Shown in pieces: positions 1 through 64,000 of a DNA stretch of 64,000 bases. Location: positions 1-64,000 of IMG/VR virus record IMGVR_UViG_3300045902_000666. One strand, 5' to 3'. The notes below the pieces were generated by a model. That model was not told where the DNA came from. It saw only the letters and a program-made list of their open reading frames with translations, and ran no database searches. How positions within the stretch are numbered: position 1 is the stretch's first letter; the number at the start of each line of letters is the position of its first letter. This DNA comes from a virus. Made by a program: the position numbers and the translations under genes.

Positions 1-174
1 GAGAAAGTCTTGGTGTTGAACTGTATTTCTTGTATAAAGTGCTCCTGTTATTTCAACGAAGAGATGGTGATATGAATCAAAATTTGATTTCCAATCTCCA
101 ATCAGTTTAAGTCCGCTAGGAATCTCTTCAATATTTGCACCAAGTGCCTTTAATTCTTCTATTTCTTTTTTCAT
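1..174 (-). CDS. hypothetical protein, runs off the window edge
   Basis: ATG at 174, open frame MKKEIEELKALGAN... to position 1. Confidence 0.5.
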   Translation of the reverse strand, partial: MKKEIEELKALGANIEEIPSGLKLIGDWKSNFDSYHHLFVEITGALYTRNTVQHQDFL

Positions 175-227
175 TTGTTTAATTTTAAAATTAGTGTAAA
201 TAAAGATATAATTACCAAATTTATTTG

Positions 228-323
228 TGGGCCCGTGGAGGCTCGAACTCCAAACCTACTGATTATGAGTCAGTTGCTCTAACCACTTGAGCTACAGGCT
301 CTAACCACTTGAGCTACAGGCCC
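228..323 (-). tRNA. tRNA with CAT anticodon (Ile2/Met) containing a 22-bp internal tandem duplication
   Basis: Cloverleaf with CTCATAA loop and GTTCGAG T-loop; 276-297 equals 298-319. Confidence 0.75.
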
Positions 324-376
324 TAACTTCAAAGAACTAATCCGATAACCAACTGAGCTACGGGCTCAAATAGAAG

Positions 377-601
377 CTATTGCTTCCACTTTGTTTTTCT
401 ATTATGTTTCCAAGAACGATACATTCTTTGCTTGTATCTTTGAATTGGCTTTCTTGAATTTTTAAAACCTCTTCTGTATCTCGGATAAAAATTTACACCC
501 TCTTCCCAATAAATTGGATAGAGTTCATTTAAATAGATGATATGATAATTTCTACCACATTCTGCTTTGTCCAGTTTTGCTCTGTTTCTGTTTTTAGACA
601 T
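377..601 (-). CDS. small basic protein
   Basis: 74 aa, R/K-rich, ends RSWKHNRKTKWKQ; preceded by uORF and hairpin. Confidence 0.7.
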   Translation of the reverse strand: MSKNRNRAKLDKAECGRNYHIIYLNELYPIYWEEGVNFYPRYRRGFKNSRKPIQRYKQRMYRSWKHNRKTKWKQ

Positions 602-624
602 TTGGTTTATCTTTAGGGATTAAC

Positions 625-663
625 CTAACGACAACCTGATGAATATTTAAATGCTCTGTTCAT
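625..663 (-). promoter_or_regulatory. leader uORF MNRAFKYSSGCR with hairpin over the initiation region of 377..601
   Basis: GGTTGTCGTTAGG pairs with CCTAAAGATAAACC just before the ATG. Confidence 0.6.
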
Positions 664-776
664 TTTCTAAAAATTATACGCAAATATACAAAAAAAGTTC
701 CTAAAACAAAAAAATTTGTCCAGATGGAGGGATTTGAAAAGCGTTTTTTTGTACTATTTATAGTAAAAATGAATTT

Positions 777-1451
777 ATGAAAGCCCTTTTTTCCAAACAA
801 GAGTTCAAACAAGCTAAAGTTAATGATAAACTACCATGTGAATGTTATAATTGCAAAAAAATATTTTATGAAAGTAAAAGGCATATCAACGAATTAAAAG
901 AAAATAAAAGCTATAGAGAAATAAAATACTGTAGTAATCAATGCAGAAGTATTCACAAAAAATTTGTTATTAGTGTTGTATGTAAAAATTGTAACAATGA
1001 ATTTTTTAAAAAGCAAAAAGAAATAAGAAAAACAAAAAACCATTTTTGTTCACGTTCTTGTGCTGCAATTTACAATAATACTCACAAAGCACATGGAACA
1101 CGCAGGTCAAAATTAGAAATATATCTTGAAGAACAACTTACTCTTCTTTATCCGGGTTTGCATATTGATTACAACAAAACTGAAGCAATCAACTCCGAAT
1201 TAGATATATACATTCCATCTTTAAATCTTGCTTTTGAACTTAATGGTATCTTTCATTATGAACCAATATACGGTCAAAAGAAATTAGACCAAACACAAAA
1301 CAACGACCAACGTAAATTCCAAGCATGTATTGAAAAAAATATTTCACTCTGTATTCTTGATGTTTCTGGATTAAATTATTTCAAACCAGACAAAGCAAGT
1401 AAATTTCTCAAAATCATCACAGAAATCATTAACTCAAAGAACTGTTGTTAA
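777..1451 (+). CDS. Zn-finger plus PD-(D/E)xK (Vsr/DUF559-like) homing-type endonuclease
   Basis: CxxC/FCSxxC repeats; ELDIY..LAFELNGIFHY; NDQRK. Confidence 0.8.
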   Translation: MKALFSKQEFKQAKVNDKLPCECYNCKKIFYESKRHINELKENKSYREIKYCSNQCRSIHKKFVISVVCKNCNNEFFKKQKEIRKTKNHFCSRSCAAIYNNTHKAHGTRRSKLEIYLEEQLTLLYPGLHIDYNKTEAINSELDIYIPSLNLAFELNGIFHYEPIYGQKKLDQTQNNDQRKFQACIEKNISLCILDVSGLNYFKPDKASKFLKIITEIINSKNCC

Positions 1452-1517
1452 TCTTTTGGTCACCTTAAGTTTGGTGTTCAGTTGCCACTACGTGAAAGTA
1501 GATTAACATCGGCAACC
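1446..1517 (-). ncRNA. HDV-like (theta-type) self-cleaving ribozyme at the tRNA 3' end
   Basis: P1 GGTTGCC/GGCAACT with G.U first pair, P2 TGTTAATCT/AGATTAACA, P3 ACT/AGT, L3 TTCACGT, P1.1 TC/GA, P4 CACC/GGTG, J4/2 ACCAAA. Confidence 0.8.
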
Positions 1518-1590
1518 TCCAGATGGAGGGATTTGAACCCCCGACCTTGATGATATAAGCATCCTGCTCCAACCATTGAGCTACATCTGG
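1518..1590 (-). tRNA. tRNA-Ile(TAT)
   Basis: CCAGATG/CATCTGG acceptor, GATG-CTTATAT-CATC anticodon arm, A73. Confidence 0.85.
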
Positions 1591-2001
1591 TTATAAATTT
1601 TTTTTTAAATATTCAATTGCATTTTTCATATTTTCAATATTATCATCAAAAAAACCTAAACCTCTATTGCATTTATCACACAATAAACCTCTAACTTTTT
1701 TTGTATCATGATTATGGTCTACACATGCTCTAATTTTTTTAAAACTTTTATTACAAATTCCACATTTATTATTCTGTACAGTAAAAAGTTTTAAATATTC
1801 AGATTCGTTTAATCCATATTTATGTTTTTTTTGATTTATTTTATTTAAATACTTTTCATCTTTTTTATTTTTCAGTCTAAATTCTTTATAACATTTATCA
1901 CTACAGAATTTTGCGCCACCAGCTCTAACTTTTATAGCTAATGCTTCAAAATTTTCAGAACAGTTTTTACAAATTTGTTGTACCTTTTTTCCTCGTCTCA
2001 T
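1591..2001 (-). CDS. endonuclease VII-like HNH endonuclease
   Basis: CGIC..VDHNH..VRGLLCDKCNRGLG motif. Confidence 0.85.
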   Translation of the reverse strand: MRRGKKVQQICKNCSENFEALAIKVRAGGAKFCSDKCYKEFRLKNKKDEKYLNKINQKKHKYGLNESEYLKLFTVQNNKCGICNKSFKKIRACVDHNHDTKKVRGLLCDKCNRGLGFFDDNIENMKNAIEYLKKNL

Positions 2002-2062
2002 GTTTTTTATTATAAATATAATAAAAAAACTTTAAATTATAAGAGTGAGGGGATACATGCCG

Positions 2063-2728
2063 TTATTTAAACTCTGAAATCAAAGAATAATCTTTATTTA
2101 ATTCTTCAATTAATGCTTTTTCACCTAATCTTTCTTTTAACTTTCTTAACCACTCGTTTGTTTTTACTTTTACAATCCACACATCTCTTTTACCATCCTG
2201 ACTTACTCCTTTACACATCACGCCTTCTTTTAAATTATATTTTCCTTCTTTCACATCATTAATAAATTCAGGAGTTAAAGGCCCTTCATAAATTATTTTT
2301 GGTATATGTAAGTTTCCAAAATCTTTTACAAACTGTTTAGGTTCTATGAAACTTCCATTTGTATAATCTCCCGGAGCAACATCAAAAAGAACCAAATCCA
2401 TTTTATCTCCTTCTTGATGTTTTCCAGAAAAAGAATTTTCCCCAACCCATTCAAAGAACGCTACAAAATTTTTTGTGTTTCTGTAATTTTTATTTTTTGA
2501 AAAAATCTCTTCTAAAGCTTCAGCATACTTTTCTTTAAACATTGGAATCACTTGTCCAAATTGTGAATTCTTTTCATCAAACATTGAAGTCCTGGAACCA
2601 AACTTATGCCAGCCTTTATTTTTTGACCATTCTATACGAATGTTCTGACCATCCAATTTATCAAAAGCAATAACCTTAGCATCCAGAATGCCTTTATTCC
2701 AATATTCGATATGCGGATATGCTTTCAT
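2063..2728 (-). CDS. ATP-dependent RNA ligase (nucleotidyltransferase domain)
   Basis: Motif I KLDGQN, FFEW, LFDV, EGVMCK, VKVK. Confidence 0.75.
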   Translation of the reverse strand: MKAYPHIEYWNKGILDAKVIAFDKLDGQNIRIEWSKNKGWHKFGSRTSMFDEKNSQFGQVIPMFKEKYAEALEEIFSKNKNYRNTKNFVAFFEWVGENSFSGKHQEGDKMDLVLFDVAPGDYTNGSFIEPKQFVKDFGNLHIPKIIYEGPLTPEFINDVKEGKYNLKEGVMCKGVSQDGKRDVWIVKVKTNEWLRKLKERLGEKALIEELNKDYSLISEFK

Positions 2729-2741
2729 AATTTTTCATTTG

Positions 2742-2823
2742 TCGTCATGGAGGGACTCGAACCCACGTTTTCAACTCACCAACTACAGGTATACATCTTA
2801 TCAGGATGCACTGGTACATGACG
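2742..2823 (-). tRNA. non-canonical tRNA-like RNA, GAT anticodon, no D arm, long variable region
   Basis: Acceptor CGTCATG/CATGACG, CTGATAA loop and T arm intact; only TACCAG where the D arm should be. Confidence 0.65.
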
Positions 2824-2910
2824 TTATATCCTATTAACTCTTCCTTGAGCCTTATTACTTATGGCAGGTTGACAGAACTTCGGATAACCACCTCGTGGTT
2901 GTTCAGTTAG

Positions 2911-2985
2911 TAGTCTCGAAAGGATTTGAACCTTCGACCCCAACATTATCAGTGTTGTGCTCTAACCAGGCTGAGCTACGAGACT
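2911..2985 (-). tRNA. tRNA-Ile(GAT)
   Basis: Canonical cloverleaf, CTGATAA loop. Confidence 0.9.
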
Positions 2986-3050
2986 ATGAAAGGGAGAAAT
3001 TTAATAAAGTATCTAGAATTTATTAAACTCTTTTTTGTATACCGCCCCTC

Positions 3051-3311
3051 TTACGGTTTTTCAATTTGTGAAAGAACTATATTTCTTAAACCTTCTACGC
3101 TCCAATCTTGTACTTTTGTTTGTGTGAAGATTCTATAAGTTTCATTTGGATTTACTGGGAAAGCAGTTATACACACACTTCCTAATCTGGTATAGTTAAT
3201 CCAAACTCTTCTAAATCTATCACTCAAAGAAGCTTCTAACTCTCTTTGAAGTTGTCTCCAATTTATTGAATCTAAGCTTACGTTCATTTTTTCAATTTTT
3301 GTTTTTTCCAA
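3051..3311 (-). CDS. hypothetical protein
   Basis: 86-aa ORF overlapping the upstream gene end. Confidence 0.55.
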   Translation of the reverse strand: MEKTKIEKMNVSLDSINWRQLQRELEASLSDRFRRVWINYTRLGSVCITAFPVNPNETYRIFTQTKVQDWSVEGLRNIVLSQIEKP

Positions 3312-3784
3312 TTACCGTTTTCATCTTTCTTAAAAAATTGAACTAATTCTTTTGGTACATCTATAAACTTTTCTGTGTATTCTGGGGAGTCATATAATCT
3401 GTTTGCCAGTGTACACAAAATATCTACAGGTGCATCAGAAAATTTATTTATATCGCTCATCTTTATTATACCAACTTCCGAATAATTTTCTCCCCAAACA
3501 AAATAAAAATCACATTGAGAATTTTTCTTTCGTATTGGTATATGAACTGTTGGGAAATGGTCTTTTATTTTTTTAAAATTCCCACGATATTCATTTTCCA
3601 CAGCTATTATATGATTTGTCTTATTATTTTTAAATCTCAAATCATATTTTTTATAGTGCTCTTCATTTATATCACCAATTAATTCATAACCCTTGGTTAA
3701 CATCAAAGCGATTGAAGCTTTTTTTGAATCCATATCGCATTCATCATAAAGCTTCGGAATAAATTTTCTCTTAACTTCTGCCAT
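3284..3784 (-). CDS. putative PD-(D/E)xK nuclease-fold protein
   Basis: YDL....IAVENE pattern. Confidence 0.5.
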   Translation of the reverse strand: MAEVKRKFIPKLYDECDMDSKKASIALMLTKGYELIGDINEEHYKKYDLRFKNNKTNHIIAVENEYRGNFKKIKDHFPTVHIPIRKKNSQCDFYFVWGENYSEVGIIKMSDINKFSDAPVDILCTLANRLYDSPEYTEKFIDVPKELVQFFKKDENGNWKKQKLKK

Positions 3785-3851
3785 AATTTTTTTTTACAAA
3801 AATAATGGTTTATTTAAGTTAAATCAAATCAATTTTTCAAAGAACAATTTG

Positions 3852-3925
3852 TGACCCCGGTGGGGCTCGAACCCACGACCCTCAGATTAAAAGTCTGATG
3901 CTACCACCAACTGAGCTACGGAGTC
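3852..3925 (-). tRNA. tRNA-Lys(TTT)
   Basis: Canonical, CTTTTAA loop. Confidence 0.9.
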
Positions 3926-3933
3926 AGTTTTTG

Positions 3934-4023
3934 TGCACCTAGAGGGATTCGAACCCACGATGGAAGGAAGACCTTCTTCAGATTAAAAGTCTGATGCTTT
4001 CGGCCAGCTAAGCGAATAGGTGC
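3934..4023 (-). tRNA. tRNA-Lys(TTT) with long variable arm
   Basis: CTTTTAA loop; GAAGG-TCTT-CCTTC extra arm. Confidence 0.8.
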
Positions 4024-4034
4024 TTTATATGTTG

Positions 4035-4109
4035 TGCATCCGATGGGAATCGAACCCATTTTTATTCTGATTAAAAGTCAGGAGCAAAACCAAATTTTGC
4101 TACGAATGC
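4035..4109 (-). tRNA. tRNA-Lys(TTT)
   Basis: CTTTTAA loop, GTTCGATTC T-loop. Confidence 0.8.
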
Positions 4110-4121
4110 ATATTTAATTTG

Positions 4122-4193
4122 TGCACCTGACTGGACTCGAACCAGCAACCTTTCGCTTAAGAGGCGATAGCTCCACCATTGAGCTACAAGTGC
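4122..4193 (-). tRNA. tRNA-Lys(CTT)
   Basis: CTCTTAA loop. Confidence 0.9.
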
Positions 4194-4458
4194 ATGACAT
4201 TATCATCAGGGCTTGTGTCTCAATAGTGAACAAACCCCTTATCGTTTCTTCTTACGTTTATATTTCATTTTCATTTTCATATTTTTTCTTTTTCTTTCTT
4301 ATTCTTTTTTTGTTATTGTATACTGCCGAACAGCTTCTACAACAAAATTCATTTCTTTTATCACCGCTGGTGATTTTTTTTTTACACTCTTTACAGTTTT
4401 TCATAATTTCAACCTTATTTTTAATAATAAAAAGGTTGAAATTTCATAAACCATTTAG

Positions 4459-4530
4459 AGCTCTCTCCCAGAATCGAACTGAGTTCTCAGGTTTACAAAA
4501 CCCGTGCATCACCACTTATGCTTAGAGAGC
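4459..4530 (-). tRNA. tRNA-Thr(TGT)
   Basis: TTTGTAA loop. Confidence 0.85.
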
Positions 4531-4544
4531 AATTTTATTATATG

Positions 4545-4629
4545 AGCCTAGTGAGGGATTCGAACCCCCGATGCGGTTACCCATCTTGATTACAAGTCAA
4601 GTGCAATCGACCAACTATGCGAACTAGGC
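4545..4629 (-). tRNA. tRNA-Thr(TGT) with long variable arm
   Basis: CTTGTAA loop; extended variable region. Confidence 0.8.
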
Positions 4630-4652
4630 ATTTATTTTAAAGAACTATTTTG

Positions 4653-4725
4653 AGCCGATAGTGAGAATTGAACTCACGACCTCTTCCTTACCAAGGAAGT
4701 GCAACTGCCACTGTGCTACATCGGC
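4653..4725 (-). tRNA. tRNA-Thr(GGT)
   Basis: TTGGTAA loop. Confidence 0.9.
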
Positions 4726-4730
4726 ATTTG

Positions 4731-4802
4731 AGCCTGGTACCAGAATCTAACTGGTTTCTCATCTTTACGAAAGATGTGCATCACCACTCATGCTTACTAG
4801 GC
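4731..4802 (-). tRNA. tRNA-Thr(CGT)
   Basis: TTCGTAA loop; T-loop variant TTAGATT. Confidence 0.75.
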
Positions 4803-4815
4803 ATCTTTGCCCTTG

Positions 4816-4887
4816 GGTGTTGGTGGGACTCGAACCCTATCATCTGCCTTCACAGGGCAGTGCTCTTCCCGATGAGCTACAAACACC
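4816..4887 (-). tRNA. tRNA-His(GTG)
   Basis: CTGTGAA loop, G-1:C73. Confidence 0.85.
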
Positions 4888-4997
4888 ATATTTGCCTGTT
4901 CCAGTTTCCAGTTATAGGACTTTGGCCAGAGTTTTCTGCTGAGGAGCCAATCTGAATCGACTGACCAGGATGTGTGAACATCCAAACTCATAGGCAT

Positions 4998-5648
4998 TTA
5001 AACCATTTTTCTTCCTTTATTCCATCCTTGCTTAGTAAACAATTCTAATTCTTCTTTTTTTATTTTTTTATTAATTCCATTTTTTGTAATCCAGCAAGTT
5101 CCAAATTGAGAATTTTCACTACCCATACCTGCTCCTTTTTTTGAGTTGCTTATTTTATTTTTAGTTTCGTCATTATGTTTTTTATCAGACCAATCATAAA
5201 AATATTTTTTCTCTCTTTTTCCATCATTGTATGCCTCAATTAATTTTTCTCTAATTTTACTTCCTTTTTTTTCAATCCATCCTGGCTCATTCTCTTTTAA
5301 AAATTTTTGCTTTCTATTAGACTTTTCAGCATTTAATTTTTGTTGTTCTGTAGAAAATCCGCCTGTACCTCCGACTTTAAGGTTCATACAATTTTCTTTT
5401 GCAACTTCATTTAAGTTTACAATTTCCTCTTCTCTTTTTTTAAGCTCTTCTCTTGAGTTTAAAAATTCCAAAATTTCTCTTTTATGGTTTTCAGCACCAT
5501 ACTTATTCAAAGAACGTCTTAATCTTTTACCTGAACCCATATACCCATCTTCTAGGTTATCGGTTGAGTGCATTCCAATATAATACTTACCACTCAGTAA
5601 GTTTGTCGTTTTGTAAATGAAGTGATACTTCTTTTCTTTTCTTGCCAT
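4998..5648 (-). CDS. GIY-YIG homing endonuclease (Seg-like)
   Basis: FIYKTTN..YYIGMH..YMGSG; NUMOD3-like tail. Confidence 0.85.
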   Translation of the reverse strand: MARKEKKYHFIYKTTNLLSGKYYIGMHSTDNLEDGYMGSGKRLRRSLNKYGAENHKREILEFLNSREELKKREEEIVNLNEVAKENCMNLKVGGTGGFSTEQQKLNAEKSNRKQKFLKENEPGWIEKKGSKIREKLIEAYNDGKREKKYFYDWSDKKHNDETKNKISNSKKGAGMGSENSQFGTCWITKNGINKKIKKEELELFTKQGWNKGRKMV

Positions 5649-5698
5649 AATATCTTTTTAAGATAAATATGTAAAAAAGTACAAAAACGACCCTCCAG

Positions 5699-5777
5699 GG
5701 TGTTATACCAGATTCGAACTGGCGTGTTCCTTGTTTCACAGACAAGTTCCGAAGCACCGACACGGATTCATAACACC
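5699..5777 (-). tRNA. tRNA-His(GTG), atypical D arm
   Basis: CTGTGAA loop, G-1:C73, GTTCGAATC. Confidence 0.75.
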
Positions 5778-5781
5778 ATAT

Positions 5782-5930
5782 TTGCAGGGATATTTGAAGA
5801 GAAATTTTTTTAGCGCTCTAACCAACTGAGCTACGGAGTCCATAATTTTTTTTATTGGGACCTCCGATGGGACTCGAACCCACGACCTCTCGTTTAACAG
5901 ACGATGAACTTCTTTATCTTGCCACTGCAA
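5782..5930 (-). ncRNA. Y-RNA (YrlA)-like RNA with permuted tRNA domain (Asn-like)
   Basis: Paired ends TTGCAG/CTGCAA; order is T arm, 3' acceptor, loop, 5' acceptor, D arm; motifs AGTGGCAAG and TATCCCTG. Confidence 0.65.
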
Positions 5931-6049
5931 TTTTTTTCAATATTTCAAACTCAAAGAACAATTTTTTTGCCCATCAGGTTGGATTCGAACCAACTTCTTC
6001 CTTCCGAAAAATATGTAGCTACAACATATTCTTCTAACGAAGAGGTTTG

Positions 6050-6139
6050 CGGGGGAGGTAGGACTCGAACCTACTTTATTTCAATATTTTCAGTCACTGC
6101 TTAACAGGCAGCCGCTAAAACCGCTTCAGCTACACCCCC
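6050..6139 (-). tRNA. tRNA-Asn(GTT) with long variable region
   Basis: CTGC-CTGTTAA-GCAG arm, ~22-nt variable region. Confidence 0.7.
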
Positions 6140-6142
6140 AAA

Positions 6143-6709
6143 TTATATTAGACCTCCATGTATTTCTCTATGACAATTTGCACAAACTAAAATACACTTA
6201 TCTAATTCTTTTTTTACCGCTTTCCAAGACCTACAATGTCCTTTTTGCGATAATGAAAAATCTTTTTTATTAGGGTCCAAATGATGAAATTCCATTGCGC
6301 CAACATATTTATTGTAACCGCATTTTTCACATTTTCCTCCCTTATATTCAATAGCAAGTTCTTTTATTTTTTTTCTCCTCTTTTGAACCGCCTGGACTGC
6401 TTTTGTCTTTCGGTCTGCCTCACTTAATTCTATCCTTTTTTTTCCTGCGTACTTTTTTACAGTAGAAAAGGATATGTTAAATTTAGAGGCCGTTTCTTCG
6501 AGAGAATGCTCTTTGTAATATATTGTAATTTCTTCTTTCATTTTGTCAGTTATATCAACTGTTTTTGATAAACCGATTTCTGTCAAATTGTTTTTTTGAC
6601 AATGATAAGAAATCACAGCAATACTACATTGCAATAAACTTGCTATCTCTTTATAAGATTTTCCTTTTAATCTTAATTTTACTATTTGATTTTTTAAACT
6701 CTCAGCCAT
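6143..6709 (-). CDS. HTH plus HNH homing endonuclease
   Basis: CEKCGY..MEFHH..CILVCANCHREIH. Confidence 0.85.
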   Translation of the reverse strand: MAESLKNQIVKLRLKGKSYKEIASLLQCSIAVISYHCQKNNLTEIGLSKTVDITDKMKEEITIYYKEHSLEETASKFNISFSTVKKYAGKKRIELSEADRKTKAVQAVQKRRKKIKELAIEYKGGKCEKCGYNKYVGAMEFHHLDPNKKDFSLSQKGHCRSWKAVKKELDKCILVCANCHREIHGGLI

Positions 6710-6776
6710 ATTATTAATGTTTTATGTTAATAAATATGTTGAAATTTCAAATAATCTAATTTCAAAGAACATTTAG

Positions 6777-6848
6777 CGGACCCACCTGGATTCGAACCAG
6801 GAAACACAGATTAACAGTCTGCAGTGATAACCGTTTCACCATAGGTCC
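6777..6848 (-). tRNA. tRNA-Asn(GTT)
   Basis: Canonical, CTGTTAA loop. Confidence 0.9.
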
Positions 6849-6856
6849 ATAAAAAT

Positions 6857-6923
6857 AGGGATAATCGAACAAGAGTGTTATTTTTGCTTAAAAGGCGAAG
6901 TAACCCTTTTTATCTTGCCACTG
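6857..6923 (-). ncRNA. minimal member of the AGTGGCAAG..GTTACTTCG..TATCCCT RNA family
   Basis: Same end motifs as 5782-5930 with no tRNA domain; GC-CTTTTAA-GC mini hairpin. Confidence 0.55.
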
Positions 6924-6938
6924 AAATTTTTTTCAACA

Positions 6939-7220
6939 TTAATTTTTATCAAAGAACTCTTTTATTAGCTCATCCAAATCTCTCTTAAGGTTTTGTCTCA
7001 TTCCTTTTTTTAGAGAACGATTTGCATTTCTCACTTCTTCTTTTTTACTTCTTTTTTTTACGGAGTGTTGAATTTCTGTTGAGTCATTCAGCATCCATTT
7101 CGCTTCTCCGTTTCTTGAATAAGGAGTCATTTTTTTATACTTCTTATCCTTTTTGATGATAGCCCCTTTTTCATTTTTTAAAGGCTTTTCATCTTTTTTC
7201 TTTTTATAACTTTTACTCAT
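6939..7220 (-). CDS. small basic protein, first gene after attenuator 1
   Basis: ATG at 7220 (MSKSYKKK), K/R-rich. Confidence 0.65.
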   Translation of the reverse strand: MSKSYKKKKDEKPLKNEKGAIIKKDKKYKKMTPYSRNGEAKWMLNDSTEIQHSVKKRSKKEEVRNANRSLKKGMRQNLKRDLDELIKEFFDKN

Positions 7221-7245
7221 AAATTTTAAACTAACAGGACCAATA

Positions 7246-7282
7246 GAAAACAAGAAGGCCCGACTATTTCTAATCGGGCCTT
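7246..7282 (-). terminator. attenuator terminator of tRNA operon 1
   Basis: AAGGCCCGA/TCGGGCCTT stem then CTTGTTTTCT. Confidence 0.75.
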
Positions 7283-7321
7283 GGTATATCTTATTGGCTT
7301 ATTTAGTCTATTCTATGAGCC

Positions 7322-7426
7322 TCATGATTTGTTACCTACATACCCGAATTCCACAACGTGTTTATTAATATTCGTATTGAATATCGTTGTGTTTTTATTA
7401 ATGGTATGTTTTTTAGTTACAAACAT
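7322..7426 (-). CDS. leader peptide 1, MFVTKKHTINKNTTIFNTNINKHVVEFGYVGNKS
   Basis: Lies between promoter and terminator; 19 of codons 4-23 are T/K/H/I/N. Confidence 0.8.
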   Translation of the reverse strand: MFVTKKHTINKNTTIFNTNINKHVVEFGYVGNKS

Positions 7427-7450
7427 GATTTCTCTTTTTTTCTTTTATTC

Positions 7451-7510
7451 TAAATAGTTAAAAATTTTCTTTTTCGTGAACAATTGTACGCAAAGATATG
7501 AAAAAGGTTC
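7451..7510 (-). promoter_or_regulatory. promoter block of tRNA operon 1
   Basis: GAAC-N16-CGTACAA, TATCTTTG and CTATTTA; 7451-7494 matches 30953-30996 at 43 of 44 nt. Confidence 0.75.
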
Positions 7511-7580
7511 TGTTAAATGCAAGAAAAAAGTGAATTTTTTTTTATTTTCTTTATAAATCGCTGAAAATTAGAGTTTTATT

Positions 7581-8151
7581 TTACCAATTCATCCAATAAA
7601 AATCTTCAGCCTCATCATCATCTAATATAAATCCGAAGTACTTTTCTCTTTTTACAGTAGTTTCAATTACTTTGTTTTTTCCCGGAAGATATACCCAAGT
7701 ATGTTGTCTCCAAGTTTTGTCATCTGGTGATAATGCCCATCCAGTAACAATTTTCACCTCATCCGTTCCATGTTCATCAGAGTAGTTCTTCCAAAAACAA
7801 GAAGAGTTGGTATGACACTTACTATCTCTCATTTTTACAACTTGAGATTTTTTCCCATCAAACACTTGGCCTCTCGTTAATATTTTCTCTATGTCTTCTT
7901 CAAATGTTTCTGCTACTTTTTCACCACCCAAAGATAATAATTTTTCTTTTAACTTATCAAAACCTTTTTGAGATTCTTCGTTTATTTCCGCTTTTTTAAC
8001 ATACCAGCCAGATTCTTTTCTCAATAAAACCATAGAGCCAGAGCGTGGCTTTTCTATATATATTTTCCAAATATCTTCTTGATTTTTATAATTTTTTATA
8101 AGTTTCTTTACTTCTTCAATATCAGATGTAGAAACTGTTGAAATATATTTA
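7581..8151 (-). pseudogene. 5'-truncated gene abutting the IS1595 left end
   Basis: ORF-track N-terminus comes from inside the IS; remainder has CHxN..GWAL..W.QHTW. Confidence 0.5.
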
Positions 8152-8275
8152 GGTAGATATATACCTATTAATACAAGATAAATCTTTATTGTATTGAAAA
8201 TAAGATATTTATAAGACATTTTAAGATAAAATAATTCATTTCAATTATTCTGTGATATTTATTTAGAAACAGAAT

Positions 8276-9205
8276 ATGATTCAGTTACAAAAGTTCAACA
8301 CATTACTCGAACTACTTACCTACTTCAAAAAAGAAGATACATGCAAAAAGTATCTGGAGAAGATTCGTTGGGAAGGTAAATTCACCTGTCCTTATCTTGA
8401 GTGTCAGCACAACAAGATATATAAATGTAAAGGTCGTTATAAGTGTGCAAACTGTGAACGTATATATAGTGTTCGTGTAGGTACAATTTTCGAGGACTCA
8501 AAGATTTCTTTACAAAAATGGTTTGCTGCAATCTATATTGTCACATCTCATAAGAAAGGAATGTCATCTACGCAATTAAGTAAAGACCTTGGTATAACAC
8601 AAAAGACAGCTTGGTTTATGTTACAACGTATAAGAACAGCATTTGGTTTGAATCAAGGTAAAGATAAGCTATCTGGAACATGTGAGGCAGATGAAACATA
8701 TATTGGTGGTAAAGAAAAGAATAAACATAAAAATAAAAGAATCTTCGGTACACAAGGTAGAAGTGTAAAGACTAAGATTCCAGTTGTGGGTATCTTAGAA
8801 CGTGGTGGTGAATTAAGAGCCAGTGTTGTTAAGAACACCACCAGAAAACACTTACAAGCATTTATCAATGAACATTTAGAAGAAGGAAGTAAGATAAACA
8901 CGGATGAATGGAAAGGATATAGAGGGTTGTCTAAAACCTTTGACCATAAGTTCGTGAAGCATAACACAGGTGAATACGTGCAAGGTGATGTGCATACGAA
9001 TACACTGGAAGGCTTCTGGTCATTACTGAAGAGAGGTTTGTCTGGAATCTATCATACTATTAGTAGAAAACATTTGCAGAAATATGTTGATGAGTTTGTA
9101 TTCAGATATAATACGAGGTTGGAGACAGGAGCGGAGAGGTTTAATAGATTTCTTAGAAATATCTCTACCCAGATAAAATATAGAGATTTGATTATAGATT
9201 TTTAG
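8276..9205 (+). CDS. IS1595-family (ISXO2-like) DDE transposase
   Basis: Zn ribbon, HTH, EADETYIGG, TDEW, HTNTLEGFW, YVDEFVFRYN. Confidence 0.95.
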   Translation: MIQLQKFNTLLELLTYFKKEDTCKKYLEKIRWEGKFTCPYLECQHNKIYKCKGRYKCANCERIYSVRVGTIFEDSKISLQKWFAAIYIVTSHKKGMSSTQLSKDLGITQKTAWFMLQRIRTAFGLNQGKDKLSGTCEADETYIGGKEKNKHKNKRIFGTQGRSVKTKIPVVGILERGGELRASVVKNTTRKHLQAFINEHLEEGSKINTDEWKGYRGLSKTFDHKFVKHNTGEYVQGDVHTNTLEGFWSLLKRGLSGIYHTISRKHLQKYVDEFVFRYNTRLETGAERFNRFLRNISTQIKYRDLIIDF

Positions 9206-9261
9206 AAAATATAGTTGCAACATTTAAGATAAATGAGTATTTTTGCTTAAAAAGGTCTTAA

Positions 9262-9504
9262 ATGGAAAAACTCATAAATAAATGGAAATTAAACAAAGGT
9301 CTTCTGGCGAAAAAAATGGATATGCCACTGGGAACCTTCTGCAATAAATTATCATCAAAACACACGACCCAGTTCAGTGATGCGGAGTTGGTGAAACTTA
9401 AAATGGTCTTAAAAGAATTACAGGATGATATTTTCAATGAAGTGGAGATTGACTTCAATGATGCTCTGAAGACAGTTGTTGATTCTAAAAATAGAAAAAA
9501 ATAG
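9262..9504 (+). CDS. small HTH-like protein
   Basis: LNKGLLAKKMDMPLGTFCNKL helix-turn-helix pattern. Confidence 0.6.
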   Translation: MEKLINKWKLNKGLLAKKMDMPLGTFCNKLSSKHTTQFSDAELVKLKMVLKELQDDIFNEVEIDFNDALKTVVDSKNRKK

Positions 9505-9516
9505 TTCTAAAATTAT

Positions 9517-12500
9517 ATGCGTGACCAAAGGACACTGGACTTCTTAAAAAAATTAAAAGATAATAATGTTTTAGATAATAATTATGATTATTCTAAAACT
9601 CTATATATTGATGCTACAACTAACATAACCATTTTTGATGAGAATGGTTTTGAGCATTCACAAAATCCAAGGGCACATCTTAAGGGATTTAAACTATCAA
9701 TATTATCTGCTGTTAATAAAACACAATATTTTATTGATAGGTTAAAACGAACAGGTAACTTCAATCCTAAGTACGATTACTCAAAATTAATTTACGTCAA
9801 TAGTGATACAAAGCTAATAATTATTGATGAAAATGGATTTGAACATGCTATGATACCTAATAGTGTAGTAAATGGAAATCAGTTAAACATTAGAAGTGTG
9901 GTTGATAAGGCTAATTTTTTTATTTTTAAATCTAAATTAATACATGGAGATAAGTATGATTATTCTAAGGTAAATTTTGTTGACACAACAACCAAAGTAA
10001 AAATTATATGTCCAGCACATGGTGAATTTGAACAAACACCAAATGGTCATATGTCTGGTCGTAATTGTAATAAGTGTGGCGATTTGATGATTGGTAAAAA
10101 ATTAAATCGAGGAAATGAGAAATTTATTAATGAAGCTAAAAAAATACATGGTGAAAAATATGATTATTCATTAGTCAAATACATTAATAACAATAAAAAA
10201 GTAATAATTATTGATGAAAATGGATTTAAACATAGCCAGCGACCTGCTGCTCACTTAGAAGGTAGAACTCTTTCAATACAATCTGCTATGAATAAAACAG
10301 AATACTTTGCTGCAAAGGCTAAGTTAGTTCATGGAGATAAATATGATTATTCATTGGTAAACTACATAAATAATAGTACGGAAATATCCATATTGTGTTC
10401 AAAACACAATGAATTTAAACAAACTCCAGCTGGTCACTTGACTGGTGCTGGCTGCCCAAAGTGTTCAGGACAAAATAAAAACACTTCCGATTTAATTAGT
10501 GAATTTTTGAAGATACACGGTAAAAAATACGATTATTCCTTAGTAGAATATATTAACAACAAAACAAAGGTCAAGATTATTTGTCCGACTCACGGTGAAT
10601 TTGAACAACTCCCAAGTAATCACAAAAAAGGTGTTAATTGTCCTAAGTGTACTGGCTCTTTTATGGATACCCAATATTTTATCGAGAAAGCTAATTTAGT
10701 TCATGATAATAAGTATAATTACTCACTGGTGGAATATTCTGGCAAAGAAGGTAAAGTAAAAATTATATGTCCAGAACATGGTATTTTTGAGCAAACAAGT
10801 GGTTCACATTTAAATGGTAGTGGTTGTCAAAAATGTGGAAAACAATTCATGGACACAGAATATTTTATTGAGAAAGCTAAATTAGTTCATGGAGATAAAT
10901 ATGATTATTCAGATGTTATATATGTCAGTGCGATTAAACCAGTTAAATTAAAATGTTTAGAAAATAATCATTTTTTTGAACAATCTCCAAACTCACATTT
11001 AAATGGTACTGGTTGTCCAAAATGTGTTGGGAGAAATAAGACTACCGAAGAATTTATTGAAGAGGCTAAACAGATACATGGGAATAAATATAACTATTCT
11101 TTAGTTGATTATTTGAACACTTCAGAAAACATTAGAATAATCTGTAATACACATGGTGAATTTTTACAAAAACCAGTCCATCATCTGAGAGGTCAGGGAT
11201 GTCCAGTTTGTGGAAATGGGTTTATAAAAAGCTTTAAAATTTCATTGATAAATTCACTTTCACAGAGTGATTTATTTTCTATGGACCCATTTGAAATTTA
11301 TACTATTATCGGTCAAGGTAAGCTTCCAATTGATTTTGGAGTACTTGCAAATTCGGATGCTGGTTCGGAAGAAAGATTAACAACACTTCAAGAATTAAAA
11401 GATAAATTTTCTACTGAAGATAATAATGAGAATGAGTGTATTGAGGAAGAAACTATAACATCTGAATGTGAAGAAATAAGTGTGGTAGATGATATTGATA
11501 CAGAGGTCACCAACACAAAAACACAAGAAGAAACAAAACCAGAACTGCCAAATGTGAATATTCTTGGCGACCTTCATTCATTAGATAATAGTATCTATGC
11601 TACAATGGATAAGGAGGCTCTTGAAAGTCTTATCCAGTACAAATTGCGTAAGCTATGGAATAATGTTTTGAATGATGATATTACGGTTGATGAGATTAAA
11701 TCTGACACTGGTGGCGAATACTTCACACAAATCAAGAATTTGTTTTTGGAAGAATATGAAGAAGTAATCGCATATAAACCTAAACCAGGTTACAAGTTTC
11801 AATACCAACCAAACTTAATGCAAAAGTTAACTGTTATCAGACTATTAAAAAACAAGTCATATGGTAACTGGTCTGGAACAGGTGCTGGTAAAACTCTTTC
11901 GTTTATTGTGGCCAGTCGAGAAATAGATTCAAAACTTACAGTTGTTATTGCATTAAATTCTACTATAGAGCAAACATGCAAAGCTATTAAAAGCGTATAT
12001 CCAAACAGCCAAGTTTTTACTGAATATACAAAAGGGTATGTCTTTGATAGAACCAAACATAATTATCTTGTTCTTAATTATGAGAAATTCCAACAAGAAT
12101 ATTCAGAAGAATTGTTCCAAGACTTAACGAATAACAATCAAATTGATTTTGTTGTTATTGATGAAGTACATAATGCAAAGCAAAGACAAGAAGATGATGA
12201 GTCTATCAGACGTGGGGTTTTAAATAGATTACTTGGTAGAATTCGAGCTAACAACAAGGATTTATATAGTCTTGTTATGTCTGCTACGCCTGTCGTTAAT
12301 AATCTATATGAAGCTAAGTCTTTATTGCAATTATTGACTGGCTTGGATTATAACGATATTGATACAAGAAGAACGCTGCCAAATGCATTAAAGGTGTTCC
12401 AACAACTTATTTTGAATGGCTTAAGATTTATTCCGAAGTATGATATAGAAATAAATGAGTTGACAGGCTCAAATATGAGCAATCTTAATATTGATGGCTC

Positions 12501-13782
12501 TCACTTGTTAGATGCGATACTTGATTTACCACAAGGCAACTATATAGCTATAGAAAAACTATTGCTTGAAGATAAGCTAAATGCAGTTAAACCATATCTC
12601 AAAAAGGGTGTCATCATTTACTCTTACTTAACGACAGGGTTCATTAAACCTATTGAGAAATTTGTTAAAAATGCTGGCTTTACTGTTGGAACATATACTG
12701 GTGAAGAAACATCATTTATCAGACAGGAAAATCTAAATAAATTCCTATCAGGTGATATTGATGTTTTAATTGGCTCCAGACCTATAGGAACAGGTGTAGA
12801 TGGATTACAATCAGTATGTGACAGGATGATACCAGTTACGTTGCCTTGGACCGACTCCGAATACACCCAATTAAAAGGTCGTATCTATCGTCAGGGTAGC
12901 TTGTTTGGAGCTGTTGAGATTGTTATCCCCCAGGTTCGTATTAATCTTGAAAATGATGAATTTTGGTCATGGGATATTCAACGTTTAAATGTAATTAAAA
13001 ACAAAAAGACGCTGGCAGATGCTGCTGTTGATGGTATTGTTCCATCAAGAGTATTACCACGTCCAGAAACAATGTTTAAAAAGTCTCAGGAATCACTTCA
13101 AAAGTGGAAGGATAGGGTTAACGCTGGTAATCTTGTAGAAGTAAAGAGAAACCCTCTTAATATTGATTTATATCCATCTATAAGCGATGAACAACAAAGA
13201 CAAGTCAGAATACAATCTGAGCTGTCAGAGTTCAATAGAAGAGGTAAGACGACACGTTCTGAGACCATGCATAAGGAATTCACAAAAAACCCTGAGAGCT
13301 GGTTTAGATACCATGCACTTAGAAAAGAACGCATGAGTGAGTGGGATGAGATACCTTATGAATATATCGCCACAAAAATAAAGAATAAGAACCGTAAGGT
13401 AGCTGATTTTGGATGTGGAGAAAATCTATTTAAAAACTGCATTCCAAATAATGAAGTAATATCCTTTGACCATGTAGCTATTGATAGCTCAGTGATAGCG
13501 TGTGACATGAAAGATGTGTCTAAGTGGTTAACTAATGAGAGTATAGATATAGCAGTTTTCAGTCTGGCTTTATGGGGGGTAAATTATAAGGATTATATTA
13601 AGGAAGCTTATAGAGTATTAAGCTATGATGGTAAAATCTATATAGCAGAACCAATAAAAGATTATCCAGATACTGAATCAGAGAAAGAGTTGATAAATCT
13701 TATAACTGAGGTTGGGTTTAAGATAGTTGGTGAAATCGAAAGAAGAGGTAGATTTATCTATATTACAGGAACAAAAGAATAA
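9517..13782 (+). CDS. Zn-ribbon repeat (DUF723/CapR-like) + SF2 helicase + class I SAM methyltransferase (RRP8-like) fusion
   Basis: About 9 HGxKYDYS repeats; GTGAGKT, DEVH, SATP, QLKGRIYR; C-terminal VADFGCGE. Confidence 0.85.
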   Translation: MRDQRTLDFLKKLKDNNVLDNNYDYSKTLYIDATTNITIFDENGFEHSQNPRAHLKGFKLSILSAVNKTQYFIDRLKRTGNFNPKYDYSKLIYVNSDTKLIIIDENGFEHAMIPNSVVNGNQLNIRSVVDKANFFIFKSKLIHGDKYDYSKVNFVDTTTKVKIICPAHGEFEQTPNGHMSGRNCNKCGDLMIGKKLNRGNEKFINEAKKIHGEKYDYSLVKYINNNKKVIIIDENGFKHSQRPAAHLEGRTLSIQSAMNKTEYFAAKAKLVHGDKYDYSLVNYINNSTEISILCSKHNEFKQTPAGHLTGAGCPKCSGQNKNTSDLISEFLKIHGKKYDYSLVEYINNKTKVKIICPTHGEFEQLPSNHKKGVNCPKCTGSFMDTQYFIEKANLVHDNKYNYSLVEYSGKEGKVKIICPEHGIFEQTSGSHLNGSGCQKCGKQFMDTEYFIEKAKLVHGDKYDYSDVIYVSAIKPVKLKCLENNHFFEQSPNSHLNGTGCPKCVGRNKTTEEFIEEAKQIHGNKYNYSLVDYLNTSENIRIICNTHGEFLQKPVHHLRGQGCPVCGNGFIKSFKISLINSLSQSDLFSMDPFEIYTIIGQGKLPIDFGVLANSDAGSEERLTTLQELKDKFSTEDNNENECIEEETITSECEEISVVDDIDTEVTNTKTQEETKPELPNVNILGDLHSLDNSIYATMDKEALESLIQYKLRKLWNNVLNDDITVDEIKSDTGGEYFTQIKNLFLEEYEEVIAYKPKPGYKFQYQPNLMQKLTVIRLLKNKSYGNWSGTGAGKTLSFIVASREIDSKLTVVIALNSTIEQTCKAIKSVYPNSQVFTEYTKGYVFDRTKHNYLVLNYEKFQQEYSEELFQDLTNNNQIDFVVIDEVHNAKQRQEDDESIRRGVLNRLLGRIRANNKDLYSLVMSATPVVNNLYEAKSLLQLLTGLDYNDIDTRRTLPNALKVFQQLILNGLRFIPKYDIEINELTGSNMSNLNIDGSHLLDAILDLPQGNYIAIEKLLLEDKLNAVKPYLKKGVIIYSYLTTGFIKPIEKFVKNAGFTVGTYTGEETSFIRQENLNKFLSGDIDVLIGSRPIGTGVDGLQSVCDRMIPVTLPWTDSEYTQLKGRIYRQGSLFGAVEIVIPQVRINLENDEFWSWDIQRLNVIKNKKTLADAAVDGIVPSRVLPRPETMFKKSQESLQKWKDRVNAGNLVEVKRNPLNIDLYPSISDEQQRQVRIQSELSEFNRRGKTTRSETMHKEFTKNPESWFRYHALRKERMSEWDEIPYEYIATKIKNKNRKVADFGCGENLFKNCIPNNEVISFDHVAIDSSVIACDMKDVSKWLTNESIDIAVFSLALWGVNYKDYIKEAYRVLSYDGKIYIAEPIKDYPDTESEKELINLITEVGFKIVGEIERRGRFIYITGTKE

Positions 13783-13811
13783 AATTTGTATCAATAAGTA
13801 TATAATTACCA

Positions 13812-14174
13812 TTATTTTTTATATTTTTGTTTAATGTTTATCATACTTGTGTTGGCTTCAAAATCATGTCTTTTTTTATAACCAAGAGTTTTATACATTA
13901 AATTTTGTAACCATATTTCCCAAAGATTTAAACTTTTAAATACAATTGGGTTTTTTGGCCTTCCGTTCACTACATAACGAACACTTCCATATTGCTTAGC
14001 AAGTGATTTATTGCTAAGAGGTGCTGTATATAGACCATCTCCAAGCATGGCACCTGCATTATTTTCTTGACCTATTTCCTTCATTCCACGATATGTAACG
14101 TTATTACGTTTCCATTTCTTGAAATCGTCCATAGACTCTTCTAAAACCTGTCTTATATAATGCCTTATTTTCAT
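13812..14174 (-). CDS. putative virion-internal protein, ADP-ribosyltransferase-like, possibly truncated
   Basis: N-terminus MKIRHYIRQVLEE; YRG..GDGLYT. Confidence 0.5.
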   Translation of the reverse strand: MKIRHYIRQVLEESMDDFKKWKRNNVTYRGMKEIGQENNAGAMLGDGLYTAPLSNKSLAKQYGSVRYVVNGRPKNPIVFKSLNLWEIWLQNLMYKTLGYKKRHDFEANTSMINIKQKYKK

Positions 14175-14349
14175 TATTCGTCTTTCAATTCTATATTATA
14201 TAAATCCTTAAGATATTTTATTAAATATTTTTTATCCATTGTTAGTTCTGGCAAATGAATTTCTTCACTTTCTTTTACTTTCTTTTTCTTTTTAGATTCA
14301 GAAATTCCAGACAAGTTTTGTAATCTATTTTTATATGATTCACTTAAAT

Positions 14350-15273
14350 TCATTTTTTAGGTCTATATTTATCTTCCAAAGTGCTAAGTTTATTATAAAG
14401 ATTTACTCTAGATTCTCCTTCCATTGGAGGTTGGCCATTTGCAATTAATTGGTCATCTAGATTTTTCATAAACTCTTCAGTAGAATTACCAGAAACAAAT
14501 ATTTCTTTGTCTGGGTTAAAAACTCCATTTTCTAAACCACCTATTCTAATTTTAAAACCAAACAAAGTTTTTTCATCTTTTTCTTCAGACTCATAAAAAG
14601 CCATTTTTCTAGACTTGTCATAATGAGTAGAAAATACCTCTTGAGTTAAACCATAATCAACCAATACAATTGTATCTTGTCCATTTCTTGTAACAATACC
14701 ATAAGAACTTAATCTCATCAAATCGCCAACAGGTAAATCATAATTACCTATAAAATTAAAAATACCATAAACAAAATCATCTTCCCACATCTTGTCTATG
14801 AGTTCTTTATCAACTTGCATTTTATAGCCACGATTTAATCTATTATTAACTTCTTGACCGTAGTTATTTACAGCTGCAGCATAATCTTCAAAGTTAAATC
14901 CAGTTATTCTTTTAAAATCTCCTTTTGAAACTTTTCTAGCCAGCTCCATTTCTACCCATAAGTTTTTTTCATCATGGTCAAATACTTTAGCCACAACATC
15001 ACTTATATCATAATAACCTGAATATTCTATTTCAATTTCATTTTGAGAAATACCTTTAGCATTTTTTGCCAGTTTAAGAACTTTCTCGTCATCAATTTTA
15101 TAAACAATTCTAGAAGAGCCACTTCCAATTCTTTGCAAGTGCTGTTCAGCATATTTAACTCTTTGATTAAAACTCCTCAATGATTTAAATGTTTCCATAT
15201 TAAAACTTTGGGGATAGTCTTCCTCTAAGGTTTCTTTTAAAATTGTTCTAATATATTTTCTTAAAAATTTCAT
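14350..15273 (-). CDS. protein kinase-like putative virion-internal protein
   Basis: IGSGSSRIVY, VLKLA, NEIE, VLVDYG; N-terminal YIRTILKE. Confidence 0.65.
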   Translation of the reverse strand: MKFLRKYIRTILKETLEEDYPQSFNMETFKSLRSFNQRVKYAEQHLQRIGSGSSRIVYKIDDEKVLKLAKNAKGISQNEIEIEYSGYYDISDVVAKVFDHDEKNLWVEMELARKVSKGDFKRITGFNFEDYAAAVNNYGQEVNNRLNRGYKMQVDKELIDKMWEDDFVYGIFNFIGNYDLPVGDLMRLSSYGIVTRNGQDTIVLVDYGLTQEVFSTHYDKSRKMAFYESEEKDEKTLFGFKIRIGGLENGVFNPDKEIFVSGNSTEEFMKNLDDQLIANGQPPMEGESRVNLYNKLSTLEDKYRPKK

Positions 15274-15276
15274 TTC

Positions 15277-15897
15277 TTAATTAAATTGTTTGGGTAAATC
15301 GAAAACTTCTATTTTATCTTTAGACTTTACTTGTTTAACATCAACTATCTTTTTCATATTATACAACACTAACATCTTTTCTCCAAAACCAAAAGCATTG
15401 TCTACCATTTCATAATCAATTCCATTGTCCACCAAAAAATTTCTTAAATCTTTTGTTTTAGTAGATTGAATAGCTTTATGATTTAAAATAATATTGTTAA
15501 ATATACTGGCTGGGACCTTACCATCCTCTATATATTTACTAAGATATTGTAAAATAACTTTTCTTTTAGCTCCCAACACATATGAATTAATAAAACTTGT
15601 AGCTTTTTCTAAATCAAGAAAAGCATCATCAATATCCAAACCTTTTTCAACTGTAATTAAATATAATTTTCTACTCCCTCTAGCATATCTCTTAACTACC
15701 TCGTAACTTGTAGTTAGATACAATCCAGCTCCAAATTCATAACGCCCATTTTTTTGAGCTATAGCATCAGTATATTCATCCAAATTACCACCATGCCAAA
15801 AACTCATAGTTTTGGGAATAGTTGAAGGTTGGATAACATCTTCTAAATGAAGCATCTCACTCAAAATATTTCTAACATATTTTCTAGTAGATTTCAT
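15277..15897 (-). CDS. ADP-ribosyltransferase-like putative virion-internal protein
   Basis: FWHGG..FGAGLYLT..A; N-terminal YVRNILSE. Confidence 0.55.
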   Translation of the reverse strand: MKSTRKYVRNILSEMLHLEDVIQPSTIPKTMSFWHGGNLDEYTDAIAQKNGRYEFGAGLYLTTSYEVVKRYARGSRKLYLITVEKGLDIDDAFLDLEKATSFINSYVLGAKRKVILQYLSKYIEDGKVPASIFNNIILNHKAIQSTKTKDLRNFLVDNGIDYEMVDNAFGFGEKMLVLYNMKKIVDVKQVKSKDKIEVFDLPKQFN

Positions 15898-15955
15898 ATA
15901 AAAATAAATAGGTCAGAAAAACAAAAAAGCCGACATATCTGCCGACCTTTTGTAC

Positions 15956-16201
15956 TTAAGATTTCTGACGGTTTTTAACCCATCTTCCATTCTCTAATCT
16001 GTAAAGCCCTTTTGGAACCCATCTTTCTTCAATTTGAAAGAAATTTTCCAAGTGAGTTACACTAATCTTCCAGGTTTCAGGGAAACGGCTTAATGCCGTT
16101 CTTTCCTGAGCCAACCTGATGGCTTCTTGTTCCGCTTCCTCTCTAGTTTTGTTACTGTTTGTCACAGTCTCAACCCAGAAAAAGGGGGCTTGATAACCCA
16201 C
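15956..16201 (-). CDS. hypothetical protein whose 5' end is interrupted by an IS remnant
   Basis: 81-aa ORF; frame continues across the reconstructed empty site. Confidence 0.45.
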   Translation of the reverse strand: MGYQAPFFWVETVTNSNKTREEAEQEAIRLAQERTALSRFPETWKISVTHLENFFQIEERWVPKGLYRLENGRWVKNRQKS

Positions 16202-16218
16202 CTTGTGAGTTAAATCTA

Positions 16219-16560
16219 CCGTTCAACAAAACTTAGACAAAGTTACCCATGACTAAATTTATGTTTTCTTGTTTCATAACACCACTACTTTTTAGGGAAC
16301 TTTCGTTCTTGTCATCCATAGTTGGGTGCTCCGCAAGCTTAAGTTCGAGCAAACGGTGCCCTACTTGTTCCAGATAATTCTGGACACAATTTCTTTTATT
16401 TAACCAGTCAATTTCAACTGGTACAATCTCATTTCTTCGTTTTCAATATTAATAGCAGCGTTTTCATCTCTATCAATAACAAGTCCGCTTAATTATTACT
16501 AATCAAATCGCCACTTACGTGCTATCTAGGAGAACATCTACGGGTATATATGTTTGGTTT
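16219..16560 (-). mobile_element. internally deleted TnpB (IS607-like) element keeping the tnpB 3' end and omega-RNA region
   Basis: Encodes GLVIDRDENAAINI; AACGG at both junctions. Confidence 0.65.
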
Positions 16561-16582
16561 CCGTTTCTAATTTACACTTGAA

Positions 16583-17269
16583 TTATTTTCTAAGTAATTC
16601 AAGTTTCCCTTTCATAAACTGTTTTAAACTTGCAGACTTTTCAGTTTCATGGTCTATAACTTTATCATCTTTTTCACGATAAGTTCTTTTTTTATCAGAC
16701 CTTTCACCACTTCCGATTTGATTACTTCTTTCTTCAGCAACATCCTCTTCATGTCCTGTTCTATAAAAACAGTTTACTCTTTTCTTTATTTCAATCAACG
16801 CTTCTTCTTTGTTCTTATGTTGATTTCTTCCATCTCTTACAACTTTTATTCCAGTTGGGAGGTGTACGATTACAACACATGAATCAGTAGTATTCTTATG
16901 TTGACCTCCGTTTCCTGTTCCTCTTGTGAATTCTATATGAAGTTCATTCATATTTACTTCAACATTTTGGTATAATTTAGAGTCTAATACTGCAACTGTA
17001 ATTGTTGAAGTGTGAACTCTTCCTCTTCTTTCAGTCGGAGGTACTCTTTGCCATCTATGGCCTCCAGATTCATTTTGAAAATATTTCTTGACTCCATCAC
17101 CTGTCAGTCAGATGGAAACAAGACCTTCCTTTCAGTGTTCGTTTGTTACAACGAAATTGTTGTTTCTGGCTGCTTTGATGTACATAGCAGCCATGTCTCT
17201 CACAAGGAGCTTAGAATCTTCACCGCCTTCTGCAGCTCTAAGTTCTAAAATAATTGTTTCTTTTTTCAT
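16583..17269 (-). CDS. class I peptide release factor (RF1-like, no domain 1) with two in-frame TGA codons
   Basis: ELRAAEGGEDS, ESGGHRWQRVPPTE..GRVHTS and GGQ in one frame; TGA at 17132-17134 and 17108-17110. Confidence 0.85.
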
Positions 17270-17321
17270 GGCTGTTTTTATTTTGTTATAAATATACAAT
17301 TTTTTGTCTACAAAAAAAAAA

Positions 17322-17588
17322 TTATTCATATTTTTTTGTTAATTCCCATTCTTCAATTTCTTCTCCGGGTAAATACCACCTATCTTTTTCATAATTCCAG
17401 TGGCGATTATCATAAATTTGAAAAGATATGAAAAACCCTAAAATTTCAACATATTTGTACAAACCTGCATGGTCCTCTTTACGTGTTAATTTTAATTTAA
17501 AATCAAACCAGTTCCATTCAGGAAATCTCCCAATCTCGAACTCCCAAGATTTATTTTTTGTTATCGTTCCGAAAGTATTCCAATACAT
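17322..17588 (-). CDS. hypothetical protein
   Basis: 88-aa ORF. Confidence 0.6.
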   Translation of the reverse strand: MYWNTFGTITKNKSWEFEIGRFPEWNWFDFKLKLTRKEDHAGLYKYVEILGFFISFQIYDNRHWNYEKDRWYLPGEEIEEWELTKKYE

Positions 17589-17680
17589 GTTTTTTAATTT
17601 TTTGTTCAGTATTTTCTTTAACAGATTCTAATGCTTTTTGTATGCTGTTGTGCAATTCATCAATTGTTATTTCTTCTTTT

Positions 17681-17732
17681 GTGAACTACCCACCCACGCC
17701 AAAGGCGATGGGATGGGTTTTACGGCACTTTT
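17681..17732 (-). mobile_element. miniature IS200/IS605 palindrome element
   Basis: Near-identical to the right end of the tnpB element at 56474-56514. Confidence 0.7.
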
Positions 17733-17757
17733 TATAAAATATCAAGTATATAAAACG

Positions 17758-17788
17758 GAAAAGCCCCACTGCTTTCGCAATGAGGCTT
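17758..17788 (-). terminator. intrinsic terminator after the large ncRNA
   Basis: AAGCCTCATTGC-GAAA-GCAGTGGGGCTTTT. Confidence 0.7.
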
Positions 17789-17789
17789 C

Positions 17790-18595
17790 AGTAATAAGTC
17801 TGAGATTACAACTCATTATAACGGTCTTTGCTAAGATTATCCCTTTTGTGGTTCCTTAGGCTATCCACAATCCTTTCGGATTGTATCCGTCAGTCACGAT
17901 TACTTACGGTAATCAATCTTGTCGTCAAGCTTACTCTACAGCTACTTAACCTACACCTGTACGGCCATACCGATGCATGCCTTTCACGATAATCGTCATC
18001 TCTCTTGCGGAAAGACAACTCCCTAATTCGTATTGCTACGTTAGGGTCTGAGTGACCTTTCAGCTCCAACGCCCATAAGTCTTGGGCGATAATTAATTAA
18101 ATGTAATTGCCTAACATTTTTTTAAAATGTAAGATGTAATGATAATTGCAAAGAGAGACGTGCTTATGGGTGTCAGCTCAATTCCGTTGCCAGAACCAAA
18201 TACTGATACGCCCCTCTGTGAACTTTAGCATGTTCACCCTCAACCCCGATTACTTTTTTACTTGTCTGCTCTTCCGAACCTACAGAGGTCTTTAATAACC
18301 GAAAAAAGGCAAGTGACACAAAGCATTCAGTTTGCTAAACCTCACACTTTATATCTCGGATTTTCTTGTTGACCCATTTCTAAGCCTCAATCACCAGCTA
18401 TCACTACTGATGATGAATCGGAAGCCGTTCTGACGTTCCTATCATACTATCCTAATGTCTAGATGTCCTATTTGGTTTGCACCAACAAGGCGAAAGTTTG
18501 CACCTCCCTTTTATTCCCTATTACTAGAGTTTATCTTCTCTTGCGAGCTTGTCTGAACTTTCGTTCAAACGTGACCCTAAACAGCCACAAATATC
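17790..18595 (-). ncRNA. large structured ncRNA, GOLLD-like
   Basis: ~800 nt, no credible ORF, GC-richer, many GNRA-capped hairpins, own promoter, boxA-like motif and terminator, next to a tRNA. Confidence 0.65.
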
Positions 18596-18693
18596 TTAAC
18601 TCAAAGAACTTTCTAAAATTATGTTGCAAACATAATAACTTGCAAAATAAAAGTCAAGTTTTTTTTAAAAAAAATTGAAAAAAAATTTTTTGC

Positions 18694-18767
18694 CCGCCCC
18701 AGTAGGCCTCGAACCCACGACCCTCGGACCTAGGAGACCGATGCTCTACCAACTGAGCTATGGGGGG
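18694..18767 (-). tRNA. tRNA-like gene with enlarged anticodon loop (Arg-CCT?)
   Basis: Normal D and T arms; loop CTCCTAGG. Confidence 0.6.
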
Positions 18768-18772
18768 AATTG

Positions 18773-19324
18773 TCCCAGAAACTTAGAATCGAACTCCCTT
18801 TGGCGCTAGTCCATAGCCGTAACGTTAAAAAACAGCAATAAACCATTTGGTTTAACCCAAAAAGCTTTCGACAATTTGTTTTGACACAAATCTTGCTGCC
18901 GCACCAAAGTCACCCCAAGCGGTGTGTTAGCAGCAACCTAAGACAACGACTTCGTATCTTTACCCCATTCATCATTTGACTTTGGTAGTGCTTCAAATTC
19001 TTCTTTAGTATATAATTTATACCCATCAGATTGCAATACCTTAAACCTTTCCCCAGCGTATCTCATAGCATTGTTATAAAATGCCATTGCTGCTTTAGGG
19101 TTTTTTTCTGTCGGTTTGCATATATCTGACAATGTATCAATGTTATCTAACAATGACCATAATTGTTCGGCAATTTCTCTCATAGATAGGCTGCTGCTAA
19201 CAGGGGTTTTGCGAATATTGCCTTGATTAAACTTTTGCGGTTCTTTTGACATTTGTATTTCAATTTAACTGTTGTGCAATGTTTTAACAGGGGCAACATC
19301 GCAAAGCCCCGAAACGTTCTGGGA
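18773..19324 (-). mobile_element. attC-like gene cassette remnant
   Basis: GTTAGCAGCA and TGCTGCTAAC bracket the ORF; long imperfect inverted repeat 19200-19316; outer TCCCAGAA inverted repeat. Confidence 0.55.
18938..19252 (-). CDS. cassette-borne hypothetical protein
   Basis: 104 aa; starts inside the attC-like repeat and stops at the inverse core. Confidence 0.6.
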   Translation of the reverse strand: MSKEPQKFNQGNIRKTPVSSSLSMREIAEQLWSLLDNIDTLSDICKPTEKNPKAAMAFYNNAMRYAGERFKVLQSDGYKLYTKEEFEALPKSNDEWGKDTKSLS

Positions 19325-19336
19325 AGTTTCTCCCAC

Positions 19337-19437
19337 TCCAGAGATATTTGGCCTGTGTAGGGTCTAGGTAGCGAATTCCCATTTTGCCTACCTTAGGGCC
19401 TTTATATCGAAGTAACAAAAAGTTCCTTGCTACTGGA
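19337..19437 (-). ncRNA. member of the Y-RNA-like family
   Basis: TCCAGTAGCAAG..GTTACTTCG..ATATCTCTGGA paired ends. Confidence 0.5.
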
Positions 19438-19632
19438 ATAAGAGAAGTATCTTAAATCGTAGTTACTTACAGGGGAGTTTCCATACAAACTCACTTTAGA
19501 TTTTCATCTACCTAAAAATTAGGGCCTACCAAAACCACCGTAGGCGACATCGTGCTTTCACTACTTTATTTCTTTCAAAGAACAAAAACTATACGGCAAA
19601 GATAAAAAAAAGTTCCAAAAAAACAAATTTTT

Positions 19633-20403
19633 TTATTCATCATCGTCATCATCCTGAATATCAGGGACTTTATTTTTTTCTAAGTCCTCTAATTTTTTTA
19701 CAGCATGAGAATAAACCTGAACTCTATCATTATCTTCAAAGCGAATATCCAATAAATTTTCACCTTCTCTTTTTATTACAAAAGCTTTCTGACCAAAATG
19801 TTTTTGCAATTCCGTCTTTTCCCGGTTACTCAATAAATTTTGGTCCAATTGAACCCAATCTCCTCTTTGAATAATTCTATTCTCAAATGCTCTTTGTTGT
19901 TGATAATGTCTTCTGTAATAATTCAAAAAATACTCCAACATTATATGTTTTCTTTCTGGAGTCAATTCTTTAAGAGGATGTTCACTTTTAATTTCTTCTC
20001 TACCCCATTTTGGACCTGATAACATTACTGTTGAACAAGTACTTTTTACAGGCCTCACATAATGCCAGCCATCTATATGGGTCATATCATAATACATCCC
20101 ATTTGAAACAAGTATTGTGCACATTTTTTCAGGTTCTTCAAGACCTTGGCCGAATCCAAGACCCATTTCATAAGTCCCTTCCAAAACATGCATTGCGCTT
20201 GGCCAGGGATGTGGGTGAAATAAAGCGTCTTCTGGCTTACATTCATGGATAAAGTGTAGAGAAATCCTGTAATTACCAAGTTGAGTCCAACATCTTTCTA
20301 CTAAAGGTGGGTGATAATCAACAAATAGTGTTTTCCAAATATCTGGTTTTGATAATAATTCAAGCATCAGCCTGTCTTCTATCTGCTTTAATTTTTCAAT
20401 CAT
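19633..20403 (-). CDS. cupin-like protein
   Basis: LHFIH..FHPHPW..Y.M..WHYV pattern. Confidence 0.55.
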   Translation of the reverse strand: MIEKLKQIEDRLMLELLSKPDIWKTLFVDYHPPLVERCWTQLGNYRISLHFIHECKPEDALFHPHPWPSAMHVLEGTYEMGLGFGQGLEEPEKMCTILVSNGMYYDMTHIDGWHYVRPVKSTCSTVMLSGPKWGREEIKSEHPLKELTPERKHIMLEYFLNYYRRHYQQQRAFENRIIQRGDWVQLDQNLLSNREKTELQKHFGQKAFVIKREGENLLDIRFEDNDRVQVYSHAVKKLEDLEKNKVPDIQDDDDDE

Positions 20404-20494
20404 TTTGCAAATTTACACTTAATTATACGGCAAATATAAGCAAAAAGTTCAGAACTTTAATAGGATTTTTACGTATAATAGATTATGAAAGTGT

Positions 20495-20791
20495 ATGCTA
20501 ATTAAGGCTTTTCACATATCACCAAAGAAGAACCGAGCTTCTATTTTAAACAAAGGTATTCTGCCTAATCAGAAAACCGATGGTAGAATACAATACGGTC
20601 CAAGAATTTTTATTTCAACCAATAAAAACGACTTGGCATTTGATTATGTGAATTACGAAAATGTAGATTGTTGGGAGTTTGAAGTAGATTCTAATCTTAT
20701 AAAAAAAGATGAATTCTCTGGGTCAACCGACCATTTCTATATTGAGAATAAAATCAATCCAGATAGTATAAAATTACTGGAAAGTTATTGA
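20495..20791 (+). CDS. small ADP-ribosyltransferase/Tpt1-like fold protein
   Basis: FHISP..SILNKGILP..IFIS; own divergent promoter at 20452-20479. Confidence 0.5.
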   Translation: MLIKAFHISPKKNRASILNKGILPNQKTDGRIQYGPRIFISTNKNDLAFDYVNYENVDCWEFEVDSNLIKKDEFSGSTDHFYIENKINPDSIKLLESY

Positions 20792-21297
20792 CGTACTTTT
20801 CTTTGCCTTAAAGCGTCCATACTCTTTATAATAGCGTCTACTCTTAATTTAGACGCATCTTGTGGTACATAGCTCTTAGCAAAATAGATGGTTTTAATGA
20901 TATTATCCCTTACAATAGCATAAACTATATTCCCATTACTTTGAGTTTTTTCATCAACAAAAACAAGAGTTTTACCTTGAGCATTTTTCTTGAGCTCCTC
21001 TGAATAGAAATTGACTGCGTGTTTATCAATCATATTATGAGCTATTTGGATTCCGAAAGACCTGTTTTTAGGGAAATTGTAATTTTCAACTAATTGGGCG
21101 TTTTCTAAAATTTGAGCTCTTACAGATGCAGGTAATTGATATGAACCAACTATTTCATATTGGCCTATTGAACCGGGTATTTCATATCCAACTTCTAAAA
21201 CAGAAGCATTAATAAATCTATCATACAACCTTTCTGTATAATGGTCATCTTTTACAGCTTCATTTAAGATATTTCTAATCATTCTCCTTAAGCCCAT
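20785..21297 (-). CDS. putative virion-internal protein
   Basis: N-terminus LRRMIRNILNEA. Confidence 0.65.
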   Translation of the reverse strand: MGLRRMIRNILNEAVKDDHYTERLYDRFINASVLEVGYEIPGSIGQYEIVGSYQLPASVRAQILENAQLVENYNFPKNRSFGIQIAHNMIDKHAVNFYSEELKKNAQGKTLVFVDEKTQSNGNIVYAIVRDNIIKTIYFAKSYVPQDASKLRVDAIIKSMDALRQRKVRQ

Positions 21298-21366
21298 TTT
21301 TTTTTATTTATAAATAGTTTATATTTTCATGTTTTTAAGCCTATTTATAATCAAAAATTATTTTAT

Positions 21367-23769
21367 ATGAGCCCAGAAGAAAAAGAACTCAGAAATCACA
21401 TCAGAAAAATGCTTGAGCAAAATAAAAAAGCACTTAAAGAAAATTTTGATGATGAGGATGAAGATAATTTAGGTATTTTTTCAGATTATGATGAAGATGA
21501 AGCTTTTGGTGGCGAGGCTATGAAAGCTGCTATGGCTGATATTAAATCTTCAGAAGGTGAATTTGAACCTCTTGGAAAGAGTAAATTTGAAAAGAATTTA
21601 GATATAGACCAACTTAAACAAGATTTGTCTATTGCTAAATTAAATTTGCCATCTGAAAAAGAAAAACTTAAGCCTATAAAAAAACAGTTAGATGTAAGAT
21701 ATAATCAAGAAAAGAGATTTGGCAAAGGTTCTATGAATGAAAGTCACAAAATTGATGTATCTGACCCTTTAATTGATAAATTAAAAGAAAATGGTTTTAA
21801 TCCAGAATTAATGCCTTGGGGTAGTGTTGAGATTGATATTGATACACCTCATGGTAAAGAAACTATTTCATATCATAAAATACAAGTTAAAACTCCTACA
21901 TACTTAATAAACAACAAGGGTGAAGAAAGTATGTACACAGCAAATTTATTATGGGATTCTCCATTTGAAGGTGGTGGTATAGAAAAAGAACCAAATGTAT
22001 TTTTTGGAACTTTGGAAGATGCTATTAAATTTGCTTTAGATAGAAAAAATGAAGCTCAAAAAGAAATGGATGCGCTTCCAAAATTATCTACTACATTTAA
22101 ACCAGAAGAACCAGAAGTTGGTCCAAAGATTGTTGGAAAAATTGATTTAACTGGAATGGATACAAAAAGATTTGAAGAAGGTGCTGAAGAAACAAATATA
22201 ATTCCAGAAAAAATATTAAACTACATGTATTTCTCATTTGGTTCTCATTTTGGTGACCCAGATGAAATTGAAATTAATGCTGGAGATAAATATGGTGTTG
22301 GTAAACAAATGATAAAAAATATTGGTACTCCTTCTTATAATTCAGAAGACAAAACAATGGATATTCCAATTGAGTTTACTTACAATGAAATGAATGATAG
22401 GTCTACTATTTATAAAGTTCCTTATTTCGTTTGGAAAAAAATAAAAGATGGGACTTGGAAAGGTAAGCCTCAAGGTAGGTTTACGCAAAGTATTGATTTA
22501 AATGAAGGTAATGTAAATCCAGATACAAAAATTAATAGACCGAAAGATGCTGAAGGACAACCAATAACTTTAAAAGCCAGAGTTGAACATTTGAAAAGTG
22601 GAATCGCAGGGAGAGTTGAGAGATTCGTAATTGGTGATGATGGAAAAATAAATGTAAAGGTTGATTGGATTGGGGATTCTCTTATGTCAATGAAACTTAA
22701 ATCAGTTGTTCCTACTACTGATATTGTAGTAAGAGATTCAACTAGAGTTGTTAGAGAAGAAGAGGGAGAGGCATATCCTGAACAAAGCAGATATATGTTC
22801 TTTGGAAATTTACAGCAAATAAAAAGACAAGCTGAAATCATGTTAAATATGAATGAAGATGAAATAAACAACATCTTAGAAAATGGACATGATTGGGCTC
22901 AGGACCATGTTGCTACTGCTAAAGAAAGTATGGACCAAGTTTTTGATTTTTTAATGAATGAATTAAAAGATGAAAAAAAGGAAGAGGAATTAGACGAAGA
23001 TTCATTAGCATTCAGACATAAAGCTGGCCAAAGAGAAAAAGCAAGAAAAGATATTCCGTTGGGAAAACATGCTCCACATTCTCAAGCTGCATTAAATGAA
23101 AATTTTGATTATAGTAAAGAGGAATTATCTCACCACTACAACCAAGAAGCTGAAAATAACCCTCAATGGTTCGTAGATGATAATGGAGAAATTCAAGTAG
23201 ATACTCCAGATTCAATTTCTAAAACTTATACTTACACAATTAATCTAGATGAAAGAGGAGAGTTTAATGCTGATGTAAGAAATGAAGAAGGAAATACTGT
23301 TTTTGAAATAGATGGTTACGATATTTTTGAAGATGGATTCATGAAACACAAACATGACCATGAAGGTTTAAAGAAACATCTTATAAATTTAGGTATAATA
23401 AATCCTGATGATAAATTAGAATGTACAGAAACAGGTGAAATAGCAGAGAAAGAAAACAAGGAACCAGAAATTGAAAGTGTTATTTTTGAAAAATTAAACA
23501 GTGAAAAAACAGATTATACTTATATGCACCCAAGTAGTTTTACAAGAAATCAGATAAACGAAACTCATAAAAAACTTTTAAATCTTGTAAAAGAAAACTA
23601 CATGAGCTTTGATGTTGATGGTGGTAAAAACTATTATTGGTTAACAGAAAAAGGTAAAAAATTAGATTTAGAAAACTTTAAAAAAATAATGAAAGAAGGT
23701 AAAAAATCTAATGAATATAAAGATGCTGGTTTTTTGAGAAGCAAGGACATTGAGGACAACTTTTCTTAA
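21367..23769 (+). CDS. acidic multi-segment putative virion-internal protein
   Basis: 800 aa; LRNHIRKMLE start and repeated hydrophobic-x-E junctions. Confidence 0.75.
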   Translation: MSPEEKELRNHIRKMLEQNKKALKENFDDEDEDNLGIFSDYDEDEAFGGEAMKAAMADIKSSEGEFEPLGKSKFEKNLDIDQLKQDLSIAKLNLPSEKEKLKPIKKQLDVRYNQEKRFGKGSMNESHKIDVSDPLIDKLKENGFNPELMPWGSVEIDIDTPHGKETISYHKIQVKTPTYLINNKGEESMYTANLLWDSPFEGGGIEKEPNVFFGTLEDAIKFALDRKNEAQKEMDALPKLSTTFKPEEPEVGPKIVGKIDLTGMDTKRFEEGAEETNIIPEKILNYMYFSFGSHFGDPDEIEINAGDKYGVGKQMIKNIGTPSYNSEDKTMDIPIEFTYNEMNDRSTIYKVPYFVWKKIKDGTWKGKPQGRFTQSIDLNEGNVNPDTKINRPKDAEGQPITLKARVEHLKSGIAGRVERFVIGDDGKINVKVDWIGDSLMSMKLKSVVPTTDIVVRDSTRVVREEEGEAYPEQSRYMFFGNLQQIKRQAEIMLNMNEDEINNILENGHDWAQDHVATAKESMDQVFDFLMNELKDEKKEEELDEDSLAFRHKAGQREKARKDIPLGKHAPHSQAALNENFDYSKEELSHHYNQEAENNPQWFVDDNGEIQVDTPDSISKTYTYTINLDERGEFNADVRNEEGNTVFEIDGYDIFEDGFMKHKHDHEGLKKHLINLGIINPDDKLECTETGEIAEKENKEPEIESVIFEKLNSEKTDYTYMHPSSFTRNQINETHKKLLNLVKENYMSFDVDGGKNYYWLTEKGKKLDLENFKKIMKEGKKSNEYKDAGFLRSKDIEDNFS

Positions 23770-23779
23770 ACCAAAAGAT

Positions 23780-23854
23780 ACGGTTTTAGGACCGTTATAG
23801 TTTCGGCTATATAGAAACCCTCTCAGTGTCGCTACCGGGAGGGTTTCACTTTTT
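23780..23854 (+). terminator. three-hairpin element ending in a terminator
   Basis: ACGGT/ACCGT, TATAG/CTATA, GAAACCCTC/GAGGGTTTC then T tract. Confidence 0.55.
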
Positions 23855-23885
23855 TATAATATTTATAAAATAAAAAACAAATAAA

Positions 23886-24035
23886 ATGGCAGCACAAAAA
23901 ACTAAATCAGCTCCTACTTCAGTTCATAGATTGAAACCACGCAAAAAAAGACCAGGTATTCATTCTAAGAAAAAATCATCAAGAAATAAAAATTCCAAAA
24001 ACTACAAAAAACCATATATAGCCCAAGGAAGATAA
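23886..24035 (+). CDS. 49-aa basic protein not in the ORF track
   Basis: MAAQKTKSAP...KKPYIAQGR, preceded by TATTTATA. Confidence 0.6.
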   Translation: MAAQKTKSAPTSVHRLKPRKKRPGIHSKKKSSRNKNSKNYKKPYIAQGR

Positions 24036-24201
24036 AAAAATAAATTATAAATCAGAACGAATCAAAAGGCTTGTGGGCCAACATTCACGCTAAAAGAGAA
24101 AGAGGTGAATCTCCAGCTAAACCGGGTGATAAAGAATATCCCAAAATCCAGATGCTTTTAATGACTATGAAGAAGATGAAGATGAGCTTGATGATGAAGA
24201 A

Positions 24202-24546
24202 ATGGATGAGGCTTGTAATTACTTAAAAAAATCCAACAAGTTCAATTCAAAAGATGGAAAGTTTGAAATGTATGAAGTAGATGAATCTAATTATGCGAAT
24301 TTAAATGAAGCAGAATACCAAGGAAGAAAAGTACGTCTTGGTAAAATTATGAGAGGGGATGTAAAGAAATTTAAAGTATTCGTAAAAAAACCTAACGGGA
24401 AAATTGTTAAGGTTAATTTCGGAGACCCTAATATGAGGATTAAGAAAAGTAATCCAAAAAGAAGAAAATCTTTCAGAGCAAGACATCGTTGTGATAATCC
24501 AGGACCAAGATGGAAAGCCAGATATTGGGCTTGTAGAACTTGGTAA
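24202..24546 (+). CDS. basic phage protein, likely the 3' part of a frameshifted gene
   Basis: LNEAEYQG..KVNFGD..RKSFRARHRC..ARYWACRTW. Confidence 0.65.
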   Translation: MDEACNYLKKSNKFNSKDGKFEMYEVDESNYANLNEAEYQGRKVRLGKIMRGDVKKFKVFVKKPNGKIVKVNFGDPNMRIKKSNPKRRKSFRARHRCDNPGPRWKARYWACRTW

Positions 24547-24582
24547 AAATATAAAGGCTCCATTTGGAGCCTTTTTTTATTG

Positions 24583-24666
24583 TAGCACTGGTCGGACTCG
24601 AACCGACAATACCGTGAGGAACCTGCTTATGAGGCAAGCACAATTACCACATCTGTTCACAGTGCT
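24583..24666 (-). tRNA. tRNA with CAT anticodon (Met) and long variable arm
   Basis: CTCATAA loop; AGCACTG/CAGTGCT acceptor. Confidence 0.75.
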
Positions 24667-24824
24667 ATGCAAGAACAGTTATTTATTCTTTCTGGTACTT
24701 ATTGAATGAATCAATAACCAAACTAAAAGAACAACTGGAATGGCTATACCTATTAAAACTTCTACATCCATAATTTATAAATCTACAAAAATTATTCCAC
24801 TATTAAAATTTACACTCCTTTTTG

Positions 24825-24897
24825 AGCGGAAGACGGGGCTCGAACCCGCCACCCTTAGCTTGGAAGGCTAATGCTCTACCAAATGAGCTACTTCCGC
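24825..24897 (-). tRNA. tRNA-Gly(TCC)
   Basis: Canonical, U73. Confidence 0.92.
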
Positions 24898-24925
24898 ATA
24901 AAGCAGAGATTTCTCTCTGCTATTT

Positions 24926-25270
24926 TTATTTTTTATCAGGGTATTTAGCATCCATTTCATCAATTACACTAAATGGAGACCCTCCGACACCTGAATAACG
25001 TATATCTTCAAATCCGTTTTCTTTTGTAATTAGAGAATCTCTTTCGTCAATAGCACCTCTATGCTTATCAAATCCTTTTTTATTCTCTATTTTACCTGTA
25101 GATGGATTATAACTTCCCCAATCTGCAGCCCTATCAGGACCTATTGGTTCAACGTAATACGTTTTCCCAGTTCTAATAGAATACACAATGAATCTACCTG
25201 TGTCATCACGACTTTCAAGAAACCTTTTCCTGAAGTCTCTAGTTTTTGTTACCCCTTTTTTCATAACCAT
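24926..25270 (-). CDS. hypothetical protein
   Basis: 114-aa ORF. Confidence 0.65.
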   Translation of the reverse strand: MVMKKGVTKTRDFRKRFLESRDDTGRFIVYSIRTGKTYYVEPIGPDRAADWGSYNPSTGKIENKKGFDKHRGAIDERDSLITKENGFEDIRYSGVGGSPFSVIDEMDAKYPDKK

Positions 25271-25294
25271 TTATTTATTTTGTTTTTCACCTCT

Positions 25295-25528
25295 TTAATA
25301 GCTGGGTGAATTTTGCTTTATTATTTTTAATATCTCTCTTCCATCTACAACTTCACATTTAGATTGTATTTCTTTCAATCTTTTTTTTGGTATATCATAA
25401 TGCTCTTTCCCTTTTTTATTATAGAACCAACATCTTTTTATACCTAAATCTTCTGCCATTTTATGTAAGTTCTCTATATTATAAGGAACACACACTAAAT
25501 GACGCTCATTGTCACAATAGTACTTCAT
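25295..25528 (-). CDS. DUF4031-like protein
   Basis: HL..LHKMAEDLGIKRCWF..HYDI. Confidence 0.65.
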   Translation of the reverse strand: MKYYCDNERHLVCVPYNIENLHKMAEDLGIKRCWFYNKKGKEHYDIPKKRLKEIQSKCEVVDGREILKIIKQNSPSY

Positions 25529-25533
25529 ATTTG

Positions 25534-25610
25534 AGTAAGTGATGGGGCTAGAACCCACGACCTTCTTAATGGCAATCAGATGCTCTAAGCCAAAACTGAG
25601 CTACACTTAC
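25534..25610 (-). tRNA. tRNA-Gly(GCC), somewhat degenerate
   Basis: TTGCCAT loop; T-loop TTCTAGC. Confidence 0.65.
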
Positions 25611-25663
25611 ATGAAGTGGATTGGGGTATTCATTCCCTTTTAGCCCACCCGCAGGGCATTTTG

Positions 25664-25738
25664 AGCAGAAGACGGGACTCAAACCCGCCTCTATTTCATC
25701 TTGGCAACGTTATGTACCACCAATTATGCGTTAACTGC
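25664..25738 (-). pseudogene. degenerate tRNA-Gly(GCC) overlapping the HNH stop codon
   Basis: T arm retained; acceptor and anticodon stems mismatched. Confidence 0.55.
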
Positions 25739-26230
25739 ATTTCTTTTTTCTCGTCTTTTTTGTCTACCATTCCCTTTATTAGCACCTCCCCATGTTTTAG
25801 TTAGAGAATGACAATTGGGGCATAAAAGTTTAAGATTTTTTATATCATTATTTTCTGAATTTCCATCTACATGTTCTATTTGAATTGGTATTTTTCCTGT
25901 AAATTTATTTACCTTATCCCATCCGCACTCCATGCATTTTTCCCCAAACTTAAAAATAAGATACCGTTTAAAAGTCTCTTCATGATAATTCAAGCATCCA
26001 GATTCTATTTTATAAAAAGTTTCCTTTTTTCTAAATTCACCTTGACATTTGTTACTACAATATTTACTGCTATTGCGTTTTAACTGTCCTCCACACTCAA
26101 TACATTCTCCATATTTTTTCTTTTCACGCTTAACATTATTGTATTTTGCTGCACAAGATGAATTACAAAATTTCTTTCCATATTGAATTTCTTCATTGCA
26201 ATTTTTACATTTTTTCGAATTATCAACCAT
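25724..26230 (-). CDS. HNH homing endonuclease
   Basis: IEHVDGN..N..NLKLLCPNCH. Confidence 0.9.
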   Translation of the reverse strand: MVDNSKKCKNCNEEIQYGKKFCNSSCAAKYNNVKREKKKYGECIECGGQLKRNSSKYCSNKCQGEFRKKETFYKIESGCLNYHEETFKRYLIFKFGEKCMECGWDKVNKFTGKIPIQIEHVDGNSENNDIKNLKLLCPNCHSLTKTWGGANKGNGRQKRREKRNAVNA

Positions 26231-26279
26231 TTTTTATTTTATAAATAGGTTGAAATTTCGAAATTCAAAGAACTAAATG

Positions 26280-26351
26280 AGCGGAGAAGGAGAATCGAAC
26301 TCCCGTTCAAACCTTGGCAAGGTCTTGTAATAGCCACTATACGACCTCCGC
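26280..26351 (-). tRNA. tRNA-Gly(GCC)
   Basis: Canonical, U73. Confidence 0.9.
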
Positions 26352-26356
26352 ATAAT

Positions 26357-26488
26357 AAAACAGGGTTAGGTGAGTAGTGTGTTTTTTGGTGATTTATCCG
26401 GGAGTTTAACCCAGACCTTTTTCTGGAAATGAAAATGCTCTTCACAGAGCTTATAAATCGAAGTAACACTATTTCTTGCCACTGTTTT
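26357..26488 (-). ncRNA. member of the Y-RNA-like family with degenerate T arm
   Basis: AAAACAGTGGCAAG..GTTACTTCG..AACCCTGTTTT. Confidence 0.55.
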
Positions 26489-26492
26489 TTTT

Positions 26493-26568
26493 AGCACTAG
26501 GTGAGATTCGAACTCACGGCAATTCCTGCTTGGAAGGCAGGCGCAATCGACCACTATGCGACTAATGC
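26493..26568 (-). tRNA. tRNA-Gly(TCC)
   Basis: CTTCCAA loop. Confidence 0.85.
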
Positions 26569-26574
26569 AAATAG

Positions 26575-26745
26575 AATGTAGGGATTTTTTTCGAAATGTA
26601 TTTTTTCTAAGCTGGGTTTAACCACTCCCCTACCTCCCCATTTGTAAATTTATAAATTGCGGGGAGGGCTGGATTCGAACCAACGTAGAGCCTAAGCTCG
26701 GCTGCTTTACATGCACGAAGTAACAATTCAAATTGCCACTACATT
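26575..26745 (-). ncRNA. Y-RNA-like RNA with permuted tRNA-Tyr-like domain
   Basis: Paired ends AATGTAG/CTACATT; GTA loop, variable arm, T arm, CCTCCCC-loop-GGGGAGG, then D arm. Confidence 0.65.
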
Positions 26746-26776
26746 ACTCAATACTTTCAAAGAACAACTTCTTCAG

Positions 26777-26870
26777 TGGAGACGAAGGGTATCAAACCCC
26801 TGGAGGACACAACCTTAGTTCCCTCACTGGTTTTCAAGACCAGCCACTTTAACCTAACTCGTGCATCTCC
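26777..26870 (-). tRNA. tRNA-Ser(TGA), degenerate T loop
   Basis: CTTGAAA loop, long variable arm. Confidence 0.65.
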
Positions 26871-26899
26871 AAATGCAGTTTATAGTTCTTCAACTTTTG

Positions 26900-26973
26900 T
26901 GGGAGTGGTCAGACTCAGGCGTAAGCCACTGGTTTTACAGACCAGCCCAACTCTCCAGCGTTGGCGCACTCCC
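26900..26973 (-). pseudogene. tRNA-Tyr(GTA) with deleted T arm
   Basis: 5' part nearly identical to 29655-29736; GTTCGA missing. Confidence 0.65.
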
Positions 26974-27063
26974 TTGATATGCGTTCACAACCAACTGCGC
27001 CACATACCGTTAAAGATTGTTTTTTATTTCATACTACGTTGGGACAATCACACCAACCTTGTC

Positions 27064-27142
27064 TGGAGAAGGGGATTCAAACCCCCAATGTCATAGACCA
27101 CAGATTTACAGTCTGCTAAGCAACTAATTGCTCAATACTCCC
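27064..27142 (-). tRNA. tRNA-Tyr(GTA), degenerate
   Basis: CTGTAAA loop; weak acceptor stem. Confidence 0.55.
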
Positions 27143-27196
27143 AATTTTACGAACTTTCTTTAGTTTTCAGTTTGCGGGTTCGTAATCCCATTTCTG

Positions 27197-27952
27197 CTAT
27201 TCATTATATTTTAATTTCCAGTTTTTAATTTTCTTTTTTAATTCATCAATTGTAATATCACTTCTTTTATATTTGCTCGAATTCTGCCTCTGCAGTATCA
27301 ATTTACAATTTGCTGGATGTGATATTAACTCTGGGTCTATATTGTTATCAAAACCATCTCTTATTGAATAAATATGGTCCCGACTTACTCCATCCAAATT
27401 ATTTCCCCTATTCACAGGTTTATACCAACCAAATTCCTCAATTAACTTAAAATTAAACTCATCTTCGTAATCTGATAAATTGAAAGAAAAAAGACAATCT
27501 CTTTTATATGCTTGAAATTCAGACATATTTTTTCTTTTAAATCCCCTTCTACAATCATCAGAACAAAATATTTTTCTACTCTTTTTTAAAAAATAAACAC
27601 CACAATTTTTACATTTTACATAAGTATCTTTTACAAGTTTTTCTCTTCTTTTTTTATTAGCCTCATTTTTAACCACATCAGACAATATTCTTGTTTTATT
27701 TGTGCTTTTAGCTTGACAGGAAGAATTACAAAACTTATTATTTCTTTTTTTATATGGTATTTCTTTACCACAATGTTTACAATAACGAGGGTTTTTCTGA
27801 TAATTATCTTTTTTAGATAATGCCTCCCCGTTTTTACTATAATCCCTGAGATATTTATTTACATAAATATTTCTACATGTCAAAGAACAATAGGTTCTGT
27901 TTTTTTCTACCAAAATATTACATTCAATATTTTTACATTTTTTATCACACAT
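27197..27952 (-). CDS. Zn-finger plus HNH-like homing endonuclease
   Basis: Three CxxC..FCxxxC units; SRDH..HPANC..N. Confidence 0.8.
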   Translation of the reverse strand: MCDKKCKNIECNILVEKNRTYCSLTCRNIYVNKYLRDYSKNGEALSKKDNYQKNPRYCKHCGKEIPYKKRNNKFCNSSCQAKSTNKTRILSDVVKNEANKKRREKLVKDTYVKCKNCGVYFLKKSRKIFCSDDCRRGFKRKNMSEFQAYKRDCLFSFNLSDYEDEFNFKLIEEFGWYKPVNRGNNLDGVSRDHIYSIRDGFDNNIDPELISHPANCKLILQRQNSSKYKRSDITIDELKKKIKNWKLKYNE

Positions 27953-28006
27953 ATTTTTATTTAAAAATATGTGGAAAATTTAAAAATCGAACTTAACGCA
28001 ATTTAG

Positions 28007-28082
28007 TGGAGGTGAGGAGATTCGAACTCCCATATGTCCCACGTTGCAAACGTGGCGCTTCAGCCAGTTGAGCCACACCCCC
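28007..28082 (-). tRNA. tRNA-Ala(TGC)
   Basis: TTTGCAA loop, G3:U70. Confidence 0.9.
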
Positions 28083-28229
28083 AAACAGAGGGAAGACTAA
28101 CCCTCTTTTTGTTTCCTGTGCACCAGAAACCTTAAGTCTTTTTGTGGAGAAATAGGGAGTTTAATCTTGGTCAGTCACTCCGTCAAGCTGTTACACAACA
28201 TTAACTGACTACTTAAATCCCCAATATAT

Positions 28230-28679
28230 TTAAACCCACATTCCACCAGAACCTAAAAACTCTGAATAATCATCGAGGTCATCTTTCTTGACCTCTTGGG
28301 TTTTATCTTTATTCAACATGTCAAAGTACTCTTGATTTCTTTTTCTCCTCTTCTTTTCAATTCTATTTCTAAAATCTCTCAAGAGAGGTTCTGGAATCTG
28401 GATGTTCATCGTTTGGAATTCATCTAATATTTCTTTTTCAGTAAATGTCCAGTCAACAATTCCTTCACTCCATTGGTCAACCCACAATCCCCAGCTTTTT
28501 TTACCAATCATAACACTGTTTAAAATATTAGAGTGTCTTGTTTTTGGTACTTCCCCATCTTTATATTGTCCGTTTTCTAACTTCCTAAAGCAAAATTTTC
28601 CTTCATCACCATTAACATCAAATTCTACTTTTGTCGGTGAGCCGCAGAATACTAATATTCCACATCTATTGCTCTTCAA
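28230..28679 (-). CDS. hypothetical protein, start uncertain
   Basis: 149-aa ORF with TTG start. Confidence 0.5.
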   Translation of the reverse strand: MKSNRCGILVFCGSPTKVEFDVNGDEGKFCFRKLENGQYKDGEVPKTRHSNILNSVMIGKKSWGLWVDQWSEGIVDWTFTEKEILDEFQTMNIQIPEPLLRDFRNRIEKKRRKRNQEYFDMLNKDKTQEVKKDDLDDYSEFLGSGGMWV

Positions 28680-29020
28680 AAAGAAATTGAATATTTTATT
28701 AAAATTATCAGAATACTTTTGAAGTTTTCTATCCTTCTTACTTCCGATTTCTTTTTTTCTTTCTTCAATCCTTTCGTTTCTTGTTAGATTCTGGCTCCCA
28801 AGCTTTTACCCCCTTGATTTTTCATGTTTTTAGTTTATTTTAAATTTAACAATTCTTTTTTAGAGTCTTGAATTTTTCTTTGATAATCTGAGACACTAAT
28901 CTCCTTCGTGTTAGAAGTTTTTTTAGTTAACTGTTCTCTTATTTCATTTTCTAAAAACTCAATTCTCTCTTGTAGTTTTTTTCTTTTTTTTTCAATTTTA
29001 CTCATTTCTTTTTTCTTTTG

Positions 29021-29094
29021 TCGGGGTGGCCAGACTCGAACTGACGATACTCTTGGTCCCGAACCAAGCGTATTGCCAACTTTCCCACACCCCA
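29021..29094 (-). tRNA. tRNA-Pro(CGG)
   Basis: TTCGGGA loop. Confidence 0.85.
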
Positions 29095-29103
29095 GTGGTT
29101 TTT

Positions 29104-29577
29104 TTATTTATTTTTATTCTTTCCAGAAAAATTATTAGTTTGAGAGTGACAGTTAGGACAAATAAATCTTAAATTTGGAATCCTATTATCATTAGGATTT
29201 CCATTTTTATGGTCTAATTGCAATTGTAACTTTTTACCATTCCAAATACCTTTATTACCACATTCTTCACACTTATAAACTAAAATTTTTTCATTAATTA
29301 ATCTAATTTTCAATCTGTGCCTGTTTGTATAAGTAGAATTTTCTACTAATATGTCTTTTAGTGGTATTTTAGTTGTTGCATTATTACTCCTTCTTTCTAA
29401 ATGAGAATAGTCAATTCCCTCTTTAATTATTCTATCTTTTACTTTTTTATGCATCGTACCACTATTAGTTCTAAAACCAAAATACATTAAAATATCTCTA
29501 ATACTATTTTTAGTTTTTACTATTTCTAGAAATTTCTCAATTTCTATCGTATCAATTATACTTTTTTTTCTTGCCAT
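29104..29577 (-). CDS. HNH homing endonuclease
   Basis: LQLDHKNG..DNR..NLRFICPNCH; probable start MARKK at 29577. Confidence 0.9.
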   Translation of the reverse strand: MARKKSIIDTIEIEKFLEIVKTKNSIRDILMYFGFRTNSGTMHKKVKDRIIKEGIDYSHLERRSNNATTKIPLKDILVENSTYTNRHRLKIRLINEKILVYKCEECGNKGIWNGKKLQLQLDHKNGNPNDNRIPNLRFICPNCHSQTNNFSGKNKNK

Positions 29578-29654
29578 AATTTTTTTATTATAAATATAAC
29601 AAAAATAAAAATGGCGGCAGAACACAAAACTATCGCTTTCAAAGAACTTTTTTG

Positions 29655-29736
29655 TGGGAGCCGAGGGATTCGAACCCTCTCAGCCTAAGCACTTGTTTTA
29701 CAGACAAGCTCAACTCTCCAACGTTGACGCACTCCC
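29655..29736 (-). tRNA. tRNA-Tyr(GTA)
   Basis: CTGTAAA loop, variable arm. Confidence 0.85.
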
Positions 29737-29743
29737 AATATTG

Positions 29744-29827
29744 TGAAGTAGGTAAGAATCGAACTTACAAGGCCCGATGGCAACAGTTTTACAGACTGTC
29801 TCGCTTCCACTTACGGTCTACTACTTC
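29744..29827 (-). tRNA. tRNA-Tyr(GTA)
   Basis: CTGTAAA loop, variable arm. Confidence 0.8.
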
Positions 29828-29832
29828 ATTTG

Positions 29833-29909
29833 CGGTCTATATCGGATTCGAACCGACCTGTTTGTACTGCGTGACAGGCAGACGGCCACCCCAAGCAGCC
29901 CCATAGACC
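29833..29909 (-). tRNA. tRNA-Asp(GTC)
   Basis: CTGTCAC loop, G73. Confidence 0.85.
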
Positions 29910-29970
29910 ATTTATTCAAAGAACTTTTTCTGGCGGTGATGAAGGGACTCGAACCCTCCCATTCCGCTTG

Positions 29971-30044
29971 CGGTGCATACGGGACTCGAACCCGTGAACT
30001 CTACCGTGACAGGGTAGCATGATAACCAGCTTCACCAATGCACC
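29971..30044 (-). tRNA. tRNA-Asp(GTC)
   Basis: Canonical, G73. Confidence 0.92.
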
Positions 30045-30069
30045 ATTTATTTTTTTACTTATATTTTTG

Positions 30070-30145
30070 TCTGGTAAACAGGATTTGAACCTGCGCCTTC
30101 CTGCTTCCAATGCAGGCTGGGAAACCCTGACTCCCACACTACCAG
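30070..30145 (-). tRNA. tRNA-Pro(TGG), atypical
   Basis: CCTGC-ATTGGAA-GCAGG arm. Confidence 0.65.
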
Positions 30146-30216
30146 ATATTGTTGCAGATTTTATAACAGTGGAACAAAAGCTCTCTGAGCTATCATAAAA
30201 CACTGCAACTTCATTG

Positions 30217-30292
30217 TCGGGAAGACGGGACTCGAACCCGCATCAAGCTCCTCATCCCAAATGAGGCGAGGCACCAATTCCTCCACTTCCCG
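30217..30292 (-). tRNA. tRNA-Pro(TGG)
   Basis: TTTGGGA loop, C1:G72, A73. Confidence 0.9.
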
Positions 30293-30314
30293 AAAACTGA
30301 CACTTCAAACTTTA

Positions 30315-30400
30315 CCCAGATGATGGGGCTCGAACCCACGACCCTCGGCCTACCTACGCAAATGCTTTTACCGATGCTCTCCCGACTGAGCTACACCCAG
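30315..30400 (-). ncRNA. tRNA-like RNA with a ~20-nt expanded anticodon loop
   Basis: Normal D and T arms; no 7-nt anticodon loop. Confidence 0.55.
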
Positions 30401-30600
30401 AGTTATCCATGTCTTACTCAAATAACTACTCCCTCTTTTTACTTAGTTGTTTTTACTTACAATCTATTTTACCAAACCTGTCCAGACCCTTCCTCTGGCT
30501 CTTGGTTTTTTTAGCCTTTGCGTGTGTTATTTGATAAACATCAAAAGCTTTCATTACAACCTTTCATTAGAGCGCTTTCGCTACTCTTTCAAAATCACTG

Positions 30601-30731
30601 CTGGGGGCCCAAGACTCGAACTTGGACTACGGCTTTATGATTGCGAAGTAACTCTTTTACATCGCCACTGTTTGCCAGGGATAATTTGCCTAGAGTATGT
30701 TTTACGTGTGCTACCCTTACACTAACCCCCA
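30601..30731 (-). ncRNA. Y-RNA-like RNA in the opposite permutation (ends at the tRNA acceptor stem)
   Basis: tRNA 5' half, TTATCCCTG-GCAAA-CAGTGGCGATG..GTTACTTCG, tRNA 3' half. Confidence 0.65.
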
Positions 30732-30743
30732 ATATCAAAGAAC

Positions 30744-30774
30744 AAAAAAACCCGCTTCTTTTGGAAGCGGGTTT
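30744..30774 (-). terminator. attenuator terminator of tRNA operon 2
   Basis: AACCCGCTTC-CAAAA-GAAGCGGGTTTTTTT. Confidence 0.85.
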
Positions 30775-30804
30775 AACCTTTTTATCTAACCTTAAAACTT
30801 GACG

Positions 30805-30933
30805 TTATAATTTGGTCATGAAAATAGTTAATGAACCCGCTCCCTTGCTATAATCAGGGGCATAACCCATCCCTGCATCCCCCATCGCTGGAGCTGCTAC
30901 AGTATAAACCGGGTATGTCATTACTTTTTTCAT
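30805..30933 (-). CDS. leader peptide 2, MKKVMTYPVYTVAAPAMGDAGMGYAPDYSKGAGSLTIFMTKL
   Basis: 21 of codons 13-34 are A/P/M/G/D/Y/S; contains GGGAGCGGGTT antiterminator. Confidence 0.85.
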   Translation of the reverse strand: MKKVMTYPVYTVAAPAMGDAGMGYAPDYSKGAGSLTIFMTKL

Positions 30934-30952
30934 TGAATTTACTTTTTTATTT

Positions 30953-31025
30953 TAAATAGTTACAAATTTTCTTTTTCGTGAACAATTGTACGCAAATGTA
31001 CTGCAAAAGTTCTATAAAAGTCAAG
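30953..31025 (-). promoter_or_regulatory. promoter block of tRNA operon 2
   Basis: TTGAC..GAAC-N16-CGTACAA, TACATTTG, CTATTTA. Confidence 0.75.
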
Positions 31026-31066
31026 TTTTTTTTTATTTTTTTTTTAAAAAGCTGATTTTCAGCTCA

Positions 31067-31255
31067 TTATTTTTTTACAGCAGTTGTATCGCAACAAGCT
31101 TTTGTAGTATCACATGCTGTACTATCTGCTTTTACACAAACAGAATCAATCATACATACTGTACTATCCACTGTAGTAGTTTGCTCTTCTACAGATGAAC
31201 CTGTACAAGAAACTAAGGAAATAAGAATGGCCGAAGCTAAGATAATTTTTTTCAT
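31067..31255 (-). CDS. small lipoprotein
   Basis: Signal peptide with LVSC lipobox. Confidence 0.7.
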   Translation of the reverse strand: MKKIILASAILISLVSCTGSSVEEQTTTVDSTVCMIDSVCVKADSTACDTTKACCDTTAVKK

Positions 31256-31316
31256 TGTTTTTGGTTTTTATTCTGTTACCAATATATATAGTTGCTCATT
31301 GTATAGAAATTTATTC

Positions 31317-32585
31317 CTATGCAACAAGTTTATAAGCGTTTTGACTTTTGACTTCTGGTTTCCCTGAAATCGGAATCGTAAATCTTACTGGGCGAACTAC
31401 AACGCCCTCTATTCCATCGGCAAAAGCGTTTGGAATTACTTTTCTGATAATGTTGCCACTACCATTGCAGTCAGCATTGATTAGAATTTTTTTATTGCTT
31501 CGGAATAAACCTCTTTTTATTCTTCTGCCAGCATATTTTTCCTTATGCCTTATTTCTTCATTATCAAGGAAACTGCATTTGCTGGTATGGTTTTCTTCCT
31601 TTGCAATAACTTTCATTCCAATCAAATCACCTTTGTATTGCAGCATTTCAATAAATCTGGCAAATGGAATAGAAACAAAATTCTGATTGCTCTGCGCTCC
31701 CATATTTACCTCTTGCTTCCAATTTTTGTTCTTTCCAATGATAAGAGTTCCTATTCCATAATCTGAAAGACGATTGATAATGAACCTGCTTGCCTTGTGC
31801 AAATAGTCATCTATCTTCATATTGCGCTTAAAAGTCAGTCGTTCAATCTGATTGCTTGTTCTTCTGTTCTCATCTTCTTTCATCAGTTCACTCATCAGTT
31901 CTGCCTTTCGTTTATTGAAATACTGGTTGATACTCTTTAATGGTCTGCCGTTAATCAAAAGTGGTGTCCACTTATTATGATTTGATGTTACAGCCCCAAG
32001 ATTATCAACTCCTATATCAATTCCTGCCACTAAATTCTTGTTCAACTTTCTGTTTTTCCTTCTTTGTTCATAGACAACTTCTATTTTGTATTTTTTATTT
32101 TTAAGAGGAATAATTCTTGCTTGATTGATTTTATTGTGCAGAATTTTTATTTTAATATCAGTTCCAGAAAGATGTAAAATAAATTCTTCAAGTTCTGGCT
32201 TTGAAATTGCCTGAATAGTATAGATAAGAATGTTTCTCCCTGCTGTTTTGTGTTTGTATCTGGGTAGTTTAGGACGACCTTTGAATTTATCAGGATTTGC
32301 TTTCCATTCTTTTATTGACTTAAAAAATGATTTCCAATTCCTGTCAAGTTGCATCAAAACCTGCTGGCTTACCTTTCTTGGCAATGCTTCATAATCTACA
32401 TCTTTTGAGTTCTGCAGTTGTTTTTGTAAATCATTATAACGAATCCATTTTTTGTTTTTAATAAATTCTTGACGAATAATATAATTGGCTCTGTTGTAGA
32501 GATTCTTTGAAAGAAAACAAATCTTATCAATTTCTTTATAGAAATCAGAGTTATTGCTGATAATATGTTTTTCAACTAATTTCAT
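31317..32585 (-). CDS. tnpB: TnpB RNA-guided nuclease (IS607-like, tnpA lost)
   Basis: GIDIG, EENHTSKCS, INADCNG. Confidence 0.9.
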   Translation of the reverse strand: MKLVEKHIISNNSDFYKEIDKICFLSKNLYNRANYIIRQEFIKNKKWIRYNDLQKQLQNSKDVDYEALPRKVSQQVLMQLDRNWKSFFKSIKEWKANPDKFKGRPKLPRYKHKTAGRNILIYTIQAISKPELEEFILHLSGTDIKIKILHNKINQARIIPLKNKKYKIEVVYEQRRKNRKLNKNLVAGIDIGVDNLGAVTSNHNKWTPLLINGRPLKSINQYFNKRKAELMSELMKEDENRRTSNQIERLTFKRNMKIDDYLHKASRFIINRLSDYGIGTLIIGKNKNWKQEVNMGAQSNQNFVSIPFARFIEMLQYKGDLIGMKVIAKEENHTSKCSFLDNEEIRHKEKYAGRRIKRGLFRSNKKILINADCNGSGNIIRKVIPNAFADGIEGVVVRPVRFTIPISGKPEVKSQNAYKLVA

Positions 32586-32698
32586 TTTTTGCTTTCTAAT
32601 TGTTCTGTAATATTTTTCTATTTACAACTATCAATATCTATTAAATAGTTCAAATATTAAGATACCTAAATTTCAGAAATGTAACCCAAGTTTAAAAA

Positions 32699-33256
32699 TT
32701 ATTTTTTAAAGTTAGGCTCCCTAAAATTAACTGATTTTAATATCTTATTGGTCTCTTTATTTTTTATGATAAAGTATTCTCCAACTTTTTCATAATAAGT
32801 ATCAATCTTTTCTCCCATTTTAGCTGGGTGATTCCCTTCTGAATAAAGACGCACAGTTTCTTGGGCTTCTTCTTCTGTTTTGCAATATTTAGAAAAATTA
32901 GAATCCATTACTTCTTTGAAATCTTCATCAAACTTATCTCTTAATCCAGCGAAATGAATCAGATTACCCATAACCACTCTTAAGTCTGCACAAGCATCTC
33001 TTAATTCATCAACACTACCACTCTCTTTTTTTGGAGATGTTAATAGTTTGTCCATGTGTTTATCAATTGTTCTTCTTACGTTATTAAAGAACTCATAAGT
33101 TTGTTCATAAGTTCCTGCTTCAGCTGCTTCTAATAATTCTTCCAACACCAAAGAAAGAGCTAATTGAAATTTTTTATTCTCTGGAAAAACAGGAACATTA
33201 TCATGCTTATTTCCTGATAAATCCAACCATTCTGAAATTAATTTTTGTTCGTTCAT
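32699..33256 (-). CDS. MazG-like NTP pyrophosphohydrolase
   Basis: LEELLE..DACAD..EVMDSNFSK..KILKS. Confidence 0.8.
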   Translation of the reverse strand: MNEQKLISEWLDLSGNKHDNVPVFPENKKFQLALSLVLEELLEAAEAGTYEQTYEFFNNVRRTIDKHMDKLLTSPKKESGSVDELRDACADLRVVMGNLIHFAGLRDKFDEDFKEVMDSNFSKYCKTEEEAQETVRLYSEGNHPAKMGEKIDTYYEKVGEYFIIKNKETNKILKSVNFREPNFKK

Positions 33257-33276
33257 ATTTTTTTGTTGTTATTTAT

Positions 33277-33660
33277 TTACCACCACAAGGCAAGGAACCA
33301 CTTTCTAAATAAATCCATTCCCTCCTCAAATTCTTTATATTCTCCTTCTGTTAACATAAAAGCCCCATTTTCTTTTGTAAGAAGCTCAAAAGCTTTTATC
33401 ATTTTATCAAGTATTTCATCCCACTCTTCTTCTTTTAAACCCCCCGGATGGGCTATTGTAACTTCTTTAAACCTTTTTAATCTTGGCAAAATGAAACGTC
33501 CAATAGTGTCTCTTAAACTCCATGTTTCAGAGTCATCAAAACCATTTTGTTTTCTTTGTTCAATAAATTCCTCTTCTCTTTTATCATCTTTGCTGGTAAG
33601 AGAAAAACAAATATTAGGGATACCCAAATATTTAATATCTATTTTTTCTTCATTCTTCAT
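33277..33660 (-). CDS. hypothetical phage protein
   Basis: ORF ending LFRKWFLALWW. Confidence 0.65.
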   Translation of the reverse strand: MKNEEKIDIKYLGIPNICFSLTSKDDKREEEFIEQRKQNGFDDSETWSLRDTIGRFILPRLKRFKEVTIAHPGGLKEEEWDEILDKMIKAFELLTKENGAFMLTEGEYKEFEEGMDLFRKWFLALWW

Positions 33661-33961
33661 ATCTGTAATCACAATTTACATCACAAACTTTACATTGGTC
33701 ATTTAAACACATGTCATCTTCCACGCCAGTTAACGCACATCTGGAAACATAATGGTCTGGATATTCCATATCTATTTCATCAGGTTCTTTTTTATCTTTT
33801 GCTTGTATTGTTTCATAAAAAGGACAACTTTCTATTTCCAATGAACCATCACCATTACTTTTTATAATATTATAACAATAAGGACCTTTAGGAACTTTAG
33901 CTAGTTTATTTAAAAACTCTTTTCTTTCTTCAGTATTTTTTACAAGCAGCTTTTTTTTCAT
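33650..33961 (-). CDS. Cys-rich hypothetical protein
   Basis: PKGPYCY..CPF..DQCKVC. Confidence 0.65.
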   Translation of the reverse strand: MKKKLLVKNTEERKEFLNKLAKVPKGPYCYNIIKSNGDGSLEIESCPFYETIQAKDKKEPDEIDMEYPDHYVSRCALTGVEDDMCLNDQCKVCDVNCDYRYEE

Positions 33962-33964
33962 GCG

Positions 33965-35341
33965 TTAAAAATCATCATTGTCTTTTAAAACAAAAACATC
34001 AGATGGTTTATATTCTCTGACTTTTTCATTCTCGTCATTGAAACCAATCTTAACCCTTCCTCCAATCATACTTTCTTCTTCTGCAAGGTCATAAACATCT
34101 TTAAGGTCTTTTTGCATATTTTCTTTTACAGTCTTAATCAAGTCAACTGTAATATCTTCTCCTTTACTTACCGCAAAAGAAATAGAAGCATTTGCCAATT
34201 CTTTTATTTGTGCGCCAGTCATGCCTTTATCATCATTAAGAACTTTCTCAAAAAATTCTCTTGCCAAGTCTTCATTCTTTTTCTTTGAAAATTCTTTTTT
34301 AAACAACAAACCTTCAAAATAAATTTTAGCACACTCAACAACATATTCATCTTTTAATGCACCAAACTTAATAACTTTATCAACACGTCCCGGTCTTTTT
34401 AAAATCCTTGGTTCTATTTTTTGAGGGAAATTGGTGGTCATAATAATATATGCACCTTCTTTGTTTACAGGCTGGTCTACACCATCAAGAAAATTTAACA
34501 AGCCTGAATCTACTCTTCCTAATGTGGACTCTGCATCTTCTAAAATTACAATTGTACTTATTTTATGCTTAGCACATTTTACTAAATGGTGAGCACAAGC
34601 AACAATATCTGTAGCAAATACAACACATTTGTCTTTAGCATGTTTTTTAGCTACCCTATAACAAATAGATGATTTACCAGTTCCAGGTTCTCCAACCAAC
34701 ATCACCTTTCTAACTCCCGGCATATTAAATCTAGTAAAGTGACTTATGTTGTTATAGAAAAAATTCATATCATTTGTCAACGTTTCTATTGACTGATGAA
34801 CTACTGGAGTCTCGTTTAATTTTTCTGGCTTTGAATAATGCAATCTTGGTCCCATAGGTGTTTGGACCATTGAAATTCTATGAATACCAATTTTTGGTTT
34901 TGAATTTACTTTGGTCTGCTCTTTATAGTATTGAAGAAAGTTTTTCCAAACTTCTTTTTCGGCTGCAAACATTCCTTCTACCGCTTGATTTTTTCCAAAT
35001 CCAGAAAGCCATTTTGCATAGTACATATAAGAACCATCTGAAAATTTTACTTTAAACAACCCAGATGTGTCTTTTACTTTAACCATCTTTTTCTTTGGGT
35101 CAAATGATATACCAAAAGATATACTGGTGATAATATCGCTATTGATAGGCTCAATATCTACAGCACGAAATTTTTTGTTAGATTTTATTCTTTTGCTTTT
35201 AGCAATTAAATCTTTAAAAGTTTGTAGTTCATAATCTTGAGTATAGTTAACATATACAAACCCAGATTTATCTTCACCACCTTTATCATCAAGATATTTT
35301 TTTCTTAGTAATTTGGAAATTGTTTCAAATTTTGCAGACAT
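33965..35341 (-). CDS. AAA+ ATPase
   Basis: GEPGTGKS, ILEDAE, TTN, RPGRVD. Confidence 0.92.
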   Translation of the reverse strand: MSAKFETISKLLRKKYLDDKGGEDKSGFVYVNYTQDYELQTFKDLIAKSKRIKSNKKFRAVDIEPINSDIITSISFGISFDPKKKMVKVKDTSGLFKVKFSDGSYMYYAKWLSGFGKNQAVEGMFAAEKEVWKNFLQYYKEQTKVNSKPKIGIHRISMVQTPMGPRLHYSKPEKLNETPVVHQSIETLTNDMNFFYNNISHFTRFNMPGVRKVMLVGEPGTGKSSICYRVAKKHAKDKCVVFATDIVACAHHLVKCAKHKISTIVILEDAESTLGRVDSGLLNFLDGVDQPVNKEGAYIIMTTNFPQKIEPRILKRPGRVDKVIKFGALKDEYVVECAKIYFEGLLFKKEFSKKKNEDLAREFFEKVLNDDKGMTGAQIKELANASISFAVSKGEDITVDLIKTVKENMQKDLKDVYDLAEEESMIGGRVKIGFNDENEKVREYKPSDVFVLKDNDDF

Positions 35342-35434
35342 GATTTTTTTGTTTTTTTAGATAAACAAATATACATAAAAAAACAAAAGCCTGCAATTTT
35401 TTTGCAGGCTTTCATGTAATTATTTTAGTAAATT

Positions 35435-35916
35435 TTAGAATGCAAATGTTAAACCCATACTAACGTAGTTTGTTCAAGCCCAGTTACTATATTGAACGAA
35501 GTATCCCAATTTATTTGGCATATATGAGAATCCAGCTCCATATTCTAAAAAGTTATTAAATCCAGATTCAAAATAAGCTCCTACACCAAATAAAGCATAT
35601 AACCACTACATTTACCAATCGGCTTTGAAATAGAAGTTTTCAATTCATAAAATCCTCTTGTTGTTGAAGAAGCGAAAATATTCTCAACTCCAAAAACAGC
35701 ACCAAGACTTACGTTATCGCCCATTACACCAAATTCAACAGATGGATAGGATGCTTTATTGAAGTTGTCAATATTAGAGTCGCTTGGGTCTACATGCCCA
35801 ACCGACAAACCTACAGAGGCATAAGGTTTTAATTTTGTTTTTGTAGAATCAGTTTGTGAAAAAGCTGTTGTTGTAATCAACATAGTAACAGCAAGTAATG
35901 TAACAATTTTTTTCAT
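35435..35916 (-). pseudogene. disrupted outer-membrane beta-barrel-like protein
   Basis: Signal peptide; frameshift near 35600; in-frame TGA near 35474; C-terminus GLTFAF. Confidence 0.65.
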
Positions 35917-36051
35917 TTTGTTTTTTTGTTTTTAAATTAAAAAAGCACCAATTATTAAACCTACAATAAAAGATATTATAGCGGCAGGATAGGTGAAACG
36001 TCCCATCATTCTTACTCCATAGAAAAAGGCAAAAATTTGTTTAAACATAAA

Positions 36052-36924
36052 TTATAAATTAATAAATAAACCTCTCAATTCATCGCACAAAGCATGAAAT
36101 GTAGAGTCTGATTCAATATTAGGTCTCCAAGCAAGTCCACGCTCTATTAAATCATATTCTTTTTTAATTTTTGCCCCCGGAATAATTTCCCCATTTTCAT
36201 TTCTGTCACGACCCATTACCCAAAGAGTATCAGCAATTGCTGTTGTAGAAATAATATCATGAGACACAATAATGATTGTGTTTAATTCATGCATATTTGC
36301 AACTTCAATAATAAGATTTGACACTTTCTTAATCATCAATGGGTCCAAGCCAGAAAATGGCTCATCCATTAAAAGGAAATTATTTGAACAAAGTATCTGC
36401 TGAGCAATTGCAGTTCTTTGTTTTTGTCCACCAGATAACTGAGCAGGATAATAGTTTTTCCTTTTATCTAAATCGAATCTTTTAAGAATATCCTCTATTC
36501 TGTCATGCCTTTCAGATTTGTTTTTATACTTCATCTTAGCAGCAATATCCAAGTTTCCGAAAACAGTTCTATGTTCAAATAGTGGATAGTTTTGTTGAAC
36601 AACACCAATATTACCAAGTTTAACTGGCTCAAGTTTTTCTCCAATAGATACTTTACCAACAGCTAATTTTTCTTGTTTAATAGCGTATTCATGCCCTGGA
36701 TTACTTTCCATATCAATAGATATAATCCCAGATAAAATTTCAAAAAACTTTGTTTTACCAATACCAGATGGACCAAGAAAACCAATAATTTGTCCTTGTG
36801 TCATTCCGGGACGAACAATATTTTTTACTTCTACGTTGATGTCTTTTAAAATTTGACTCTCACCGTAATTTAACGAAACATTTTCTACTTTTAAAATTGT
36901 TTCTTTTTTCTCGTATGAATACAT
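36052..36924 (-). CDS. ABC transporter ATP-binding protein (NitT/TauT-like)
   Basis: GPSGIGKT, LSGGQ, LLMDEPF, SHD. Confidence 0.95.
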   Translation of the reverse strand: MYSYEKKETILKVENVSLNYGESQILKDINVEVKNIVRPGMTQGQIIGFLGPSGIGKTKFFEILSGIISIDMESNPGHEYAIKQEKLAVGKVSIGEKLEPVKLGNIGVVQQNYPLFEHRTVFGNLDIAAKMKYKNKSERHDRIEDILKRFDLDKRKNYYPAQLSGGQKQRTAIAQQILCSNNFLLMDEPFSGLDPLMIKKVSNLIIEVANMHELNTIIIVSHDIISTTAIADTLWVMGRDRNENGEIIPGAKIKKEYDLIERGLAWRPNIESDSTFHALCDELRGLFINL

Positions 36925-36927
36925 ATC

Positions 36928-37716
36928 TTAAGCTTTTTTAGTTGTTAAATCTGCATACGGGAACAGAAAGTTTCTGATAACTCCGAATAGATAGTCAATT
37001 ATTATTCCAGTGAAAAACAAAGACATCAAAATAGCAAATACAGCATCCAGTTGAAGGTGTTTATTTTCGTTCAGCATCATAGCACCTACACCGCCATCAG
37101 ACCTTACAAGACCCTCAGCAAATGTAAGCATAGTCCATGCAATAGCAAAATTTTGCCTTACTGCATCAAGCATCTGATGAGCTTTACCAAGAATAACTCT
37201 TTCCCAAACAACTTTCCATTCGTTACCAAAAATTGTTCTAGCATGATTGTATTCATTATTTGTTACACTCTGAACAACTCCAACCATTGAATCTACAATA
37301 AAAACACTCATACCAAATACAAGTAATTTTATTTTAAGGTCATATCCAGAAGTGGACATCAATGTAAAAATGAAAGATAGACCAACCATTGGTAAAAATC
37401 TTAATCTCCTAGAAACAAAACCAAGGGGCTTAAAAAATGGAATAACTGTTGAATATGCAATTGTAGCAGAAACTAGAACAGAAATAAAAATAGCATGCAA
37501 ACATAGTTTTGTACTTGCATACAAATCCTGAATTAATCCACCAGTAGCAGCCAATTCTTTCCAAGCTTTAAGTATACCAAGAGGTTGAGGAATTAAAGCA
37601 GAAGTTGTTGTGCACCATAAAAACAAAACTAGAATAACCTGAGCGATTATCATAATAAGCATGTTTTTTTTGCTTATTGTTTTGTTCGGTGAGAATAAAT
37701 CTAAAATCTTTTTCAT
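36928..37716 (-). CDS. ABC transporter permease
   Basis: Multiple TM helices, EAA-like loop, AE..GGVG. Confidence 0.85.
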   Translation of the reverse strand: MKKILDLFSPNKTISKKNMLIMIIAQVILVLFLWCTTTSALIPQPLGILKAWKELAATGGLIQDLYASTKLCLHAIFISVLVSATIAYSTVIPFFKPLGFVSRRLRFLPMVGLSFIFTLMSTSGYDLKIKLLVFGMSVFIVDSMVGVVQSVTNNEYNHARTIFGNEWKVVWERVILGKAHQMLDAVRQNFAIAWTMLTFAEGLVRSDGGVGAMMLNENKHLQLDAVFAILMSLFFTGIIIDYLFGVIRNFLFPYADLTTKKA

Positions 37717-37778
37717 TTTTTACAATTTATATTTCAAAAAAAGGCGTGATTTCCATAGGGTTGTTGCGCCTTTATTTA

Positions 37779-38621
37779 TTATTTAATATATTTAGAAAGC
37801 TCAACTTTTTTCTTATCATATTCTTCCTGAGAAATTAACCCAAGGTCAAGCTTATCTTTGTACTGCTTTAATTCATCAAGAGCTTCTTCTGAAGTCATTT
37901 GTGTAGATATAACTTTATCAAAAAACGAAAACCACAAAGCATTAATAGTGCCTTCTAAAGAAGTTTTAGCTGTATTATATGAAGGTATATACTCACCATT
38001 TTTCTTAAAAAAAGAAGTAGAGGTGATATTAGATTTTGCTCCATTATAATAATGAGCATCATCTACAAATTCAAAAGTTACAAGACTATCTTTAATTTTT
38101 ACATAAATGTGATATGACATATCATAAACAAAAGTCGTACCTAAAGATTTAAAATACCATGCATTACTTGCATATCCAGAAATTGTTACACTCTCGCCTG
38201 GAATACTTCCAGTCAATACCTTGTCTGAATTTTTATAAGTAGAATTAACCCAGTTAATAATTTTTTGATATGTTACATTGTCACTGTGAGGCGATTTAAA
38301 TTTAGCAACCGAAATTCCATATGAAGTCACCTTAATACTATCCCTCCCAAAAAGAACCAATTTTTCAGAAAATTGTTTTCCAATAACATAATTACTAACA
38401 TCAGAAAACGCAATGAATTTACTTGGCACTTTTGTATTTGCCTCACCATTTCTTGTCAGACTTTTGGTATATGTAATTTTCTTCGCAGTTGAATCCACCT
38501 TAATGATAGCACATGGGATTGCGCCTGATTTTGAAAAGATTGTGTCTTTATAATTTTGCCCAAAAGACACCAGAACAATGCACATAAAAAGTGCTGTAAA
38601 AATAAATTTAATTGCTTTCAT
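37779..38621 (-). CDS. exported protein with C-terminal SHOCT domain
   Basis: Signal peptide; LDLGLISQEEYDKKK. Confidence 0.75.
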   Translation of the reverse strand: MKAIKFIFTALFMCIVLVSFGQNYKDTIFSKSGAIPCAIIKVDSTAKKITYTKSLTRNGEANTKVPSKFIAFSDVSNYVIGKQFSEKLVLFGRDSIKVTSYGISVAKFKSPHSDNVTYQKIINWVNSTYKNSDKVLTGSIPGESVTISGYASNAWYFKSLGTTFVYDMSYHIYVKIKDSLVTFEFVDDAHYYNGAKSNITSTSFFKKNGEYIPSYNTAKTSLEGTINALWFSFFDKVISTQMTSEEALDELKQYKDKLDLGLISQEEYDKKKVELSKYIK

Positions 38622-38720
38622 TTTTTGTTCTTTTAGATTTTATTCAATCATTATACGCAAAAATAACAAAAAAGTTTCTTATTTACCCATTACGATTTCA
38701 GTTTTTTTGTACTATTTATA

Positions 38721-39464
38721 ATGAAAAACATTATGAGCACTCAAGAAGAAAAAGACAGAAAGAATGAATACATGAGGATGTACAGAGCTAAAAATAAAGA
38801 AAAAATCTCAGCTTATAACAAAAATTACATGACAAAGTATAGAACAGGAGAATCTCGTGAAAAATACTTAAAAAGCAAAAGAAAATCTTACGATAGTAAT
38901 AAGTCAAAAATAAGAAAAGAACAAAAAGAATACTATTCAAAGAACAAAGAAAAAATAAATCAATCCAACAAAGCTAATTATAATAAAAACAAAGAGAGGC
39001 GTAATCTACAAAGCAAAGTCTGGAGAGAAAATAATCCCGAAAGAAATAAGGAGTTAAAAAAAATATGGTATGAAAAAAACAAGCACAAAAGAGCTGGACA
39101 GACAAAATTAAGAAAAGAAAAAGACCCTCTCTTTAAATTAAAAACTGCTATATCCAACAGAATTAGAAATGGAATTAAAAGTACAGGTTTCTGCAAAAAT
39201 TTTAAAACCAAAGAAATTTTAGGATGTACATATGAGGAGTTTAAAGCATATCTTGAGTCGGGATTTGAGCCCTGGATGACTTGGCAAAATTACGGCTTAT
39301 ACAATGGCGAATTAAATTATGGCTGGGACTTGGACCATATTATTCCACTGTGGACAGCAAAAACAGAAGAAGAAGTTATTAGTTTAAATCATTATACAAA
39401 CTTTCAACCTTTATGTAGCAGGGTAAATAGAAACATAAAAAGAAATAAAAAGAGCGAGAATTAA
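38721..39464 (+). CDS. HNH-like homing endonuclease inserted antisense in the operon
   Basis: Basic helical repeats; WDLDHIIP..HYTNFQPL..N. Confidence 0.8.
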   Translation: MKNIMSTQEEKDRKNEYMRMYRAKNKEKISAYNKNYMTKYRTGESREKYLKSKRKSYDSNKSKIRKEQKEYYSKNKEKINQSNKANYNKNKERRNLQSKVWRENNPERNKELKKIWYEKNKHKRAGQTKLRKEKDPLFKLKTAISNRIRNGIKSTGFCKNFKTKEILGCTYEEFKAYLESGFEPWMTWQNYGLYNGELNYGWDLDHIIPLWTAKTEEEVISLNHYTNFQPLCSRVNRNIKRNKKSEN

Positions 39465-39496
39465 TTCTCGCTCTTTTCTTGTTATAACGCTTATAA

Positions 39497-41305
39497 TCAG
39501 CGACCCATCACAATTTCTACACGTCTGTTTTTAGCACGTCCAGAGTTACTACCATTGTCAGCAATTGGTTCACGTTGACCTTTACCTTCAACTTTAGCAA
39601 AACGTGAGTTAGGGAAGCTTGCATGAGATTTATTTTGCAACCACTGTTTAACTGCATCAGCTCTTTGTTGAGAAAGAACATCATTTCCATCAACAGTTCC
39701 TGTATTATCAGTGTGACCAAAAATTTCAACTTTCAATCCACTAGCAATTACAAGTTGGTCGTATAAATTTTCTAAAGTTCTTTCACCTGCAGGAGTAATA
39801 GTAGATTTACCACTTTCAAACTCAATAGACCAAGCACGTTTAGCAACAGTCTCAGACATATTATTACCTTCAGTGTAAGTTACTTTATCAGCAGAAGTGA
39901 TATTTGTAGCCTTACTCTTAGCAGAGATGATATAGCTTAAGTCAAGTACATCTTCAATTTTAGGATATGTTGCAACATATTCAGGATAAAGAGAGCTAAC
40001 TACATCACCAAACACTTTGTAAACTGAAGCATAAGTATTTGATTTGTTTTCGCCAAGACCAAATAATTCTAAGTTATCTGCAAGGTTGTGAGCACGAGAA
40101 CCACCAAGTTCTACAAGATTACCATCCTTATCAGTTTGTTTGATACCACGATAGTAACGTACCCAATATGAACCATCTTTTTCATTATAAATTTTCGCAG
40201 AAATTTCACCAGCTTTATTCAAGGCAGCATCAAAAGATTTTACTTGGTCACCACCTTCAGAAGCAGCTACGATAAAATTTACAACATGATTTCTGTTATC
40301 TTGCAACCACTTTTTAATACCAATTACAATATTTGGCATTTGTGAGCGATATTCAGCAGTAGATACGATAGAAACAAGTCCACCTTTATTTTCTGCAATC
40401 ATAACGTCACCCGGAGTCCATGTAGTAGAACAGTTAACAGTAACTTTTTTCTTCTCACCTGTTTTTATAGTTTTACCAGTATTAGGGTCAACTTTTACAA
40501 CAGCACGTTCTTCGCTATATCCAGAGATATATTTTTGAGCAGCATCAATGAAGTCATTTGCAGCTACGAAGTTCATTGCTTCAGGGTCATAAGTAGTTTC
40601 GTCTGTATTTACACGGATACCGTTATCAGAGCACCATTTTACAACAATATTCCAATCACCATCACGAAGTACAGCAGCACAAACTAAACCTTTAGCATTT
40701 TGCGGATTTTCTTTTACGATAGGAGGTGCCATGAATTTATCTTCACCTTGAGATTTACCGCATGAATAAACGATTTGAGCAGTGTATTCATCACCTAATT
40801 TAGCAAGCTCTGCATTTACACCAGAAAGCCAAGAAGGTCCACCGTCACCCATGATTGCGATTAAATTTGTTCCTACGGCAGTAGTTGGATTACTTTTATA
40901 ATCATTGGCAAACTTAATTAAGTTTTGAGCCATTTGATTACAGTCATCCTGACGTTTAATGGTAAGATTAACATTGTGTTTCTCCATTAAACTTCCTTTG
41001 GTAGTTTGAGGGCCACCATTGGCAAAATTAAGCCCCATTTGAGAGTTCCAAGCCATGATTTCCATAGTCATGCGTGGAGAATTTACTGAAGCCACTTCAT
41101 CAGTAGGAAGTGCTACAGCTTCAATATTTTGTCCCGAAGTTGTTTTTGGGGCATCTGGGAGAACGATTTGTTGAACGTTTACAGATTGTTTTACTTCCTT
41201 AGTAAATAAGTACTCAGAATCAACAAGCAACCATTTTACAAAGAATACCAAGCCCACCAACAATAATCCTAATGTGAGCTTACCAGCGAGTGTTAACTTT
41301 TTCAT
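39497..41305 (-). CDS. substrate-binding protein fused to an OmpA-like peptidoglycan-binding domain
   Basis: N-terminal TM; GHTDNTG..LSQQRA..NRRVEI. Confidence 0.85.
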   Translation of the reverse strand: MKKLTLAGKLTLGLLLVGLVFFVKWLLVDSEYLFTKEVKQSVNVQQIVLPDAPKTTSGQNIEAVALPTDEVASVNSPRMTMEIMAWNSQMGLNFANGGPQTTKGSLMEKHNVNLTIKRQDDCNQMAQNLIKFANDYKSNPTTAVGTNLIAIMGDGGPSWLSGVNAELAKLGDEYTAQIVYSCGKSQGEDKFMAPPIVKENPQNAKGLVCAAVLRDGDWNIVVKWCSDNGIRVNTDETTYDPEAMNFVAANDFIDAAQKYISGYSEERAVVKVDPNTGKTIKTGEKKKVTVNCSTTWTPGDVMIAENKGGLVSIVSTAEYRSQMPNIVIGIKKWLQDNRNHVVNFIVAASEGGDQVKSFDAALNKAGEISAKIYNEKDGSYWVRYYRGIKQTDKDGNLVELGGSRAHNLADNLELFGLGENKSNTYASVYKVFGDVVSSLYPEYVATYPKIEDVLDLSYIISAKSKATNITSADKVTYTEGNNMSETVAKRAWSIEFESGKSTITPAGERTLENLYDQLVIASGLKVEIFGHTDNTGTVDGNDVLSQQRADAVKQWLQNKSHASFPNSRFAKVEGKGQREPIADNGSNSGRAKNRRVEIVMGR

Positions 41306-41374
41306 GTTTTTTAAATTTAGATTTTAATTGTTTAACGTTTAATTATACGATTTTTTTTGTTTTAGGTTTCAGAT

Positions 41375-42406
41375 TTATTCAAGAAAATTTCCAAACTTTC
41401 CTGAATCTGAATTTGATTCATTTCTCTTTACAGGTTGAGCCTGTTTATTATCAAACTGAATTGTATTCACGTTTGAATTAGGTAACCCTTTCATTTGATT
41501 TGAACCAAATATCGTTTCAATTCCTTTTTTCTCAAATTCTTCAAGCATTTTGAATCCTTGCTCTTCATAAATTGCATTATCAAGGTCAACGTTTCTGATA
41601 AATTCTTGAGAAGCATCAAGCATTCTTTCGATTTCACCAACTTTCATACTTGTATCATCAATCACAAACTCCATAGCTTGGTCAAAAAGAACTCTTTTAT
41701 CATCATTACCTTTAATGATATTGGTAACAGATTTCATGATAGAATGACTCTTTAAAATGTATTCACGCTCTTCTTTGCGAATTCTAACTTCAGACTTCAA
41801 GTTTTTAATCATAACATTAGAAACTTGTTCCATCTTTTGAAGAATTTTAAAAAGAACTTCCATTTTAACCAAAAGATTTTCCATTTTTTTCTTAAATGTA
41901 TCCAGACGAGCAGCTTCTTGGTTGTAGAAGTTTACATCAAGCTCAGAATAATTATTAGGGTCAGATTTTGCCTTTGAAGCTTTAGCTAGGTTTTGTCTGA
42001 TTTCCTCACTCTTAGAATCAATGTTGGTTTTCAACTTTTTAATTTGAGCCATCAAATCATCTAAATTGGTGTTGATAGTTTTTTGCTTTTCTTCAAGGTC
42101 CTCAACATAGCTTAACAAGATATTAATAGGATTCATCTGAACGAAGATTCCAGTTAAAAATCTCATTAAATTTTTATAAGAATACCACACCAAAGTTCTG
42201 AATCTTTTGTCCATGAGTAATGTAAAAATTACAAAAAGACCAACACCCATACCAACAGCGTAATAGGTATTTTTTAATAATTCAAGAATAGTAGGTAGAG
42301 ATTTGTATAATGCATATCCACCAAACCCAATAAGGGCAGCGAGTAAAATAACCCCTGGTTTACCTTCGGGTCTTTGCCAGAAATTTTTAGGCGACTTTGT
42401 TTCCAT
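41375..42406 (-). CDS. membrane-anchored coiled-coil (PspA-like) protein
   Basis: Two TM helices then a long coiled coil. Confidence 0.65.
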   Translation of the reverse strand: METKSPKNFWQRPEGKPGVILLAALIGFGGYALYKSLPTILELLKNTYYAVGMGVGLFVIFTLLMDKRFRTLVWYSYKNLMRFLTGIFVQMNPINILLSYVEDLEEKQKTINTNLDDLMAQIKKLKTNIDSKSEEIRQNLAKASKAKSDPNNYSELDVNFYNQEAARLDTFKKKMENLLVKMEVLFKILQKMEQVSNVMIKNLKSEVRIRKEEREYILKSHSIMKSVTNIIKGNDDKRVLFDQAMEFVIDDTSMKVGEIERMLDASQEFIRNVDLDNAIYEEQGFKMLEEFEKKGIETIFGSNQMKGLPNSNVNTIQFDNKQAQPVKRNESNSDSGKFGNFLE

Positions 42407-42435
42407 TTTTCTATTTGTATTTATTTAACTGATTT

Positions 42436-43155
42436 TTACTGAATGAATGCATTAATATTCATTTTGTCATCATTGATTTGCTTTTTAACAGCTTCTGCTG
42501 TTGTAACAAAGCTATTGATGGCATTATCAATTTTAATTGCATTGTTTTGCGCTTCGTTTTGAAGAGTAGAAACCTCTGTACGAAGTTTTGCGATTTCTTC
42601 ATTCAATTTATTGATAAGTTGAATTTTTTCGTTAATAGAAGCTTCTTTTTGTTTTGAATCCTCCATTAAAGCATCAACTTTTTGGCCTCTTGAAGCAGCA
42701 CTTTCTTCTTTAAATTCCTGAACTTCTTTATCTACAATTCCGATGTAAAAATCAGCAGCTTGTAGTAAAGAATCTTTTGTAATTTTACTGCCTGATGCAG
42801 CCTTTAAAGCAATGAAAGCAGAAACATATTTAGACTGCTCAGTCATTCCAGTTTGACCATTCATATCGTTTTTAGCTTCTTGAAATTCCCAGTAATCAAT
42901 TCCGGGCATATTGTTTTCAGCTAAAGTTTTACGTAAATGCTCATACATACCTTGGTTGAAAACCCCTTGTAAAGGAATGGTTTGATTCACAAGCCCATTT
43001 GAAACTGGCATGCTATTTACTTGTGTGTTTGGAGTTGGGGTTGATGTATTGGAAGTGTTTGAATCATTTGATTCAACAGTTGTTTCAGTCTCATCTTGAT
43101 TAATGAAGATAGATAAGAATCCGCCTTTCTTTTTTGATTTTTCGCTATTTGACAT
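42436..43155 (-). CDS. coiled-coil protein
   Basis: PGIDYWEF then heptad repeats. Confidence 0.7.
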   Translation of the reverse strand: MSNSEKSKKKGGFLSIFINQDETETTVESNDSNTSNTSTPTPNTQVNSMPVSNGLVNQTIPLQGVFNQGMYEHLRKTLAENNMPGIDYWEFQEAKNDMNGQTGMTEQSKYVSAFIALKAASGSKITKDSLLQAADFYIGIVDKEVQEFKEESAASRGQKVDALMEDSKQKEASINEKIQLINKLNEEIAKLRTEVSTLQNEAQNNAIKIDNAINSFVTTAEAVKKQINDDKMNINAFIQ

Positions 43156-43249
43156 TTTTATTTGTTTTTGAATTAAACGAAGATTATACGTGCAAAATTA
43201 AATAAAGTTCCAAGAATATACAAAATTCTTGAAACTTTATTTTTAAAAT

Positions 43250-43714
43250 TTATCCAGGAAACTTTTCTAAGTTGCTCAAAACAAGCTTACAAGAGTCGTT
43301 TTCAACGATTACTGGAATTCTAATAGTGCGGTCTGGACTAAACTTATCAGTTTGGTAATTTAATACAATAGTATCTCCAGAAACCGTCTTACTATGAAGT
43401 TTGGTTAATTTATAGCCAAAATTCATTTTATTTTTATAGAATTCCAACACTTCACTTTTTCCAAACTTAGAAACAGTAGAAGAGGATGTCCACTTAACCA
43501 TTTCATCAAACTTACCTTGTTTATAAAGCAAATTGATAAAAGTACCAAAATCACTTCCAACAAATACAGATGGGTCATTATAAGAGATTTTAGACTCTAC
43601 AAATTCAGAAACCTCTGTTTTGATATTAGTTTCAACAGAAGCTACTTTTGTTTCTTTTGTTCCACAAGCCACAATTCCAATGGCTAGTACAATGTAAATG
43701 AATAACTTGTTCAT
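43250..43714 (-). CDS. lipoprotein
   Basis: IVAC lipobox. Confidence 0.7.
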   Translation of the reverse strand: MNKLFIYIVLAIGIVACGTKETKVASVETNIKTEVSEFVESKISYNDPSVFVGSDFGTFINLLYKQGKFDEMVKWTSSSTVSKFGKSEVLEFYKNKMNFGYKLTKLHSKTVSGDTIVLNYQTDKFSPDRTIRIPVIVENDSCKLVLSNLEKFPG

Positions 43715-43779
43715 GTTTTTTGTGTTTTATACTTATTATACGCAAATCGTTTTTAAAAGTTCCAATTATTTATAATAAA

Positions 43780-44481
43780 ATGAAAAAGAATTTAAATAAG
43801 CTGGAAATTAAGAAGTTATTCAGGGAATTGGACTATCTACTCTCAGACAAAGAGTATAAAGATGAGTTTAAGGTGGAGTTTAACCCTGAATTCAACCATG
43901 CTTTATATGAATTCATCAAAAACAATCCAAATTTAATGGCTCTGGCTGGTATTGTGGACCAAGCTAAAAAAACACAAGAAGAAGCTTTAAACAGCACCAT
44001 AGAACCAGTTAATCCAGAAAACAATCAGCCAACTGATTTAAATGATTTAATTATTGATTTTGAGAATCAATCCATAGTTTCTATACCAAAAACAAAAGAA
44101 ACTTTTCATAAAGTTGAAAAGGATACTAAGGTTAAAAAACTATATAGATTAATTTCAAAAAAAACTCACCCGGATAAAGTACCTGTAAAATACCTGAATG
44201 ATTTTTACATACAAGCAAAAGATGCATATGAAAAAAATGATATTTCAAAGCTGATGTATATCTGTAATGAGTTAAAAATAGATTTTGATTTAGAACAAGA
44301 TGATGTATTTAAAATAAAAGAAAAAATAAAGCTCCTAAAAGAAGAAACTCTTTTATTTGAAAAAACATTCATCTGGATTTGGTATCATTCCGATGAAAAA
44401 AAGAAGGATGAAATACTACAAGCTTTCATCCTTCAACAACCTGATATTGCAAAAAAAATATTTAATTCAAGAAATGGTTAA
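43780..44481 (+). CDS. J-domain-containing protein
   Basis: KKLYRLISKKTHPDK. Confidence 0.75.
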   Translation: MKKNLNKLEIKKLFRELDYLLSDKEYKDEFKVEFNPEFNHALYEFIKNNPNLMALAGIVDQAKKTQEEALNSTIEPVNPENNQPTDLNDLIIDFENQSIVSIPKTKETFHKVEKDTKVKKLYRLISKKTHPDKVPVKYLNDFYIQAKDAYEKNDISKLMYICNELKIDFDLEQDDVFKIKEKIKLLKEETLLFEKTFIWIWYHSDEKKKDEILQAFILQQPDIAKKIFNSRNG

Positions 44482-45466
44482 TTGCTTCAGTGTGTTCCGC
44501 CTCTGGTCCCCATGCATCAACAATTAAAAAACCGCCTTTAACTTTAACAGCTGCTATTGGGTCATCGTCTTCAAAAAACAATCTTGTTGGGAGAGGTCTT
44601 GGTCTTTCGATAATTTCCATTTCATCTGTTACTGTTTTATCTTCTAAATCAAACATATGCTTAGCCGCACAAATAACAAATTGAGGTTGTCCTTTTGCAG
44701 TGTCTAGACGTTGGTGTTTTAGAATACCAGACTGAATAATTGATTTCACATCAACTCTCTTGATAAAATAAGGAATTGAAATAACTCTATATCCAAGCTC
44801 AGGCATATTATACACACTCAATTTTAAATGAATATTACCTTCATTCCCATAAACAACATCACCGCCTCTACACATAAATTCTACAATTGCTGACTGTATA
44901 AAAATTTTATAAGCTTCATTGTTATTTTCTGCTAATCTTTGAAAACAAAAATTAATTACATTTAGTAAATGGTCAGACTCTATGGTTTTAAGAGTTGTTT
45001 CTCTACCTGTTTGAGTAACCCATCTTGTACTTCTTAAGGTTTCTAATTCATCTCTATTTACAGAATTTTCTAATGTCTCCAAAAATGATTTATCAGCTAT
45101 TTTGAAATTTAAAATAGAATCTTGAACCTTCTTTGGAATAGAATCAATATAATAAGATGGATGTCCCCAAATCAAACCATATTTTTGACATAGAGCTATC
45201 CACTCATCTGATGGTACAAATTTATAATTAGGAGCTATTACTCTATAGCTCTCTATTAACTTAACTTTTTCCTCTTGTTTTTTTATTTCTTCCGGGGAAC
45301 TTTGTCTAGCTTCTTTAAAATTATGGAATCCCAATTCTTTTAGTGCTTCAACTTTATCTTTATCAATTGAGTTAGTTTTTTCTAATTCAATTTTAACTTT
45401 TGAATCTACACTCTTAAAATCACTATGAATTTTTTCGATTGTAATTTTTTCCTGGTTATTACTCAT
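44462..45466 (-). CDS. hypothetical phage protein
   Basis: 334-aa ORF. Confidence 0.7.
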   Translation of the reverse strand: MSNNQEKITIEKIHSDFKSVDSKVKIELEKTNSIDKDKVEALKELGFHNFKEARQSSPEEIKKQEEKVKLIESYRVIAPNYKFVPSDEWIALCQKYGLIWGHPSYYIDSIPKKVQDSILNFKIADKSFLETLENSVNRDELETLRSTRWVTQTGRETTLKTIESDHLLNVINFCFQRLAENNNEAYKIFIQSAIVEFMCRGGDVVYGNEGNIHLKLSVYNMPELGYRVISIPYFIKRVDVKSIIQSGILKHQRLDTAKGQPQFVICAAKHMFDLEDKTVTDEMEIIERPRPLPTRLFFEDDDPIAAVKVKGGFLIVDAWGPEAEHTEAINHFLN

Positions 45467-45477
45467 GACTTTTTATT

Positions 45478-46125
45478 TTAAGATTTAACAATAGCATTCT
45501 TAGACCAAAACTCCACACTGGTTTTATATTTTTCTCTGTCAATAGAAACTCCAGAACCACCTTCAGCAGTACCAAGTGCATTACGCATCATTGTAATAGG
45601 CTGCATAGGTTCCTCGTCAGGATGAGTTTGCCCAAGAATAGCAACAACACCCCATGAATCTTCCTCAGACAATTCAAAAGGTGTTTCTGTTTTTTGGTCA
45701 GCGTGTTCTTTTAAAAGCTGTTCTCTTGAATAAACAACAACAATTAAATAATCTGCAACTGGAGCTGATACTGGAAGTTCAAACCATCTTGTCATTACAG
45801 GTAATTCTTTCTCAGTTCTAGCAGAATATCCAGAGCGAAGATATTGATAGTTTTCTATTTTAATAGGAAGTGAACCAACTTTTGCATTGGTGAAATTTTT
45901 AATGGCTATTAATTTACAAAAAGGTGCATAGCCATCAATTATTTTTACAACATCAGTTGTGATTGGAATCACGTTTGTTCCAGCTTTAATACGTTCATAA
46001 GCCTGCATTTCCAAATTAAGTTTAGCCTCAAACTCTTCTGAGGTTTTATCTGTAATTTTTGTTCCACCAAACTTAGGGTCAAAGTGGCGTTTTCCAAAAT
46101 CTGTAATTTTTATTTTTCCAAACAT
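45478..46125 (-). CDS. DUF3228-family protein
   Basis: GYAPFCK, YSART.KELPV, YSREQ, PMQPITMMRNALG. Confidence 0.8.
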   Translation of the reverse strand: MFGKIKITDFGKRHFDPKFGGTKITDKTSEEFEAKLNLEMQAYERIKAGTNVIPITTDVVKIIDGYAPFCKLIAIKNFTNAKVGSLPIKIENYQYLRSGYSARTEKELPVMTRWFELPVSAPVADYLIVVVYSREQLLKEHADQKTETPFELSEEDSWGVVAILGQTHPDEEPMQPITMMRNALGTAEGGSGVSIDREKYKTSVEFWSKNAIVKS

Positions 46126-46191
46126 AAAAAAAGTATCTGTTGAAATTGTTTTACAACCACAAAGATACTTAATTTTTATAATTCGTGCAAA

Positions 46192-46515
46192 TTATTTTAC
46201 AACATAAACATACTCACCTGTCTCCAACTGAGTTAAGTGTTGTGGTGCCTTAAAGAAATTAGGACCACAATATGTTGTATTTGAGGATACAAACAACTCA
46301 AATTTACCTTTATCGTGAGTTTGTACCCAGCAGGCCCAACCGCCTCTTACCTTCCTTGCATCTTCTAATGCAATCAATTCATAATTTTCTCCATACCTCT
46401 CGCACTCATAAAACACATCTCCTTTTTTTACGCTTTTTAATTCTAAATAATAGTCTTCCCAACTGTCGCCATAGTTAAATAAATCTGGCTTCAGAAATTT
46501 AATTTTCTGTTTCAT
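46192..46515 (-). CDS. hypothetical protein
   Basis: 107-aa ORF. Confidence 0.6.
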   Translation of the reverse strand: MKQKIKFLKPDLFNYGDSWEDYYLELKSVKKGDVFYECERYGENYELIALEDARKVRGGWACWVQTHDKGKFELFVSSNTTYCGPNFFKAPQHLTQLETGEYVYVVK

Positions 46516-46663
46516 AATAATACAAAAACTTAATGTTTTACCTGTAAAGAACGCTTTTAAAATAAATATGAAACAAATTAAAAAATACCAATAAAAAGCA
46601 ATAAAAAAAGGCTCAAAAGAGCCTTTAAAATTTTAAATTTTCGTTGGTTTTTGAAAAAGTTTT

Positions 46664-47242
46664 CTACCCAAAGAAAATCTCTTCTAAATATAACCACACA
46701 GGTTCATATTCTCCTTGAATATATAGCTTTTCTTTAAAGTGAGCATGTTCTTTTTGATATTTTTCAAACATATCACTTCCAGTCATTTTAGAATATTGAA
46801 CATTGGCAATTCTATCACACAACTTAACAAAAGTTGCAAATTTAGTATTACGAATATCATCATAAACAAAGTTTGGCATTCTTTCATCACGATTTCTTCC
46901 TCTACCATAATTTGTAACTGCACGTACAATTTCAGCAACCAAAGTGTTGGTTCTTTTTTTGATGCTATTATAATTTTGCCTTGCATCTTCAATTGTATCA
47001 TGCAACCAAGAAGCAGCAATTACATCAAATACATGTTCAACTGGGATTAAGTAAATAAAATCTCTAGCAGCCTTATTAACCATCCTTAAATGAAATTCAT
47101 AAGGAAGATATTCATCGTAAAAATGATTGGTATCATGATGAGCTTTAATAGCAAATACCTCTATGTCTTTTAATTCTTGGGAATTAAGAATTGCTAATGC
47201 TTCTTTTGTTATTGCAACTCCTGCTTTATTTATTGTTTCCAT
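46664..47242 (-). CDS. HD-domain (p)ppGpp hydrolase-like protein
   Basis: AH..PYEFH..WLHDTIED..VKLCDRIAN. Confidence 0.85.
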   Translation of the reverse strand: METINKAGVAITKEALAILNSQELKDIEVFAIKAHHDTNHFYDEYLPYEFHLRMVNKAARDFIYLIPVEHVFDVIAASWLHDTIEDARQNYNSIKKRTNTLVAEIVRAVTNYGRGRNRDERMPNFVYDDIRNTKFATFVKLCDRIANVQYSKMTGSDMFEKYQKEHAHFKEKLYIQGEYEPVWLYLEEIFFG

Positions 47243-47252
47243 AATTTTTATT

Positions 47253-48050
47253 TTAATGTTGTCTGTAAATGCTTCTTTTAGGGTCCCAGCCTTTTGGCAT
47301 ATATTCTGGTTGTGCGTGTTCTATAAAATGCATCCTCCACATCTCTACAAATTCTTGTAAATCTACTATTTGAGCCATTACAATTTTTGCATGGGCAGAT
47401 TCAGCATCTTCTCTTTTTATTTTAAAAGCAGCCACTTCTCTTAATTGTTCTTCTGTATAATTATCTGTACCAAAATAATCCTTTAATGTCTGTTTAAACT
47501 CTACTTGCTTTTCAGTAGGCAGTTTATCAAAATAGTTGAGTGTTATATGTGCACAACTTTTAAGTTTTTTAATAACATTTTACTCTTCAGTCATCTTGTC
47601 ATGAAATGGAGCATTGTATTTCTTAGACAATTCATGCTTTAATTTATCAGCATGCCTTTCATATTCTAAATGATGTTCTAAGCATAATGGTGCTATATCA
47701 AAACTACTCGATTGTTTTACTTCAATCGGCATACACTCTCTATACATATAAGGAATAATGTGATGTCTAGTTAATATAGATAGCTCTTCATCCCCACAAC
47801 AAACACACATATTGTGTTTTTCCGAAAGATAATACTCATCACCATGCCAACCTTCCTTTTTAGGCTCAAATGTCAATTGAATAACCAGAGGGCTATCTTG
47901 TATGATAATTGCCAAGTTTCTCTTAAGATACCAATTAGCCTTTTTTTCTAAACAAAGAAACATCTTATTCCCTCTTGGGGATAACACTGTACAGTTCCCA
48001 TAAATTTTATTCACTCTAGGTTGAAAGTTTTCAAATCTATCCTTTTTCAT
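47253..48050 (-). pseudogene. EXD2 C-terminal-like HNH protein with one in-frame TAA
   Basis: 47580..48050 and 47253..47435 join in one frame across TAA 47580-47582. Confidence 0.65.
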
Positions 48051-48130
48051 GCTTCTTTTATTTTATATTATACGAAATTACGCAAAAAAAGTTCTAAAAA
48101 CAAAAAAACTGGCAAATGCCAGTTTTCTTA

Positions 48131-49879
48131 TCAGTTTATAGGACCGAACAACCATCCTGTATCATCAAATATATCATTCAAAGATTTTAAATCCCTGAAA
48201 TCCTGCATCAACTGGTCGTGGTCAACAATTTTTGTCTCACCCATAGGCAAGTTATTTCCATTCTCAAACTTCTCTCTTAACCTTTCAGAAGCATTTTCAT
48301 AAGAAACATAACATTGTGCTTCATCATCCCAAATTTGACTTCCATTAAAGTTTTCATTTTTCAAAACAATTCTAATACATTTAGATTTTGAGTTGGTTAA
48401 ATCATATTGTTCTTTAACTCTATAATTCATGCCAAAAACTTTATTAAACTCTTCTAAAACATTTTCCACTTCAAACCAAAAAGGACTCTTTTTATTAGAA
48501 GCAAGCATTGATTTTTCAAAATTATAATAGTTTTCACTTGGCTCGAAGTCTATTTCTAGAATTCTATCTTTCACCCTTGTTTCTTTAGGTTTTAATTTAC
48601 CAGCTATATAATACCTAGCCCAATCATCTAAGTTCTTATCATAAGCTACCTCATGAACTTTTGTATAATCACCCTTGATTAAAGTTTTTAATTCACTTTC
48701 ATACTTCCTTTGACGCAATGTTTTTTTTGGAAACCTCATAGCATCAGCTTCTTCTTTTGAAACTGGTCTAAAATTTACAACATCATCTCTATACCCCATT
48801 GGTAAATCATACTCAATAGCAGGAATGCCAGAATGAGTAGCGCTATATCTAGAATCACTCGGCATACCTTCCCCTTTGGCCACATATCCATTTTTTATAA
48901 TATCATTTACTTTTTTATCAACTTCACCATAAGTATTTCTTATTGATTTGATACTTTTAACAGGGATACCTGTTATTTTAGAAGCATATTCCCAGTCACT
49001 TTCTTTTAAAGTATCTTCTCTTGAATTTATAAAATCATACAAAAACTGTTTTTGCTCATCATTTAAAGACCATTTTAAGTGGTCAAATATTTTTGGTGTT
49101 GGTCTGAATATCCCACCACTACCAACAACCATATGCCTACCTTCACTAATACCACCTCCAGAATCACCACCTCCAATGTCTCCACCAGAAACAGCAGCAT
49201 CCATATAATACAAATTAAAAGATGGTCTTCTTAAAATGTATGGATTATTTTTTTTCTTTTTCTTTTTTCTTTCATCTAAATTTTCCGCACCACCTATTAA
49301 ATATTCTATGTCATCTTTCTTACTTATTGTTAAAACATTATATCCAGCCTTTTTTAACATATCATCCCTTAAATCTTTATATTCTGAATAACTCATCAAA
49401 TAAATATCTTTAGGCACTTCACAATTTCCGCTTTTACAAGCCTCTCCAACATATCTAATTAAGTCTGAATAAATATATTTAAAAGCTTCTTCTGTTGTAA
49501 TTTCTTTTGCAAATTGTGGTATACTATCTTGAAGCTCTCTATTCCAATCTTGTTTTATTTCATAAGGGTGGCCATCATCATCTAGCCAAAAATATTTTCT
49601 GGTTATACCATGTCTAAATAAGGAAAGATTTATTTTATCAAAAAATCTAACAGTTTCATAATATATAAAGCCATCTGCAGCTTCCATATATTTTTCGCCA
49701 AATATTTCTTTTAAAAACTTATAAAGAGGATTCCAGTCAATAGAATCTTCAGAAAAACCTTTGTCCAAAATAGAATGCAAAGTTTTCCTTCTCTCAGTAG
49801 GTTTCATTGAATCATCTGAAATCAATTTCCCTTCTAAGACTAAACTTAAAACCTCTCTTATTGTTTTTTTTAAGCTCAT
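48131..49879 (-). CDS. multi-segment putative virion-internal protein
   Basis: Probable start MSLKKTIREVL..LEG. Confidence 0.7.
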   Translation of the reverse strand: MSLKKTIREVLSLVLEGKLISDDSMKPTERRKTLHSILDKGFSEDSIDWNPLYKFLKEIFGEKYMEAADGFIYYETVRFFDKINLSLFRHGITRKYFWLDDDGHPYEIKQDWNRELQDSIPQFAKEITTEEAFKYIYSDLIRYVGEACKSGNCEVPKDIYLMSYSEYKDLRDDMLKKAGYNVLTISKKDDIEYLIGGAENLDERKKKKKKNNPYILRRPSFNLYYMDAAVSGGDIGGGDSGGGISEGRHMVVGSGGIFRPTPKIFDHLKWSLNDEQKQFLYDFINSREDTLKESDWEYASKITGIPVKSIKSIRNTYGEVDKKVNDIIKNGYVAKGEGMPSDSRYSATHSGIPAIEYDLPMGYRDDVVNFRPVSKEEADAMRFPKKTLRQRKYESELKTLIKGDYTKVHEVAYDKNLDDWARYYIAGKLKPKETRVKDRILEIDFEPSENYYNFEKSMLASNKKSPFWFEVENVLEEFNKVFGMNYRVKEQYDLTNSKSKCIRIVLKNENFNGSQIWDDEAQCYVSYENASERLREKFENGNNLPMGETKIVDHDQLMQDFRDLKSLNDIFDDTGWLFGPIN

Positions 49880-49880
49880 T

Positions 49881-50276
49881 TTAATCTCCAGAACCGTATT
49901 GGTCAATCCACTTTTGCTTGCCAGTATTATAGTTATTTTTCCAGTCTATAAATTCTGGATTTATAACTTTCACTTTATCAAACCAAGCACCTCCAGGATT
50001 TAAAGAAAATACTGGGGTTGTACCAAATTTTTTTTCAAATTGATTTACATAGTTTATAACATCATCTTGTCCAAAAACAGTTGACATAGCATCACCTTCA
50101 TCTACAGAAGGAATCATTACTTCACCCCATCCTTTAACACCCCTATTCTTCCAATCAACATTCGCTCTTACATCTGGGAGTTTATTAAATGGGTAGTGAT
50201 TAAGGATTTCTAAACCCTCAATTCCGCCAGCATTTTGCTGCTCCAACATCTCTCTGATAATTTTTCTAATTTTCAT
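49881..50276 (-). CDS. putative virion-internal protein
   Basis: MKIRKIIREMLE. Confidence 0.65.
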   Translation of the reverse strand: MKIRKIIREMLEQQNAGGIEGLEILNHYPFNKLPDVRANVDWKNRGVKGWGEVMIPSVDEGDAMSTVFGQDDVINYVNQFEKKFGTTPVFSLNPGGAWFDKVKVINPEFIDWKNNYNTGKQKWIDQYGSGD

Positions 50277-50342
50277 AGCAAAAACTTTACAATAAATAGG
50301 TCCAAAAACACAAAACCCTAGCTATTTAGCTAGGATTTTATA

Positions 50343-51050
50343 CTACCAGTACATCCATCTTGCAGAATGACGATGGTTATATCTGTATTCATAATCATCA
50401 TAATCACCTACTTTAGAAAGGTTTCTTTTCAAAGCTTTCTTGTTGTAATTTCTGTCAGAACGAGTAAAATCCTTTCTATAATCTTTAGGAGGATTTCTTC
50501 TTCCATCATACCAGCCACCAACTGGCCAGAACTTTTTCTGACACAAATAACCCTTTCTTTCAGACTCCTCTTTAGCCAACACAGAATCAAATTCTTGATA
50601 GTGTGTAATCCAGCGAGGTTTGATTTTTTCTACGAAGTAGTAGCTAGGAAATGTACATTCATATATTTTTCTGAATGGACTCCAACGTCTACTCCAAGGG
50701 CTAATTGCTGAAAAATACTTTTTAACAGCAGGATGCAATTTTTCATAAGTTTCCTCAGAAATATCTCCAAATCCCGGATAAAGATATTCGTATTTTCCTT
50801 TGCTTAATTTTGTTCTGAAGGATTTATCTTTACAAAAAACCCTGTGTCCAACAAGTTTTAAGCATTCATAAAATACCCAAGCATCATCACGATTTTTGAT
50901 GTCTTCTCTAAGGTCATGAAATTTGTAATAGCCGTCTTTGTACGGTTTTTCAAGTTCAACCCAATTTTTATTGCGTTGAATTTTCCAGATTTGATAAATT
51001 TCTTTTTCAAGTCTGAGTTTCTCTTTGTAGAGAGGATGTTTTGAATTCAT
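50343..51050 (-). CDS. basic aromatic-rich protein under uORF control
   Basis: 235 aa; uORF 51071-51115 and hairpin before the ATG. Confidence 0.7.
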   Translation of the reverse strand: MNSKHPLYKEKLRLEKEIYQIWKIQRNKNWVELEKPYKDGYYKFHDLREDIKNRDDAWVFYECLKLVGHRVFCKDKSFRTKLSKGKYEYLYPGFGDISEETYEKLHPAVKKYFSAISPWSRRWSPFRKIYECTFPSYYFVEKIKPRWITHYQEFDSVLAKEESERKGYLCQKKFWPVGGWYDGRRNPPKDYRKDFTRSDRNYNKKALKRNLSKVGDYDDYEYRYNHRHSARWMYW

Positions 51051-51070
51051 TGGCGTTTAAGTTTATTTAC

Positions 51071-51115
51071 TTAAATCGCCAAAACTCCTCCACAGCTATT
51101 TTTACGAATGTTCAT
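51071..51115 (-). promoter_or_regulatory. leader uORF MNIRKNSCGGVLAI
   Basis: TTGGCGATTTAAGT/ACTTAAACGCCAA hairpin ends at the downstream ATG. Confidence 0.65.
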
Positions 51116-51190
51116 AAATCAGTTATTTTTTATAAATATACAAATTTTGTCAATTATACGCAAAACAATAATAAAGGTTCCTTTTTTTTG

Positions 51191-51264
51191 TGATTCCGAT
51201 AGGACTTGAACCTACAACCCTCTCCTTAGGACGGAGTAGCTCTATCCAGTTGAGCTACGGAACC
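51191..51264 (-). tRNA. tRNA-Arg(CCT)
   Basis: GTCCTAA loop. Confidence 0.85.
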
Positions 51265-51265
51265 A

Positions 51266-51550
51266 TTAATTTTGAGAATCCTGAATATCTTTCCAGATTT
51301 GTTTATCTATAACATGTTTTGGTGTTCTCTCATATTTCAGATATGAACACATTGGACAAGAACAAGGAGTGGAAGTCCATTTTAAAAATGTCCACATTTC
51401 CCCTTTTCTAATCTTGTCTCTAATCTCAGCGGAAGTCATTCTCTCCCATCCAAAATATTGATGCTGATTAGCAGGAACCCAAATTTTAAGACGCTTCTCA
51501 AATTTACATTTTTCTTTCCAGCGTCTTTCAGCTCTTTTTAAATTTTTCAT
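51266..51550 (-). CDS. small basic protein with CSCxxC motif
   Basis: RAERR..STPCSCPMC. Confidence 0.7.
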   Translation of the reverse strand: MKNLKRAERRWKEKCKFEKRLKIWVPANQHQYFGWERMTSAEIRDKIRKGEMWTFLKWTSTPCSCPMCSYLKYERTPKHVIDKQIWKDIQDSQN

Positions 51551-51653
51551 TTTACCTCAGATTTTGTCAGAGGTAGAGTGAATTGAGGACTTTCCTTATC
51601 ACCCTACCTCATCGTTTGAGGTAACGAGCTTTATATGTTTTGTGAGTATTCAT
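51551..51653 (-). promoter_or_regulatory. uORF MNTHKTYKARYLKR with four-segment translational attenuator
   Basis: Alternating TACCTC/GAGGTA segments give mutually exclusive hairpins. Confidence 0.7.
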
Positions 51654-51678
51654 AATTTTCTATAAATATACGACTTTT

Positions 51679-52884
51679 TTAAACATTATCCACTTCAAAA
51701 AGACCAATTTTTTTCATACCAACATACAAATCAGACATTAACTTGAAAAACATTACTTTGTTTTCTTCATTGCCAGATATATGATGTGTTGTATACAAAG
51801 AATTAATCTCTTTACATAATTCAACCAAAGCTTGAAATAAAACACTTGGGTTTAGAGCTGCTTTAGCTTTAATATAAGCGTACTTAATCTCTGGCTTGAT
51901 AAAATCATCAGCCGAATGGTTTAAATCAACTCCAGCACTTTTTAAACGAGCCATAGTATAACTTAAATATAATCCGGGAGAATTTTTATGATTCTTCATC
52001 AAACTCATATCAAAAGTCTTATCTGACTTTGGCGAGCCTCCCAAAATATATCCTGCAAAAATGTTATAGGCTAATTTTTCATCACCATTAAACTCTTCTT
52101 TTAATTCTTCCATAAAATCTGAAAGATAAACAACATTACGAAGACGTGTAGACATTTTACCATTTGCAGATGGAATCATTTTATTTGACTTCAATTTAAC
52201 AAGCCCCAATCCTACATGTGTTATATGAGGATAAACTTTATTTAAAAGTTTAAAATGATTCTCTTGTTCATATCCAGTCAAATAAAGAGTATCATCATTT
52301 AAAAGAGATGCCAATGCTAAATCCTGATAAAAATAAGAAGTAGAACCATCTTTTTTTATTACAACAATTTTTTCTTCTCCAGCCTCAACTATTTTTGTTC
52401 CTTCATATTCTCCTTCTCCATCTTTCAATTCACCTCCATATTTCATTTCGGAAGCAAAGAAAATTTTATCTACTTTATAGTCAAAATTTTTACAGTGTTC
52501 TTTGAATTTTTCCAAAGCTTCTTCTTTAGAAACATCACCAGTTAATGTATCTCCAAGCATAGAAACATATTCTTCAGCGACTCCAAGTTTCTGAAATGCT
52601 TTAGCTAAAATTAAATTTGAAAAGTGGCCAATATGTAAATGTTTATTAAGATTTGGGCTGAACCCATCCATGTATTTGAACTTTTTTTCCCCTATAAACA
52701 TTTTACCAAAATCTGTTTTTTCAGTAGGGAAAAAATTGGTGTATCCTTTTTCTTTTTGAATTATAAAATTGCAAGACTCTGCTAGGTTTAAAACTTCTTG
52801 TGTTGGTTCGCCAAATACACAAAACCCAAATCCTTTATTAAGATTAGAAGGTATTACTTTAAATAAACTCGAATCTGTTGACAT
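51679..52884 (-). CDS. argS: compact arginyl-tRNA synthetase-like protein
   Basis: SPNLNKHLHIGH, KKDGS..Y..QDLA, EQENHF, KMSTR, YLSYTMARLKS; true start MSTDSS after the tRNA-like gene. Confidence 0.8.
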   Translation of the reverse strand: MSTDSSLFKVIPSNLNKGFGFCVFGEPTQEVLNLAESCNFIIQKEKGYTNFFPTEKTDFGKMFIGEKKFKYMDGFSPNLNKHLHIGHFSNLILAKAFQKLGVAEEYVSMLGDTLTGDVSKEEALEKFKEHCKNFDYKVDKIFFASEMKYGGELKDGEGEYEGTKIVEAGEEKIVVIKKDGSTSYFYQDLALASLLNDDTLYLTGYEQENHFKLLNKVYPHITHVGLGLVKLKSNKMIPSANGKMSTRLRNVVYLSDFMEELKEEFNGDEKLAYNIFAGYILGGSPKSDKTFDMSLMKNHKNSPGLYLSYTMARLKSAGVDLNHSADDFIKPEIKYAYIKAKAALNPSVLFQALVELCKEINSLYTTHHISGNEENKVMFFKLMSDLYVGMKKIGLFEVDNV

Positions 52885-52899
52885 TGTTTTTGTTTTTTG

Positions 52900-52990
52900 T
52901 ACAGGAGGAGGGATTCGAACCCCCATTGGCATTGCTGCTTCAACTCCAGTTACGGATAAAAGTTTAGAAAACTTCCTCGGTTACACCTGC
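52900..52990 (-). tRNA. non-canonical tRNA-like RNA, TCT anticodon, no D arm, long variable region
   Basis: Same architecture as 2742-2823. Confidence 0.65.
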
Positions 52991-52998
52991 ATATTTTG

Positions 52999-53071
52999 TG
53001 ACCCGAACAGGAATCGAACCTGTGACCGACTGCTTAGAAGGCAGTTGCTCTATCCCCTGAGCTACCGAGCC
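52999..53071 (-). tRNA. tRNA-Arg(TCT)
   Basis: CTTCTAA loop. Confidence 0.92.
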
Positions 53072-53077
53072 ATATTT

Positions 53078-53263
53078 TTATTCATCTTCTAAATCTACAA
53101 TCACATAAAATTTGACTATAGATTTTTCTTTGAGAATTTTTAGTTTAGGATTTTCATATCCTTTTTCTAAAGCTCTCTTTCTATACTTTTCATAAACCGT
53201 ATCAAAATCTTTTTCAATTTCTTTACGTTTTATTTTTCCAATATAAAACATTCTCTGTTCCAT
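53078..53263 (-). CDS. small hypothetical protein
   Basis: Start MEQRMF immediately after tRNA-Ser. Confidence 0.5.
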   Translation of the reverse strand: MEQRMFYIGKIKRKEIEKDFDTVYEKYRKRALEKGYENPKLKILKEKSIVKFYVIVDLEDE

Positions 53264-53265
53264 CT

Positions 53266-53354
53266 CAGAGAGTGAGAGATTCGAACTCTCGCATCGTTTT
53301 ACCGACCTACTTCCTTTCCAGGGAAGCCCCTTACAACCACTTGGGTAACTCTCT
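53266..53354 (-). tRNA. tRNA-Ser(GGA)
   Basis: CTGGAAA loop, long arm, G73. Confidence 0.9.
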
Positions 53355-53365
53355 ATAAATTTATC

Positions 53366-53430
53366 GGCTGAAGAGTGGATTCGAACCACTAAATAGCTAG
53401 TACGTACTTAACTATCCTTCCAACTTCAGC
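53366..53430 (-). pseudogene. degenerate tRNA-like sequence
   Basis: Acceptor and T arm present; no normal D or anticodon arm. Confidence 0.45.
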
Positions 53431-53436
53431 ATCTTG

Positions 53437-53526
53437 CGGAGAGATAGGGATTCGAACCCTAGGTACAGGTTTACCCCGTACAACAGCTTAGCAGGCTGCC
53501 CCGATAGACCACTCTGGCATCTCTCC
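53437..53526 (-). tRNA. tRNA-Ser(GCT)
   Basis: CTGCTAA loop, long arm. Confidence 0.92.
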
Positions 53527-53537
53527 AAATTATTTCG

Positions 53538-53608
53538 CACAGGTGGAGAGATTCGAACTCCCGTCAACGGTTTTGGAGACCGCTATTCTACCACTGAACT
53601 ACACCTGT
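53538..53608 (-). tRNA. tRNA-Trp(CCA)
   Basis: CTCCAAA loop, G73. Confidence 0.92.
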
Positions 53609-53616
53609 ATATTTTG

Positions 53617-53706
53617 CACGTTGGGAAGGATTCGAACCCTCGAAGAGTTAATTACACTCTTTACAGTTTTGGAGACTGCTGCCTTCAACCACTCGGCCAC
53701 CAACGT
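53617..53706 (-). tRNA. tRNA with CCA anticodon and long variable arm
   Basis: CTCCAAA loop; AAGAGT..ACTCTT extra arm. Confidence 0.8.
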
Positions 53707-53712
53707 ATTTTG

Positions 53713-53797
53713 TGGAAGGTGTGAGATTCGAACTCACGGACCCCGAAGGGCCTCTAGTTTTCAAGACTAGTGCAATAGACCGCTCTACCAACCTTCC
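53713..53797 (-). tRNA. tRNA-Ser(TGA)
   Basis: CTTGAAA loop, long arm. Confidence 0.9.
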
Positions 53798-53800
53798 AAT

Positions 53801-54229
53801 TTATTTTTTCAATCTTTCAATTTCTTCTTTTATATCTTCTGTTTTAGTTCTCTTTCTTAGATGATAATATTTGTTCTTATCTATTTTTTCAAAGGGAATA
53901 AACCCATCAAAATGTTTATCAATCTGGTCTGCAAAATGTTCAATCCTTTCAAGGAATGGCTCAAATTGATAGTTAATCGTTAAGAACACTCCAAGTTTTT
54001 CATCCCACTGTGCAAGGCCATGATTGCGAAATCTTACACCCAAATAATATGCTCCATCAACAAGTTCTTCTTTTGGTATAGCTTCCTCAAGAAGTTTTTT
54101 TTCATGAAGCTTTTCTTCTTCATATTCTTCTTTCAAACGCTCTCTATTCTTTTGTGCATTTTCCTTTATTTCGTCTGCTTTTTTCTTACCAAACTTTTCT
54201 ACTAACTTATTATAATGTTCTTCTTTCAT
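53801..54229 (-). CDS. hypothetical protein, first gene after attenuator 3
   Basis: 142-aa ORF. Confidence 0.65.
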   Translation of the reverse strand: MKEEHYNKLVEKFGKKKADEIKENAQKNRERLKEEYEEEKLHEKKLLEEAIPKEELVDGAYYLGVRFRNHGLAQWDEKLGVFLTINYQFEPFLERIEHFADQIDKHFDGFIPFEKIDKNKYYHLRKRTKTEDIKEEIERLKK

Positions 54230-54255
54230 TTTTTTCTTTTTAAATTATTACAAAT

Positions 54256-54288
54256 AAAAAACCCCAGCTCTTTTGCAGAACCAGGGTT
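54256..54288 (-). terminator. attenuator terminator of tRNA operon 3
   Basis: AACCCTGGTTCT/AGAGCTGGGGTT stem then T tract. Confidence 0.75.
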
Positions 54289-54321
54289 ATACTGTTTTAA
54301 CTTAAATATCTTTTAGAAAAG

Positions 54322-54411
54322 TTACGACAATATAGATGCTGGTCCGCTAGTTCTTTTTGAACTCGAACTTGAACTTCTCCAAGACCATCTATATGTTGTT
54401 GTTACTTTCAT
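54322..54411 (-). CDS. leader peptide 3, MKVTTTYRWSWRSSSSSSKRTSGPASILS
   Basis: 12 of codons 8-20 are R/W/S. Confidence 0.85.
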   Translation of the reverse strand: MKVTTTYRWSWRSSSSSSKRTSGPASILS

Positions 54412-54418
54412 GTTTTTA

Positions 54419-54489
54419 TAAATATCAAAAATTTTCTTTTTTCTTGAGATTGTACGCAAAGATAATAAAAAAGTTCTACAAAAGTCAAG
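54419..54489 (-). promoter_or_regulatory. promoter block of tRNA operon 3
   Basis: TTGAC..GAAC-N16-CGTACAA, TATCTTTG, TATTTATA; homologous to blocks 1 and 2. Confidence 0.75.
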
Positions 54490-54496
54490 TTTTTTT

Positions 54497-54763
54497 TTAT
54501 TTTTTTTGCAACTTGTTGATTCCGAACCATTCATCCCTTGTTATTTTTATTACAAAAGAAGTGTTAATCTGGAAAAAATTCTTTATCTGGGAACAAATTT
54601 CATATTTTTCTAAATTAGAATAATATTCTAAAGCCTCTTCTATTATGAACGTAGGTATTAGTTCTTCATCTATTTTTTTCATTGTGTTATTGGCCAAAGA
54701 AGCTATACCATGATACATCATTATATCAATCTTACACGCTTTATGTTCTCCTTTAAGCTTCAT
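54497..54763 (-). CDS. hypothetical protein
   Basis: 88-aa ORF. Confidence 0.55.
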   Translation of the reverse strand: MKLKGEHKACKIDIMMYHGIASLANNTMKKIDEELIPTFIIEEALEYYSNLEKYEICSQIKNFFQINTSFVIKITRDEWFGINKLQKK

Positions 54764-54769
54764 ACATAA

Positions 54770-55057
54770 CTAACAATAAACAGTGGGCGCACCTGGTCTT
54801 CCAGATTTTCCTTGTCTAATAGAACCGTTTAATATATCATTTAACGAAGTGTTTTCTTCGGTAAATGTATTGCAAATAGGTTTACCTGCTGTGCTATCAG
54901 TTAGCAATTCATAAGAGACACTTCTATTTGGAGTTACTTTATTAAAAACTAACTGTAAGTGGTCTTTAATAATTTCCACTTGTTTAGGAGTTAGTTTTTT
55001 ATCTCCAGATAATTCAAAAAACCCTTGTAACCAATAACAAAAATCTGTTGCTTCCAT
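54770..55057 (-). CDS. hypothetical phage protein
   Basis: FCYWLQGFFEL..IKDHLQLVF. Confidence 0.7.
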   Translation of the reverse strand: MEATDFCYWLQGFFELSGDKKLTPKQVEIIKDHLQLVFNKVTPNRSVSYELLTDSTAGKPICNTFTEENTSLNDILNGSIRQGKSGRPGAPTVYC

Positions 55058-55096
55058 AACTTATTTTTTATAAATACATCTATAATTTTAGAAAAT

Positions 55097-55432
55097 TTAC
55101 CTTTGTGAAATATATTTCCAATCATCCCTATCTAAGTTTTTTTCTAGATATTTAAGCGGCTCTTCTGCTAGTAACATCTGCTTTGCATGCCACTCCCATA
55201 AAATGCACTCATCTCCTAAATGAGGATGAGTTGAATTGTATTGCAACCATTTTTTACTTAAACCCCATATGGCTTTCATGAAATCTTTATCAAAGATAAT
55301 TGCATAATAATTTGTGCCATCTAAATAAAAACCCTCATGTGCACAAGGACCATTAAACACCTCTTTTGTATAACCATTTTTTCTAGCTTTTTCTAAAGCT
55401 TTTTCTAATATCTCAGAATTTCTCATACCCAA
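55097..55432 (-). CDS. hypothetical protein
   Basis: 111-aa ORF. Confidence 0.6.
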   Translation of the reverse strand: MGMRNSEILEKALEKARKNGYTKEVFNGPCAHEGFYLDGTNYYAIIFDKDFMKAIWGLSKKWLQYNSTHPHLGDECILWEWHAKQMLLAEEPLKYLEKNLDRDDWKYISQR

Positions 55433-55498
55433 TTAATTATACACAAATGTACTAAAACTTTATAAAAAAATAAAGCCCAGACTAACTGGGCTCTATCG

Positions 55499-56113
55499 TT
55501 ATTTTAACTTCCACTCTAAATACTTATCCGAATCTGTGGGTTCAAATTTACCACTTAACAATATTGGCCCTGTTGTAGCCCAATTAGCTCCTTGGTTTTT
55601 ACCATTTTCATCTAAAATATCCCAATCATAAAACTTCCATTTACCTTCTTTTTTCTGAAGAAACTTCCAACCATTTTTATATTTCTCACAAACTTCATCT
55701 AAATACTTTTGGTCGCTTGCTTTTTTATATGAAATATAATCATCTAGTTCTTCTTTCAAGTCTTTAAAAAAACTATCTATTCTTTCTTGTCTATGTGCCG
55801 GGATAGCATAACCTCCAAATCTAAATTCAAATTTTGATTTTAATTTCTCAAATAAACCGTCTTCTGGCTCTTGATAACTATTCCACTCTAAATCATCCCA
55901 AATATAATCATTTGGCTCTTTGGTCCATATATCCACTTTTGTTCCTTCTGTAGAAGTTATATATTTCCCATCCTCATCAATATAAGAATAAGGACCGTCC
56001 CAATAACCCTCTTTTAATTCTGCAAAAATTGGTACTCCTCCACTCATTCTTACGTAAGCTTCTCCAGAAGGGTCGGCATCTTGCAGCATTTTAATAAAAT
56101 CTTTAGTTTTCAT
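55499..56113 (-). CDS. hypothetical protein
   Basis: 204-aa ORF. Confidence 0.65.
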   Translation of the reverse strand: MKTKDFIKMLQDADPSGEAYVRMSGGVPIFAELKEGYWDGPYSYIDEDGKYITSTEGTKVDIWTKEPNDYIWDDLEWNSYQEPEDGLFEKLKSKFEFRFGGYAIPAHRQERIDSFFKDLKEELDDYISYKKASDQKYLDEVCEKYKNGWKFLQKKEGKWKFYDWDILDENGKNQGANWATTGPILLSGKFEPTDSDKYLEWKLK

Positions 56114-56473
56114 ATACTCCTCCTTCTTCTTTAAAGGATTTTTTTAGCTGCTTATACTTATCTTTTGTTTCTAACATTAATTTAAGTTGAGCTTTAAATT
56201 CCTTTCTTGATTTTTCAACTTCTTGCTGTTCAACAGAAGGAAGGACTTGAACTTTCTTTTCATCTTTTAAAAATCTTTTGTATACAAAAGCTAATAACAC
56301 ATTCATCTTTCTTCTGCTATTTGCTTTCATGAAAAAATAGATTTTATTTGCAAGCTTCTTTTTTGAAGAACGTGTTGCATTTTCTAAATCTATATTTTCA
56401 ATAGAAGATAAATCACCTTCTAGTACAAGATTTTTTTCTGAAATTCTTTTTTTAATTTCAATTACAGCATTCT

Positions 56474-57786
56474 GTGAACTACCCACCCACGCCAGAGGCG
56501 ATGGGTTGGGCTTCAAGGGTCAACGCTCCTACCAACGTAGGCAACTTACCTTGATTTTTCCTATCCGTTCCAGATAAGATATTTTTTAATGCAAATGATT
56601 TAATGTTTATGGCAGCATTTACATCTCTTGAAACTAAACCCCCACACTTAGGGCAAGTCCATTCCCTATCGGATAGGGTTAGGTCCTTGTTTATATACCC
56701 GCAATTTGCGTGTAGCTTAGATGATGGTTCAAATCTACCAATTTTCAGAATGTTTTTTCCGTACCATTCTGCCTTGTATTCCAACATTGTTACGAAGGTT
56801 GACCAACTCGCATCACTTATTGATTGCGCAAGTTTGTGGTTCTTTACCATATTGGAAACCGCTAAATCTTCAATCGCTAAACTATCGTGGTTCTTGATTA
56901 GTTCACTTGAAGTTTTATGTAGAAAGTCTTTTCTTTGATTAGCTACTTTTTCGTGGATTACGGCTAATTTTTGCTTTGTTCTTTTACCTTTATGTTTTGA
57001 GTATTTGCGTTGTACATACTTTAATTTAGATTGTGCTTTACAAAGGTGTTTTGGATTTTCAAACTCTTTTCCGTCAGATGCGACAAGATATGTTTTAATT
57101 CCTAAATCAATTCCAATTGTTGTATTTTCTCTAACCCTTGCTTTTGGTTTTGCATCTTCTCCTGTATCACATAGTATTGAAACAAAATATTTTCCTGTCG
57201 GTGTTCTGCTTATTGTCGCTTGCCTAATCGCACCTTTAATTGGTCTGTGTACAACAATATCAATTCCTTTCCTGAACTTTGGGATAACCAACTTGCCGTT
57301 TTTTAATGAAACATTTTGTGGAATATTGAAACTACCACCGCTTGATTTCTTTTTAAATTTTGGAAACTTGTTTTGCCCTTTAAAAAATGCAGTGTATGAT
57401 TTGTCTAAGTTAGTTATTGATTGTTGCAAAGATTGACTGTTAATTTCTTTAAGCCATTCGCATTCTGTTTTAAGGTCTTTTAACTGGCTGTGCAAAGCAA
57501 AACAACTTAAATTAATCTTGTAACCTGCCCAAGCCATTTGCTTAACTTCTAAAGCGAGATTATACACAAAACGACTTGCTCCGATATGCTTATTAAGCAA
57601 GACGGTTTGTTCTTTTGTAGGGGTTAATCTATATTTAAAAGCTTTTAACATCAATTATAAATATGTGCAAATATATAAAAGTTTAAAGAAACCGCAAAAT
57701 TTATTTAAAACGATTATTAACTTTGTATTAGGTCGCTTTCATCCCACCCACAGCAAAGCTGATGAGTGGGCTTTCGCTCCCTCTAT
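56474..57786 (-). mobile_element. IS200/IS605-family (IS1341-like, tnpB-only) element
   Basis: Subterminal hairpins at both ends; inserted after TTAC; right end TCAC. Confidence 0.85.
56479..57654 (-). CDS. tnpB: TnpB RNA-guided nuclease
   Basis: KAFKYRL HTH, GIDLG, IEDL, Zn finger, RDVNAAIN. Confidence 0.95.
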   Translation of the reverse strand: MMLKAFKYRLTPTKEQTVLLNKHIGASRFVYNLALEVKQMAWAGYKINLSCFALHSQLKDLKTECEWLKEINSQSLQQSITNLDKSYTAFFKGQNKFPKFKKKSSGGSFNIPQNVSLKNGKLVIPKFRKGIDIVVHRPIKGAIRQATISRTPTGKYFVSILCDTGEDAKPKARVRENTTIGIDLGIKTYLVASDGKEFENPKHLCKAQSKLKYVQRKYSKHKGKRTKQKLAVIHEKVANQRKDFLHKTSSELIKNHDSLAIEDLAVSNMVKNHKLAQSISDASWSTFVTMLEYKAEWYGKNILKIGRFEPSSKLHANCGYINKDLTLSDREWTCPKCGGLVSRDVNAAINIKSFALKNILSGTDRKNQGKLPTLVGALTLEAQPIASGVGG

Positions 57787-58020
57787 GTAAATTTGTTTTG
57801 ATGGCTTGATTACTATAATCTAAGCCTGTTTTTTTTGAAGTTTCCATGTTTAATTTTTTTTATGATTAATATTTTATATGCTTTTTTCCATATAAACACC
57901 ATTTATATGGATTTTTTAATATAAGGTCTAGACCTTATAATAACCTTTAAGGTTATAGCCTGATAATAAAACAGGGCTTCTAATTTTTATCTATTTATTT
58001 TTCATAACATTTATTTTTTG

Positions 58021-58091
58021 TGCGAGTAATGGGATTCGAACCCATGAACAAGCTTTTAGAGAGCTTCACTTTACCACTAAATTATACTCGC
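58021..58091 (-). tRNA. amber suppressor tRNA (CTA anticodon)
   Basis: AAGCT-CTCTAAA-AGCTT arm; perfect acceptor and T stems. Confidence 0.85.
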
Positions 58092-58096
58092 ATTTG

Positions 58097-58170
58097 AGCA
58101 GGAGGATGGATTCGAACCACCGTACTTTGGGATTGCGGCCCAACGCTTGAACACGCTCAGCTACTCCTGC
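58097..58170 (-). tRNA. tRNA-Cys(GCA), C at position 33
   Basis: TTGGG-CCGCAAT-CCCAA arm, U73. Confidence 0.75.
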
Positions 58171-58228
58171 ATGGTGGGAGTTGAAGATTCTCACTTCAAG
58201 GTCCTACTTCAGACCACTCCCTAATTTT

Positions 58229-58489
58229 TTATTCTATCAAAGCAATTATCATTTTATCTTGTTCAACAATTTTCAATTTACCTCTAAACATTAAAGAACC
58301 TTTTGTATGCTCATTGCCCGGAGTTTCTTTTGTAGAAAAGCCAACAGTAGAATCTAAATGATTAACATAAAAACTTTGACCTTTATGTTTCACAACCCAA
58401 GGAGCTATTGTAGTATCTTCATTATGTTTCTTGTTATAATGAAATACTATCCTTTGGACAATATTATCTTGAAAGATAACCTTATTCAT
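58229..58489 (-). CDS. hypothetical protein
   Basis: 86-aa ORF overlapping the upstream stop. Confidence 0.6.
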   Translation of the reverse strand: MNKVIFQDNIVQRIVFHYNKKHNEDTTIAPWVVKHKGQSFYVNHLDSTVGFSTKETPGNEHTKGSLMFRGKLKIVEQDKMIIALIE

Positions 58490-58874
58490 TGGTCACCTCC
58501 TTTTCTTTTTTATGAAACTTAGTGTATTCTTTTAAAGCCAATGGTAAATTAGAAACAAGTTTATATGTTTCCTCGTGTGGCTCTAAAATTATAGATGTGA
58601 TTTGATTATCTATATCAGGCTCTGTAAATGCAGAATGCTTAATACCTTTTTCAGAAGCTTTTAATAAAAGTTCCTTTAAAGCATTTTCATCTTTAACAGA
58701 TAATAAAATAAGATAATTTGAATTGTGATACCACTGATAAAAAGCCTCAGGATGCTCATAAGAAAATTGCGGTATCGAGTGTGCAGATTGCACTGCCTGA
58801 TAACCAGGCGTAATATCCCTTCTGGTTACGATAACCAATTTAGGATTTTTGTTATTTGTAGTAATCTACTTCAT
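58482..58874 (-). CDS. Pth2-like peptidyl-tRNA hydrolase with in-frame TAG at codon 3
   Basis: IVTRRD..G..AVQSAH..F.EPD...T; ATG AAG TAG ATT.. in frame. Confidence 0.7.
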
Positions 58875-59116
58875 GACTTTTTTTTTCTTTTAAATATATG
58901 AAAAATTTATTTTTTCAAAAAATTGTATGAACAAAGATAATAAAAAGTTTTTGATAAAGTCAAGTGATTTCAAAAAATTTTTTCATAAAACAACTTTGTC
59001 CACAAAAAACTAGACCTAAAAATGTGATAATCAATATGTTACAACCACTTGTTAAAAAATAAAAAATTATTGCAATCCATGTCGTATTACAATAAATTTT
59101 CCTCACATTTATAATT

Positions 59117-59458
59117 ATGGAAATGTTACTTATACTTTTGTTTTTTTGTTTTTCTACAGCCAGCATGTGCGTATTTTTACACAATTGTATGGAGCCTGAA
59201 ATGGTATTTCGTAGATATTATTTATGGCTAACTTATCATTGGATAAGAAGTTGGCGAAAGAAGGACAGATGGAAAAGGCCTTTTTTAAAAATAATTGGAA
59301 TGTGTGTATTTTGTAATTCTGTTTATATAGGACTATTTTGTTTTACTTTATTCAATATCATATTTTTAAATTTTTCAATAACCAACTTTATATTATTATG
59401 CCCTCTATTCATAGGAACACAACATATTTTAATCAAATTACTGCTTAGGTTAAAATAG
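59117..59458 (+). CDS. small membrane protein with CxxC
   Basis: TM helices; RRYYLWLTYHWI; GMCVFC. Confidence 0.65.
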   Translation: MEMLLILLFFCFSTASMCVFLHNCMEPEMVFRRYYLWLTYHWIRSWRKKDRWKRPFLKIIGMCVFCNSVYIGLFCFTLFNIIFLNFSITNFILLCPLFIGTQHILIKLLLRLK

Positions 59459-59623
59459 CATGGAACTGATTTTAAAAGCGGTCTAAGCAACATTCTTTAA
59501 AATTAAAAGGAAGAAAACTTATTGAATCTCAAAAGAAAAAAATAAGCGAAAATTCTCCTTTTAAAGGAATTAAAAGAAGTGAAGAATATAAAAGAAAAAT
59601 GTCAGAGACCTGCAAAAAAAGAT

Positions 59624-59806
59624 TCAAAAAAGACTAAGAAGCCATCTTTTCCAACGGTCTTTCTTTCTCCAATTTTTTATCCAATGATAAGTTAACCAAA
59701 GATAATATCTTCTTAGAATCATATTTGGTTTCATGCACTCTTGAATAAATAGTCCAAATCCTACTATCGCTAGGGAGAAGAGTAATAAATTTATTTGTAT
59801 TTCCAT
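59624..59806 (-). pseudogene. truncated inverted paralogue of 59117..59458
   Basis: Shares RRYYLWLTYHWIxxWRKKDRWKR. Confidence 0.6.
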
Positions 59807-60486
59807 ATAAATCCACCTGCCGTATTTCTATATCCTCTACATACCATATTTATTTTATTATTAGAAATACCAATACTTCTTTGAACCTCTTGAGCAGATG
59901 GCCATTCCTTTATAATTTTTCCATCTTTATCACATTGTAAAACTGCTATACCTCTTTTGTTAATTAGTGCTTTTCCTATTTTGTTTTTATGTTCTTCTGT
60001 AATTTTACTTCCATTCTTAACTCCAGGTTTTGATTTAAAAAACTCGGAATCTATTGTAAATTTCTTGCCTTTTACAAAAGGTATCCCTCCTGTTTTAAAT
60101 CCATGAGTATTACCTTTTAATTTAGCTGAAATTTTTAATTTTGATTCAATAGACAACTCATTATAATCTCCGCCATTAGTAGAATTAACTAATTTAAACC
60201 CCCAAGATTTATATAGAGATATATAATACGGTTCCCAGAATTTATAATCATCAACTTCATCTAAAAACTCTATTTTTGGTATGTGGTTTTTATCTAATAA
60301 TTTTTTAATCCAACAATCTTTGTGAGTTTGTTTGAATTTAGATTTTTGTATATGTTCTTTAAGCCTCTTATTTAAAGACCTAGATGTAATACCAATGTAT
60401 TTTATTTCATTAGTTTCAGGGTCTATTAAACAATAAACCTTAAACTTAAGCCGCTTTTCCATAGACAAAAATTTTTTTAGTATCAT
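59791..60486 (-). CDS. GIY-YIG homing endonuclease with NUMOD1-like tail
   Basis: VYCLIDP..YIGIT..RL.EH; TAGGFIWKY. Confidence 0.85.
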   Translation of the reverse strand: MILKKFLSMEKRLKFKVYCLIDPETNEIKYIGITSRSLNKRLKEHIQKSKFKQTHKDCWIKKLLDKNHIPKIEFLDEVDDYKFWEPYYISLYKSWGFKLVNSTNGGDYNELSIESKLKISAKLKGNTHGFKTGGIPFVKGKKFTIDSEFFKSKPGVKNGSKITEEHKNKIGKALINKRGIAVLQCDKDGKIIKEWPSAQEVQRSIGISNNKINMVCRGYRNTAGGFIWKYK

Positions 60487-60625
60487 AAGTAAATGACACT
60501 ATTTTTTTTCTTTTTCCTTTAAGTGGTTTTATTTCTTTATCACTTGGCAAAAGTGTTATCTCGCAACCACGCTTTGTTCTGCAACTATTAGAAATTCCAT
60601 TCATAATTTTTTTATCTATAAATAA

Positions 60626-60913
60626 TCATAAAATTTCTATAACCTTACCGAATACATTTTTTGTCCACCCGTTTATGTGTCCTTTATTATTTCCAATTAA
60701 ACATCCTTTATTGGCATCTTTTGCTTTTACTAAATGTGTGTAAAGATTTCCACGAACTTTACAATATACAATATCACCTACTTCAACCTTGTCCCATGTT
60801 ATAGGAACCAACCTAACAGGTTGTTTTGATTTAATCAATGGCAACATAGAGTTACCGGGTTCTTTACTTATGATTGTTTCTCCATTCATTAATTTTTCTA
60901 CTTTCCAATTCAT
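60626..60913 (-). CDS. S24/S26 peptidase-like protein
   Basis: GNSMLP..GDIV..H.V. Confidence 0.65.
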   Translation of the reverse strand: MNWKVEKLMNGETIISKEPGNSMLPLIKSKQPVRLVPITWDKVEVGDIVYCKVRGNLYTHLVKAKDANKGCLIGNNKGHINGWTKNVFGKVIEIL

Positions 60914-60993
60914 ATTTTTACTTTTAAATTATACAAAATAAAAAAGGGAGCACTGTTAACCAGGCTCCCTTTAATAATAAATAGCAGAAAAAA

Positions 60994-61287
60994 TTATCTA
61001 GCAACTTCTTTATTGTATTGCTTTAATAAAGCATTGAAATTGCTGTACTGTTCTCTGCTGATGTTTTTGTTCTTGAAGTTCTCAGAAACTCTTGCTTTTA
61101 CATCAGAAAGATAATTTCTTCCTTTGTTGTGAGTTCTTGAAGCTTCAGAAAGAGAAAGTTTTTTTCTGATAGCAGTTTGAAGAATCTTAATTCCATTCTC
61201 AATACTAGTTTGAGAAGGATTTTTCTGAGTTCTTGTTCTAGAACTTGCAGCTTTTTTTGAAGCTGGCTTTCTACTTACAGTTGCCAT
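60994..61287 (-). CDS. basic, probably DNA-binding protein
   Basis: K/R/S-rich N-terminus and HTH-like segment. Confidence 0.55.
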   Translation of the reverse strand: MATVSRKPASKKAASSRTRTQKNPSQTSIENGIKILQTAIRKKLSLSEASRTHNKGRNYLSDVKARVSENFKNKNISREQYSNFNALLKQYNKEVAR

Positions 61288-61417
61288 TGTTCTTGTTTTT
61301 TTGTTATACATTTGTTTATAAAGAATTTAGGATACAAATCTAATCAAAAAACACAATTCGTGCAAATTTTTTTAAAAAAATTTTCAATCAATTGAAAATC
61401 AACTATTTAAATACTGC

Positions 61418-61954
61418 TCAATCAATTATACCTCTTTCGTATTTGAAAAATTTAATAACATCATCCCACGTATGAAATGGGTCAATCCCGAATTGGATAT
61501 GTTTCCCAATAAATTTACCAGCACCATACTTAGTTCTGTCATCAATAAGATAATGGCCCATAGCCAAATCTTTTCTGAATGTCAAATCCATTTTCTTGTG
61601 AGCAAATTCACCAAAATGTTTTTCAATCCATATTCTTTTCTCTGTAAATGAATCAGGATTTCCCCATGATGGTGCAGAAAGAAAACGAACATCATAAAAT
61701 CTTCCAAGTTCCATTACAGCTTCTTTTGCTCCCGGAATCAATTCTAGTTCTGCATAAAATTTTGGTTGTCTGTAATGTTTATTGTCTTTGAACTCCTGTG
61801 GAGTTATACCCATTCTTTCTGCCCATATTGTAGCTGTTTTATCAAAATCTGCTACAACTCCATCCATATCAACAAACACTATTTCTTGGCCATTTGCATC
61901 AGTAAGTGCTCTTAAAAAAACACTTTTTATGTCTACATTAAGTTCTTTTAACAT
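61418..61954 (-). CDS. 5'(3')-deoxyribonucleotidase (HAD, NT5C-like)
   Basis: DMDGV, LSAP, EK..W, LIDD. Confidence 0.85.
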   Translation of the reverse strand: MLKELNVDIKSVFLRALTDANGQEIVFVDMDGVVADFDKTATIWAERMGITPQEFKDNKHYRQPKFYAELELIPGAKEAVMELGRFYDVRFLSAPSWGNPDSFTEKRIWIEKHFGEFAHKKMDLTFRKDLAMGHYLIDDRTKYGAGKFIGKHIQFGIDPFHTWDDVIKFFKYERGIID

Positions 61955-62946
61955 ACGAATTTCATTAAATAATTTTTAACCACTTCCCAGTTTGGCCACT
62001 TGTCGGTTTTAAACTTGAGAAATTTCCCTTCAAAATCTGCTTGACCATTATGGTCCCAGTTATCAACCAAAAAATCTCCTTTTACTAAAGATTTATCTGG
62101 GCACAAAATCAATCTTTCCAAATATTCCTCTCCAAGATATTTTTCAACCCACTCAGCTTTTTCAGAATATGAATGTATATTCTTTATAGACGGTCTTGTT
62201 AAAATATATATGTCATAATATACCTCAAGCTCTTTAAGCGCTTCTAAAGCCCCAGGAATAGGTTTTAAGCGGGAAAAGAAACCAAATTTAGATTGAGGGT
62301 ATGCAACATCTGGGAATTTAGCCTTATAAACTTGCCAAAGACCACTATAATCACAAATTGTATCATCCATATCTACATACAATTTCTTTCTTATGGCCAC
62401 TCCAAATCTTTTATAAATCTCTTCTACAGTAAGATTTTTATCTCCTTCTAAATCTCTTATCCTATATCCCTTTGGGTAATACGCAATGGTTTCTAGTTTC
62501 AATTTAAGTCCAGCTTTTATACCAGCTTCATCAAATCCTGTTTGACCACCAGAACGAACAACCTCAAGTTTTAATCTTAAGTTTGTATGGCTTGCAATTG
62601 CTTTGACAAGTGAATATGTAAATTCATCACATTGATTTTGTGTCATTGCGCCCTGCATAGTGTAAATACCATTACCTGCAATATTTAAAACAAAAGTTTT
62701 CTTTGAAGTTTCGTTTTCAAAATACTTGTTAATAGCAGAAACAATCTTACTTGCTTTTTCAGAAATATCACCAGAAGGTGTTACTGGTAAATAAAGTTTA
62801 TTATGTTGTAAAGCCAAACTCTTGGTTAGTTTTTCTCCGGGAGAATCAAACTTAATAGCAATTGCCATTGTTACATCTGATTCCTTTATGTTTACTTCTG
62901 TCCTATGTTTATAATCTGAACTGTCGTCTTCTCTTAAAATTAACAT
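61948..62946 (-). CDS. SLOG (YpsA/MoCo-carrier-like) domain fused to an NT5C-like nucleotidase
   Basis: RT..N..SD, LNIAGN, SGGQTGFD; then DMDDT, LT.P, EK..W. Confidence 0.75.
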   Translation of the reverse strand: MLILREDDSSDYKHRTEVNIKESDVTMAIAIKFDSPGEKLTKSLALQHNKLYLPVTPSGDISEKASKIVSAINKYFENETSKKTFVLNIAGNGIYTMQGAMTQNQCDEFTYSLVKAIASHTNLRLKLEVVRSGGQTGFDEAGIKAGLKLKLETIAYYPKGYRIRDLEGDKNLTVEEIYKRFGVAIRKKLYVDMDDTICDYSGLWQVYKAKFPDVAYPQSKFGFFSRLKPIPGALEALKELEVYYDIYILTRPSIKNIHSYSEKAEWVEKYLGEEYLERLILCPDKSLVKGDFLVDNWDHNGQADFEGKFLKFKTDKWPNWEVVKNYLMKFVC

Positions 62947-63170
62947 CTTATTCTGTTTTAAAATAATATTTCCTTCGATTCCCTTAGCTTATAAAACTCA
63001 CTTTTCCACAATCTTATACCATTTTTAGATGATTTTAATTTCTCAAATAACTCATCTGAAATAACAACCTCTTTCAAGTCGTTATCTGGTCTTTCATATT
63101 CATCAGGAACTTCATCAGGCATAGAATCCCAATATTCCTGAACATAATCTTTATAATCTTGCTTGCTTAA

Positions 63171-64000
63171 GTCAATTACCCACAGCTAAAGCAGGTGGGC
63201 TTGTAACTGACTTCTCAAATGAAAAGTCGCTACCATAGGCAGATTGACCTCTACCCAATAAACGAATGTTTAAAGCACCATTAAAATCAGCATTAGAAGA
63301 ATGAACGCAAGCCCTACATACAAATTCACTTTGACTTTTCCTATTGGCCTTTTCAATATGCCCGCATTGACTACATCTCTGCGAAGTATATTGAGGATTA
63401 ACAAGCAAAACTGGAACGCCAGCAATCTGCGCCTTGTAGGTTATGAAACTTCTCAACTGATTAAAAGCCCAAGAACTTTGTTTGGCTCTTTGATTATGCC
63501 TAACCTTTGTCCTCGTTCTTATGCCACTCAAATTCTCAATGGCAATAGCCCGATTCGTGTCTTTGGCAACCTTAACAAGTTCTTTGCTTATTTTATGGTT
63601 AGTATCTTTTTTAAATTTCGCTTCTTTACCAGAAATTTTTTTAAGTCGTCTTTTAGCAGATTTCGTTCCAACTGCCTGCAATTTGGCTCTGAGGTTAGAA
63701 TACCATTGTCGTATTTCTTCTGTTTGTTTTCCAGAATAACTTTTACCATCAGAAGTAGTTGCTATTTGTACAATACCAAAATCCACACCCAATACATCTT
63801 CAAAATCATTAACATTTTCATCAGGAATTTCACAAGTAGCAAGCAAATAAAATGTACCTTTAATGTATGCAAGGTCGCTTTCTCCTTGCTGATATTTCAA
63901 AAGTTTTTCCTGTCTTTGCCCAATCAGATAGGGAATGATTTGCCTGCCGTTTACAGTCCAAATACTTACTTCTTTTCTAATAGTTTTATATCTCAAAATA
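63171..64000 (-). mobile_element. tnpB: IS200/IS605 element with tnpB, 5' part beyond the window
   Basis: GVDFG, IENL, TSQRCSQC, NADFNG; right-end hairpin CCCAC..GTGGG ending TTGAC; interrupts an ORF. Confidence 0.9.

Follow-up and report, generated by a model that had tools for sequence, protein, structure and literature searches.

Theta ribozymes are minimal HDV-like ribozymes associated with the tRNAs of Caudoviricetes (Kienbeck et al. 2024, PMC10879173). The 2024 description casts them as RNAs that trim tRNAs in recoded gut phages and leaves their origin and spread unaccounted for; a gene for a DRB0094-type (PF09414) RNA ligase is 140-fold enriched in the phages that carry them (PMC10879173). 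The theta paper makes no mention of endonucleases, homing or flanking repeats (PMC10879173). Among selfish genes of phage tRNA arrays, SegB is a free-standing homing endonuclease encoded in the tRNA cluster of T4/T6 and inherited preferentially together with neighbouring tRNA DNA (PMC2330249). A full-text literature search on HDV-like or self-cleaving ribozymes, homing endonucleases, tRNAs and phages returned no description of a ribozyme-nuclease unit at a tRNA end. Here we analyse a viral locus at which positions 739-1517 probably form such a unit, i.e., a mobile cassette made of a theta-type ribozyme and a convergent gene for a Vsr-like zinc-finger homing endonuclease, inserted at the 3' end of a tRNA-Ile(UAU) gene.

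The window, i.e., the whole stretch of DNA analysed, covers the initial 64 kb of an IMG/VR virus record of 101.7 kb, which CheckV estimates to be about 37% complete and which probably derives from a large phage. ARAGORN places every one of the 38 tRNA genes on the minus strand; none of them encodes CCA, and in 25 the discriminator is directly followed on its 3' side by C-A-A. The window further contains a suppressor tRNA with a CUA anticodon, a GOLLD RNA (Rfam search), orphan 5' pieces of tRNA-Met at 302-365 and, near the cassette, an RNA ligase gene of the DRB0094 type (PF09414; 2063-2728). Neither a CCA-adding enzyme (PF01743) nor a PNK3P phosphatase (PF08645) or 2H phosphoesterase (PF13563) has a match in the 101.7-kb record, an absence that says little about CCA-adding and end-healing enzymes since the record represents about 37% of the genome. 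Public runs containing DNA of the window come from hot springs or mats and from freshwater, and no RNA run is listed among them. The cassette and its borders consist of the following features.

719-738, minus strand: orphan tRNA-Ile 3' end (copy B, tRNA positions 54-73), identical to 1518-1537 at 20 of 20 positions
739-776, plus strand: left end of the cassette and region upstream of the endonuclease gene, with TATTTAT at 755-761
777-1451, plus strand: endonuclease gene (224 aa), antisense to the tRNAs, defined from the ORF list, alignment and structure comparison
1446-1517, minus strand: predicted theta-type HDV-like ribozyme (72 nt), from descriptor, covariance model and covariation
1518-1590, minus strand: tRNA-Ile(UAU) with no encoded CCA (ARAGORN; Rfam tRNA 62.6 bits)

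The two parts of the cassette overlap at their 3' ends, and a 20-bp duplication of tRNA positions 54-73, covering the T-loop, the 3' strand of the T-stem, the 3' acceptor strand and the discriminator, brackets both. Read on the tRNA strand (738 to 719), the orphan copy continues into the trailer CAAAUUUUUUUG, which starts with CAAA; because this trailer is of the same kind as those of most tRNAs in the window, the orphan resembles an original tRNA end. At the other border, G1 of the ribozyme (1517) stands directly 3' of the discriminator A1518, at a distance of 0 nt, and the endonuclease stop codon TAA (1449-1451) falls inside the 3' strand of ribozyme helix P2 (1454-1446). An earlier note made from the letters of this DNA had reported the exact repeat of the tRNA-Ile 3' end, a full HDV-like fold whose first G follows the discriminator, and a stop codon overlapping the P2 strand; all three are borne out, the repeat at 100% identity over 20 nt and the fold by a complete parse in the theta format. 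The 779-nt insert bounded by the repeats carries a single ORF, that of the 224-aa nuclease, and no tyrosine or serine recombinase gene is found within it. The motif TATTTAT at 755-761 lies 22 nt before the endonuclease ATG and may act as a promoter; of 53 distinct loci of the endonuclease family, 32 have TATTTA at -11 to -25.

In the segment format of theta ribozymes, taken from Supplementary Data 2 of PMC10879173, the window RNA is parsed as P1 GGTTGCC, J1/2 GA, P2 TGTTAATCT, P3 ACT, L3 T-TC-ACGT, P3' AGT, P1' GGCAACT, P1.1' GA, an 18-nt L4/P4, J4/2 CCAAA and P2' AGATTAACA, which places its elements on the minus strand as follows.

1517-1511 with 1486-1480, minus strand: P1, 7 bp with a G1-U wobble
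1508-1500 with 1454-1446, minus strand: P2, 9 bp
1499-1497 with 1489-1487, minus strand: P3, 3 bp
1496-1490, minus strand: L3, of the form U-YC-NCGY (U-UC-ACGU in the window)
1495-1494 with 1479-1478, minus strand: P1.1, 2 bp, UC with GA
1476-1473 with 1464-1461, minus strand: P4, a short 4-bp stem
1459, minus strand: predicted catalytic C, first base of J4/2

Cleavage is predicted between 1518 and 1517. A descriptor in the theta format has a single match on both strands of the 101.7-kb record, at 1517 to 1446, and none in ten dinucleotide shuffles, the descriptor being a re-implementation of the published format in which the P3 (ACU/AGU) and 18-nt L4 of the window may exceed the limits set by its authors. 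Two looser HDV descriptors, whose matches in such AT-rich DNA were mostly noise, were set aside for the theta-format one. A covariance model built without the window recovers 1447-1517 on the minus strand at 67.4 bits (E 2e-11), the only match below E 1 in the 64 kb. Among 14 homologous ribozymes linked to an ORF, which can be aligned readily, 19 of 26 base pairs show changes on both sides, and 91% of the cells pair, vs 25-51% when the partners are slid. As these 14 sequences had partly been picked by a pairing descriptor, the count was repeated on a set of 25 distinct ribozymes for which a 17-base sequence core had been the sole criterion of selection; in this set 98.5% of the cells pair, and compensatory changes occur in 5 of 7 pairs of P1, 4 of 5 of P4 and 4 of 7 of P2, a helix lying outside the structure of the search model.

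All five HDV helices (P1, P1.1, P2, P3 and P4) are thus paired in the window in the HDV order and covary among relatives, the P1.1 pair alternating between GC, CG and UA, and the column of C1459 is invariant in three ribozyme alignments. No HDV-type family of Rfam matches, either at the gathering threshold or at E <= 10, which has no bearing on the fold since these models are narrow; minimum-free-energy folding of the region is not significant alone (z -1.6) because pseudoknots are not modelled. Given the covariance-model match and the covariation of all five helices, we regard the window RNA as genuinely belonging to a subfamily of theta-like HDV ribozymes, in agreement with the theta/HDV assignment of the earlier note; from its sequence it is expected to be active.

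The protein encoded opposite the tRNAs combines an N-terminal half with two zinc-ribbon-like modules (CxxC...CxxxC) and, at residues 108-224 (nt 1098-1448), a Vsr-like PD-(D/E)xK nuclease domain. An alignment of 41 family members shows an invariant block SELDIYIP...ELNGIxHYEP...ND..K and invariant residues E141, D143, E154, H160, E162, D177 and K180. Sequence searches of Pfam, NCBIfam and PDB with the 224-aa protein returned nothing above threshold; parts of it match PHROG families annotated as HNH or homing endonuclease. The family itself counts 4,571 proteins at E <= 0.001, all unnamed, and one protein (P0001) is 97% identical to the window endonuclease. An AlphaFold model made from the 41-member alignment (mean pLDDT 86) places residues 108-224 closest to the intron-borne homing endonuclease I-Bth0305I (3r3p_B; Z 10.5, rmsd 2.8 over 97/98 residues), followed by the DUF559-type NGO0050 (Z 10.2) and Vsr (1cw0_A; Z 10.1), with Foldseek probabilities of 0.93-0.99 for the structure matches of this domain. 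The PD-(D/E)xK call made earlier from the letters is therefore right at the level of the fold, by structure comparison and not by Pfam.

The design seen in the window recurs. Relatives of the endonuclease were collected at 100 loci (86 distinct proteins, 45-64% identity), nearly all of them in phage tRNA arrays with the gene antisense to the tRNAs. A ribozyme at a tRNA 3' end overlapping the last codons of the ORF is present at 13 distinct loci, i.e., the window and L002, L035, L036, L038, L039, L049, L057, L074, L079, L084, L090 and L091; four more such cassettes (L148, L142, L159 and L149) come from the ribozyme-first sample described below. This gives 17 distinct cassettes of ribozyme and antisense endonuclease gene, located behind different phage tRNAs (Met, Leu, Thr, Pro, Ile and CUA suppressors), and in every one of them the predicted cleavage site lies exactly at the tRNA discriminator. 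The overlap between ORF and ribozyme is usually 13 nt, with the TAG of the ORF opposite the CUA of J4/2. Fifteen of the 17 cassettes have, 26-65 nt ahead of the endonuclease ATG, a copy of positions 54-73 of the adjacent tRNA; it is perfect in 6 of these 15 and decayed in the others, and its break always falls at the first base of the T-loop. Upstream of most family genes, whether or not a ribozyme is present, lie TATTTA at -11 to -25 and, at -30 to -50, an orphan piece of T-loop (...TTCGAA|AA). This recurrence of a repeat-flanked ribozyme and antisense endonuclease at many tRNAs supports the earlier proposal of a selfish unit inserted at a tRNA end.

The ribozyme is far from universal in the endonuclease family. 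About 70 of the 86 distinct homologues have none, many of them lying 0-25 nt from a tRNA, and this gene family thus does not need the ribozyme to live among tRNA genes. At least 11 changes of ribozyme state are needed on the protein tree, and one clade of 37 rows lacks the ribozyme altogether. Two more loci carry decayed ribozymes linked to the ORF; in one of these, L046, the catalytic C has been replaced by A and L3 is gone, and the adjacent tRNA-Glu is intact.

Taking the sequence core as the starting point gives the reciprocal view, in a sample of 24 distinct ribozymes. A nuclease gene adjoins 14-15 of them and belongs to one of at least three families: an antisense Vsr-like gene in 8, a sense HNH_3 gene 9-19 nt downstream in 3, and a sense phrog_3322/endonuclease VII-like gene in 3, one additional ribozyme having a homing endonuclease behind an intervening tRNA. 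The remaining 9 are solo, with no nuclease nearby. By this sorting, the ribozyme is the component held in common, and it is the nuclease that varies. The earlier note had held that ribozymes in relatives lacking the endonuclease would refute its reading; such ribozymes do exist in the subfamily, in a loose sense, and none of the 9 is orthologous to the window site.

These data bear on the alternative that survives best, which we nevertheless consider unlikely, namely that the ribozyme is an ordinary resident theta ribozyme for tRNA processing and that endonuclease genes homed alongside it later, the two being neighbours and not a unit. Ribozyme or tRNA DNA would then be a conserved target of the nucleases, which fits the adjacency of at least three unrelated nuclease families (antisense Vsr-like, sense HNH_3, sense phrog_3322) to the same core, the solo members of the subfamily, such as the ribozyme at L046 2886-2955 between tRNA-Pro and tRNA-Ser, and the many endonuclease homologues without a ribozyme. 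However, both ribozyme and gene lie within the repeat of tRNA positions 54-73 in 15 of 17 cassettes, the same 13-nt overlap is kept across proteins only about 50% identical, and behind the solo ribozyme of L153 an orphan tRNA end is still present at a distance of 59 nt, the pattern that a cassette would show after loss of its gene.

The clearest evidence against independent neighbours comes from sites at which both parts are missing at once. The 20-mer of the L057 cassette is found in four contigs. L116 and L117 have two copies of it, which bracket gene and ribozyme; L114 and L115 have a single copy, at the end of the same tRNA-Met, followed by the homologous trailer and downstream gene. Two collinear BLAST matches join the occupied and the empty form, L116 3-1336 with L114 4168-5535 (71%) and L116 2079-2506 with L114 5516-5951 (70%); on L114 they overlap by exactly the 20-nt repeat, and on L116 the 742 nt between them are the ORF and the ribozyme. 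At the empty site, neither L114 nor L115 has a ribozyme match or an endonuclease. Ribozyme and gene have thus been gained or lost together in this lineage, with the repeat as the junction, which argues that the two parts move as one unit; an empty site without gene and ribozyme, proposed earlier as a check, is hereby found in relatives, at a tRNA-Met.

For the window's own tRNA-Ile site, no empty allele was found in pattern scans or in the contigs of four DNA runs, none of these contigs joins across the cassette, and one low-depth X8 joint (719 to 886, side 21) is too weak for use. Exact-pattern scans with the window's junction and ribozyme returned only unrelated tRNA-Pro genes or chance matches, a scan with the L036-type 20-mer gave no orthologous empty site, the phage GenBank collection holds nothing similar beyond two short stretches, and a metagenome scan yielded only relatives of about 55% identity. 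Contigs from wastewater and lake runs match 966-1595, i.e., cassette and tRNA, at about 98% identity and the flanks at only about 89-92%, a difference that hints at recent transfer of the cassette. The same contigs are without the HNH gene at 1596-2077, which shows that this neighbouring endonuclease VII gene is a second, separately mobile insert.

The mobile cassette could operate as follows. The nuclease would cut cassette-free alleles of the tRNA gene, and repair would copy the whole cassette into the cut allele. The repeat could arise from nicks 20 bp apart (near 53/54 and 73/74), whose filling-in would duplicate positions 54-73, or from entry of the cassette into the T-loop at 53/54 carrying a replacement 3' end. 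The fixed break at 53/54 and the 20-bp repeat hint at an unusual geometry of cleavage or repair. Provided that the target spans both the tRNA before position 54 and the trailer after 73, the occupied allele would be immune, since the insertion separates these two stretches. Insertion would also displace the native trailer by about 800 nt, so that a ribozyme co-transcribed with the tRNA and cutting exactly behind the discriminator would take over as the 3'-end signal. The same cut would free the tRNA of the downstream RNA that runs antisense to the nuclease gene, and CCA would be added once the 2',3'-cyclic phosphate is removed. As the earlier note had suggested, the ribozyme may thereby let the invaded tRNA keep a correct 3' end. 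Counting against this purpose are the endonuclease genes beside tRNAs without any ribozyme, which form the majority of the family, and the intact tRNA-Glu of L046 next to its decayed ribozyme.

The same observations leave some room for a second alternative, which appears less probable than that of a resident ribozyme: the unit is mobile and its ribozyme serves the element itself, cutting read-through from the tRNA operon at the border and so restricting or shaping the transcript that is antisense to the nuclease mRNA. The antisense orientation of the gene to the tRNA strand in nearly all loci and the position of the ribozyme over the last codons agree with this, and, as ribozyme-less members leave their tRNAs intact, rescue of the tRNA is not obviously needed; a further idea along this line is that the complement of the ribozyme may form a structured 3' end of the nuclease mRNA. 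However, cleavage sites placed at the discriminator to the exact nucleotide everywhere represent a precision that matters for a tRNA and not for an antisense RNA, and the same ribozyme also stands ahead of nuclease genes in sense orientation.

Finally, that the repeat is a scar unrelated to the endonuclease, left by rearrangement of the tRNA array (partial tandem duplication) or by an integrase-type island, is highly improbable: other tRNA fragments do lie nearby (the tRNA-Met pieces at 302-365), and integrase-driven islands also leave a tRNA 3' end, from the T-loop onward, as a similar-looking direct repeat, but the same break point and spacing recur with the endonuclease family at many tRNAs, the repeat-flanked design occurs in the present sample only with this family and never with integrases, and, as there is no recombinase in or near the 779-nt insert, the integrase-island reading is rejected.

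These results suggest that theta ribozymes spread as part of small cassettes, about 0.75 kb in size, in which they are fused to homing-endonuclease genes and which insert at tRNA 3' ends. If so, such cassettes would represent a third route, beside self-splicing introns and inteins, by which the insertion of a selfish nuclease is made harmless, and they would account for the absence of CCA and of native trailers at ribozyme-linked tRNAs. A wider statement, on which our judgement is evenly balanced, is that the theta ribozymes behind phage tRNAs are largely the adapter module of an undescribed mobile class, in which homing-endonuclease genes from several families without relation to one another (Vsr-like, HNH and others) invade the T-loop or 3' end of tRNAs, leave a duplicate of about 20 bp (positions 54-73) and bring a ribozyme that restores the 3' end. 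This class would be the RNA-gene counterpart of the nuclease genes of self-splicing introns and inteins, and solo theta ribozymes would often be cassettes after loss of the gene. The cassette would then also offer a concrete, tractable system, whose components are a single small protein, an RNA of 72 nt and a defined junction of 20 bp.

Compared with published theta ribozymes, the window RNA shares the nested double-pseudoknot HDV fold, an L3 of the form U-YC-NCGY, a 2-bp P1.1, a C at the first position of J4/2 and a G1 right behind a CCA-less phage tRNA, and its genome resembles those of theta-ribozyme phages in the nearby PF09414 RNA ligase gene (2063-2728). It departs from them in its P3 (ACU/AGU, usually RCC/GGY in theta), its long L4/P4 (18 nt, 4-bp stem), its environmental as opposed to gut source, and its physical fusion to a nuclease gene with which it moves. 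Similarly, the C-terminal 117 residues of the endonuclease superpose on the catalytic domain of I-Bth0305I, on NGO0050 and on Vsr, all Vsr-like (EDxHD/DUF559) PD-(D/E)xK nucleases, and acidic and His residues are conserved within its own family; unlike I-Bth0305I and Vsr, it has a different, DNA-binding N-terminal part with a double zinc-ribbon, and unlike I-Bth0305I its gene is free-standing and not intron-borne. With integrase islands at tRNAs the cassette shares a direct repeat from the T-loop to the tRNA end, the intact tRNA and the displaced piece lying at opposite borders; it differs in having no integrase, in its size of only about 0.78 kb, and in that a single element family occupies many different tRNAs, with a repeat that matches the tRNA in each case.

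The HDV-like ribozymes of R2 and other non-LTR retrotransposons (cited in PMC10879173 as refs 14-15) provide a parallel of another kind: the element resides in a host RNA gene, is transcribed along with that gene and is released exactly at the junction by its own ribozyme. These ribozymes free the element's own sense RNA for reverse transcription, whereas the cassette has no reverse transcriptase and the downstream RNA it would release is antisense to its gene. As with the homing genes of group I introns and inteins, a catalytic RNA (or protein) travels with a nuclease gene and the insertion is made harmless; in contrast to both, the RNA of the cassette only cleaves, with no rejoining, the insertion lies at the end of an RNA gene and not inside a coding sequence, and the nuclease gene is on the other strand. 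The nearest relative of the cassette in the literature is SegB of T4, like it a selfish nuclease gene between phage tRNA genes; SegB is, however, a GIY-YIG enzyme whose gene has no ribozyme and is not described with a duplicated tRNA 3' end (PMC2330249).

The 5' end of the tRNA-Ile(UAU) gene (1518-1590, minus strand) is the exact end point of an endonuclease VII/HNH gene, listed here with other features of the window.

Features in the window around and beyond tRNA-Ile
302-365, minus strand: orphan tRNA 5' pieces upstream of tRNA-Met (227-301)
1591-2001, minus strand: endonuclease VII/HNH gene (PF02945, E 8e-21)
2063-2728, minus strand: RNA ligase gene (PF09414), amid tRNA genes
2742-2830, minus strand: tRNA-like sequence, its 3' end 75% like the 20-nt repeat of the tRNA-Ile 3' end
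17797-18216, minus strand: full-length GOLLD RNA (Rfam, 187.9 bits)
18692-18768, minus strand: tRNA with an 8-nt anticodon loop, adjoining the GOLLD RNA (ARAGORN: 4-base anticodon CCUA)
58020-58091: standard CUA suppressor tRNA

Contigs from two public sequencing runs, X6 and X12 (wastewater/lake), follow the window at ~98% identity over 966-1595 and lack 1596-2077, where 7 other letters stand instead. By sequence comparison, their lack of this stretch shows that the endonuclease VII/HNH gene is a second, independent presence/absence insert, separate from the cassette of ribozyme and Vsr-like endonuclease gene and on the opposite side of tRNA-Ile.

Pieces of tRNA also occur elsewhere in the array. 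The 5' end of tRNA-Met is duplicated exactly over 22 nt (298-319 = 276-297), and beyond this duplicate lies a second truncated tRNA 5' half, at about 323-365 (minus strand); these orphan 5' pieces are possibly scars of other array rearrangements. The tRNA-like sequence at 2742-2830 received no call from ARAGORN and none from Rfam.

In two related phage contigs that carry endonuclease-family genes and have no ribozyme (L037 and L066), the orphan fragment of a tRNA 3' end that precedes the ORF mismatches the tRNA now found beside the stop codon, with only 11 of 20 positions matching in L037. This mismatch may reflect replacement of the tRNA next to the gene, or movement of the cassette together with another tRNA.

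Another related phage contig, L046, carries two ribozyme copies (2171-2237 and 2886-2955): one is decayed and fused to an endonuclease gene, its catalytic C changed to A and its L3 gone, and the other is intact and solo, with tRNA-Pro on one side and tRNA-Ser on the other. A further solo ribozyme (120-188), on a contig from the ribozyme-first sample (L153), is still followed, just 59 nt behind it, by a copy of the tRNA's 20-nt 3' end in which 16 of 20 positions match; this looks like a cassette from which the nuclease gene has been deleted.

With regard to described theta ribozymes, the phages carrying them are reported to show a 140-fold enrichment of a PF09414-type RNA ligase gene (PMC10879173), the family found here at 2063-2728. 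The published theta descriptor requires G at the cleavage-site +1 position, and because of this demand the variants with an A-U paired A in its place, found in 7 of the 25 distinct ribozymes aligned (column 1), would escape it.

Follow-up and report, generated by a model that had tools for sequence, protein, structure and literature searches.

The window, the whole stretch of 64,000 nucleotides that was analyzed, comes from a large uncultured phage whose genome CheckV puts at 37% completeness, and carries on its minus strand three paralogous modules, one heading each of three tRNA blocks. Every module consists of a conserved promoter/5'UTR block, a leader ORF, a segment complementary to the 5' arm of the terminator, and an intrinsic terminator, in this order. 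We consider it likely from the sequence, with a probability of about three in four, that the modules are leader-peptide (ribosome-mediated) transcription attenuators, each heading a phage tRNA operon, and that the phage probably makes a tRNA block when ribosomes read the codons of its leader slowly. To our knowledge, the reason for phage tRNA genes has been debated for fifty years and their control is almost unknown. The anatomy, the codon/anticodon match, its conservation and the covariation of the pairing partners are observed directly in the sequences. The three modules of like build that a first-pass annotation had reported at 7246-7510, 30744-31025 and 54256-54489 were all found there on the minus strand, with the following parts.

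7437..7550, minus strand: module 1 promoter/5'UTR block; core TTTGCGTACAAT at 7483-7494 (alignment A1 and motif scan)
7322-7426, minus strand: leader ORF 1; 34 codons, other two frames closed
7341..7348, minus strand: module 1 antiterminator segment UUCGGGUA; pairs with GCCCGA of the terminator 5' arm
7245..7282, minus strand: module 1 intrinsic terminator; 12-bp stem 7255-7282, U-rich tail to 7245
30940..31050, minus strand: module 2 promoter/5'UTR block; core at 30985-30996 (alignment A1 and motif scan)
30805-30933, minus strand: leader ORF 2; 42 codons, rich in A/P/M/G/D/Y/S
30833..30844, minus strand: module 2 antiterminator segment GGGAGCGGGUUC; 10-11 bp with the terminator 5' arm, dG -16.5, codon-shuffle P 0.003
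30738..30774, minus strand: module 2 intrinsic terminator; 11-bp stem 30748-30774, U run
54420..54515, minus strand: module 3 promoter/5'UTR block; core at 54449-54460 (alignment A1 and motif scan)
54322-54411, minus strand: leader ORF 3; 29 codons
54339..54355, minus strand: module 3 antiterminator segment; includes GGACCAG, pairs with CUGGUUC of the 5' arm, codon-shuffle P 0.008
54250..54288, minus strand: module 3 intrinsic terminator; 12-bp stem 54260-54288, U run

The units behind the terminators were annotated with Rfam-backed tRNA calls alone; ARAGORN run with lowered thresholds and introns gave mostly noise. Unit 1 contains tRNAs for Asn (two), His (two), Thr (three), Lys (four) and Ile (two), with HNH, GIY-YIG and Endo VII endonuclease genes interspersed. 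Unit 2 contains a tRNA called Ala/ambiguous, followed by Pro (three), Asp (two), Tyr (two), Ala, Ser, Gly (four) and Met. The tRNAs of unit 3 are Ser(UGA), Trp (two), Ser(GCU), Ser(GGA), Arg(UCU) and Arg(CCU).

1518..7220, minus strand: unit 1; ends ahead of the promoter core at 673-684
6939-7220, minus strand: conserved 93-aa basic protein of unit 1, between terminator 1 and the first tRNA
2063-2728, minus strand: RNA ligase gene of unit 1
24582..30735, minus strand: unit 2; HNH endonuclease genes among the tRNAs
30600-30735, minus strand: degenerate tRNA-like element, preceding the unit 2 tRNAs
51190..54229, minus strand: unit 3; ends at the promoter core at 51153-51164
53801-54229, minus strand: 142-aa ORF of unit 3, between terminator 3 and the first tRNA
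51679-52932, minus strand: ArgRS-like gene of unit 3, between tRNA-Arg(UCU) and tRNA-Arg(CCU)

The order of terminator and tRNA cluster described in the first pass is correct in general, except that a protein gene intervenes in modules 1 and 3. These two products, the 93-aa protein and the 142-aa ORF, received no function from PHROGs or Pfam, and the latter had no match in the IMG/VR protein scan. Genes for homing endonucleases and an RNA ligase, as well as an ArgRS-like gene, are additionally found in the tRNA blocks.

The promoter/5'UTR block common to the three window modules extends over ~100 nt in alignment A1, and a 5'UTR block GAAAAA..ATTTTT..TATTTA was kept in every module. The homology of the block, as first reported, stands for the three modules, but the core is not specific to tRNA units: the motif scan found seven copies of it in the window. 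The phage's promoters are putative throughout. The next cores delimit units 1 and 3. The gap between terminator and tRNAs is too short for a second promoter block, and in module 2 the tRNA-like sequence begins 13 nt past the terminator stem; this leaves read-through as the only way to the tRNAs. The same 5'UTR block also precedes the PTH2 gene, and there a terminator is lacking.

The leaders spell out the tRNA content of their own blocks. Codons 4-23 of leader ORF 1 encode T/K/H/I/N nearly throughout and include the complete sets of Thr (four), His (two) and Asn (two) codons as well as ATT and ATA. Leader ORF 2 uses all four Ala codons, three for Pro and three for Gly. In leader ORF 3, codons 8-18 encode R W S W R S S S S S S, every Arg codon is AGA, and the Ser codons represent five of the six kinds. 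Residues belonging to the own set made up 21/33, 26/41 and 15/28 of leaders 1, 2 and 3, against fractions of 0.32, 0.32 and 0.12 expected from the long ORFs of the phage (binomial P for the excess 1.6e-4, 4.7e-5 and 8.5e-8). Composition alone is not unique: for the S/W/R set, equally good scores were obtained with a few short Ser-rich frames elsewhere in the contig that are unrelated to the leaders. When residues were shuffled between the window leaders, 62/102 observed matches compared with 34.6 +/- 4.3 expected (P<=1e-5). The earlier claim that leader composition tracks the downstream anticodons thus held for all three leaders, apart from K/V/T at the N-termini of leaders 2 and 3, which have no counterpart in their own blocks. 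The near-zero overlap between the sets claimed with it has to be corrected for Ser, which is common, tRNA-Ser(UGA) being present in blocks 2 and 3.

The match extends to the level of codons. Among 12 modules from four phage records (three in the window, five in G001, two in G002 and two in G004), 171 of 178 matched codons were strictly decodable by the anticodons of the own block, and all Arg codons were AGR, fitting the UCU/CCU anticodons. Codons were also more diverse than genome usage predicts (63 vs 51.5 +/- 3.0). In the frame test the leader frame alone was open, and homologous leaders differed in length by whole codons.

The design recurs in G001, G002 and G004, three related IMG/VR phages with protein identities of 30-75%. 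Their leader sequences drift while an open frame of similar length stays, the composition follows the tRNAs of the block, and the antiterminator segment and terminator arm change together. The survey of relatives for upstream ORFs and the comparison with shuffled pairings that the first-pass annotation had proposed therefore both came out in its favor. In the five modules of G001, 70/171 residues were matched vs 33.8 expected (P<=1e-5, as in the window), and the two modules of G002 gave a shuffle P of 2e-5, these statistics not being independent since the modules of G000, G001 and G002 are homologous. The more distant G004 partitions its tRNAs differently, into I/S/T and M/W, and its P of 0.005 is owed to the I/S/T block; the M/W leader contains unmatched F/N/Y residues. 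One G001 leader has Leu(UUR) codons alternating with Cys codons at its end, and tRNA-Leu(UAA) and three tRNA-Cys lie behind it. Another G001 leader, rich in L, F, V, S and Q, is followed at the contig end by two tRNA-Phe genes, a third Phe candidate with an intron and an uncertain Tyr call; this block is predicted to go on with tRNAs for Leu, Val and Gln. In LR756500.1, a published 462-kb phage, a leader with H, W, E, L and V, and with unmatched Ile, stands ahead of His, Glu, Val, Trp and Leu tRNAs. A second candidate leader of LR756500.1, ahead of Lys/Met/Phe tRNAs, was not significant and was left uncounted.

All 12 modules have terminators with GC-rich stems of 11-12 bp and U runs, 23-40 nt past the stop codon; those of the window form a hairpin and U-tract with dG of -16.5 to -20.8. 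The best partner of the terminator 5' arm was located in the 3' third of the ORF in 12/12 modules (P 0.002-0.23 each). At 6-11 bp the antiterminator helices are short, and when taken singly, several fell short of significance against codon shuffles. Besides codon shuffles, swaps between ORFs and arms served as controls: pairing with the own arm was better than the mean of non-homologous ORFs in 12/12 (mean -3.7 kcal/mol, Wilcoxon P 2.4e-4). The module 1 homologue in G001 pairs ACGGGU with CCCGU, a compensated change. In homologues of module 3, GAGCCAGG pairs with CCUGGCUC and GAACCAGG with CCUGGUUC, the pairing segment and the arm changing together.

A simple ribosome-masking model favored the antiterminator with the A site on matched codons in 11/12 modules, and the antiterminator fell once the ribosome covered the last third of the ORF, also in 11/12; the exception, m5 of G001, showed no drop. 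The boundary in this model falls at the end of the matched codons, which occupy precisely the stretch on which a stalled ribosome would leave the antiterminator free. In window modules 1-3 the pairing segment stops 17-26 nt upstream of the stop codon, so a ribosome parked at the stop would leave it uncovered, and the model therefore needs tight kinetic coupling. For ribosome-free RNA the model predicts the antiterminator. The minimum-energy fold of module 3 contains a AUAUAGAUG/CAUCUAUAU helix, which as a 1:2 helix gave a weak consensus fold of -6.3 kcal/mol across four homologues. A trp-like 1:2 protector helix is thus not clearly supported by the folding models, and because of this an untranslated leader may lead to read-through rather than termination, unlike in trp. 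Of the trp/his-type geometry recognized in the first pass, the ORF, the terminator and the covarying antiterminator were borne out, and the protector helix is the part without clear support.

From this arrangement we infer leader translation, ribosome/polymerase timing and a regulatory response as follows. Transcription would begin at the conserved promoter block, and the A-rich 5'UTR would admit a ribosome onto the short leader ORF. A fast ribosome would sit over the pairing segment, which lies in the final third of the ORF, as the polymerase makes the terminator, so that the terminator hairpin forms and transcription ends ahead of the tRNAs. A ribosome delayed on any codon of the leader's checklist would leave the pairing segment free; the free segment would pair with the emerging terminator 5' arm, no terminator would form, and the entire block, tRNAs and embedded genes, would be transcribed. 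Since the tRNAs of a block read the checklist codons of its own leader, the output would relieve the signal and the circuit would be a negative feedback. Such feedback would keep decoding capacity for the checklist codons whatever the cause of its loss, whether a codon usage that fits the host poorly, host shut-off or the cleavage of tRNAs. A stalled ribosome cannot distinguish a missing tRNA from an uncharged one, and extra tRNA is no help in amino-acid starvation. The best explanation of the sequence data appears to be supply feedback that ties transcription of a tRNA block to decoding speed.

The same attenuator could have a role in counter-defense, a more tentative reading that we consider possible but do not favor. 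According to it, the leaders sense that anticodon nucleases have cleaved or depleted the tRNAs of the host, and replacement tRNAs are induced together with the repair and translation-rescue genes of the same units. The RNA ligase gene shares its unit with four tRNA-Lys genes, and tRNA-Lys is the classical target of PrrC. The ArgRS-like gene lies in the Arg/Trp/Ser unit, and a gene for the peptidyl-tRNA hydrolase PTH2 stands under a like promoter block. Host defenses that target tRNAs are known to be neutralized by phage tRNAs, as with the T5 tRNA against PARIS (PMC11464382) and with anticodon-loop variants (PMC10264068). A link to tRNA-cleaving defenses such as PrrC and PARIS is plausible as a hypothesis. 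The attenuators might then be the sensing arm of a counter-defense circuit, in which stalling reports host tRNA cleavage or depletion and is answered block by block. The same transcripts would conceivably bring the replacement tRNAs, the RNA ligase and the ArgRS-like enzyme, and two neighbors of the units, the PTH2 gene with its gating amber codon and a suppressor tRNA, could perhaps complete a self-contained, on-demand translation rescue. The blocks, however, span ~15 amino acids, well beyond the targets of any known anticodon nuclease, and plain supply feedback accounts equally well for the anatomy.

It is improbable that the terminator is overcome by a factor instead, with a phage or host protein or RNA binding the 5'UTR block as antiterminator and the short ORF being incidental or tuning RNA stability alone. 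Conservation of the 5'UTR block in every module, and its presence before the terminator-less PTH2 gene, would suit such a factor. It does not account for an ORF composition that follows tRNA content across partitions, for the single open frame, for matched codons that end where the ribosome starts covering the pairing segment, or for the joint change of pairing segment and terminator arm. Chance or common descent, with the ORFs as ordinary small genes or untranslated frames with their own terminators and the tRNAs under unseen promoters, is already disfavored and very unlikely, for although some unrelated short frames score alike for the small S/W/R set and promoters of this phage are only predicted, two genomes reach a shuffle P of <=1e-5 and another reaches 2e-5, lineages with other tRNA partitions have correspondingly other leaders, and the space past the terminator, 13 nt from stem to tRNA-like sequence in module 2, is too small for a promoter block.

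With leader-peptide attenuation as the preferred reading, the modules can be compared with known systems. Of the marks of the attenuator family, the window modules have a short upstream ORF rich in sensed codons, a terminator between the leader and the regulated genes, and an alternative antiterminator helix using the terminator 5' arm and a segment whose exposure would depend on where the ribosome stands; the downstream genes are not biosynthetic or aminoacylation targets and comprise tRNA, endonuclease, RNA-ligase and ArgRS-like genes. Multivalent attenuators of enterobacteria (thrL for Thr and Ile; ilvL/ivbL for Ile/Leu/Val; trpL, hisL, pheL and leuL) likewise have leaders rich in several regulatory amino acids, and share the intrinsic terminator, the antiterminator on its 5' arm, and the choice by ribosome position, here predicted. 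They control biosynthetic enzymes, whereas the phage modules precede tRNA genes, accompanied by genes for homing endonucleases, an RNA ligase and an ArgRS-like protein. The phage modules further differ in that a leader covers up to seven amino acids with broad sampling of synonymous codons, the pairing segment is part of the ORF itself and precedes its stop codon, there is no clear 1:2 protector helix, and the element is located in a phage.

The pheST operon of E. coli, encoding phenylalanyl-tRNA synthetase, has an attenuator with the pheM leader. Here too, attenuation acts on a translation component that serves the sensed codons, which is supply feedback; pheST concerns a synthetase and one amino acid on a chromosome, whereas the phage modules would control the tRNA itself with a leader covering a whole block of identities. 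T-box riboswitches also couple terminator read-through to the state of a specific tRNA via a codon-like specifier, but they bind uncharged tRNA directly without translation, whereas the predicted sensor of the phage modules is a translated ORF. No T-box was found in the window, where an Rfam scan at gathering thresholds gave only tRNAs and one GOLLD RNA. Phage tRNA sets in the defense studies (PMC11464382, PMC10264068) resemble those of the window as clusters that sustain translation when host tRNAs are limiting; these studies concern the tRNAs themselves, and by their titles and abstracts and the literature searches, leader-peptide control of tRNA transcription is not described in them. A literature search at the level of titles and abstracts found no account of leader-peptide attenuation of phage tRNA clusters, in agreement with the first-pass annotation, which knew of no such description. 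By their sequence features, the modules appear to work like the leader-peptide attenuator family with a new target class.

If true, control of tRNA genes through how fast their own codons are decoded would be a textbook mechanism applied to a new class of targets, and the leaders would give a direct, testable read-out of the tRNA shortages that the phage expects. As natural, compact multi-codon sensors, they are also potential reporters of tRNA availability. The division into amino-acid tRNA blocks, each with its own checklist, suggests independent regulatory units, which would account for the order of tRNA clusters in large phages.

Exact or IUPAC patterns made from the promoter block of the window, from the pairing segment of module 1 and from the G001 variant of the promoter matched G001 alone when scanned against IMG/VR. 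A metagenome scan for the module 3 codon pattern gave two relevant contigs only, near-copies of the G001 and G002 leaders, and one with the alignment of the 93-aa protein gave no match, as did module 2 in blastn against INPHARED phages. Two further phages reached via a 602-aa protein, G003 and G005, had one tRNA each and were uninformative. Among RNA runs, none was listed as containing the DNA of this phage. Close strains spanning module 2 were present among estuary and wastewater DNA contigs.

The window covers the first 64 kb of an IMG/VR phage contig of 101.7 kb, with a GC content of ~30% and a completeness of 37% as estimated by CheckV. About 40 tRNA genes, every one on the minus strand, were called in the window with ARAGORN and Rfam. 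They form three main blocks and a few singletons; the calls at 30314-30401, 30600-30735 and 52899-52990 were ambiguous. Each tRNA block is headed by the same arrangement of a shared block, a 5'UTR, a short leader ORF and a terminator hairpin, which we call modules 1 to 3:

7322-7426, minus strand, leader ORF 1
7255-7282, minus strand, module 1 terminator hairpin
30805-30933, minus strand, leader ORF 2
30748-30774, minus strand, module 2 terminator hairpin
54322-54411, minus strand, leader ORF 3
54260-54288, minus strand, module 3 terminator hairpin

The block common to the three modules is ~100 nt long with the core TTTGCGTACAAT, and the 5'UTRs are A-rich and lack a Shine-Dalgarno sequence. 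The terminators are GC-rich hairpins with a U run, located 27-33 nt past the stop codon (dG -16.5 to -20.8). With one mismatch allowed, the core also precedes ordinary genes at 673, 38650, 43735 and 51153; this core, identified as promoter sequence by conservation alone, is therefore taken as a general promoter of the phage. Two of these sites bound tRNA units: unit 1 stops before 673, so that the tRNA-Met at 227-301 would be a separate unit, and unit 3 stops at 51153. The gap between each terminator and the first downstream gene is too short for a second promoter block, and in module 2 a tRNA-like sequence begins only 13 nt past the terminator stem. Since there is no space for a promoter, it appears that the block tRNAs can only be transcribed by read-through of the terminator.

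The composition of each leader was compared with tRNA sets taken from gene calls alone (unit 1, N, H, T, K, I; unit 2, A, P, D, Y, S, G, M; unit 3, S, W, R). Leaving out the initiator, 21/33, 26/41 and 15/28 residues of leaders 1, 2 and 3 belonged to their own sets, against expected fractions of 0.32, 0.32 and 0.12 from the long ORFs of the phage (binomial P 1.6e-4, 4.7e-5 and 8.5e-8). In 100,000 shuffles of the residues among the leaders, the observed diagonal of 62/102 was never reached (34.6 ± 4.3 in shuffles). All tRNA amino acids of each block were represented in its own leader, and rare residues were exclusive: His and Asn to leader 1, Asp and internal Met to leader 2, Trp and Arg to leader 3. 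As a look-elsewhere control, all 576 short frames of the contig were scored against the three sets, among which leader 2 ranked 4th and leader 1 5th. The frame of leader 3 continues into the promoter without a stop, which put this leader outside the length filter of the control; by its P it would come first. For the small S/W/R set, a few antisense frames rich in Ser scored similarly, so that composition by itself does not single out the leaders; its coincidence with a promoter, a terminator and the right tRNA block does.

Related IMG/VR contigs were reached via the protein adjoining module 1 and a conserved 602-aa protein, and were fetched whole. G001 (154 kb) shares synteny with the window, its proteins being 30-75% identical, and carries five modules. 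Its homologues of modules 1-3 differ in peptide sequence and retain the composition. Another of its leaders, with terminal alternating Leu(UUR)/Cys codons, precedes tRNA-Leu(UAA) and three tRNA-Cys, and one rich in L, F, V, S and Q precedes two tRNA-Phe genes at the contig end, together with a third Phe candidate, which contains an intron, and a Tyr call that is uncertain. G002 (89 kb), in which two Ser tRNAs were recognised by eye only, carries modules 2 and 3. In G004 (17 kb, GC 40%, ~46% identity in the shared protein) the tRNAs are partitioned differently: a 21-codon leader with the core S I V S I C T S T T S T stands ahead of an Ile, Ser, Thr, Ser, Thr block, and a leader containing S-M-W, with F/N/Y residues that the block does not account for, ahead of a Met/Trp block. 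LR756500.1, a published phage of 462 kb, has a leader of 24 codons that contains H, W, E, L and V; a terminator and then His, Glu, Val, Trp and Leu tRNAs follow it. The leader frame is the sole open frame in every case, and homologous leaders differ in length by whole codons. The match of leader and block tRNAs pointed out in the first-pass annotation was borne out in the relatives by the residue shuffle (P <=1e-5 in G001, 2e-5 in G002, 0.005 in G004; G001, G002 and the window's record are homologous, and their P values are not independent). Across lineages, leader composition therefore tracks the tRNAs of the block behind it, and this is the strongest single argument for a functional match.

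Under strict wobble, 171 of the 178 matched codons (leader codons for amino acids whose tRNAs the block encodes) in the 12 modules of the four records are readable by an anticodon of the same block. Leader Arg codons in these modules are all AGR, and the Arg tRNA anticodons are UCU and CCU. Synonymous codons were sampled more evenly than in genome usage (63 distinct codons vs 51.5 ± 3.0 predicted). The leaders seem composed so as to probe every isoacceptor.

The best partner of the terminator 5' arm lay in the 3' third of the ORF in all 12 modules, forming a putative antiterminator (dG -10.5 to -16.5; codon-shuffle P 0.002 to 0.23). When real ORFs were paired with terminator arms of non-homologous modules, the own pairing beat the mean swapped pairing in 12/12 (mean -3.7 kcal/mol, Wilcoxon P 2.4e-4). 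Compensated changes were found in module 1 (window UCGGGU/GCCCGA vs G001 ACGGGU/GCCCGU), module 2 (window GGGAGCGGGUU/AACCCGCUUCC vs G002 GGGUGU/ACACCC) and module 3 (G001 GAGCCAGG/CCUGGCUC vs G002 GAACCAGG/CCUGGUUC).

We then modelled the ribosome by masking a 30-nt footprint at each codon and testing if the 5' arm finds an upstream partner while the 3' arm is still missing. In 11 of 12 modules the antiterminator was favoured with the A site on any matched codon and fell once the last third was covered; module m5 of G001 showed no drop. In the window's three modules and most relatives, this fall came where the matched codons end. The antiterminator was also favoured without a ribosome, and a trp-like protector helix was not clearly supported in the folds examined. 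These results suggest that brisk translation of the leader would likely lead to termination, and a stalled ribosome or absent translation to read-through.

Each unit yields the tRNAs that read its own matched codons; the simplest reading is therefore negative feedback, by which the units would top up decoding capacity for these codons. The first-pass annotation proposed as the trigger the destruction of host tRNAs by defence nucleases, which fits some of the neighbourhood: an RNA ligase gene shares a unit with four tRNA-Lys genes, an ArgRS-like gene sits in the Arg unit, and a PTH2 gene has the promoter block of the tRNA modules in front of it. The blocks span far more amino acids than any known nuclease targets. 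Full-text literature searches, with many subscription papers outside their coverage, turned up no account of tRNA genes, phage or other, under leader-peptide control.

The units also contain other genes and unusual tRNAs:

2063-2728, minus strand, RNA ligase gene (Pfam PF09414, E 2e-9) in unit 1, shortly after the Lys and Ile(GAU) tRNA genes
51679-52932, minus strand, ArgRS-like gene for a 417-aa protein (weak ArgRS catalytic and DALR matches), flanked by the two tRNA-Arg genes of unit 3
1591-2001, 4998-5648, 6143-6709, 25724-26230, 27197-27952 and 29104-29625, minus strand, homing-endonuclease-type genes
6939-7220, minus strand, very basic 93-aa protein, first gene behind putative attenuator 1 (module 1)
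3933-4023, 4544-4629, 6049-6139, 53616-53706 and 5698-5776, minus strand, long tRNA paralogues (79-91 nt)
30600-30735, minus strand, tRNA-like element (~135 nt) directly after terminator 2

The homing-endonuclease types (Endo VII, GIY-YIG/NUMOD3, and HNH with HTH domains) are scattered among the tRNA genes of units 1 and 2. The 93-aa protein matched no known family; it is conserved in G001 and three database proteins (P0001-P0003) with the invariant motif KKEE(V/I)(R/K)NANRSLKKG. Each long paralogue adjoins a normal-length class I tRNA with the same anticodon (Lys, Thr, Asn, Trp, His), and in four that were inspected (Lys, Thr, Asn, Trp; 86-91 nt) the variable arm is long and partly paired; long/short pairs occur in G001 as well (Lys, Thr, Asn, Ile, Cys, Ala, Asp, Trp). 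In the tRNA-like element the acceptor and T arms are good, and 54 nt are inserted in the anticodon region; the element was not called by Rfam and is absent from G001 and G002.

Several further features were also recorded:

58482-58874, minus strand, PTH2 peptidyl-tRNA hydrolase gene (Pfam E 1.1e-6)
58020-58170, minus strand, tRNA-Cys and CUA-anticodon suppressor tRNA, ~400 nt downstream of the PTH2 gene
17797-18216, minus strand, full-length GOLLD RNA (Rfam RF02032, 187.9 bits); also L036:7937-8372, minus strand
18692-18768, minus strand, tRNA with an 8-nt anticodon loop (CCUA), ~480 nt upstream of the GOLLD RNA
31317-32585 and 56479-57654, minus strand, two paralogous 'transposase' genes (PHROG 506, E 1e-43 and 1e-119)

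The PTH2 gene begins ATG AAG TAG, so its third codon (58866-58868) is amber; the tRNA-module promoter/5'UTR block is present there without a terminator. Two leaders, in G001 (23403-23516; L013:3403-3516, minus strand) and G004 (5868-5933; L052, minus strand), end in TAG, and a CUA-anticodon tRNA is present in both phages. Late in infection, these leaders could be lengthened by amber suppression toward the terminator, and in G001 into it. G002 likewise has both a GOLLD RNA and an odd tRNA (9929-10003). Directly upstream of the module 2 promoter is one of the 'transposase' genes. At 51053-51164 (minus strand), the promoter core (51153-51164) is followed by a 14-codon ORF, and a hairpin that lacks a U run overlaps the beginning of the next gene (50343-51050); the element may be a translational leader of another kind. 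Upstream of the 5' part of the tRNA-Met (227-301), at 300-370 (minus strand), are tandem partial copies of its own 5' half, two of GCCTGTAGCTCAAGTGGTTAGAGC and a third, diverged one.

Follow-up and report, generated by a model that had tools for sequence, protein, structure and literature searches.

The purpose of phage tRNA genes has been debated for 50 years (PMC10264068), and how these genes are regulated has hardly been asked so far. The question is raised by a 330-nt gap in a single viral contig of 101,743 bp with 31% G+C, the first 64 kb of which form the window analyzed here (64,000 nt). Window position 1 is the contig end, and the contig shows no terminal overlap. The window carries 38 tRNA genes in several clusters, throughout on the minus strand (ARAGORN), and nearly all of them were confirmed by Rfam. 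The gap is located between the gene of a 212-aa protein (end at 7581) and that of a 93-aa protein (start at 7220). Read on the minus strand, it comprises a promoter, an A-rich 5'UTR, a 34-codon ORF and a terminator hairpin, in this order. Does this locus, termed M1 in the following, control transcription of the tRNA genes behind it? The first-pass annotation had proposed an attenuator ahead of a tRNA array, and this proposal is strongly supported by the anatomy of the locus, by two parallel modules and by the co-variation of leader and array in dozens of arrays. M1 is likely a transcription attenuator of the ribosome-mediated (leader-peptide) type, with a phage tRNA operon under its control.

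First, the promoter and the untranslated leader were considered. The M1 promoter (7510-7483, minus strand) consists of GAACC (7510-7506), a spacer and TTTGCGTACAAT (7494-7483). It belongs to the class GAAC(C/T)TTTT, about 8 nt, TTTGCGTA(C/T)AAT, which is present in at least nine copies in the contig, on the minus strand without exception. GAAC(C/T)TTTT precedes every copy of TTTGCGTA(C/T)AAT found in the contig; in the viral contigs, the general promoter motif gave three single, chance-like matches only. Since the promoter sits downstream of the preceding gene and upstream of the leader ORF, the terminator is not that of the preceding gene, and this reading was rejected. The 5'UTR (7427-7482, minus strand) is A-rich and, upon alignment, near-identical between M1 and a second module (M2) and similar in a third (M3). 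A Shine-Dalgarno sequence is absent from the M1 5'UTR. Such motifs precede just 4 of the 63 long ORFs of the contig, and the upstream regions are A-rich. Since Shine-Dalgarno motifs are rare and gene starts A-rich in this phage, and the leader is no different, we infer that the leader is translated.

Second, the coding content of the leader was compared with the genes behind it. The sole ATG ORF between promoter and terminator (7426-7322, minus strand) has 34 codons followed by TGA. Its codons 4-23 (7358-7417, minus strand) encode T K K H T I N K N T T I F N T N I N K H, i.e., 19 of 20 specify Thr, Lys, His, Ile or Asn. The first-pass annotation had stated this composition as well as the use of all four Thr codons, both His codons, both Asn codons, ATT and ATA, and both statements held when the ORF was read codon by codon (ACT, ACC, ACA, ACG, CAT, CAC, AAT, AAC, ATT, ATA and AAA). 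Every codon for these five amino acids in the stretch is readable by some anticodon of the array behind the terminator, namely UGU and GGU (Thr), UUU (Lys), GUG (His), GUU (Asn), and GAU together with an unusual UAU (Ile).

A chance origin would require a spacer rich in A and poor in G, with one frame open by accident, ahead of an ordinary terminator that belongs to the upstream gene. With 31% G+C, Lys, Asn and Ile are common in this genome, and ANN codons without G encode Lys, Asn, Thr and Ile only. However, the M1 stretch is the unique maximum of T/K/H/I/N content among 203,368 20-codon windows in the six frames of the contig, and no other locus of the contig reached 17 of 20. Given the composition of the contig proteome (T+K+H+I+N = 0.317), the binomial probability of 19 of 20 is 4.6e-9 per window. 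Thus, the composition of M1 is not a by-product of A+T richness. The stretch includes five Thr and two His codons, and a low-complexity artefact was rejected because these codons belong to the unique extreme. Moreover, the promoter separates the upstream gene from the ORF, and the same design, with other compositions, is found again in M2 and M3 as well as in dozens of arrays elsewhere. A chance origin is extremely improbable.

About one third of the leader residues lie outside the set of the own array, in M1 as well as in relatives. In M1, F2 and V3 are N-terminal, F16 is located in an internal hairpin, and the codons of V24, V25, E26 and F27 are made up of nucleotides that belong to the helix and the antiterminator. 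Given these positions, no tRNA-based explanation is needed for the Phe, Val and Glu codons, from which the first-pass annotation had predicted Phe and Val (perhaps Glu) tRNAs past the left window edge. The contig contains no tRNA for Phe, Val, Glu, Leu or Gln. Since relatives carry 55-68 tRNAs, these tRNAs must lie elsewhere in the unassembled genome.

The first gene past the terminator (6939-7220, minus strand) encodes a Lys-rich 93-aa protein without a match in Pfam and of no known family. It is followed by the gated array (6848-1518, minus strand) with 13 tRNAs: two Asn, two His, three Thr, four Lys and two Ile. One further tRNA with the anticodon CAU could be Met or Ile2 (ARAGORN). The numbers of Asn, His and Lys tRNAs in the first-pass annotation agreed with the ARAGORN result, and its four Thr and three Ile tRNAs had to be corrected to three Thr and two Ile (GAU, UAU) besides the CAU tRNA. 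Rfam confirmed 13 of these 14 tRNAs, the His tRNA at 5698-5776 falling below the threshold. Endonuclease-like ORFs are interspersed among the tRNAs, and an RNA ligase gene (2063-2728, minus strand; Pfam PF09414) is found among the Ile and Lys tRNAs. Scans of positions 1-7254 yielded no second convincing minus-strand terminator, the only other hit (369-353, minus strand) having a 6-pair stem and a poor T-run, and a motif scan found no phage-type promoter between 7483 and 684. The genes gated by M1 are tRNAs, the RNA ligase and small ORFs, and do not make or charge the cognate amino acids.

Some second tRNA copies in the window, for Lys, Thr, Asn and Trp, are 85-91 nt long (3933-4023, 4544-4629, 6049-6139 and 53616-53706, minus strand); they match the full Rfam tRNA model and contain apparent insertions or introns. 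Short structured segments with the motifs TGGCAA, TTACTTCG and ATCCCT are located at 6857-6938 and 30600-30730 (minus strand), in each case separating the first tRNA from the terminator-proximal gene. Units that resemble these segments are driven by a promoter of the phage class at position 69234 of the contig.

Third, the alternative RNA structures were analyzed. The intrinsic terminator (7282-7245, minus strand) starts 39 nt past the M1 ORF and consists of a 12-bp stem (7282-7255, 6 G-C) with a GAAA loop and the tail CUUGUUUUCU; the hairpin has a free energy of -19.5 kcal/mol. The terminator 5' arm (7286-7274, minus strand; UACC...GCCCGA) is at the same time the 3' strand of a predicted antiterminator, the 5' strand of which (7347-7333, minus strand; UCGGGU...GGUA) lies within codons 27-32. 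This pairing, already proposed on first reading, was recovered exactly by RNAfold of the truncated transcript: UCGGGU (7347-7342) pairs with GCCCGA (7279-7274) and GGUA (7336-7333) with UACC (7286-7283), giving 6 + 4 bp around a large loop and -16.5 kcal/mol. For co-transcriptional folds, the transcript was cut before the terminator 3' arm, and everything up to a ribosome at successive codons was masked. The antiterminator formed only with the ribosome held at or before codon 22: it was present with the A site up to codon 22 and lost from codon 26 on and at the stop codon. In silico, the predicted antiterminator is thus dependent on the ribosome position and mutually exclusive with the terminator.

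In the full-length untranslated M1 RNA, the beginning of the ORF with the AUG is paired to the final codons (-26.8 kcal/mol), and this helix also ties up the stop codon and part of the antiterminator strand. Since this protector helix occupies the antiterminator strand, termination is predicted to be the default without translation. The M1 switch shares the 1:2 / 2:3 / 3:4 logic of the trp attenuator. With -16.5 as compared to -19.5 kcal/mol, the M1 antiterminator is weaker than the terminator and, therefore, has to win kinetically, by forming first. In equilibrium folds with a masked ribosome footprint, the antiterminators of M1 and M3 did not appear, as the terminators of these two modules are stronger. 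The M2 antiterminator replaced the terminator in equilibrium folds as well. When the ribosome was placed at codons 16-22 of M1, such folds showed the 5' end of the ORF re-paired with the 3' end. Since the protector can re-form around such a ribosome, regulation by the late codons may need a following ribosome over the start.

Based on these structures, the following course of events is proposed, which assumes coupling of transcription and translation. Transcription would begin at the phage promoter near 7483, and a ribosome would load on the A-rich leader and read the 20 codons, which sample the five amino acids of the array and nearly all of their codons. If decoding is fast, the ribosome would reach the end of the ORF and cover the G-rich codons 27-32, so that the terminator can form and transcription would end at about 7250. 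Should the ribosome be slow to decode a codon for Thr, Lys, His, Ile or Asn, it would remain upstream, the G-rich strand would capture the terminator 5' arm, and read-through would extend transcription over the gene of the 93-aa protein, the 13 tRNA genes and the gene of the RNA ligase. Accumulating phage tRNAs would speed up decoding and close the switch, i.e., act as negative feedback. Without translation, the start of the ORF would pair with its end and tie up the antiterminator strand, and transcription would terminate by default. Accordingly worded, the phage probably makes the tRNAs of the M1 array only when ribosomes run short of them.

Two sister modules are present in the window. M2 (30745-31025, minus strand) combines the shared promoter and 5'UTR with a 42-codon leader rich in A/P/M/G/D/Y/S codons and a terminator, and is followed by tRNAs for Ala, Pro, Asp, Tyr, Ser, Gly and Met. 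Its orthologue in the closest relative (L046, 7905-8027) precedes Pro, Asp, Tyr, Ala, Gly and Met tRNAs. M3 (54256-54489, minus strand) combines the shared promoter with a 29-codon R/W/S leader and a terminator, and is followed by Ser tRNAs with three anticodons, two Trp tRNAs, Arg(UCU), Arg(CCU) and an ArgRS-like gene; the unit also holds a 142-aa ORF. The M3 leader contains two Trp codons, three AGA Arg codons and ten Ser codons from both Ser boxes, compared to an S/W/R background of 0.115 in the contig proteins. Despite the common promoter and 5'UTR, the ORFs of M1, M2 and M3 are unrelated, and each fits its own array. With the array sets defined as N H T K I M (set 1), A P D Y S G M (set 2) and S W R (set 3), 21 of 33 M1 leader residues belonged to the own set 1, 4 to set 2 and 1 to set 3. 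The M2 leader had 26 of 41 residues in its own set 2, 13 in set 1 and 2 in set 3, and the M3 leader had 15 of 28 residues in its own set 3, 14 in set 2 and 7 in set 1. Each sister module also has a G-rich stretch within the final third of its ORF that pairs with the 5' arm of the terminator (M2, -30 kcal/mol; M3, about -20 kcal/mol). In truncated folds, this pairing was lost once the ribosome was past the regulatory codons.

The window further contains three TnpB/OrfB_IS605-like genes (31317-32585, 56479-57651 and 63172-64296, minus strand), one of which adjoins M2 on the upstream side; Pfam PF01385 and PF07282 were found in the gene at 31317-32585. Directly behind tRNA-Arg(CCU), a promoter of the phage class is located at 51153-51164 (minus strand). 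It is followed within 120 nt by a 14-codon ORF and a TTGGCG/CGCCAA hairpin, and then by a 235-aa gene. The 14-codon ORF may be a small leader, with no tRNAs after it.

The match of leader and array was then analyzed in related huge phages. Homologues of the ArgRS-like protein number in the hundreds and occur on contigs that reach 678 kb in size; its closest relatives on Logan contigs share 76-97% identity. The sample comprised 42 loci from viral contigs obtained via the ArgRS-like gene, loci around RNA ligase homologues, and the tRNA regions of five complete records that range from 26.8 to 519 kb and carry 20-68 tRNAs each. A script searched for a strong terminator-like hairpin at most 1.2 kb upstream of a same-strand tRNA, and the longest ATG ORF that ends just before the hairpin was taken as the leader. 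A leader of this design was found before nearly every tRNA array of the related huge phages. For example, the leader segment KKKKK precedes five Lys tRNAs (L048), QQVQQQQ four Gln tRNAs (L051), SRSRSSRS Ser and Arg tRNAs (L052), NNNNQQQYQQNNY Asn, Gln and Tyr tRNAs (L057), PQFQFVVPF Pro, Phe and Val tRNAs (L058), LSLCLCLLL Leu and Cys tRNAs (L074), and HIHKHQIWH Trp and His tRNAs (L037).

For 40 non-redundant pairs, which were chosen by terminator score alone and left uncurated so that several obvious false pairs were kept, the fraction of leader residues matching the array was 0.368. When the arrays were shuffled among the leaders, it was 0.199 (z = 11.2; 0 of 200,000 permutations). The initial 18 pairs alone gave z = 6.3. 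The codons for array amino acids were readable by the anticodons of the own array in 399 of 446 cases under strict wobble rules, and Arg codons tracked the anticodon box, with AGA accompanying UCU/CCU and CGY accompanying GCG/ACG. In all 22 curated modules of relatives, the best complement of the terminator 5' arm was located in the 3' third of the ORF, directly past the matching codons (mean z = -2.3 vs. shuffled ORFs). Leader composition is thus statistically linked to the array behind the terminator, and the design is conserved.

In most relatives found via the RNA ligase (L060-L075), the gene of this Rnl-type enzyme lies within arrays of Leu/Cys tRNAs. The RNA ligase thus travels with tRNA arrays rather than with a fixed one, lying among Ile and Lys tRNAs in the window.

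The same parts might operate without a ribosome, either by pairing of leader triplets with tRNA anticodons, as in a T-box with several specifiers, or because the terminated RNA or the peptide is itself the product. The leader fold is very stable (7445-7235, z = -8.2 vs. shuffles), and terminated attenuator RNAs of other bacteria can be trans-acting (rnTrpL; PMC6614838). However, all leaders are intact frames from ATG to stop with the matching residues in frame, and the position of the antiterminator suits occlusion by a ribosome. Many leaders also have an N-terminal MKxxxTY pattern in common; otherwise, the peptide sequence is unconserved, and only its composition relative to the array is kept. 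No Rfam leader family matched the window at the gathering thresholds. The best match below threshold was Thr_leader (RF00506) with 14.2 bits vs. a gathering score of 55 and E = 4, and the T-box (RF00230) gave no match at the gathering threshold or at E <= 10. A T-box or another leader known to Rfam was rejected on these grounds, and ribosome-free control in general is quite unlikely, so that control by a translating ribosome is preferred.

More precisely, the N-terminal pattern reads M-K/T-x-x-x-T-Y and is common to many leaders irrespective of the array (L015, L018, L046, L047, L048, L055, and M2 and M3 of the window); it is absent from M1. The pattern may have a role in initiation or in the protector helix.

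Close relatives of M1 were found on contigs from estuary, wastewater and freshwater runs, which align to M1 at 93-97% identity. Among the differences listed for these relatives, most concentrate in the 93-aa gene and at the terminator apex. There, A7271/U7266 is changed to C/G in a compensatory manner and the loop reads CACCAA instead of GAAA, so that the hairpin is kept (-20.6 vs. -19.5 kcal/mol). The core promoter, the 5'UTR and codons 1-31 (7332-7512) are free of listed differences; those closest to this stretch affect 7330/7331 (codons 32-33) and 7513, a position just upstream of GAACC. These differences lend weak support to an attenuator. The search for runs with the M1 sequence returned no RNA run. 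A skip joint at 7356/7439 with short sides was seen in two estuary runs. Searches of phage DNA and viral contigs and a metagenome scan for the RNA ligase revealed no M1 orthologue below about 93% identity. The search of the phage DNA collection with M1 returned tRNA-Asn matches only, an exact-pattern scan of the viral contigs for the M1 promoter/UTR block gave no match, and neither the 212-aa protein flanking M1 nor the 142-aa protein of M3 has relatives in the viral contigs.

How does M1 compare to known systems? Leader attenuators that respond to several amino acids include those of thr (Thr/Ile) and ilvGMEDA (Ile/Val/Leu), while trpL, hisL, leuL and pheL respond to a single amino acid. Attenuators of this kind in amino-acid operons have been modelled (PMC1183508). 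M1 shares with the enterobacterial leaders a short ORF with regulatory codons, an intrinsic terminator, a protector pairing, several amino acids per leader, and an antiterminator 5' strand just behind the regulatory codons that is covered by a ribosome reaching the stop codon. In contrast, the enterobacterial operons encode biosynthetic enzymes and M1 precedes tRNA genes and an RNA ligase gene. Since the gated genes are tRNAs, the output would restore the sensed molecule, i.e., the tRNA, and not the amino acid. M1 also differs in sampling five amino acids with about ten codons, and in being a phage-borne cassette that can be re-tuned, in which promoter and UTR stay constant and the ORF changes from array to array.

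The T-box is a tRNA-sensing antitermination system before aminoacyl-tRNA synthetase and amino-acid genes of Firmicutes (PMC2879506). As proposed for M1, it senses a specific tRNA state, switches between terminator and antiterminator and regulates genes for translation supply. However, the T-box uses one specifier codon and direct pairing of RNA and tRNA without a ribosome, whereas M1 has 19 matching codons within an open frame. Among published systems, the closest functional counterpart is the trn array of Anabaena sp. PCC 7120, an accessory tRNA array that is silent and induced when translation is impaired (PMC8421152; PMC10272220). It is controlled by the repressor TrcR, which binds direct repeats over the -10 box, and neither of the two papers mentions a leader peptide, an attenuator or a terminator. 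An RNA ligase is co-regulated in both cases (rtcB in Anabaena, Rnl-type in the phage). The Anabaena array is cellular and has no codon-set specificity, whereas M1 is viral and has a codon-set leader.

A description of leader-peptide control of tRNA genes was not found in the full-text literature searched, which covers few subscription journals, and none of the terms leader, attenuator and terminator appears in the founding survey on huge phages. As judged from sequence, the novelty would lie in leader-peptide attenuation being applied to tRNA genes instead of genes for amino-acid supply.

As to the signal, the leader might report general translation stress or, as in amino-acid operons, amino-acid starvation (uncharged tRNA) instead of the abundance of particular tRNAs, with the tRNA array as one of several translation-related cargoes. 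It is established for the trp and his attenuators that ribosome stalling does not distinguish a missing from an uncharged tRNA. The gated units also include protein genes, i.e., the 93-aa ORF and the RNA ligase gene behind M1 and the 142-aa ORF and the ArgRS-like gene behind M3, and the Anabaena tRNA array is inducible by general translational stress (PMC8421152). However, a general stress sensor would not need leaders tuned to the array, yet the leaders vary by array and track the anticodon boxes, and extra tRNA gives no relief from amino-acid starvation. A general stress signal is unlikely. Since each leader is matched to its array and to individual anticodon boxes, and a tRNA is no cure for amino-acid starvation, the sensed quantity is most likely usable tRNA, and its shortage would drive read-through by stalling the ribosome. 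The shortage could stem from host shut-off, from a mismatch in codon usage or from tRNA-cleaving defence, rather than from amino-acid starvation.

With respect to the last of these sources, T5 tRNAs counter the PARIS nuclease AriB (PMC11464382, PMC12409363), and anticodon-loop variants have been described (PMC10264068). AriB targets Lys(UUU), Thr(UGU) and Asn(GUU) (PMC12409363). All three tRNAs are present in the M1 array and their codons in the leader. The presence of AriB-targeted tRNAs and an RNA ligase in the M1 operon suggests a link to tRNA-cleaving defence. Studies of phage counter-defence describe the tRNAs; M1, by comparison, is a candidate for the sensor that switches them on.

In a wider reading, 'tRNA on demand', huge phages would use re-programmable leaders to measure decoding for each codon set and then transcribe the missing tRNAs together with a repair ligase. 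The trigger could be host shut-off or tRNA-cleaving immunity by PARIS- or PrrC-type nucleases. The chances of this wider reading, in which M1 would be the Lys/Thr/Asn/His/Ile channel of the sensor, are about even. If true, phage tRNAs would be a conditional rather than a constitutive supply, the oldest paradigm of RNA-based regulation would extend to RNA genes, and phage tRNA arrays would be connected to tRNA-targeting immunity. Leader composition would predict the genes past the terminator, and the promoter/UTR cassette with exchangeable leaders would represent a natural programmable switch with codon specificity.

Further RNA genes were observed in the window. A full-length GOLLD RNA is located at 17797-18216 (minus strand; Rfam RF02032, 188 bits vs. 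a gathering score of 150). Upstream of it on the same strand, at a distance of about 480 nt, ARAGORN reported a tRNA-like gene (18692-18768) with the four-letter anticodon ccta. A tRNA with a CUA anticodon, of the amber suppressor type ('Pyl' in ARAGORN), lies at 58020-58170 (minus strand) directly after tRNA-Cys, and CUA tRNAs beside Cys are also present in the relatives L029, L049 and L057.

What the first reader, a model, noticed from the sequence alone, without database searches (positions are those of the whole stretch)
30601..30731. The same Y-like RNA encoded in the opposite circular permutation
Seen: here the ends are the tRNA acceptor strands, and the conserved stem is internal with its strands swapped and closed by a GCAAA loop. 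At 5782 and 26575 the stem forms the ends and the acceptor is closed by a loop. Inference: the shape matters and the position of the break does not, implying a circular or two-piece form, or exchange between tandem copies. It is the first RNA after attenuator 2.
Basis: partly seen in the sequence, partly recalled or inferred. Interest (0 to 1): 0.75.

Follow-up and report, generated by a model that had tools for sequence, protein, structure and literature searches.

The report
Y RNA written in tRNA order
This 131-base phage gene is a transfer-RNA-shaped partner RNA (Y RNA) of the phage's Ro60 protein, laid out in normal tRNA order. Described bacterial Y RNAs have the rotated order. I found no published account of this layout, which recurs in many phages, including the cultured gut phage crAss001.

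Summary
On the minus strand, 30731-30601 runs from U1 to the discriminator of a tRNA-like RNA: a 7-bp acceptor stem, a D arm and a T arm. Between the D arm and the T arm lies a hairpin closed by GCAAA. This hairpin carries the handle shared by the genome's other Y-like RNAs (YAGUGGCRA ... GUUACUUCG / A-rich ... AUCCCUR). In those RNAs, at 5782-5930 and 26579-26741, the handle forms the ends and the acceptor stem is closed.

The handle matches the published YrlA hallmarks (GNCGAA-like motif, YUAY). The genome encodes Ro60. The motif sits beside Ro60 genes in many phages.

Rotated at the loop, the RNA aligns with the end-stem copies (z 5.3-10.4; unrotated 0.2-0.3 against the two window copies, 4.6 against the third). 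I found 19 distinct tRNA-order relatives in phage and metagenome contigs (96% of cells paired, 22 of 26 pairs with compensatory changes). Three lie directly upstream of a Ro60 gene. Two more copies lie unannotated behind the TROVE gene of Bacteroides phage crAss001.

Best reading: a YrlA-type Y RNA in native tRNA order, matured like its tRNA neighbours. This is a new variant of a known kind. Nothing supports a circular form, and splicing into a working tRNA is unlikely. There are no expression data. Earlier notes of this scan report phage Y-like RNA sets with other handles on other DNA, but their summaries do not mention this layout.

The parts
30601..30731 (-). E8: complete tRNA-order Y-like RNA, from U1 to discriminator G73 (131 nt)
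   Evidence: Sequence. Covariance model R1 scores it at 121.5 bits (E8 is one of the sequences the model was built from). ARAGORN and Rfam tRNA models do not call it.
30725..30731 (-). Acceptor stem, 5' strand UGGGGGU; pairs with 30602-30608
   Evidence: The acceptor helix is 96% paired, with 6 of 7 pairs showing compensatory changes across 19 relatives.
30706..30722 (-). D arm (GUGU / AAGGGUAGC / ACAC), preceded by U8 A9
   Evidence: helix 100% paired. U8 and A14 are invariant. The Levitt pair 15:48 covaries: A:U 13 times and G:C 7 times among 24 sequences.
30692..30705 (-). G26, the A-rich linker UAAAACAU, and the P2 3' strand ACUCU
   Evidence: P2 covaries (UCGGU/ACCGA, UCAGU/ACUGA, AGAGU/ACUCU, ACAGU/ACUGU).
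30665..30680 (-). P1 hairpin: CCCUG, loop GCAAA (30675-30671), CAG(U)GG with a bulged U. This is the handle helix that forms the RNA ends in the other copies.
   Evidence: All 5 P1 pairs show double changes across relatives. In relatives the loop is often a GNRA tetraloop (GAAA, GCAA, GUGA).
30660..30666 (-). GGCGAUG, the counterpart of the GNCGAA(N)G motif proposed as the Ro60 contact site in YrlA
   Evidence: Motif definition from PMC4201824; sequence. It matches 6 of 7 positions.
30644..30655 (-). P2 5' strand AGAGU followed by UUACUUCG (contains the conserved YUAY of YrlA)
   Evidence: GTTACTTCG is invariant in alignment A1.
30626..30643 (-). V region CAAUCAUAAAGCCGUAGU: an eroded anticodon-arm-like hairpin. 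Orthologues have GCA / AUUCAUAAA / UGC.
   Evidence: The same V sequence occurs in an end-stem-order relative upstream of a Ro60 gene (L173).
30609..30625 (-). T arm CCAAG / UUCGAGU / CUUGG
   Evidence: helix 100% paired, 4 of 5 pairs with double changes.
30601..30608 (-). Acceptor 3' strand GCCCCCA plus discriminator G, followed by CA
   Evidence: N73-CA follows 14 of 19 tRNA-order RNAs; 27 of the phage's 38 tRNA calls are followed by AA, and 35 end in C after the discriminator.
26579..26741 (-). E5: end-stem-order copy (handle at the ends). Its 7-bp acceptor stem is closed by a loop that starts G-CAAUUU and ends AAAU.
   Evidence: rotated E8 aligns at z 5.4.
5782..5930 (-). E6: end-stem-order copy of the canonical YrlA type. 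Its acceptor-like stem has 8 bp plus a bulge and is closed by a loop.
   Evidence: (RF02553 33.7 bits).
26361..26484 (-). E4: the same handle enclosing a degenerate normal-order tRNA-like RNA with an encoded CCA
   Evidence: Rfam tRNA model 44.8 bits at 26390-26459.
6856..6923 (-). E3: stand-alone handle RNA with only a small hairpin as cargo

Best explanation
E8 is a YrlA-type Y RNA, a partner RNA of the phage's Ro60 protein, encoded in native tRNA order.

The likely course of events (all inferred, nothing here is measured):
1. It is transcribed as the first cistron of the attenuator-controlled tRNA operon.
2. RNase P cuts its 5' end, and its 3' end is trimmed and CCA-tailed, like the tRNAs behind it.
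3. The product is an L-shaped tRNA-like body with free acceptor ends.
4. Where the anticodon arm should be, it carries the Ro60 docking helix: P1 with a bulged U, an internal loop with GGCGAUG, P2 and UUAC. This helix is closed into a hairpin.
5. Ro60 (gene at about 67.3-68.9 kb of the same contig) binds that helix. The tRNA-like body serves as the effector or tethering module, as proposed for YrlA.

The end-stem copies in this genome reach a similar shape from the other permutation. One (E5) would probably be nicked by RNase P into two pieces. Another (E6) probably stays closed.

The permutation most likely arose, more than once, by unequal exchange within tandem arrays of such genes.
For: Shown:
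- All modules of the genome's Y-like family are present in E8 in the same circular order. Rotation makes E8 align to end-stem copies at z 5.3-10.4, against 0.2-0.3 unrotated for the two window copies and 4.6 for L173.
- The family fits the published YrlA hallmarks: a GNCGAA-like motif on the 5' strand, YUAY, T and D arms, and Levitt-pair covariation.
- The genome encodes a TROVE plus Ro60-vWA protein, with three handle RNAs just upstream of it.
- Loci fetched only by the RNA motif carry Ro60 genes in about 25 phage or metagenome loci.
- There are 19 distinct tRNA-order relatives: 96.3% of cells paired, 22 of 26 pairs with double changes, slid controls 41-51%. A hand-made 6-sequence alignment gives 99.4% and 16 of 26.
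- tRNA-order copies lie directly upstream of Ro60 on the same strand in L143, L144 and L149. In crAss001 and 19 other cultured phages they lie 274 nt behind the TROVE gene.
- 6 of 10 viral records with this form encode TROVE. Of the four without, three are 3-11% fragments; the fourth, G004, is a 100% complete genome with no TROVE match.
- A tRNA-order RNA in another phage shares long identical stretches with this genome's end-stem copy E6 (rotated z 11.1).
- The 3' flank N73-CA matches the phage's real tRNAs.
- DNA contigs of relatives from other habitats bridge the locus.

Precedent: M. smegmatis YrlA is cut by RNase P and CCA-tailed in vivo and stays bound to Ro60.
Against: - There is no RNA evidence of any kind: no RNA run holds the stretch.
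- Ro60 binding is inferred from motif and neighbourhood only.
- The motif differs from GNCGAAG at one position.
- E8 lies about 37 kb from the Ro60 gene.
- It is untested whether Ro60 accepts the helix when its outer end is closed by a loop.
- One complete 33-kb phage with a tRNA-order copy has no TROVE gene.
- Rfam's YrlA model does not reach its threshold on any copy.
- The single-sequence minimum-energy fold of E8 (-35.8 kcal/mol) differs from the comparative structure (-27.3 to -29.8).
- Alignment A4 was fitted to the model, which favours the structure.
Confidence: 0.7

Rival explanations
1. A tRNA-shaped RNA with the same handle that works without Ro60. It could be a decoy or sensor for host tRNA-targeting defence nucleases or CCA-end toxins, or it could bind another phage protein through the handle.
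For: E8 sits in a tRNA operon 37 kb from Ro60. One complete phage with a tRNA-order copy lacks TROVE. Earlier scan notes report tRNA-mimic RNAs with non-Ro60 partners on other DNA (not checked here). The genome carries an Rnl2-type RNA ligase within its tRNA array, which points to a conflict over tRNA integrity.
Against: The handle is the one found beside Ro60 genes in dozens of loci, and it matches the published Ro60-contact motif. tRNA-order copies abut Ro60 genes in four independent phage groups.
Confidence: 0.17
2. A split or intron-bearing tRNA gene. The handle would be recognised, cut out and the flanks ligated, via a circle for the end-stem copies, to yield a working tRNA as in the permuted tRNA genes of Cyanidioschyzon.
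For: In some relatives the V hairpin has a 7-nt loop of anticodon-loop format (CUNNNAA). In E6 and L085, one or two nucleotides after the D arm could complete a 5-bp anticodon stem (my reading). An RNA ligase gene is present. Wang et al. raised this possibility for YrlA.
Against: - The anticodon-like triplet varies among near-identical orthologues (UAA, UGA, UAA, GAA; GUU, GCU, UCU).
- In E8 and its clade the V stem has only 2-3 bp.
- I saw no bulge-helix-bulge motif by eye and made no search for a splicing endonuclease. No RtcB is present in the fragment.
- The would-be anticodons duplicate tRNAs the phage already has.
- D and T arm sequences follow the YrlA pattern.
Confidence: 0.07
3. A functionless by-product of recombination between tandem Y RNA or tRNA genes that merely looks like a complete RNA.
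For: Junctions between tandem end-stem units give the same module order and are picked up by the model at about 42 bits. E8's V hairpin is eroded relative to its orthologues.
Against: Orthologues in at least five independent contigs keep all five helices through compensatory changes, including the acceptor stem that joins the two halves. The closing loops are often GNRA tetraloops. The locus is retained in relatives from estuary and wastewater samples. The crAss001 copy is 99-100% identical in 20 cultured phages and 84-88% identical, with compensatory changes, in two further species.
Confidence: 0.05

Closest known systems
YrlA-type bacterial and phage Y RNAs (Rfam RF02553; Chen et al. 2014, PMC4201824; Wang et al. 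2018, bioRxiv 10.1101/312249)
   Same: It has a handle helix with a GNCGAA-like motif on its 5' strand, the conserved YUAY, and a tRNA-like body with T and D arms. U8, A14, the GG of the D loop and a covarying 15:48 pair are present. It is linked to a Ro60/TROVE gene and is encoded among tRNA genes.
   Different: The gene order is the reverse permutation: D arm before T arm, free acceptor ends, and the handle closed into a hairpin. The literature I could read describes YrlA as 'circularly permuted tRNA' with T before D and a closed acceptor stem. I found no description of the tRNA-order layout. RF02553 does not detect it.
Two-piece YrlA of Mycobacterium smegmatis (Chen et al. 2014)
   Same: The end product is a Ro60-handle RNA whose tRNA-like body has an open acceptor stem made by RNase P, with a CCA tail.
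   Different: There the open acceptor end is made by cutting a one-piece end-stem precursor, which gives two RNAs. Here it is encoded directly, which gives one RNA with a closed handle.
Circularly permuted ssrA genes giving two-piece tmRNA in alpha-proteobacteria and some cyanobacteria (from my own knowledge; Rfam beta_tmRNA gave a weak hit on E5, E 0.3)
   Same: It is a tRNA-like RNA family whose gene exists in two circular permutations in different lineages while the folded shape is kept.
   Different: That is a different RNA family and function. For tmRNA the permuted form is the derived, two-piece one.
Permuted and intron-bearing tRNA genes of Cyanidioschyzon merolae (Soma et al. 2007, as cited)
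   Same: The same structured helix lies either at the ends (permuted genes) or inside (intron genes) of tRNA-shaped precursors.
   Different: Those use a bulge-helix-bulge motif, a splicing endonuclease and a ligase, and they yield decoding tRNAs. No such motif is seen here, no conserved anticodon, and the helix is a Ro60-type handle.

Membership tests
YrlA-type Y RNA | A Ro60/TROVE protein gene in the same genome, usually within a few kb on the same strand | tested here: met
   A TROVE plus vWA_Ro60 ORF of 531 aa lies at about 67.3-68.9 kb, which is 37 kb from E8. Other handle RNAs lie directly upstream of it. tRNA-order relatives abut Ro60 genes in L143, L144, L149 and crAss001.
YrlA-type Y RNA | GNCGAA(N)G motif on the 5' strand of the handle helix | tested here: inconclusive
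   E8 has GGCGAUG, 6 of 7 positions. Relatives have GGCGAGG, GGCAAG, AGCGGGA or AGUGAUG. The position and context are the same, but the sequence is not identical to the consensus.
YrlA-type Y RNA | Conserved YUAY after the handle, ahead of the V region | tested here: met
   UUAC lies within the invariant GUUACUUCG. YUAY is described.
YrlA-type Y RNA | tRNA-like domain with T and D arms and tRNA tertiary-pair nucleotides | tested here: met
   The D and T helices are 100% paired. U8 and A14 are invariant, and 15:48 covaries as A:U or G:C in 20 of 24 sequences.
YrlA-type Y RNA | Gene order: handle 5' strand, V, T, closed acceptor-like stem, D, handle 3' strand | tested here: not met
   E8 has the opposite permutation. 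This is the point of the finding. E5 and E6 in the same genome do meet this feature.
YrlA-type Y RNA | Score at or above the RF02553 gathering threshold (69 bits) | tested here: not met
   There is no hit on E8. The best hit in the genome is E6 at 33.7 bits.
YrlA-type Y RNA | Physical binding to Ro60 | not testable with these tools
   This needs EMSA or RIP.
Canonical tRNA | Cloverleaf with a 5-bp anticodon stem, a 7-nt loop and a conserved anticodon | tested here: not met
   ARAGORN and Rfam tRNA models do not call 30601-30731. The V stem has 2-3 bp in the E8 clade. The triplet varies among orthologues in other clades.
Permuted or intron-bearing tRNA genes matured by splicing | Bulge-helix-bulge motif at the junctions, plus a splicing endonuclease and ligase | tested here: inconclusive
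   I saw no BHB-like 3-4-3 geometry by eye. No RtcB is present in the 101-kb fragment. An Rnl2-family ligase is present. The genome is only about 37% complete, and I did not search for an endonuclease family.

The most novel reading that the evidence does not exclude
Both gene orders could be precursors that are cut at the conserved handle and rejoined, through a circle for the end-stem copies and by intron-like excision for E8. The handle and Ro60 would act as the guide and a phage RNA ligase as the joiner. This would give phages of bacteria a protein-guided tRNA splicing or permuted-tRNA pathway, so far known only in archaea and eukaryotes.
Probability: 0.05. Interest if true: 0.9.

Novelty: new variant of a known kind. 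Interest (0 to 1): 0.64.

Why it matters
Bacterial Y RNAs of the YrlA type are described as circularly permuted tRNAs. Their origin has been explained by a dimeric-tRNA transcript model (Sim and Wolin 2018, as cited).

A conserved Y RNA in plain tRNA order bears on that origin. It has free acceptor ends, and the Ro60 handle sits as a hairpin where the anticodon arm belongs. It shows that a single tRNA-shaped gene can carry the handle. It also shows that the two layouts interconvert, apparently repeatedly, in tandem arrays.

It bears on function too. This form should be matured and CCA-tailed like a tRNA, so Ro60 would be tethered to something that the tRNA machinery can handle.

Two unannotated copies sit behind the early-expressed TROVE gene of crAss001, a cultured human-gut phage with published infection RNA-seq. 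The idea can therefore be tested directly.

Tried and rejected
- No RNA holder was listed for window:24000-33000, so there is no expression or end-mapping evidence.
- Single-sequence folds were uninformative: z -1.4 for E8, -0.6 and -0.8 for the other two.
- Rfam at E<=5 gave no family for E8.
- An exact pattern for the hairpin arrangement with the CCCTR/YAGTGGC helix found nothing in viral contigs. Looser patterns were needed.
- Searches for relatives with the neighbouring 458-aa AAA protein found none.
- blastn of E8 against GenBank phages found no match.
- The model found no tRNA-order copy in 120 bacterial loci carrying the 5' handle pattern. Ten of these loci have Ro60. It also found none in four other Ro60-bearing GenBank phages: LR745206.1, csAssE-Sib, Vibrio phage Va1 and Bacillus phage G.
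- 'Relatives' cannot be drawn for a virus record.
- Two reviews (PMC6047535, PMC10870794) are not held.
- I considered and dropped a small ribozyme, a group I intron (the insert is only about 62 nt) and a promoter-only explanation for the shared motif.
- A resemblance of E8's acceptor stem to tRNA-Gln or to initiator tRNA rests on my memory only and was not pursued.

Full report
**What is there.**
The window is the first 64 kb of a 101.7-kb viral contig, estimated about 37% complete. Its minus strand carries about 38 tRNA genes, a GOLLD RNA and an amber-suppressor tRNA.

Read on the minus strand, 30731-30601 is a 131-nt RNA. It has a 7-bp acceptor stem (UGGGGGU/GCCCCCA), U8 A9, a standard D arm with GG in its loop, a standard T arm (UUCGAGU loop) and discriminator G. 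Between the D arm and the T arm there is no anticodon arm. Instead there is an A-rich linker and a two-helix hairpin:
- P2: ACUCU/AGAGU.
- An internal loop.
- P1: CCCUG/CAG(U)GG with a bulged U, closed by GCAAA.

The 5' strand of this hairpin runs CAGUGGCGAUG ... GUUACUUCG. ARAGORN and Rfam call no tRNA here.

**The same modules elsewhere in the genome.**
YAGTGGCRA occurs 8 times in the window against 0.97 expected. On the minus strand it is followed 8-10 nt later by GTTACTTCG in six copies genome-wide; a seventh copy has GUGUGGCAAG and lies outside the YAGTGGCRA pattern.

All copies end with an A-rich stretch, a P2 partner and AUCCCUR, and P1 and P2 covary. The cargo between the two handle strands differs:
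- A small hairpin: 6856-6923, and two copies at about 69.0-69.2 kb.
- A degenerate normal-order tRNA with encoded CCA: 26361-26484.
- A large domain at about 70 kb.
- A tRNA-like body in the order V, T arm, acceptor 3' strand, loop, acceptor 5' strand, D arm.

E8 has every module in the same circular order but is broken at the acceptor stem instead of at P1. Rotating E8 at its GCAAA loop gives the following alignment scores:

| Aligned against | Rotated z | Unrotated z |
|---|---|---|
| E5 (26579-26741) | 5.4 | 0.3 |
| E6 (5782-5930) | 5.3 | 0.2 |
| L173, an end-stem relative in another contig | 10.4 | 4.6 |

**What the family is.**
Chen et al. 2014 define YrlA Y RNAs by a GNCGAA(N)G motif near the 5' end, a conserved YUAY, and T, acceptor-like and D stem-loops that mimic tRNA, encoded within a few kb of Ro60. 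Here the motif is GGCAAG or GGCGAUG and the YUAY is UUAC.

The evidence that links this family to Ro60:
- The contig encodes a 531-aa TROVE plus Ro60-vWA protein, with three handle RNAs directly upstream.
- I fetched viral and metagenome loci using the RNA motif alone. About 25 of them turned out to carry a Ro60 gene next to the motif.
- RF02553 hits E6's tRNA-like body at 33.7 bits, below threshold.

I therefore read the handle as a Ro60 docking site. Binding itself is inferred.

**Is the tRNA-order layout real or an accident?**
Pattern scans found the same layout in other phage contigs. Six sequences aligned by MAFFT gave 99.4% paired cells and 16 of 26 pairs with changes on both sides, against 38-52% paired when partners are slid.

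A covariance model built from them (R1) found only E8 in this genome. It found many more elsewhere. In all there are 19 distinct sequences, with 96.3% paired cells and 22 of 26 pairs with double changes in all five helices. That alignment was fitted to the model, so it leans towards the structure.

Other features point the same way:
- U8 and A14 are invariant, and the Levitt pair covaries as A15:U48 or G15:C48 in 20 of 24 sequences. This is the behaviour reported for YrlA.
- The closing loops are often GNRA tetraloops.
- The closest orthologues of E8 (85-92 bits) keep the acceptor, T, P1 and P2 helices through compensatory changes. For example, CCCUG/CAG(U)GG becomes CUCUG/CAG(U)AG.
- DNA contigs of relatives from estuary and wastewater samples bridge the locus, with 40 and 90 differences over 1.2 kb.

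**Link of this layout to Ro60.**
- tRNA-order copies lie 110-460 nt upstream of a Ro60 gene on the same strand in L143, L144 and L149.
- Six of ten viral records with this layout encode TROVE. Of the four without, three are 3-11% fragments and one is a complete 33-kb genome.
- Bacteroides phage crAss001 has a 59.7-bit copy at MH675552.1:96453-96596. This is 274 nt behind TROVE gp96, in an unannotated gap, and a second, weaker copy follows it.
- The first crAss001 copy is 99-100% identical in 20 cultured phages. It is 84-88% identical, with compensatory changes, in cr106_1 and cr112_1.
- The crAss001 TROVE gene is an early gene. I found no paper tying it to Y RNAs.

**Both layouts within one sequence group.**
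A tRNA-order RNA of a 211-kb phage shares the T arm and D arm sequence of this genome's E6 almost letter for letter (rotated z 11.1, unrotated 3.6). E8's V region recurs in an end-stem copy upstream of Ro60 (L173).

The permutation has therefore happened at least twice. R1 also scores the junctions between consecutive end-stem units in tandem arrays at about 42 bits, which shows how unequal exchange could produce it.

I found no tRNA-order copy in 120 bacterial loci carrying the handle pattern, ten of them with Ro60. So far the layout is a phage feature.

**How it probably works.**
Shown: the structure, its conservation and its genomic company.

Inferred: E8 starts 12 nt after the U-tract of the attenuator-2 terminator, so it is made when that tRNA operon reads through. 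Its 7-bp acceptor stem, intact elbow nucleotides and N73-CA 3' flank argue that RNase P and the 3' end and CCA machinery treat it as a tRNA. That flank follows 14 of 19 tRNA-order RNAs, and 27 of the phage's 38 tRNA calls are followed by AA.

M. smegmatis YrlA is processed exactly so and stays on Ro60. E8 would be the one-piece equivalent. E5 has a 7-bp stem and a loop shaped like a trailer plus leader, so it would become two pieces. E6 has 8 bp plus a bulge and would stay closed.

What the tRNA-like body recruits is unknown, as it is for YrlA.

**Rivals.**
- Splicing to a working tRNA is unlikely. The anticodon-like triplets differ among near-identical orthologues. E8's V stem has 2-3 bp. No RtcB is present in the fragment. 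However, an Rnl2-type ligase is present and the genome is incomplete.
- A Ro60-independent role cannot be excluded.
- A dead recombination product is contradicted by the covariation.
- A circular form has no support.

**Literature.**
Wang et al. [quoted passage not shown] Searches for YrlA, Ro60, phage and permuted forms found no description of a tRNA-order Y RNA. Two reviews are not held, so I cannot rule out a mention there.

Earlier notes of this scan describe phage Y-like RNA sets with other handles on other DNA.

Noticed in passing
window 31290-32676: The IS605-type TnpB gene (31317-32585, minus strand; OrfB_IS605 plus Cas12f1-like TNB domains) is missing from DNA contigs of related phages. 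Those contigs jump from about 31287 to about 32662-32677, so this is an insertion polymorphism next to attenuator 2.
   Followed up: partly
MH675552.1:96453-96596 (L312:2501-2644) and L312:2756-2894: Two unannotated tRNA-order Y-like RNAs lie in the 900-nt gap behind TROVE gp96 of the cultured Bacteroides phage crAss001. At least one stand-alone handle RNA lies just after the TROVE stop.
   Followed up: partly
window 26361-26484 (-); also L033: The Y handle can enclose a whole normal-order tRNA-like RNA. In the window copy the D loop lacks GG, the T loop is UUAAACU and CCA is encoded. Another phage has two such units, so this is a third topology of the family.
   Followed up: partly
window, 19 sites on the minus strand against 1 on the plus strand (21 against 2 in the whole genome), e.g. 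30735-30743, 26757-26765, 5951-5959: GTTCTTTGA recurs just before or after tRNA and Y-like genes. GTTCTTTGA or GTTCTTTAA also sits upstream of such RNAs in unrelated phage contigs (L066, L173, L083, L177). It could be a promoter part or a processing signal; I did not resolve which.
   Followed up: no
window 30560-30600 (-): Directly after E8 comes CAGUGAUUUUGAAAGAGU followed by a small hairpin with GCGAAAG. It resembles the 5' handle of the stand-alone Y RNAs that follow tRNA-order copies in other phages. I saw no 3' partner strand.
   Followed up: no
window 5970-6045 (-): A T-arm-bearing, tRNA-like fragment (GUUGGUUCGAAUCCAAC) lies between tRNA-Asn and E6 and is not called by ARAGORN or Rfam.
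   Followed up: no
window 6049-6139, 3933-4023, 53616-53706 and others (-): Several class I tRNAs are 85-91 nt long. In the one I read (Asn, 6049-6139) this is due to an A-rich insert of about 20 nt in the variable region; I did not inspect the others.
   Followed up: no
window 2165-2677 (-): An Rnl2-family RNA ligase domain (PF09414, 38 bits) lies in a 223-aa ORF inside the tRNA array.
   Followed up: no
L138:487-592, L139:951-1054, L165:2572-2675: Other phages carry tRNA-shaped genes in which a long perfect hairpin of about 35 nt replaces or interrupts the anticodon region. This hairpin is unrelated to the Y handle.
   Followed up: no
window 25688-26350 and 26490-26566: Relatives' contigs lack the HNH endonuclease ORF region (661 nt skipped, 45 other letters in its place). 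They also have a different 72-nt sequence in place of tRNA-Gly(tcc). The tRNA array is therefore a mosaic.
   Followed up: no
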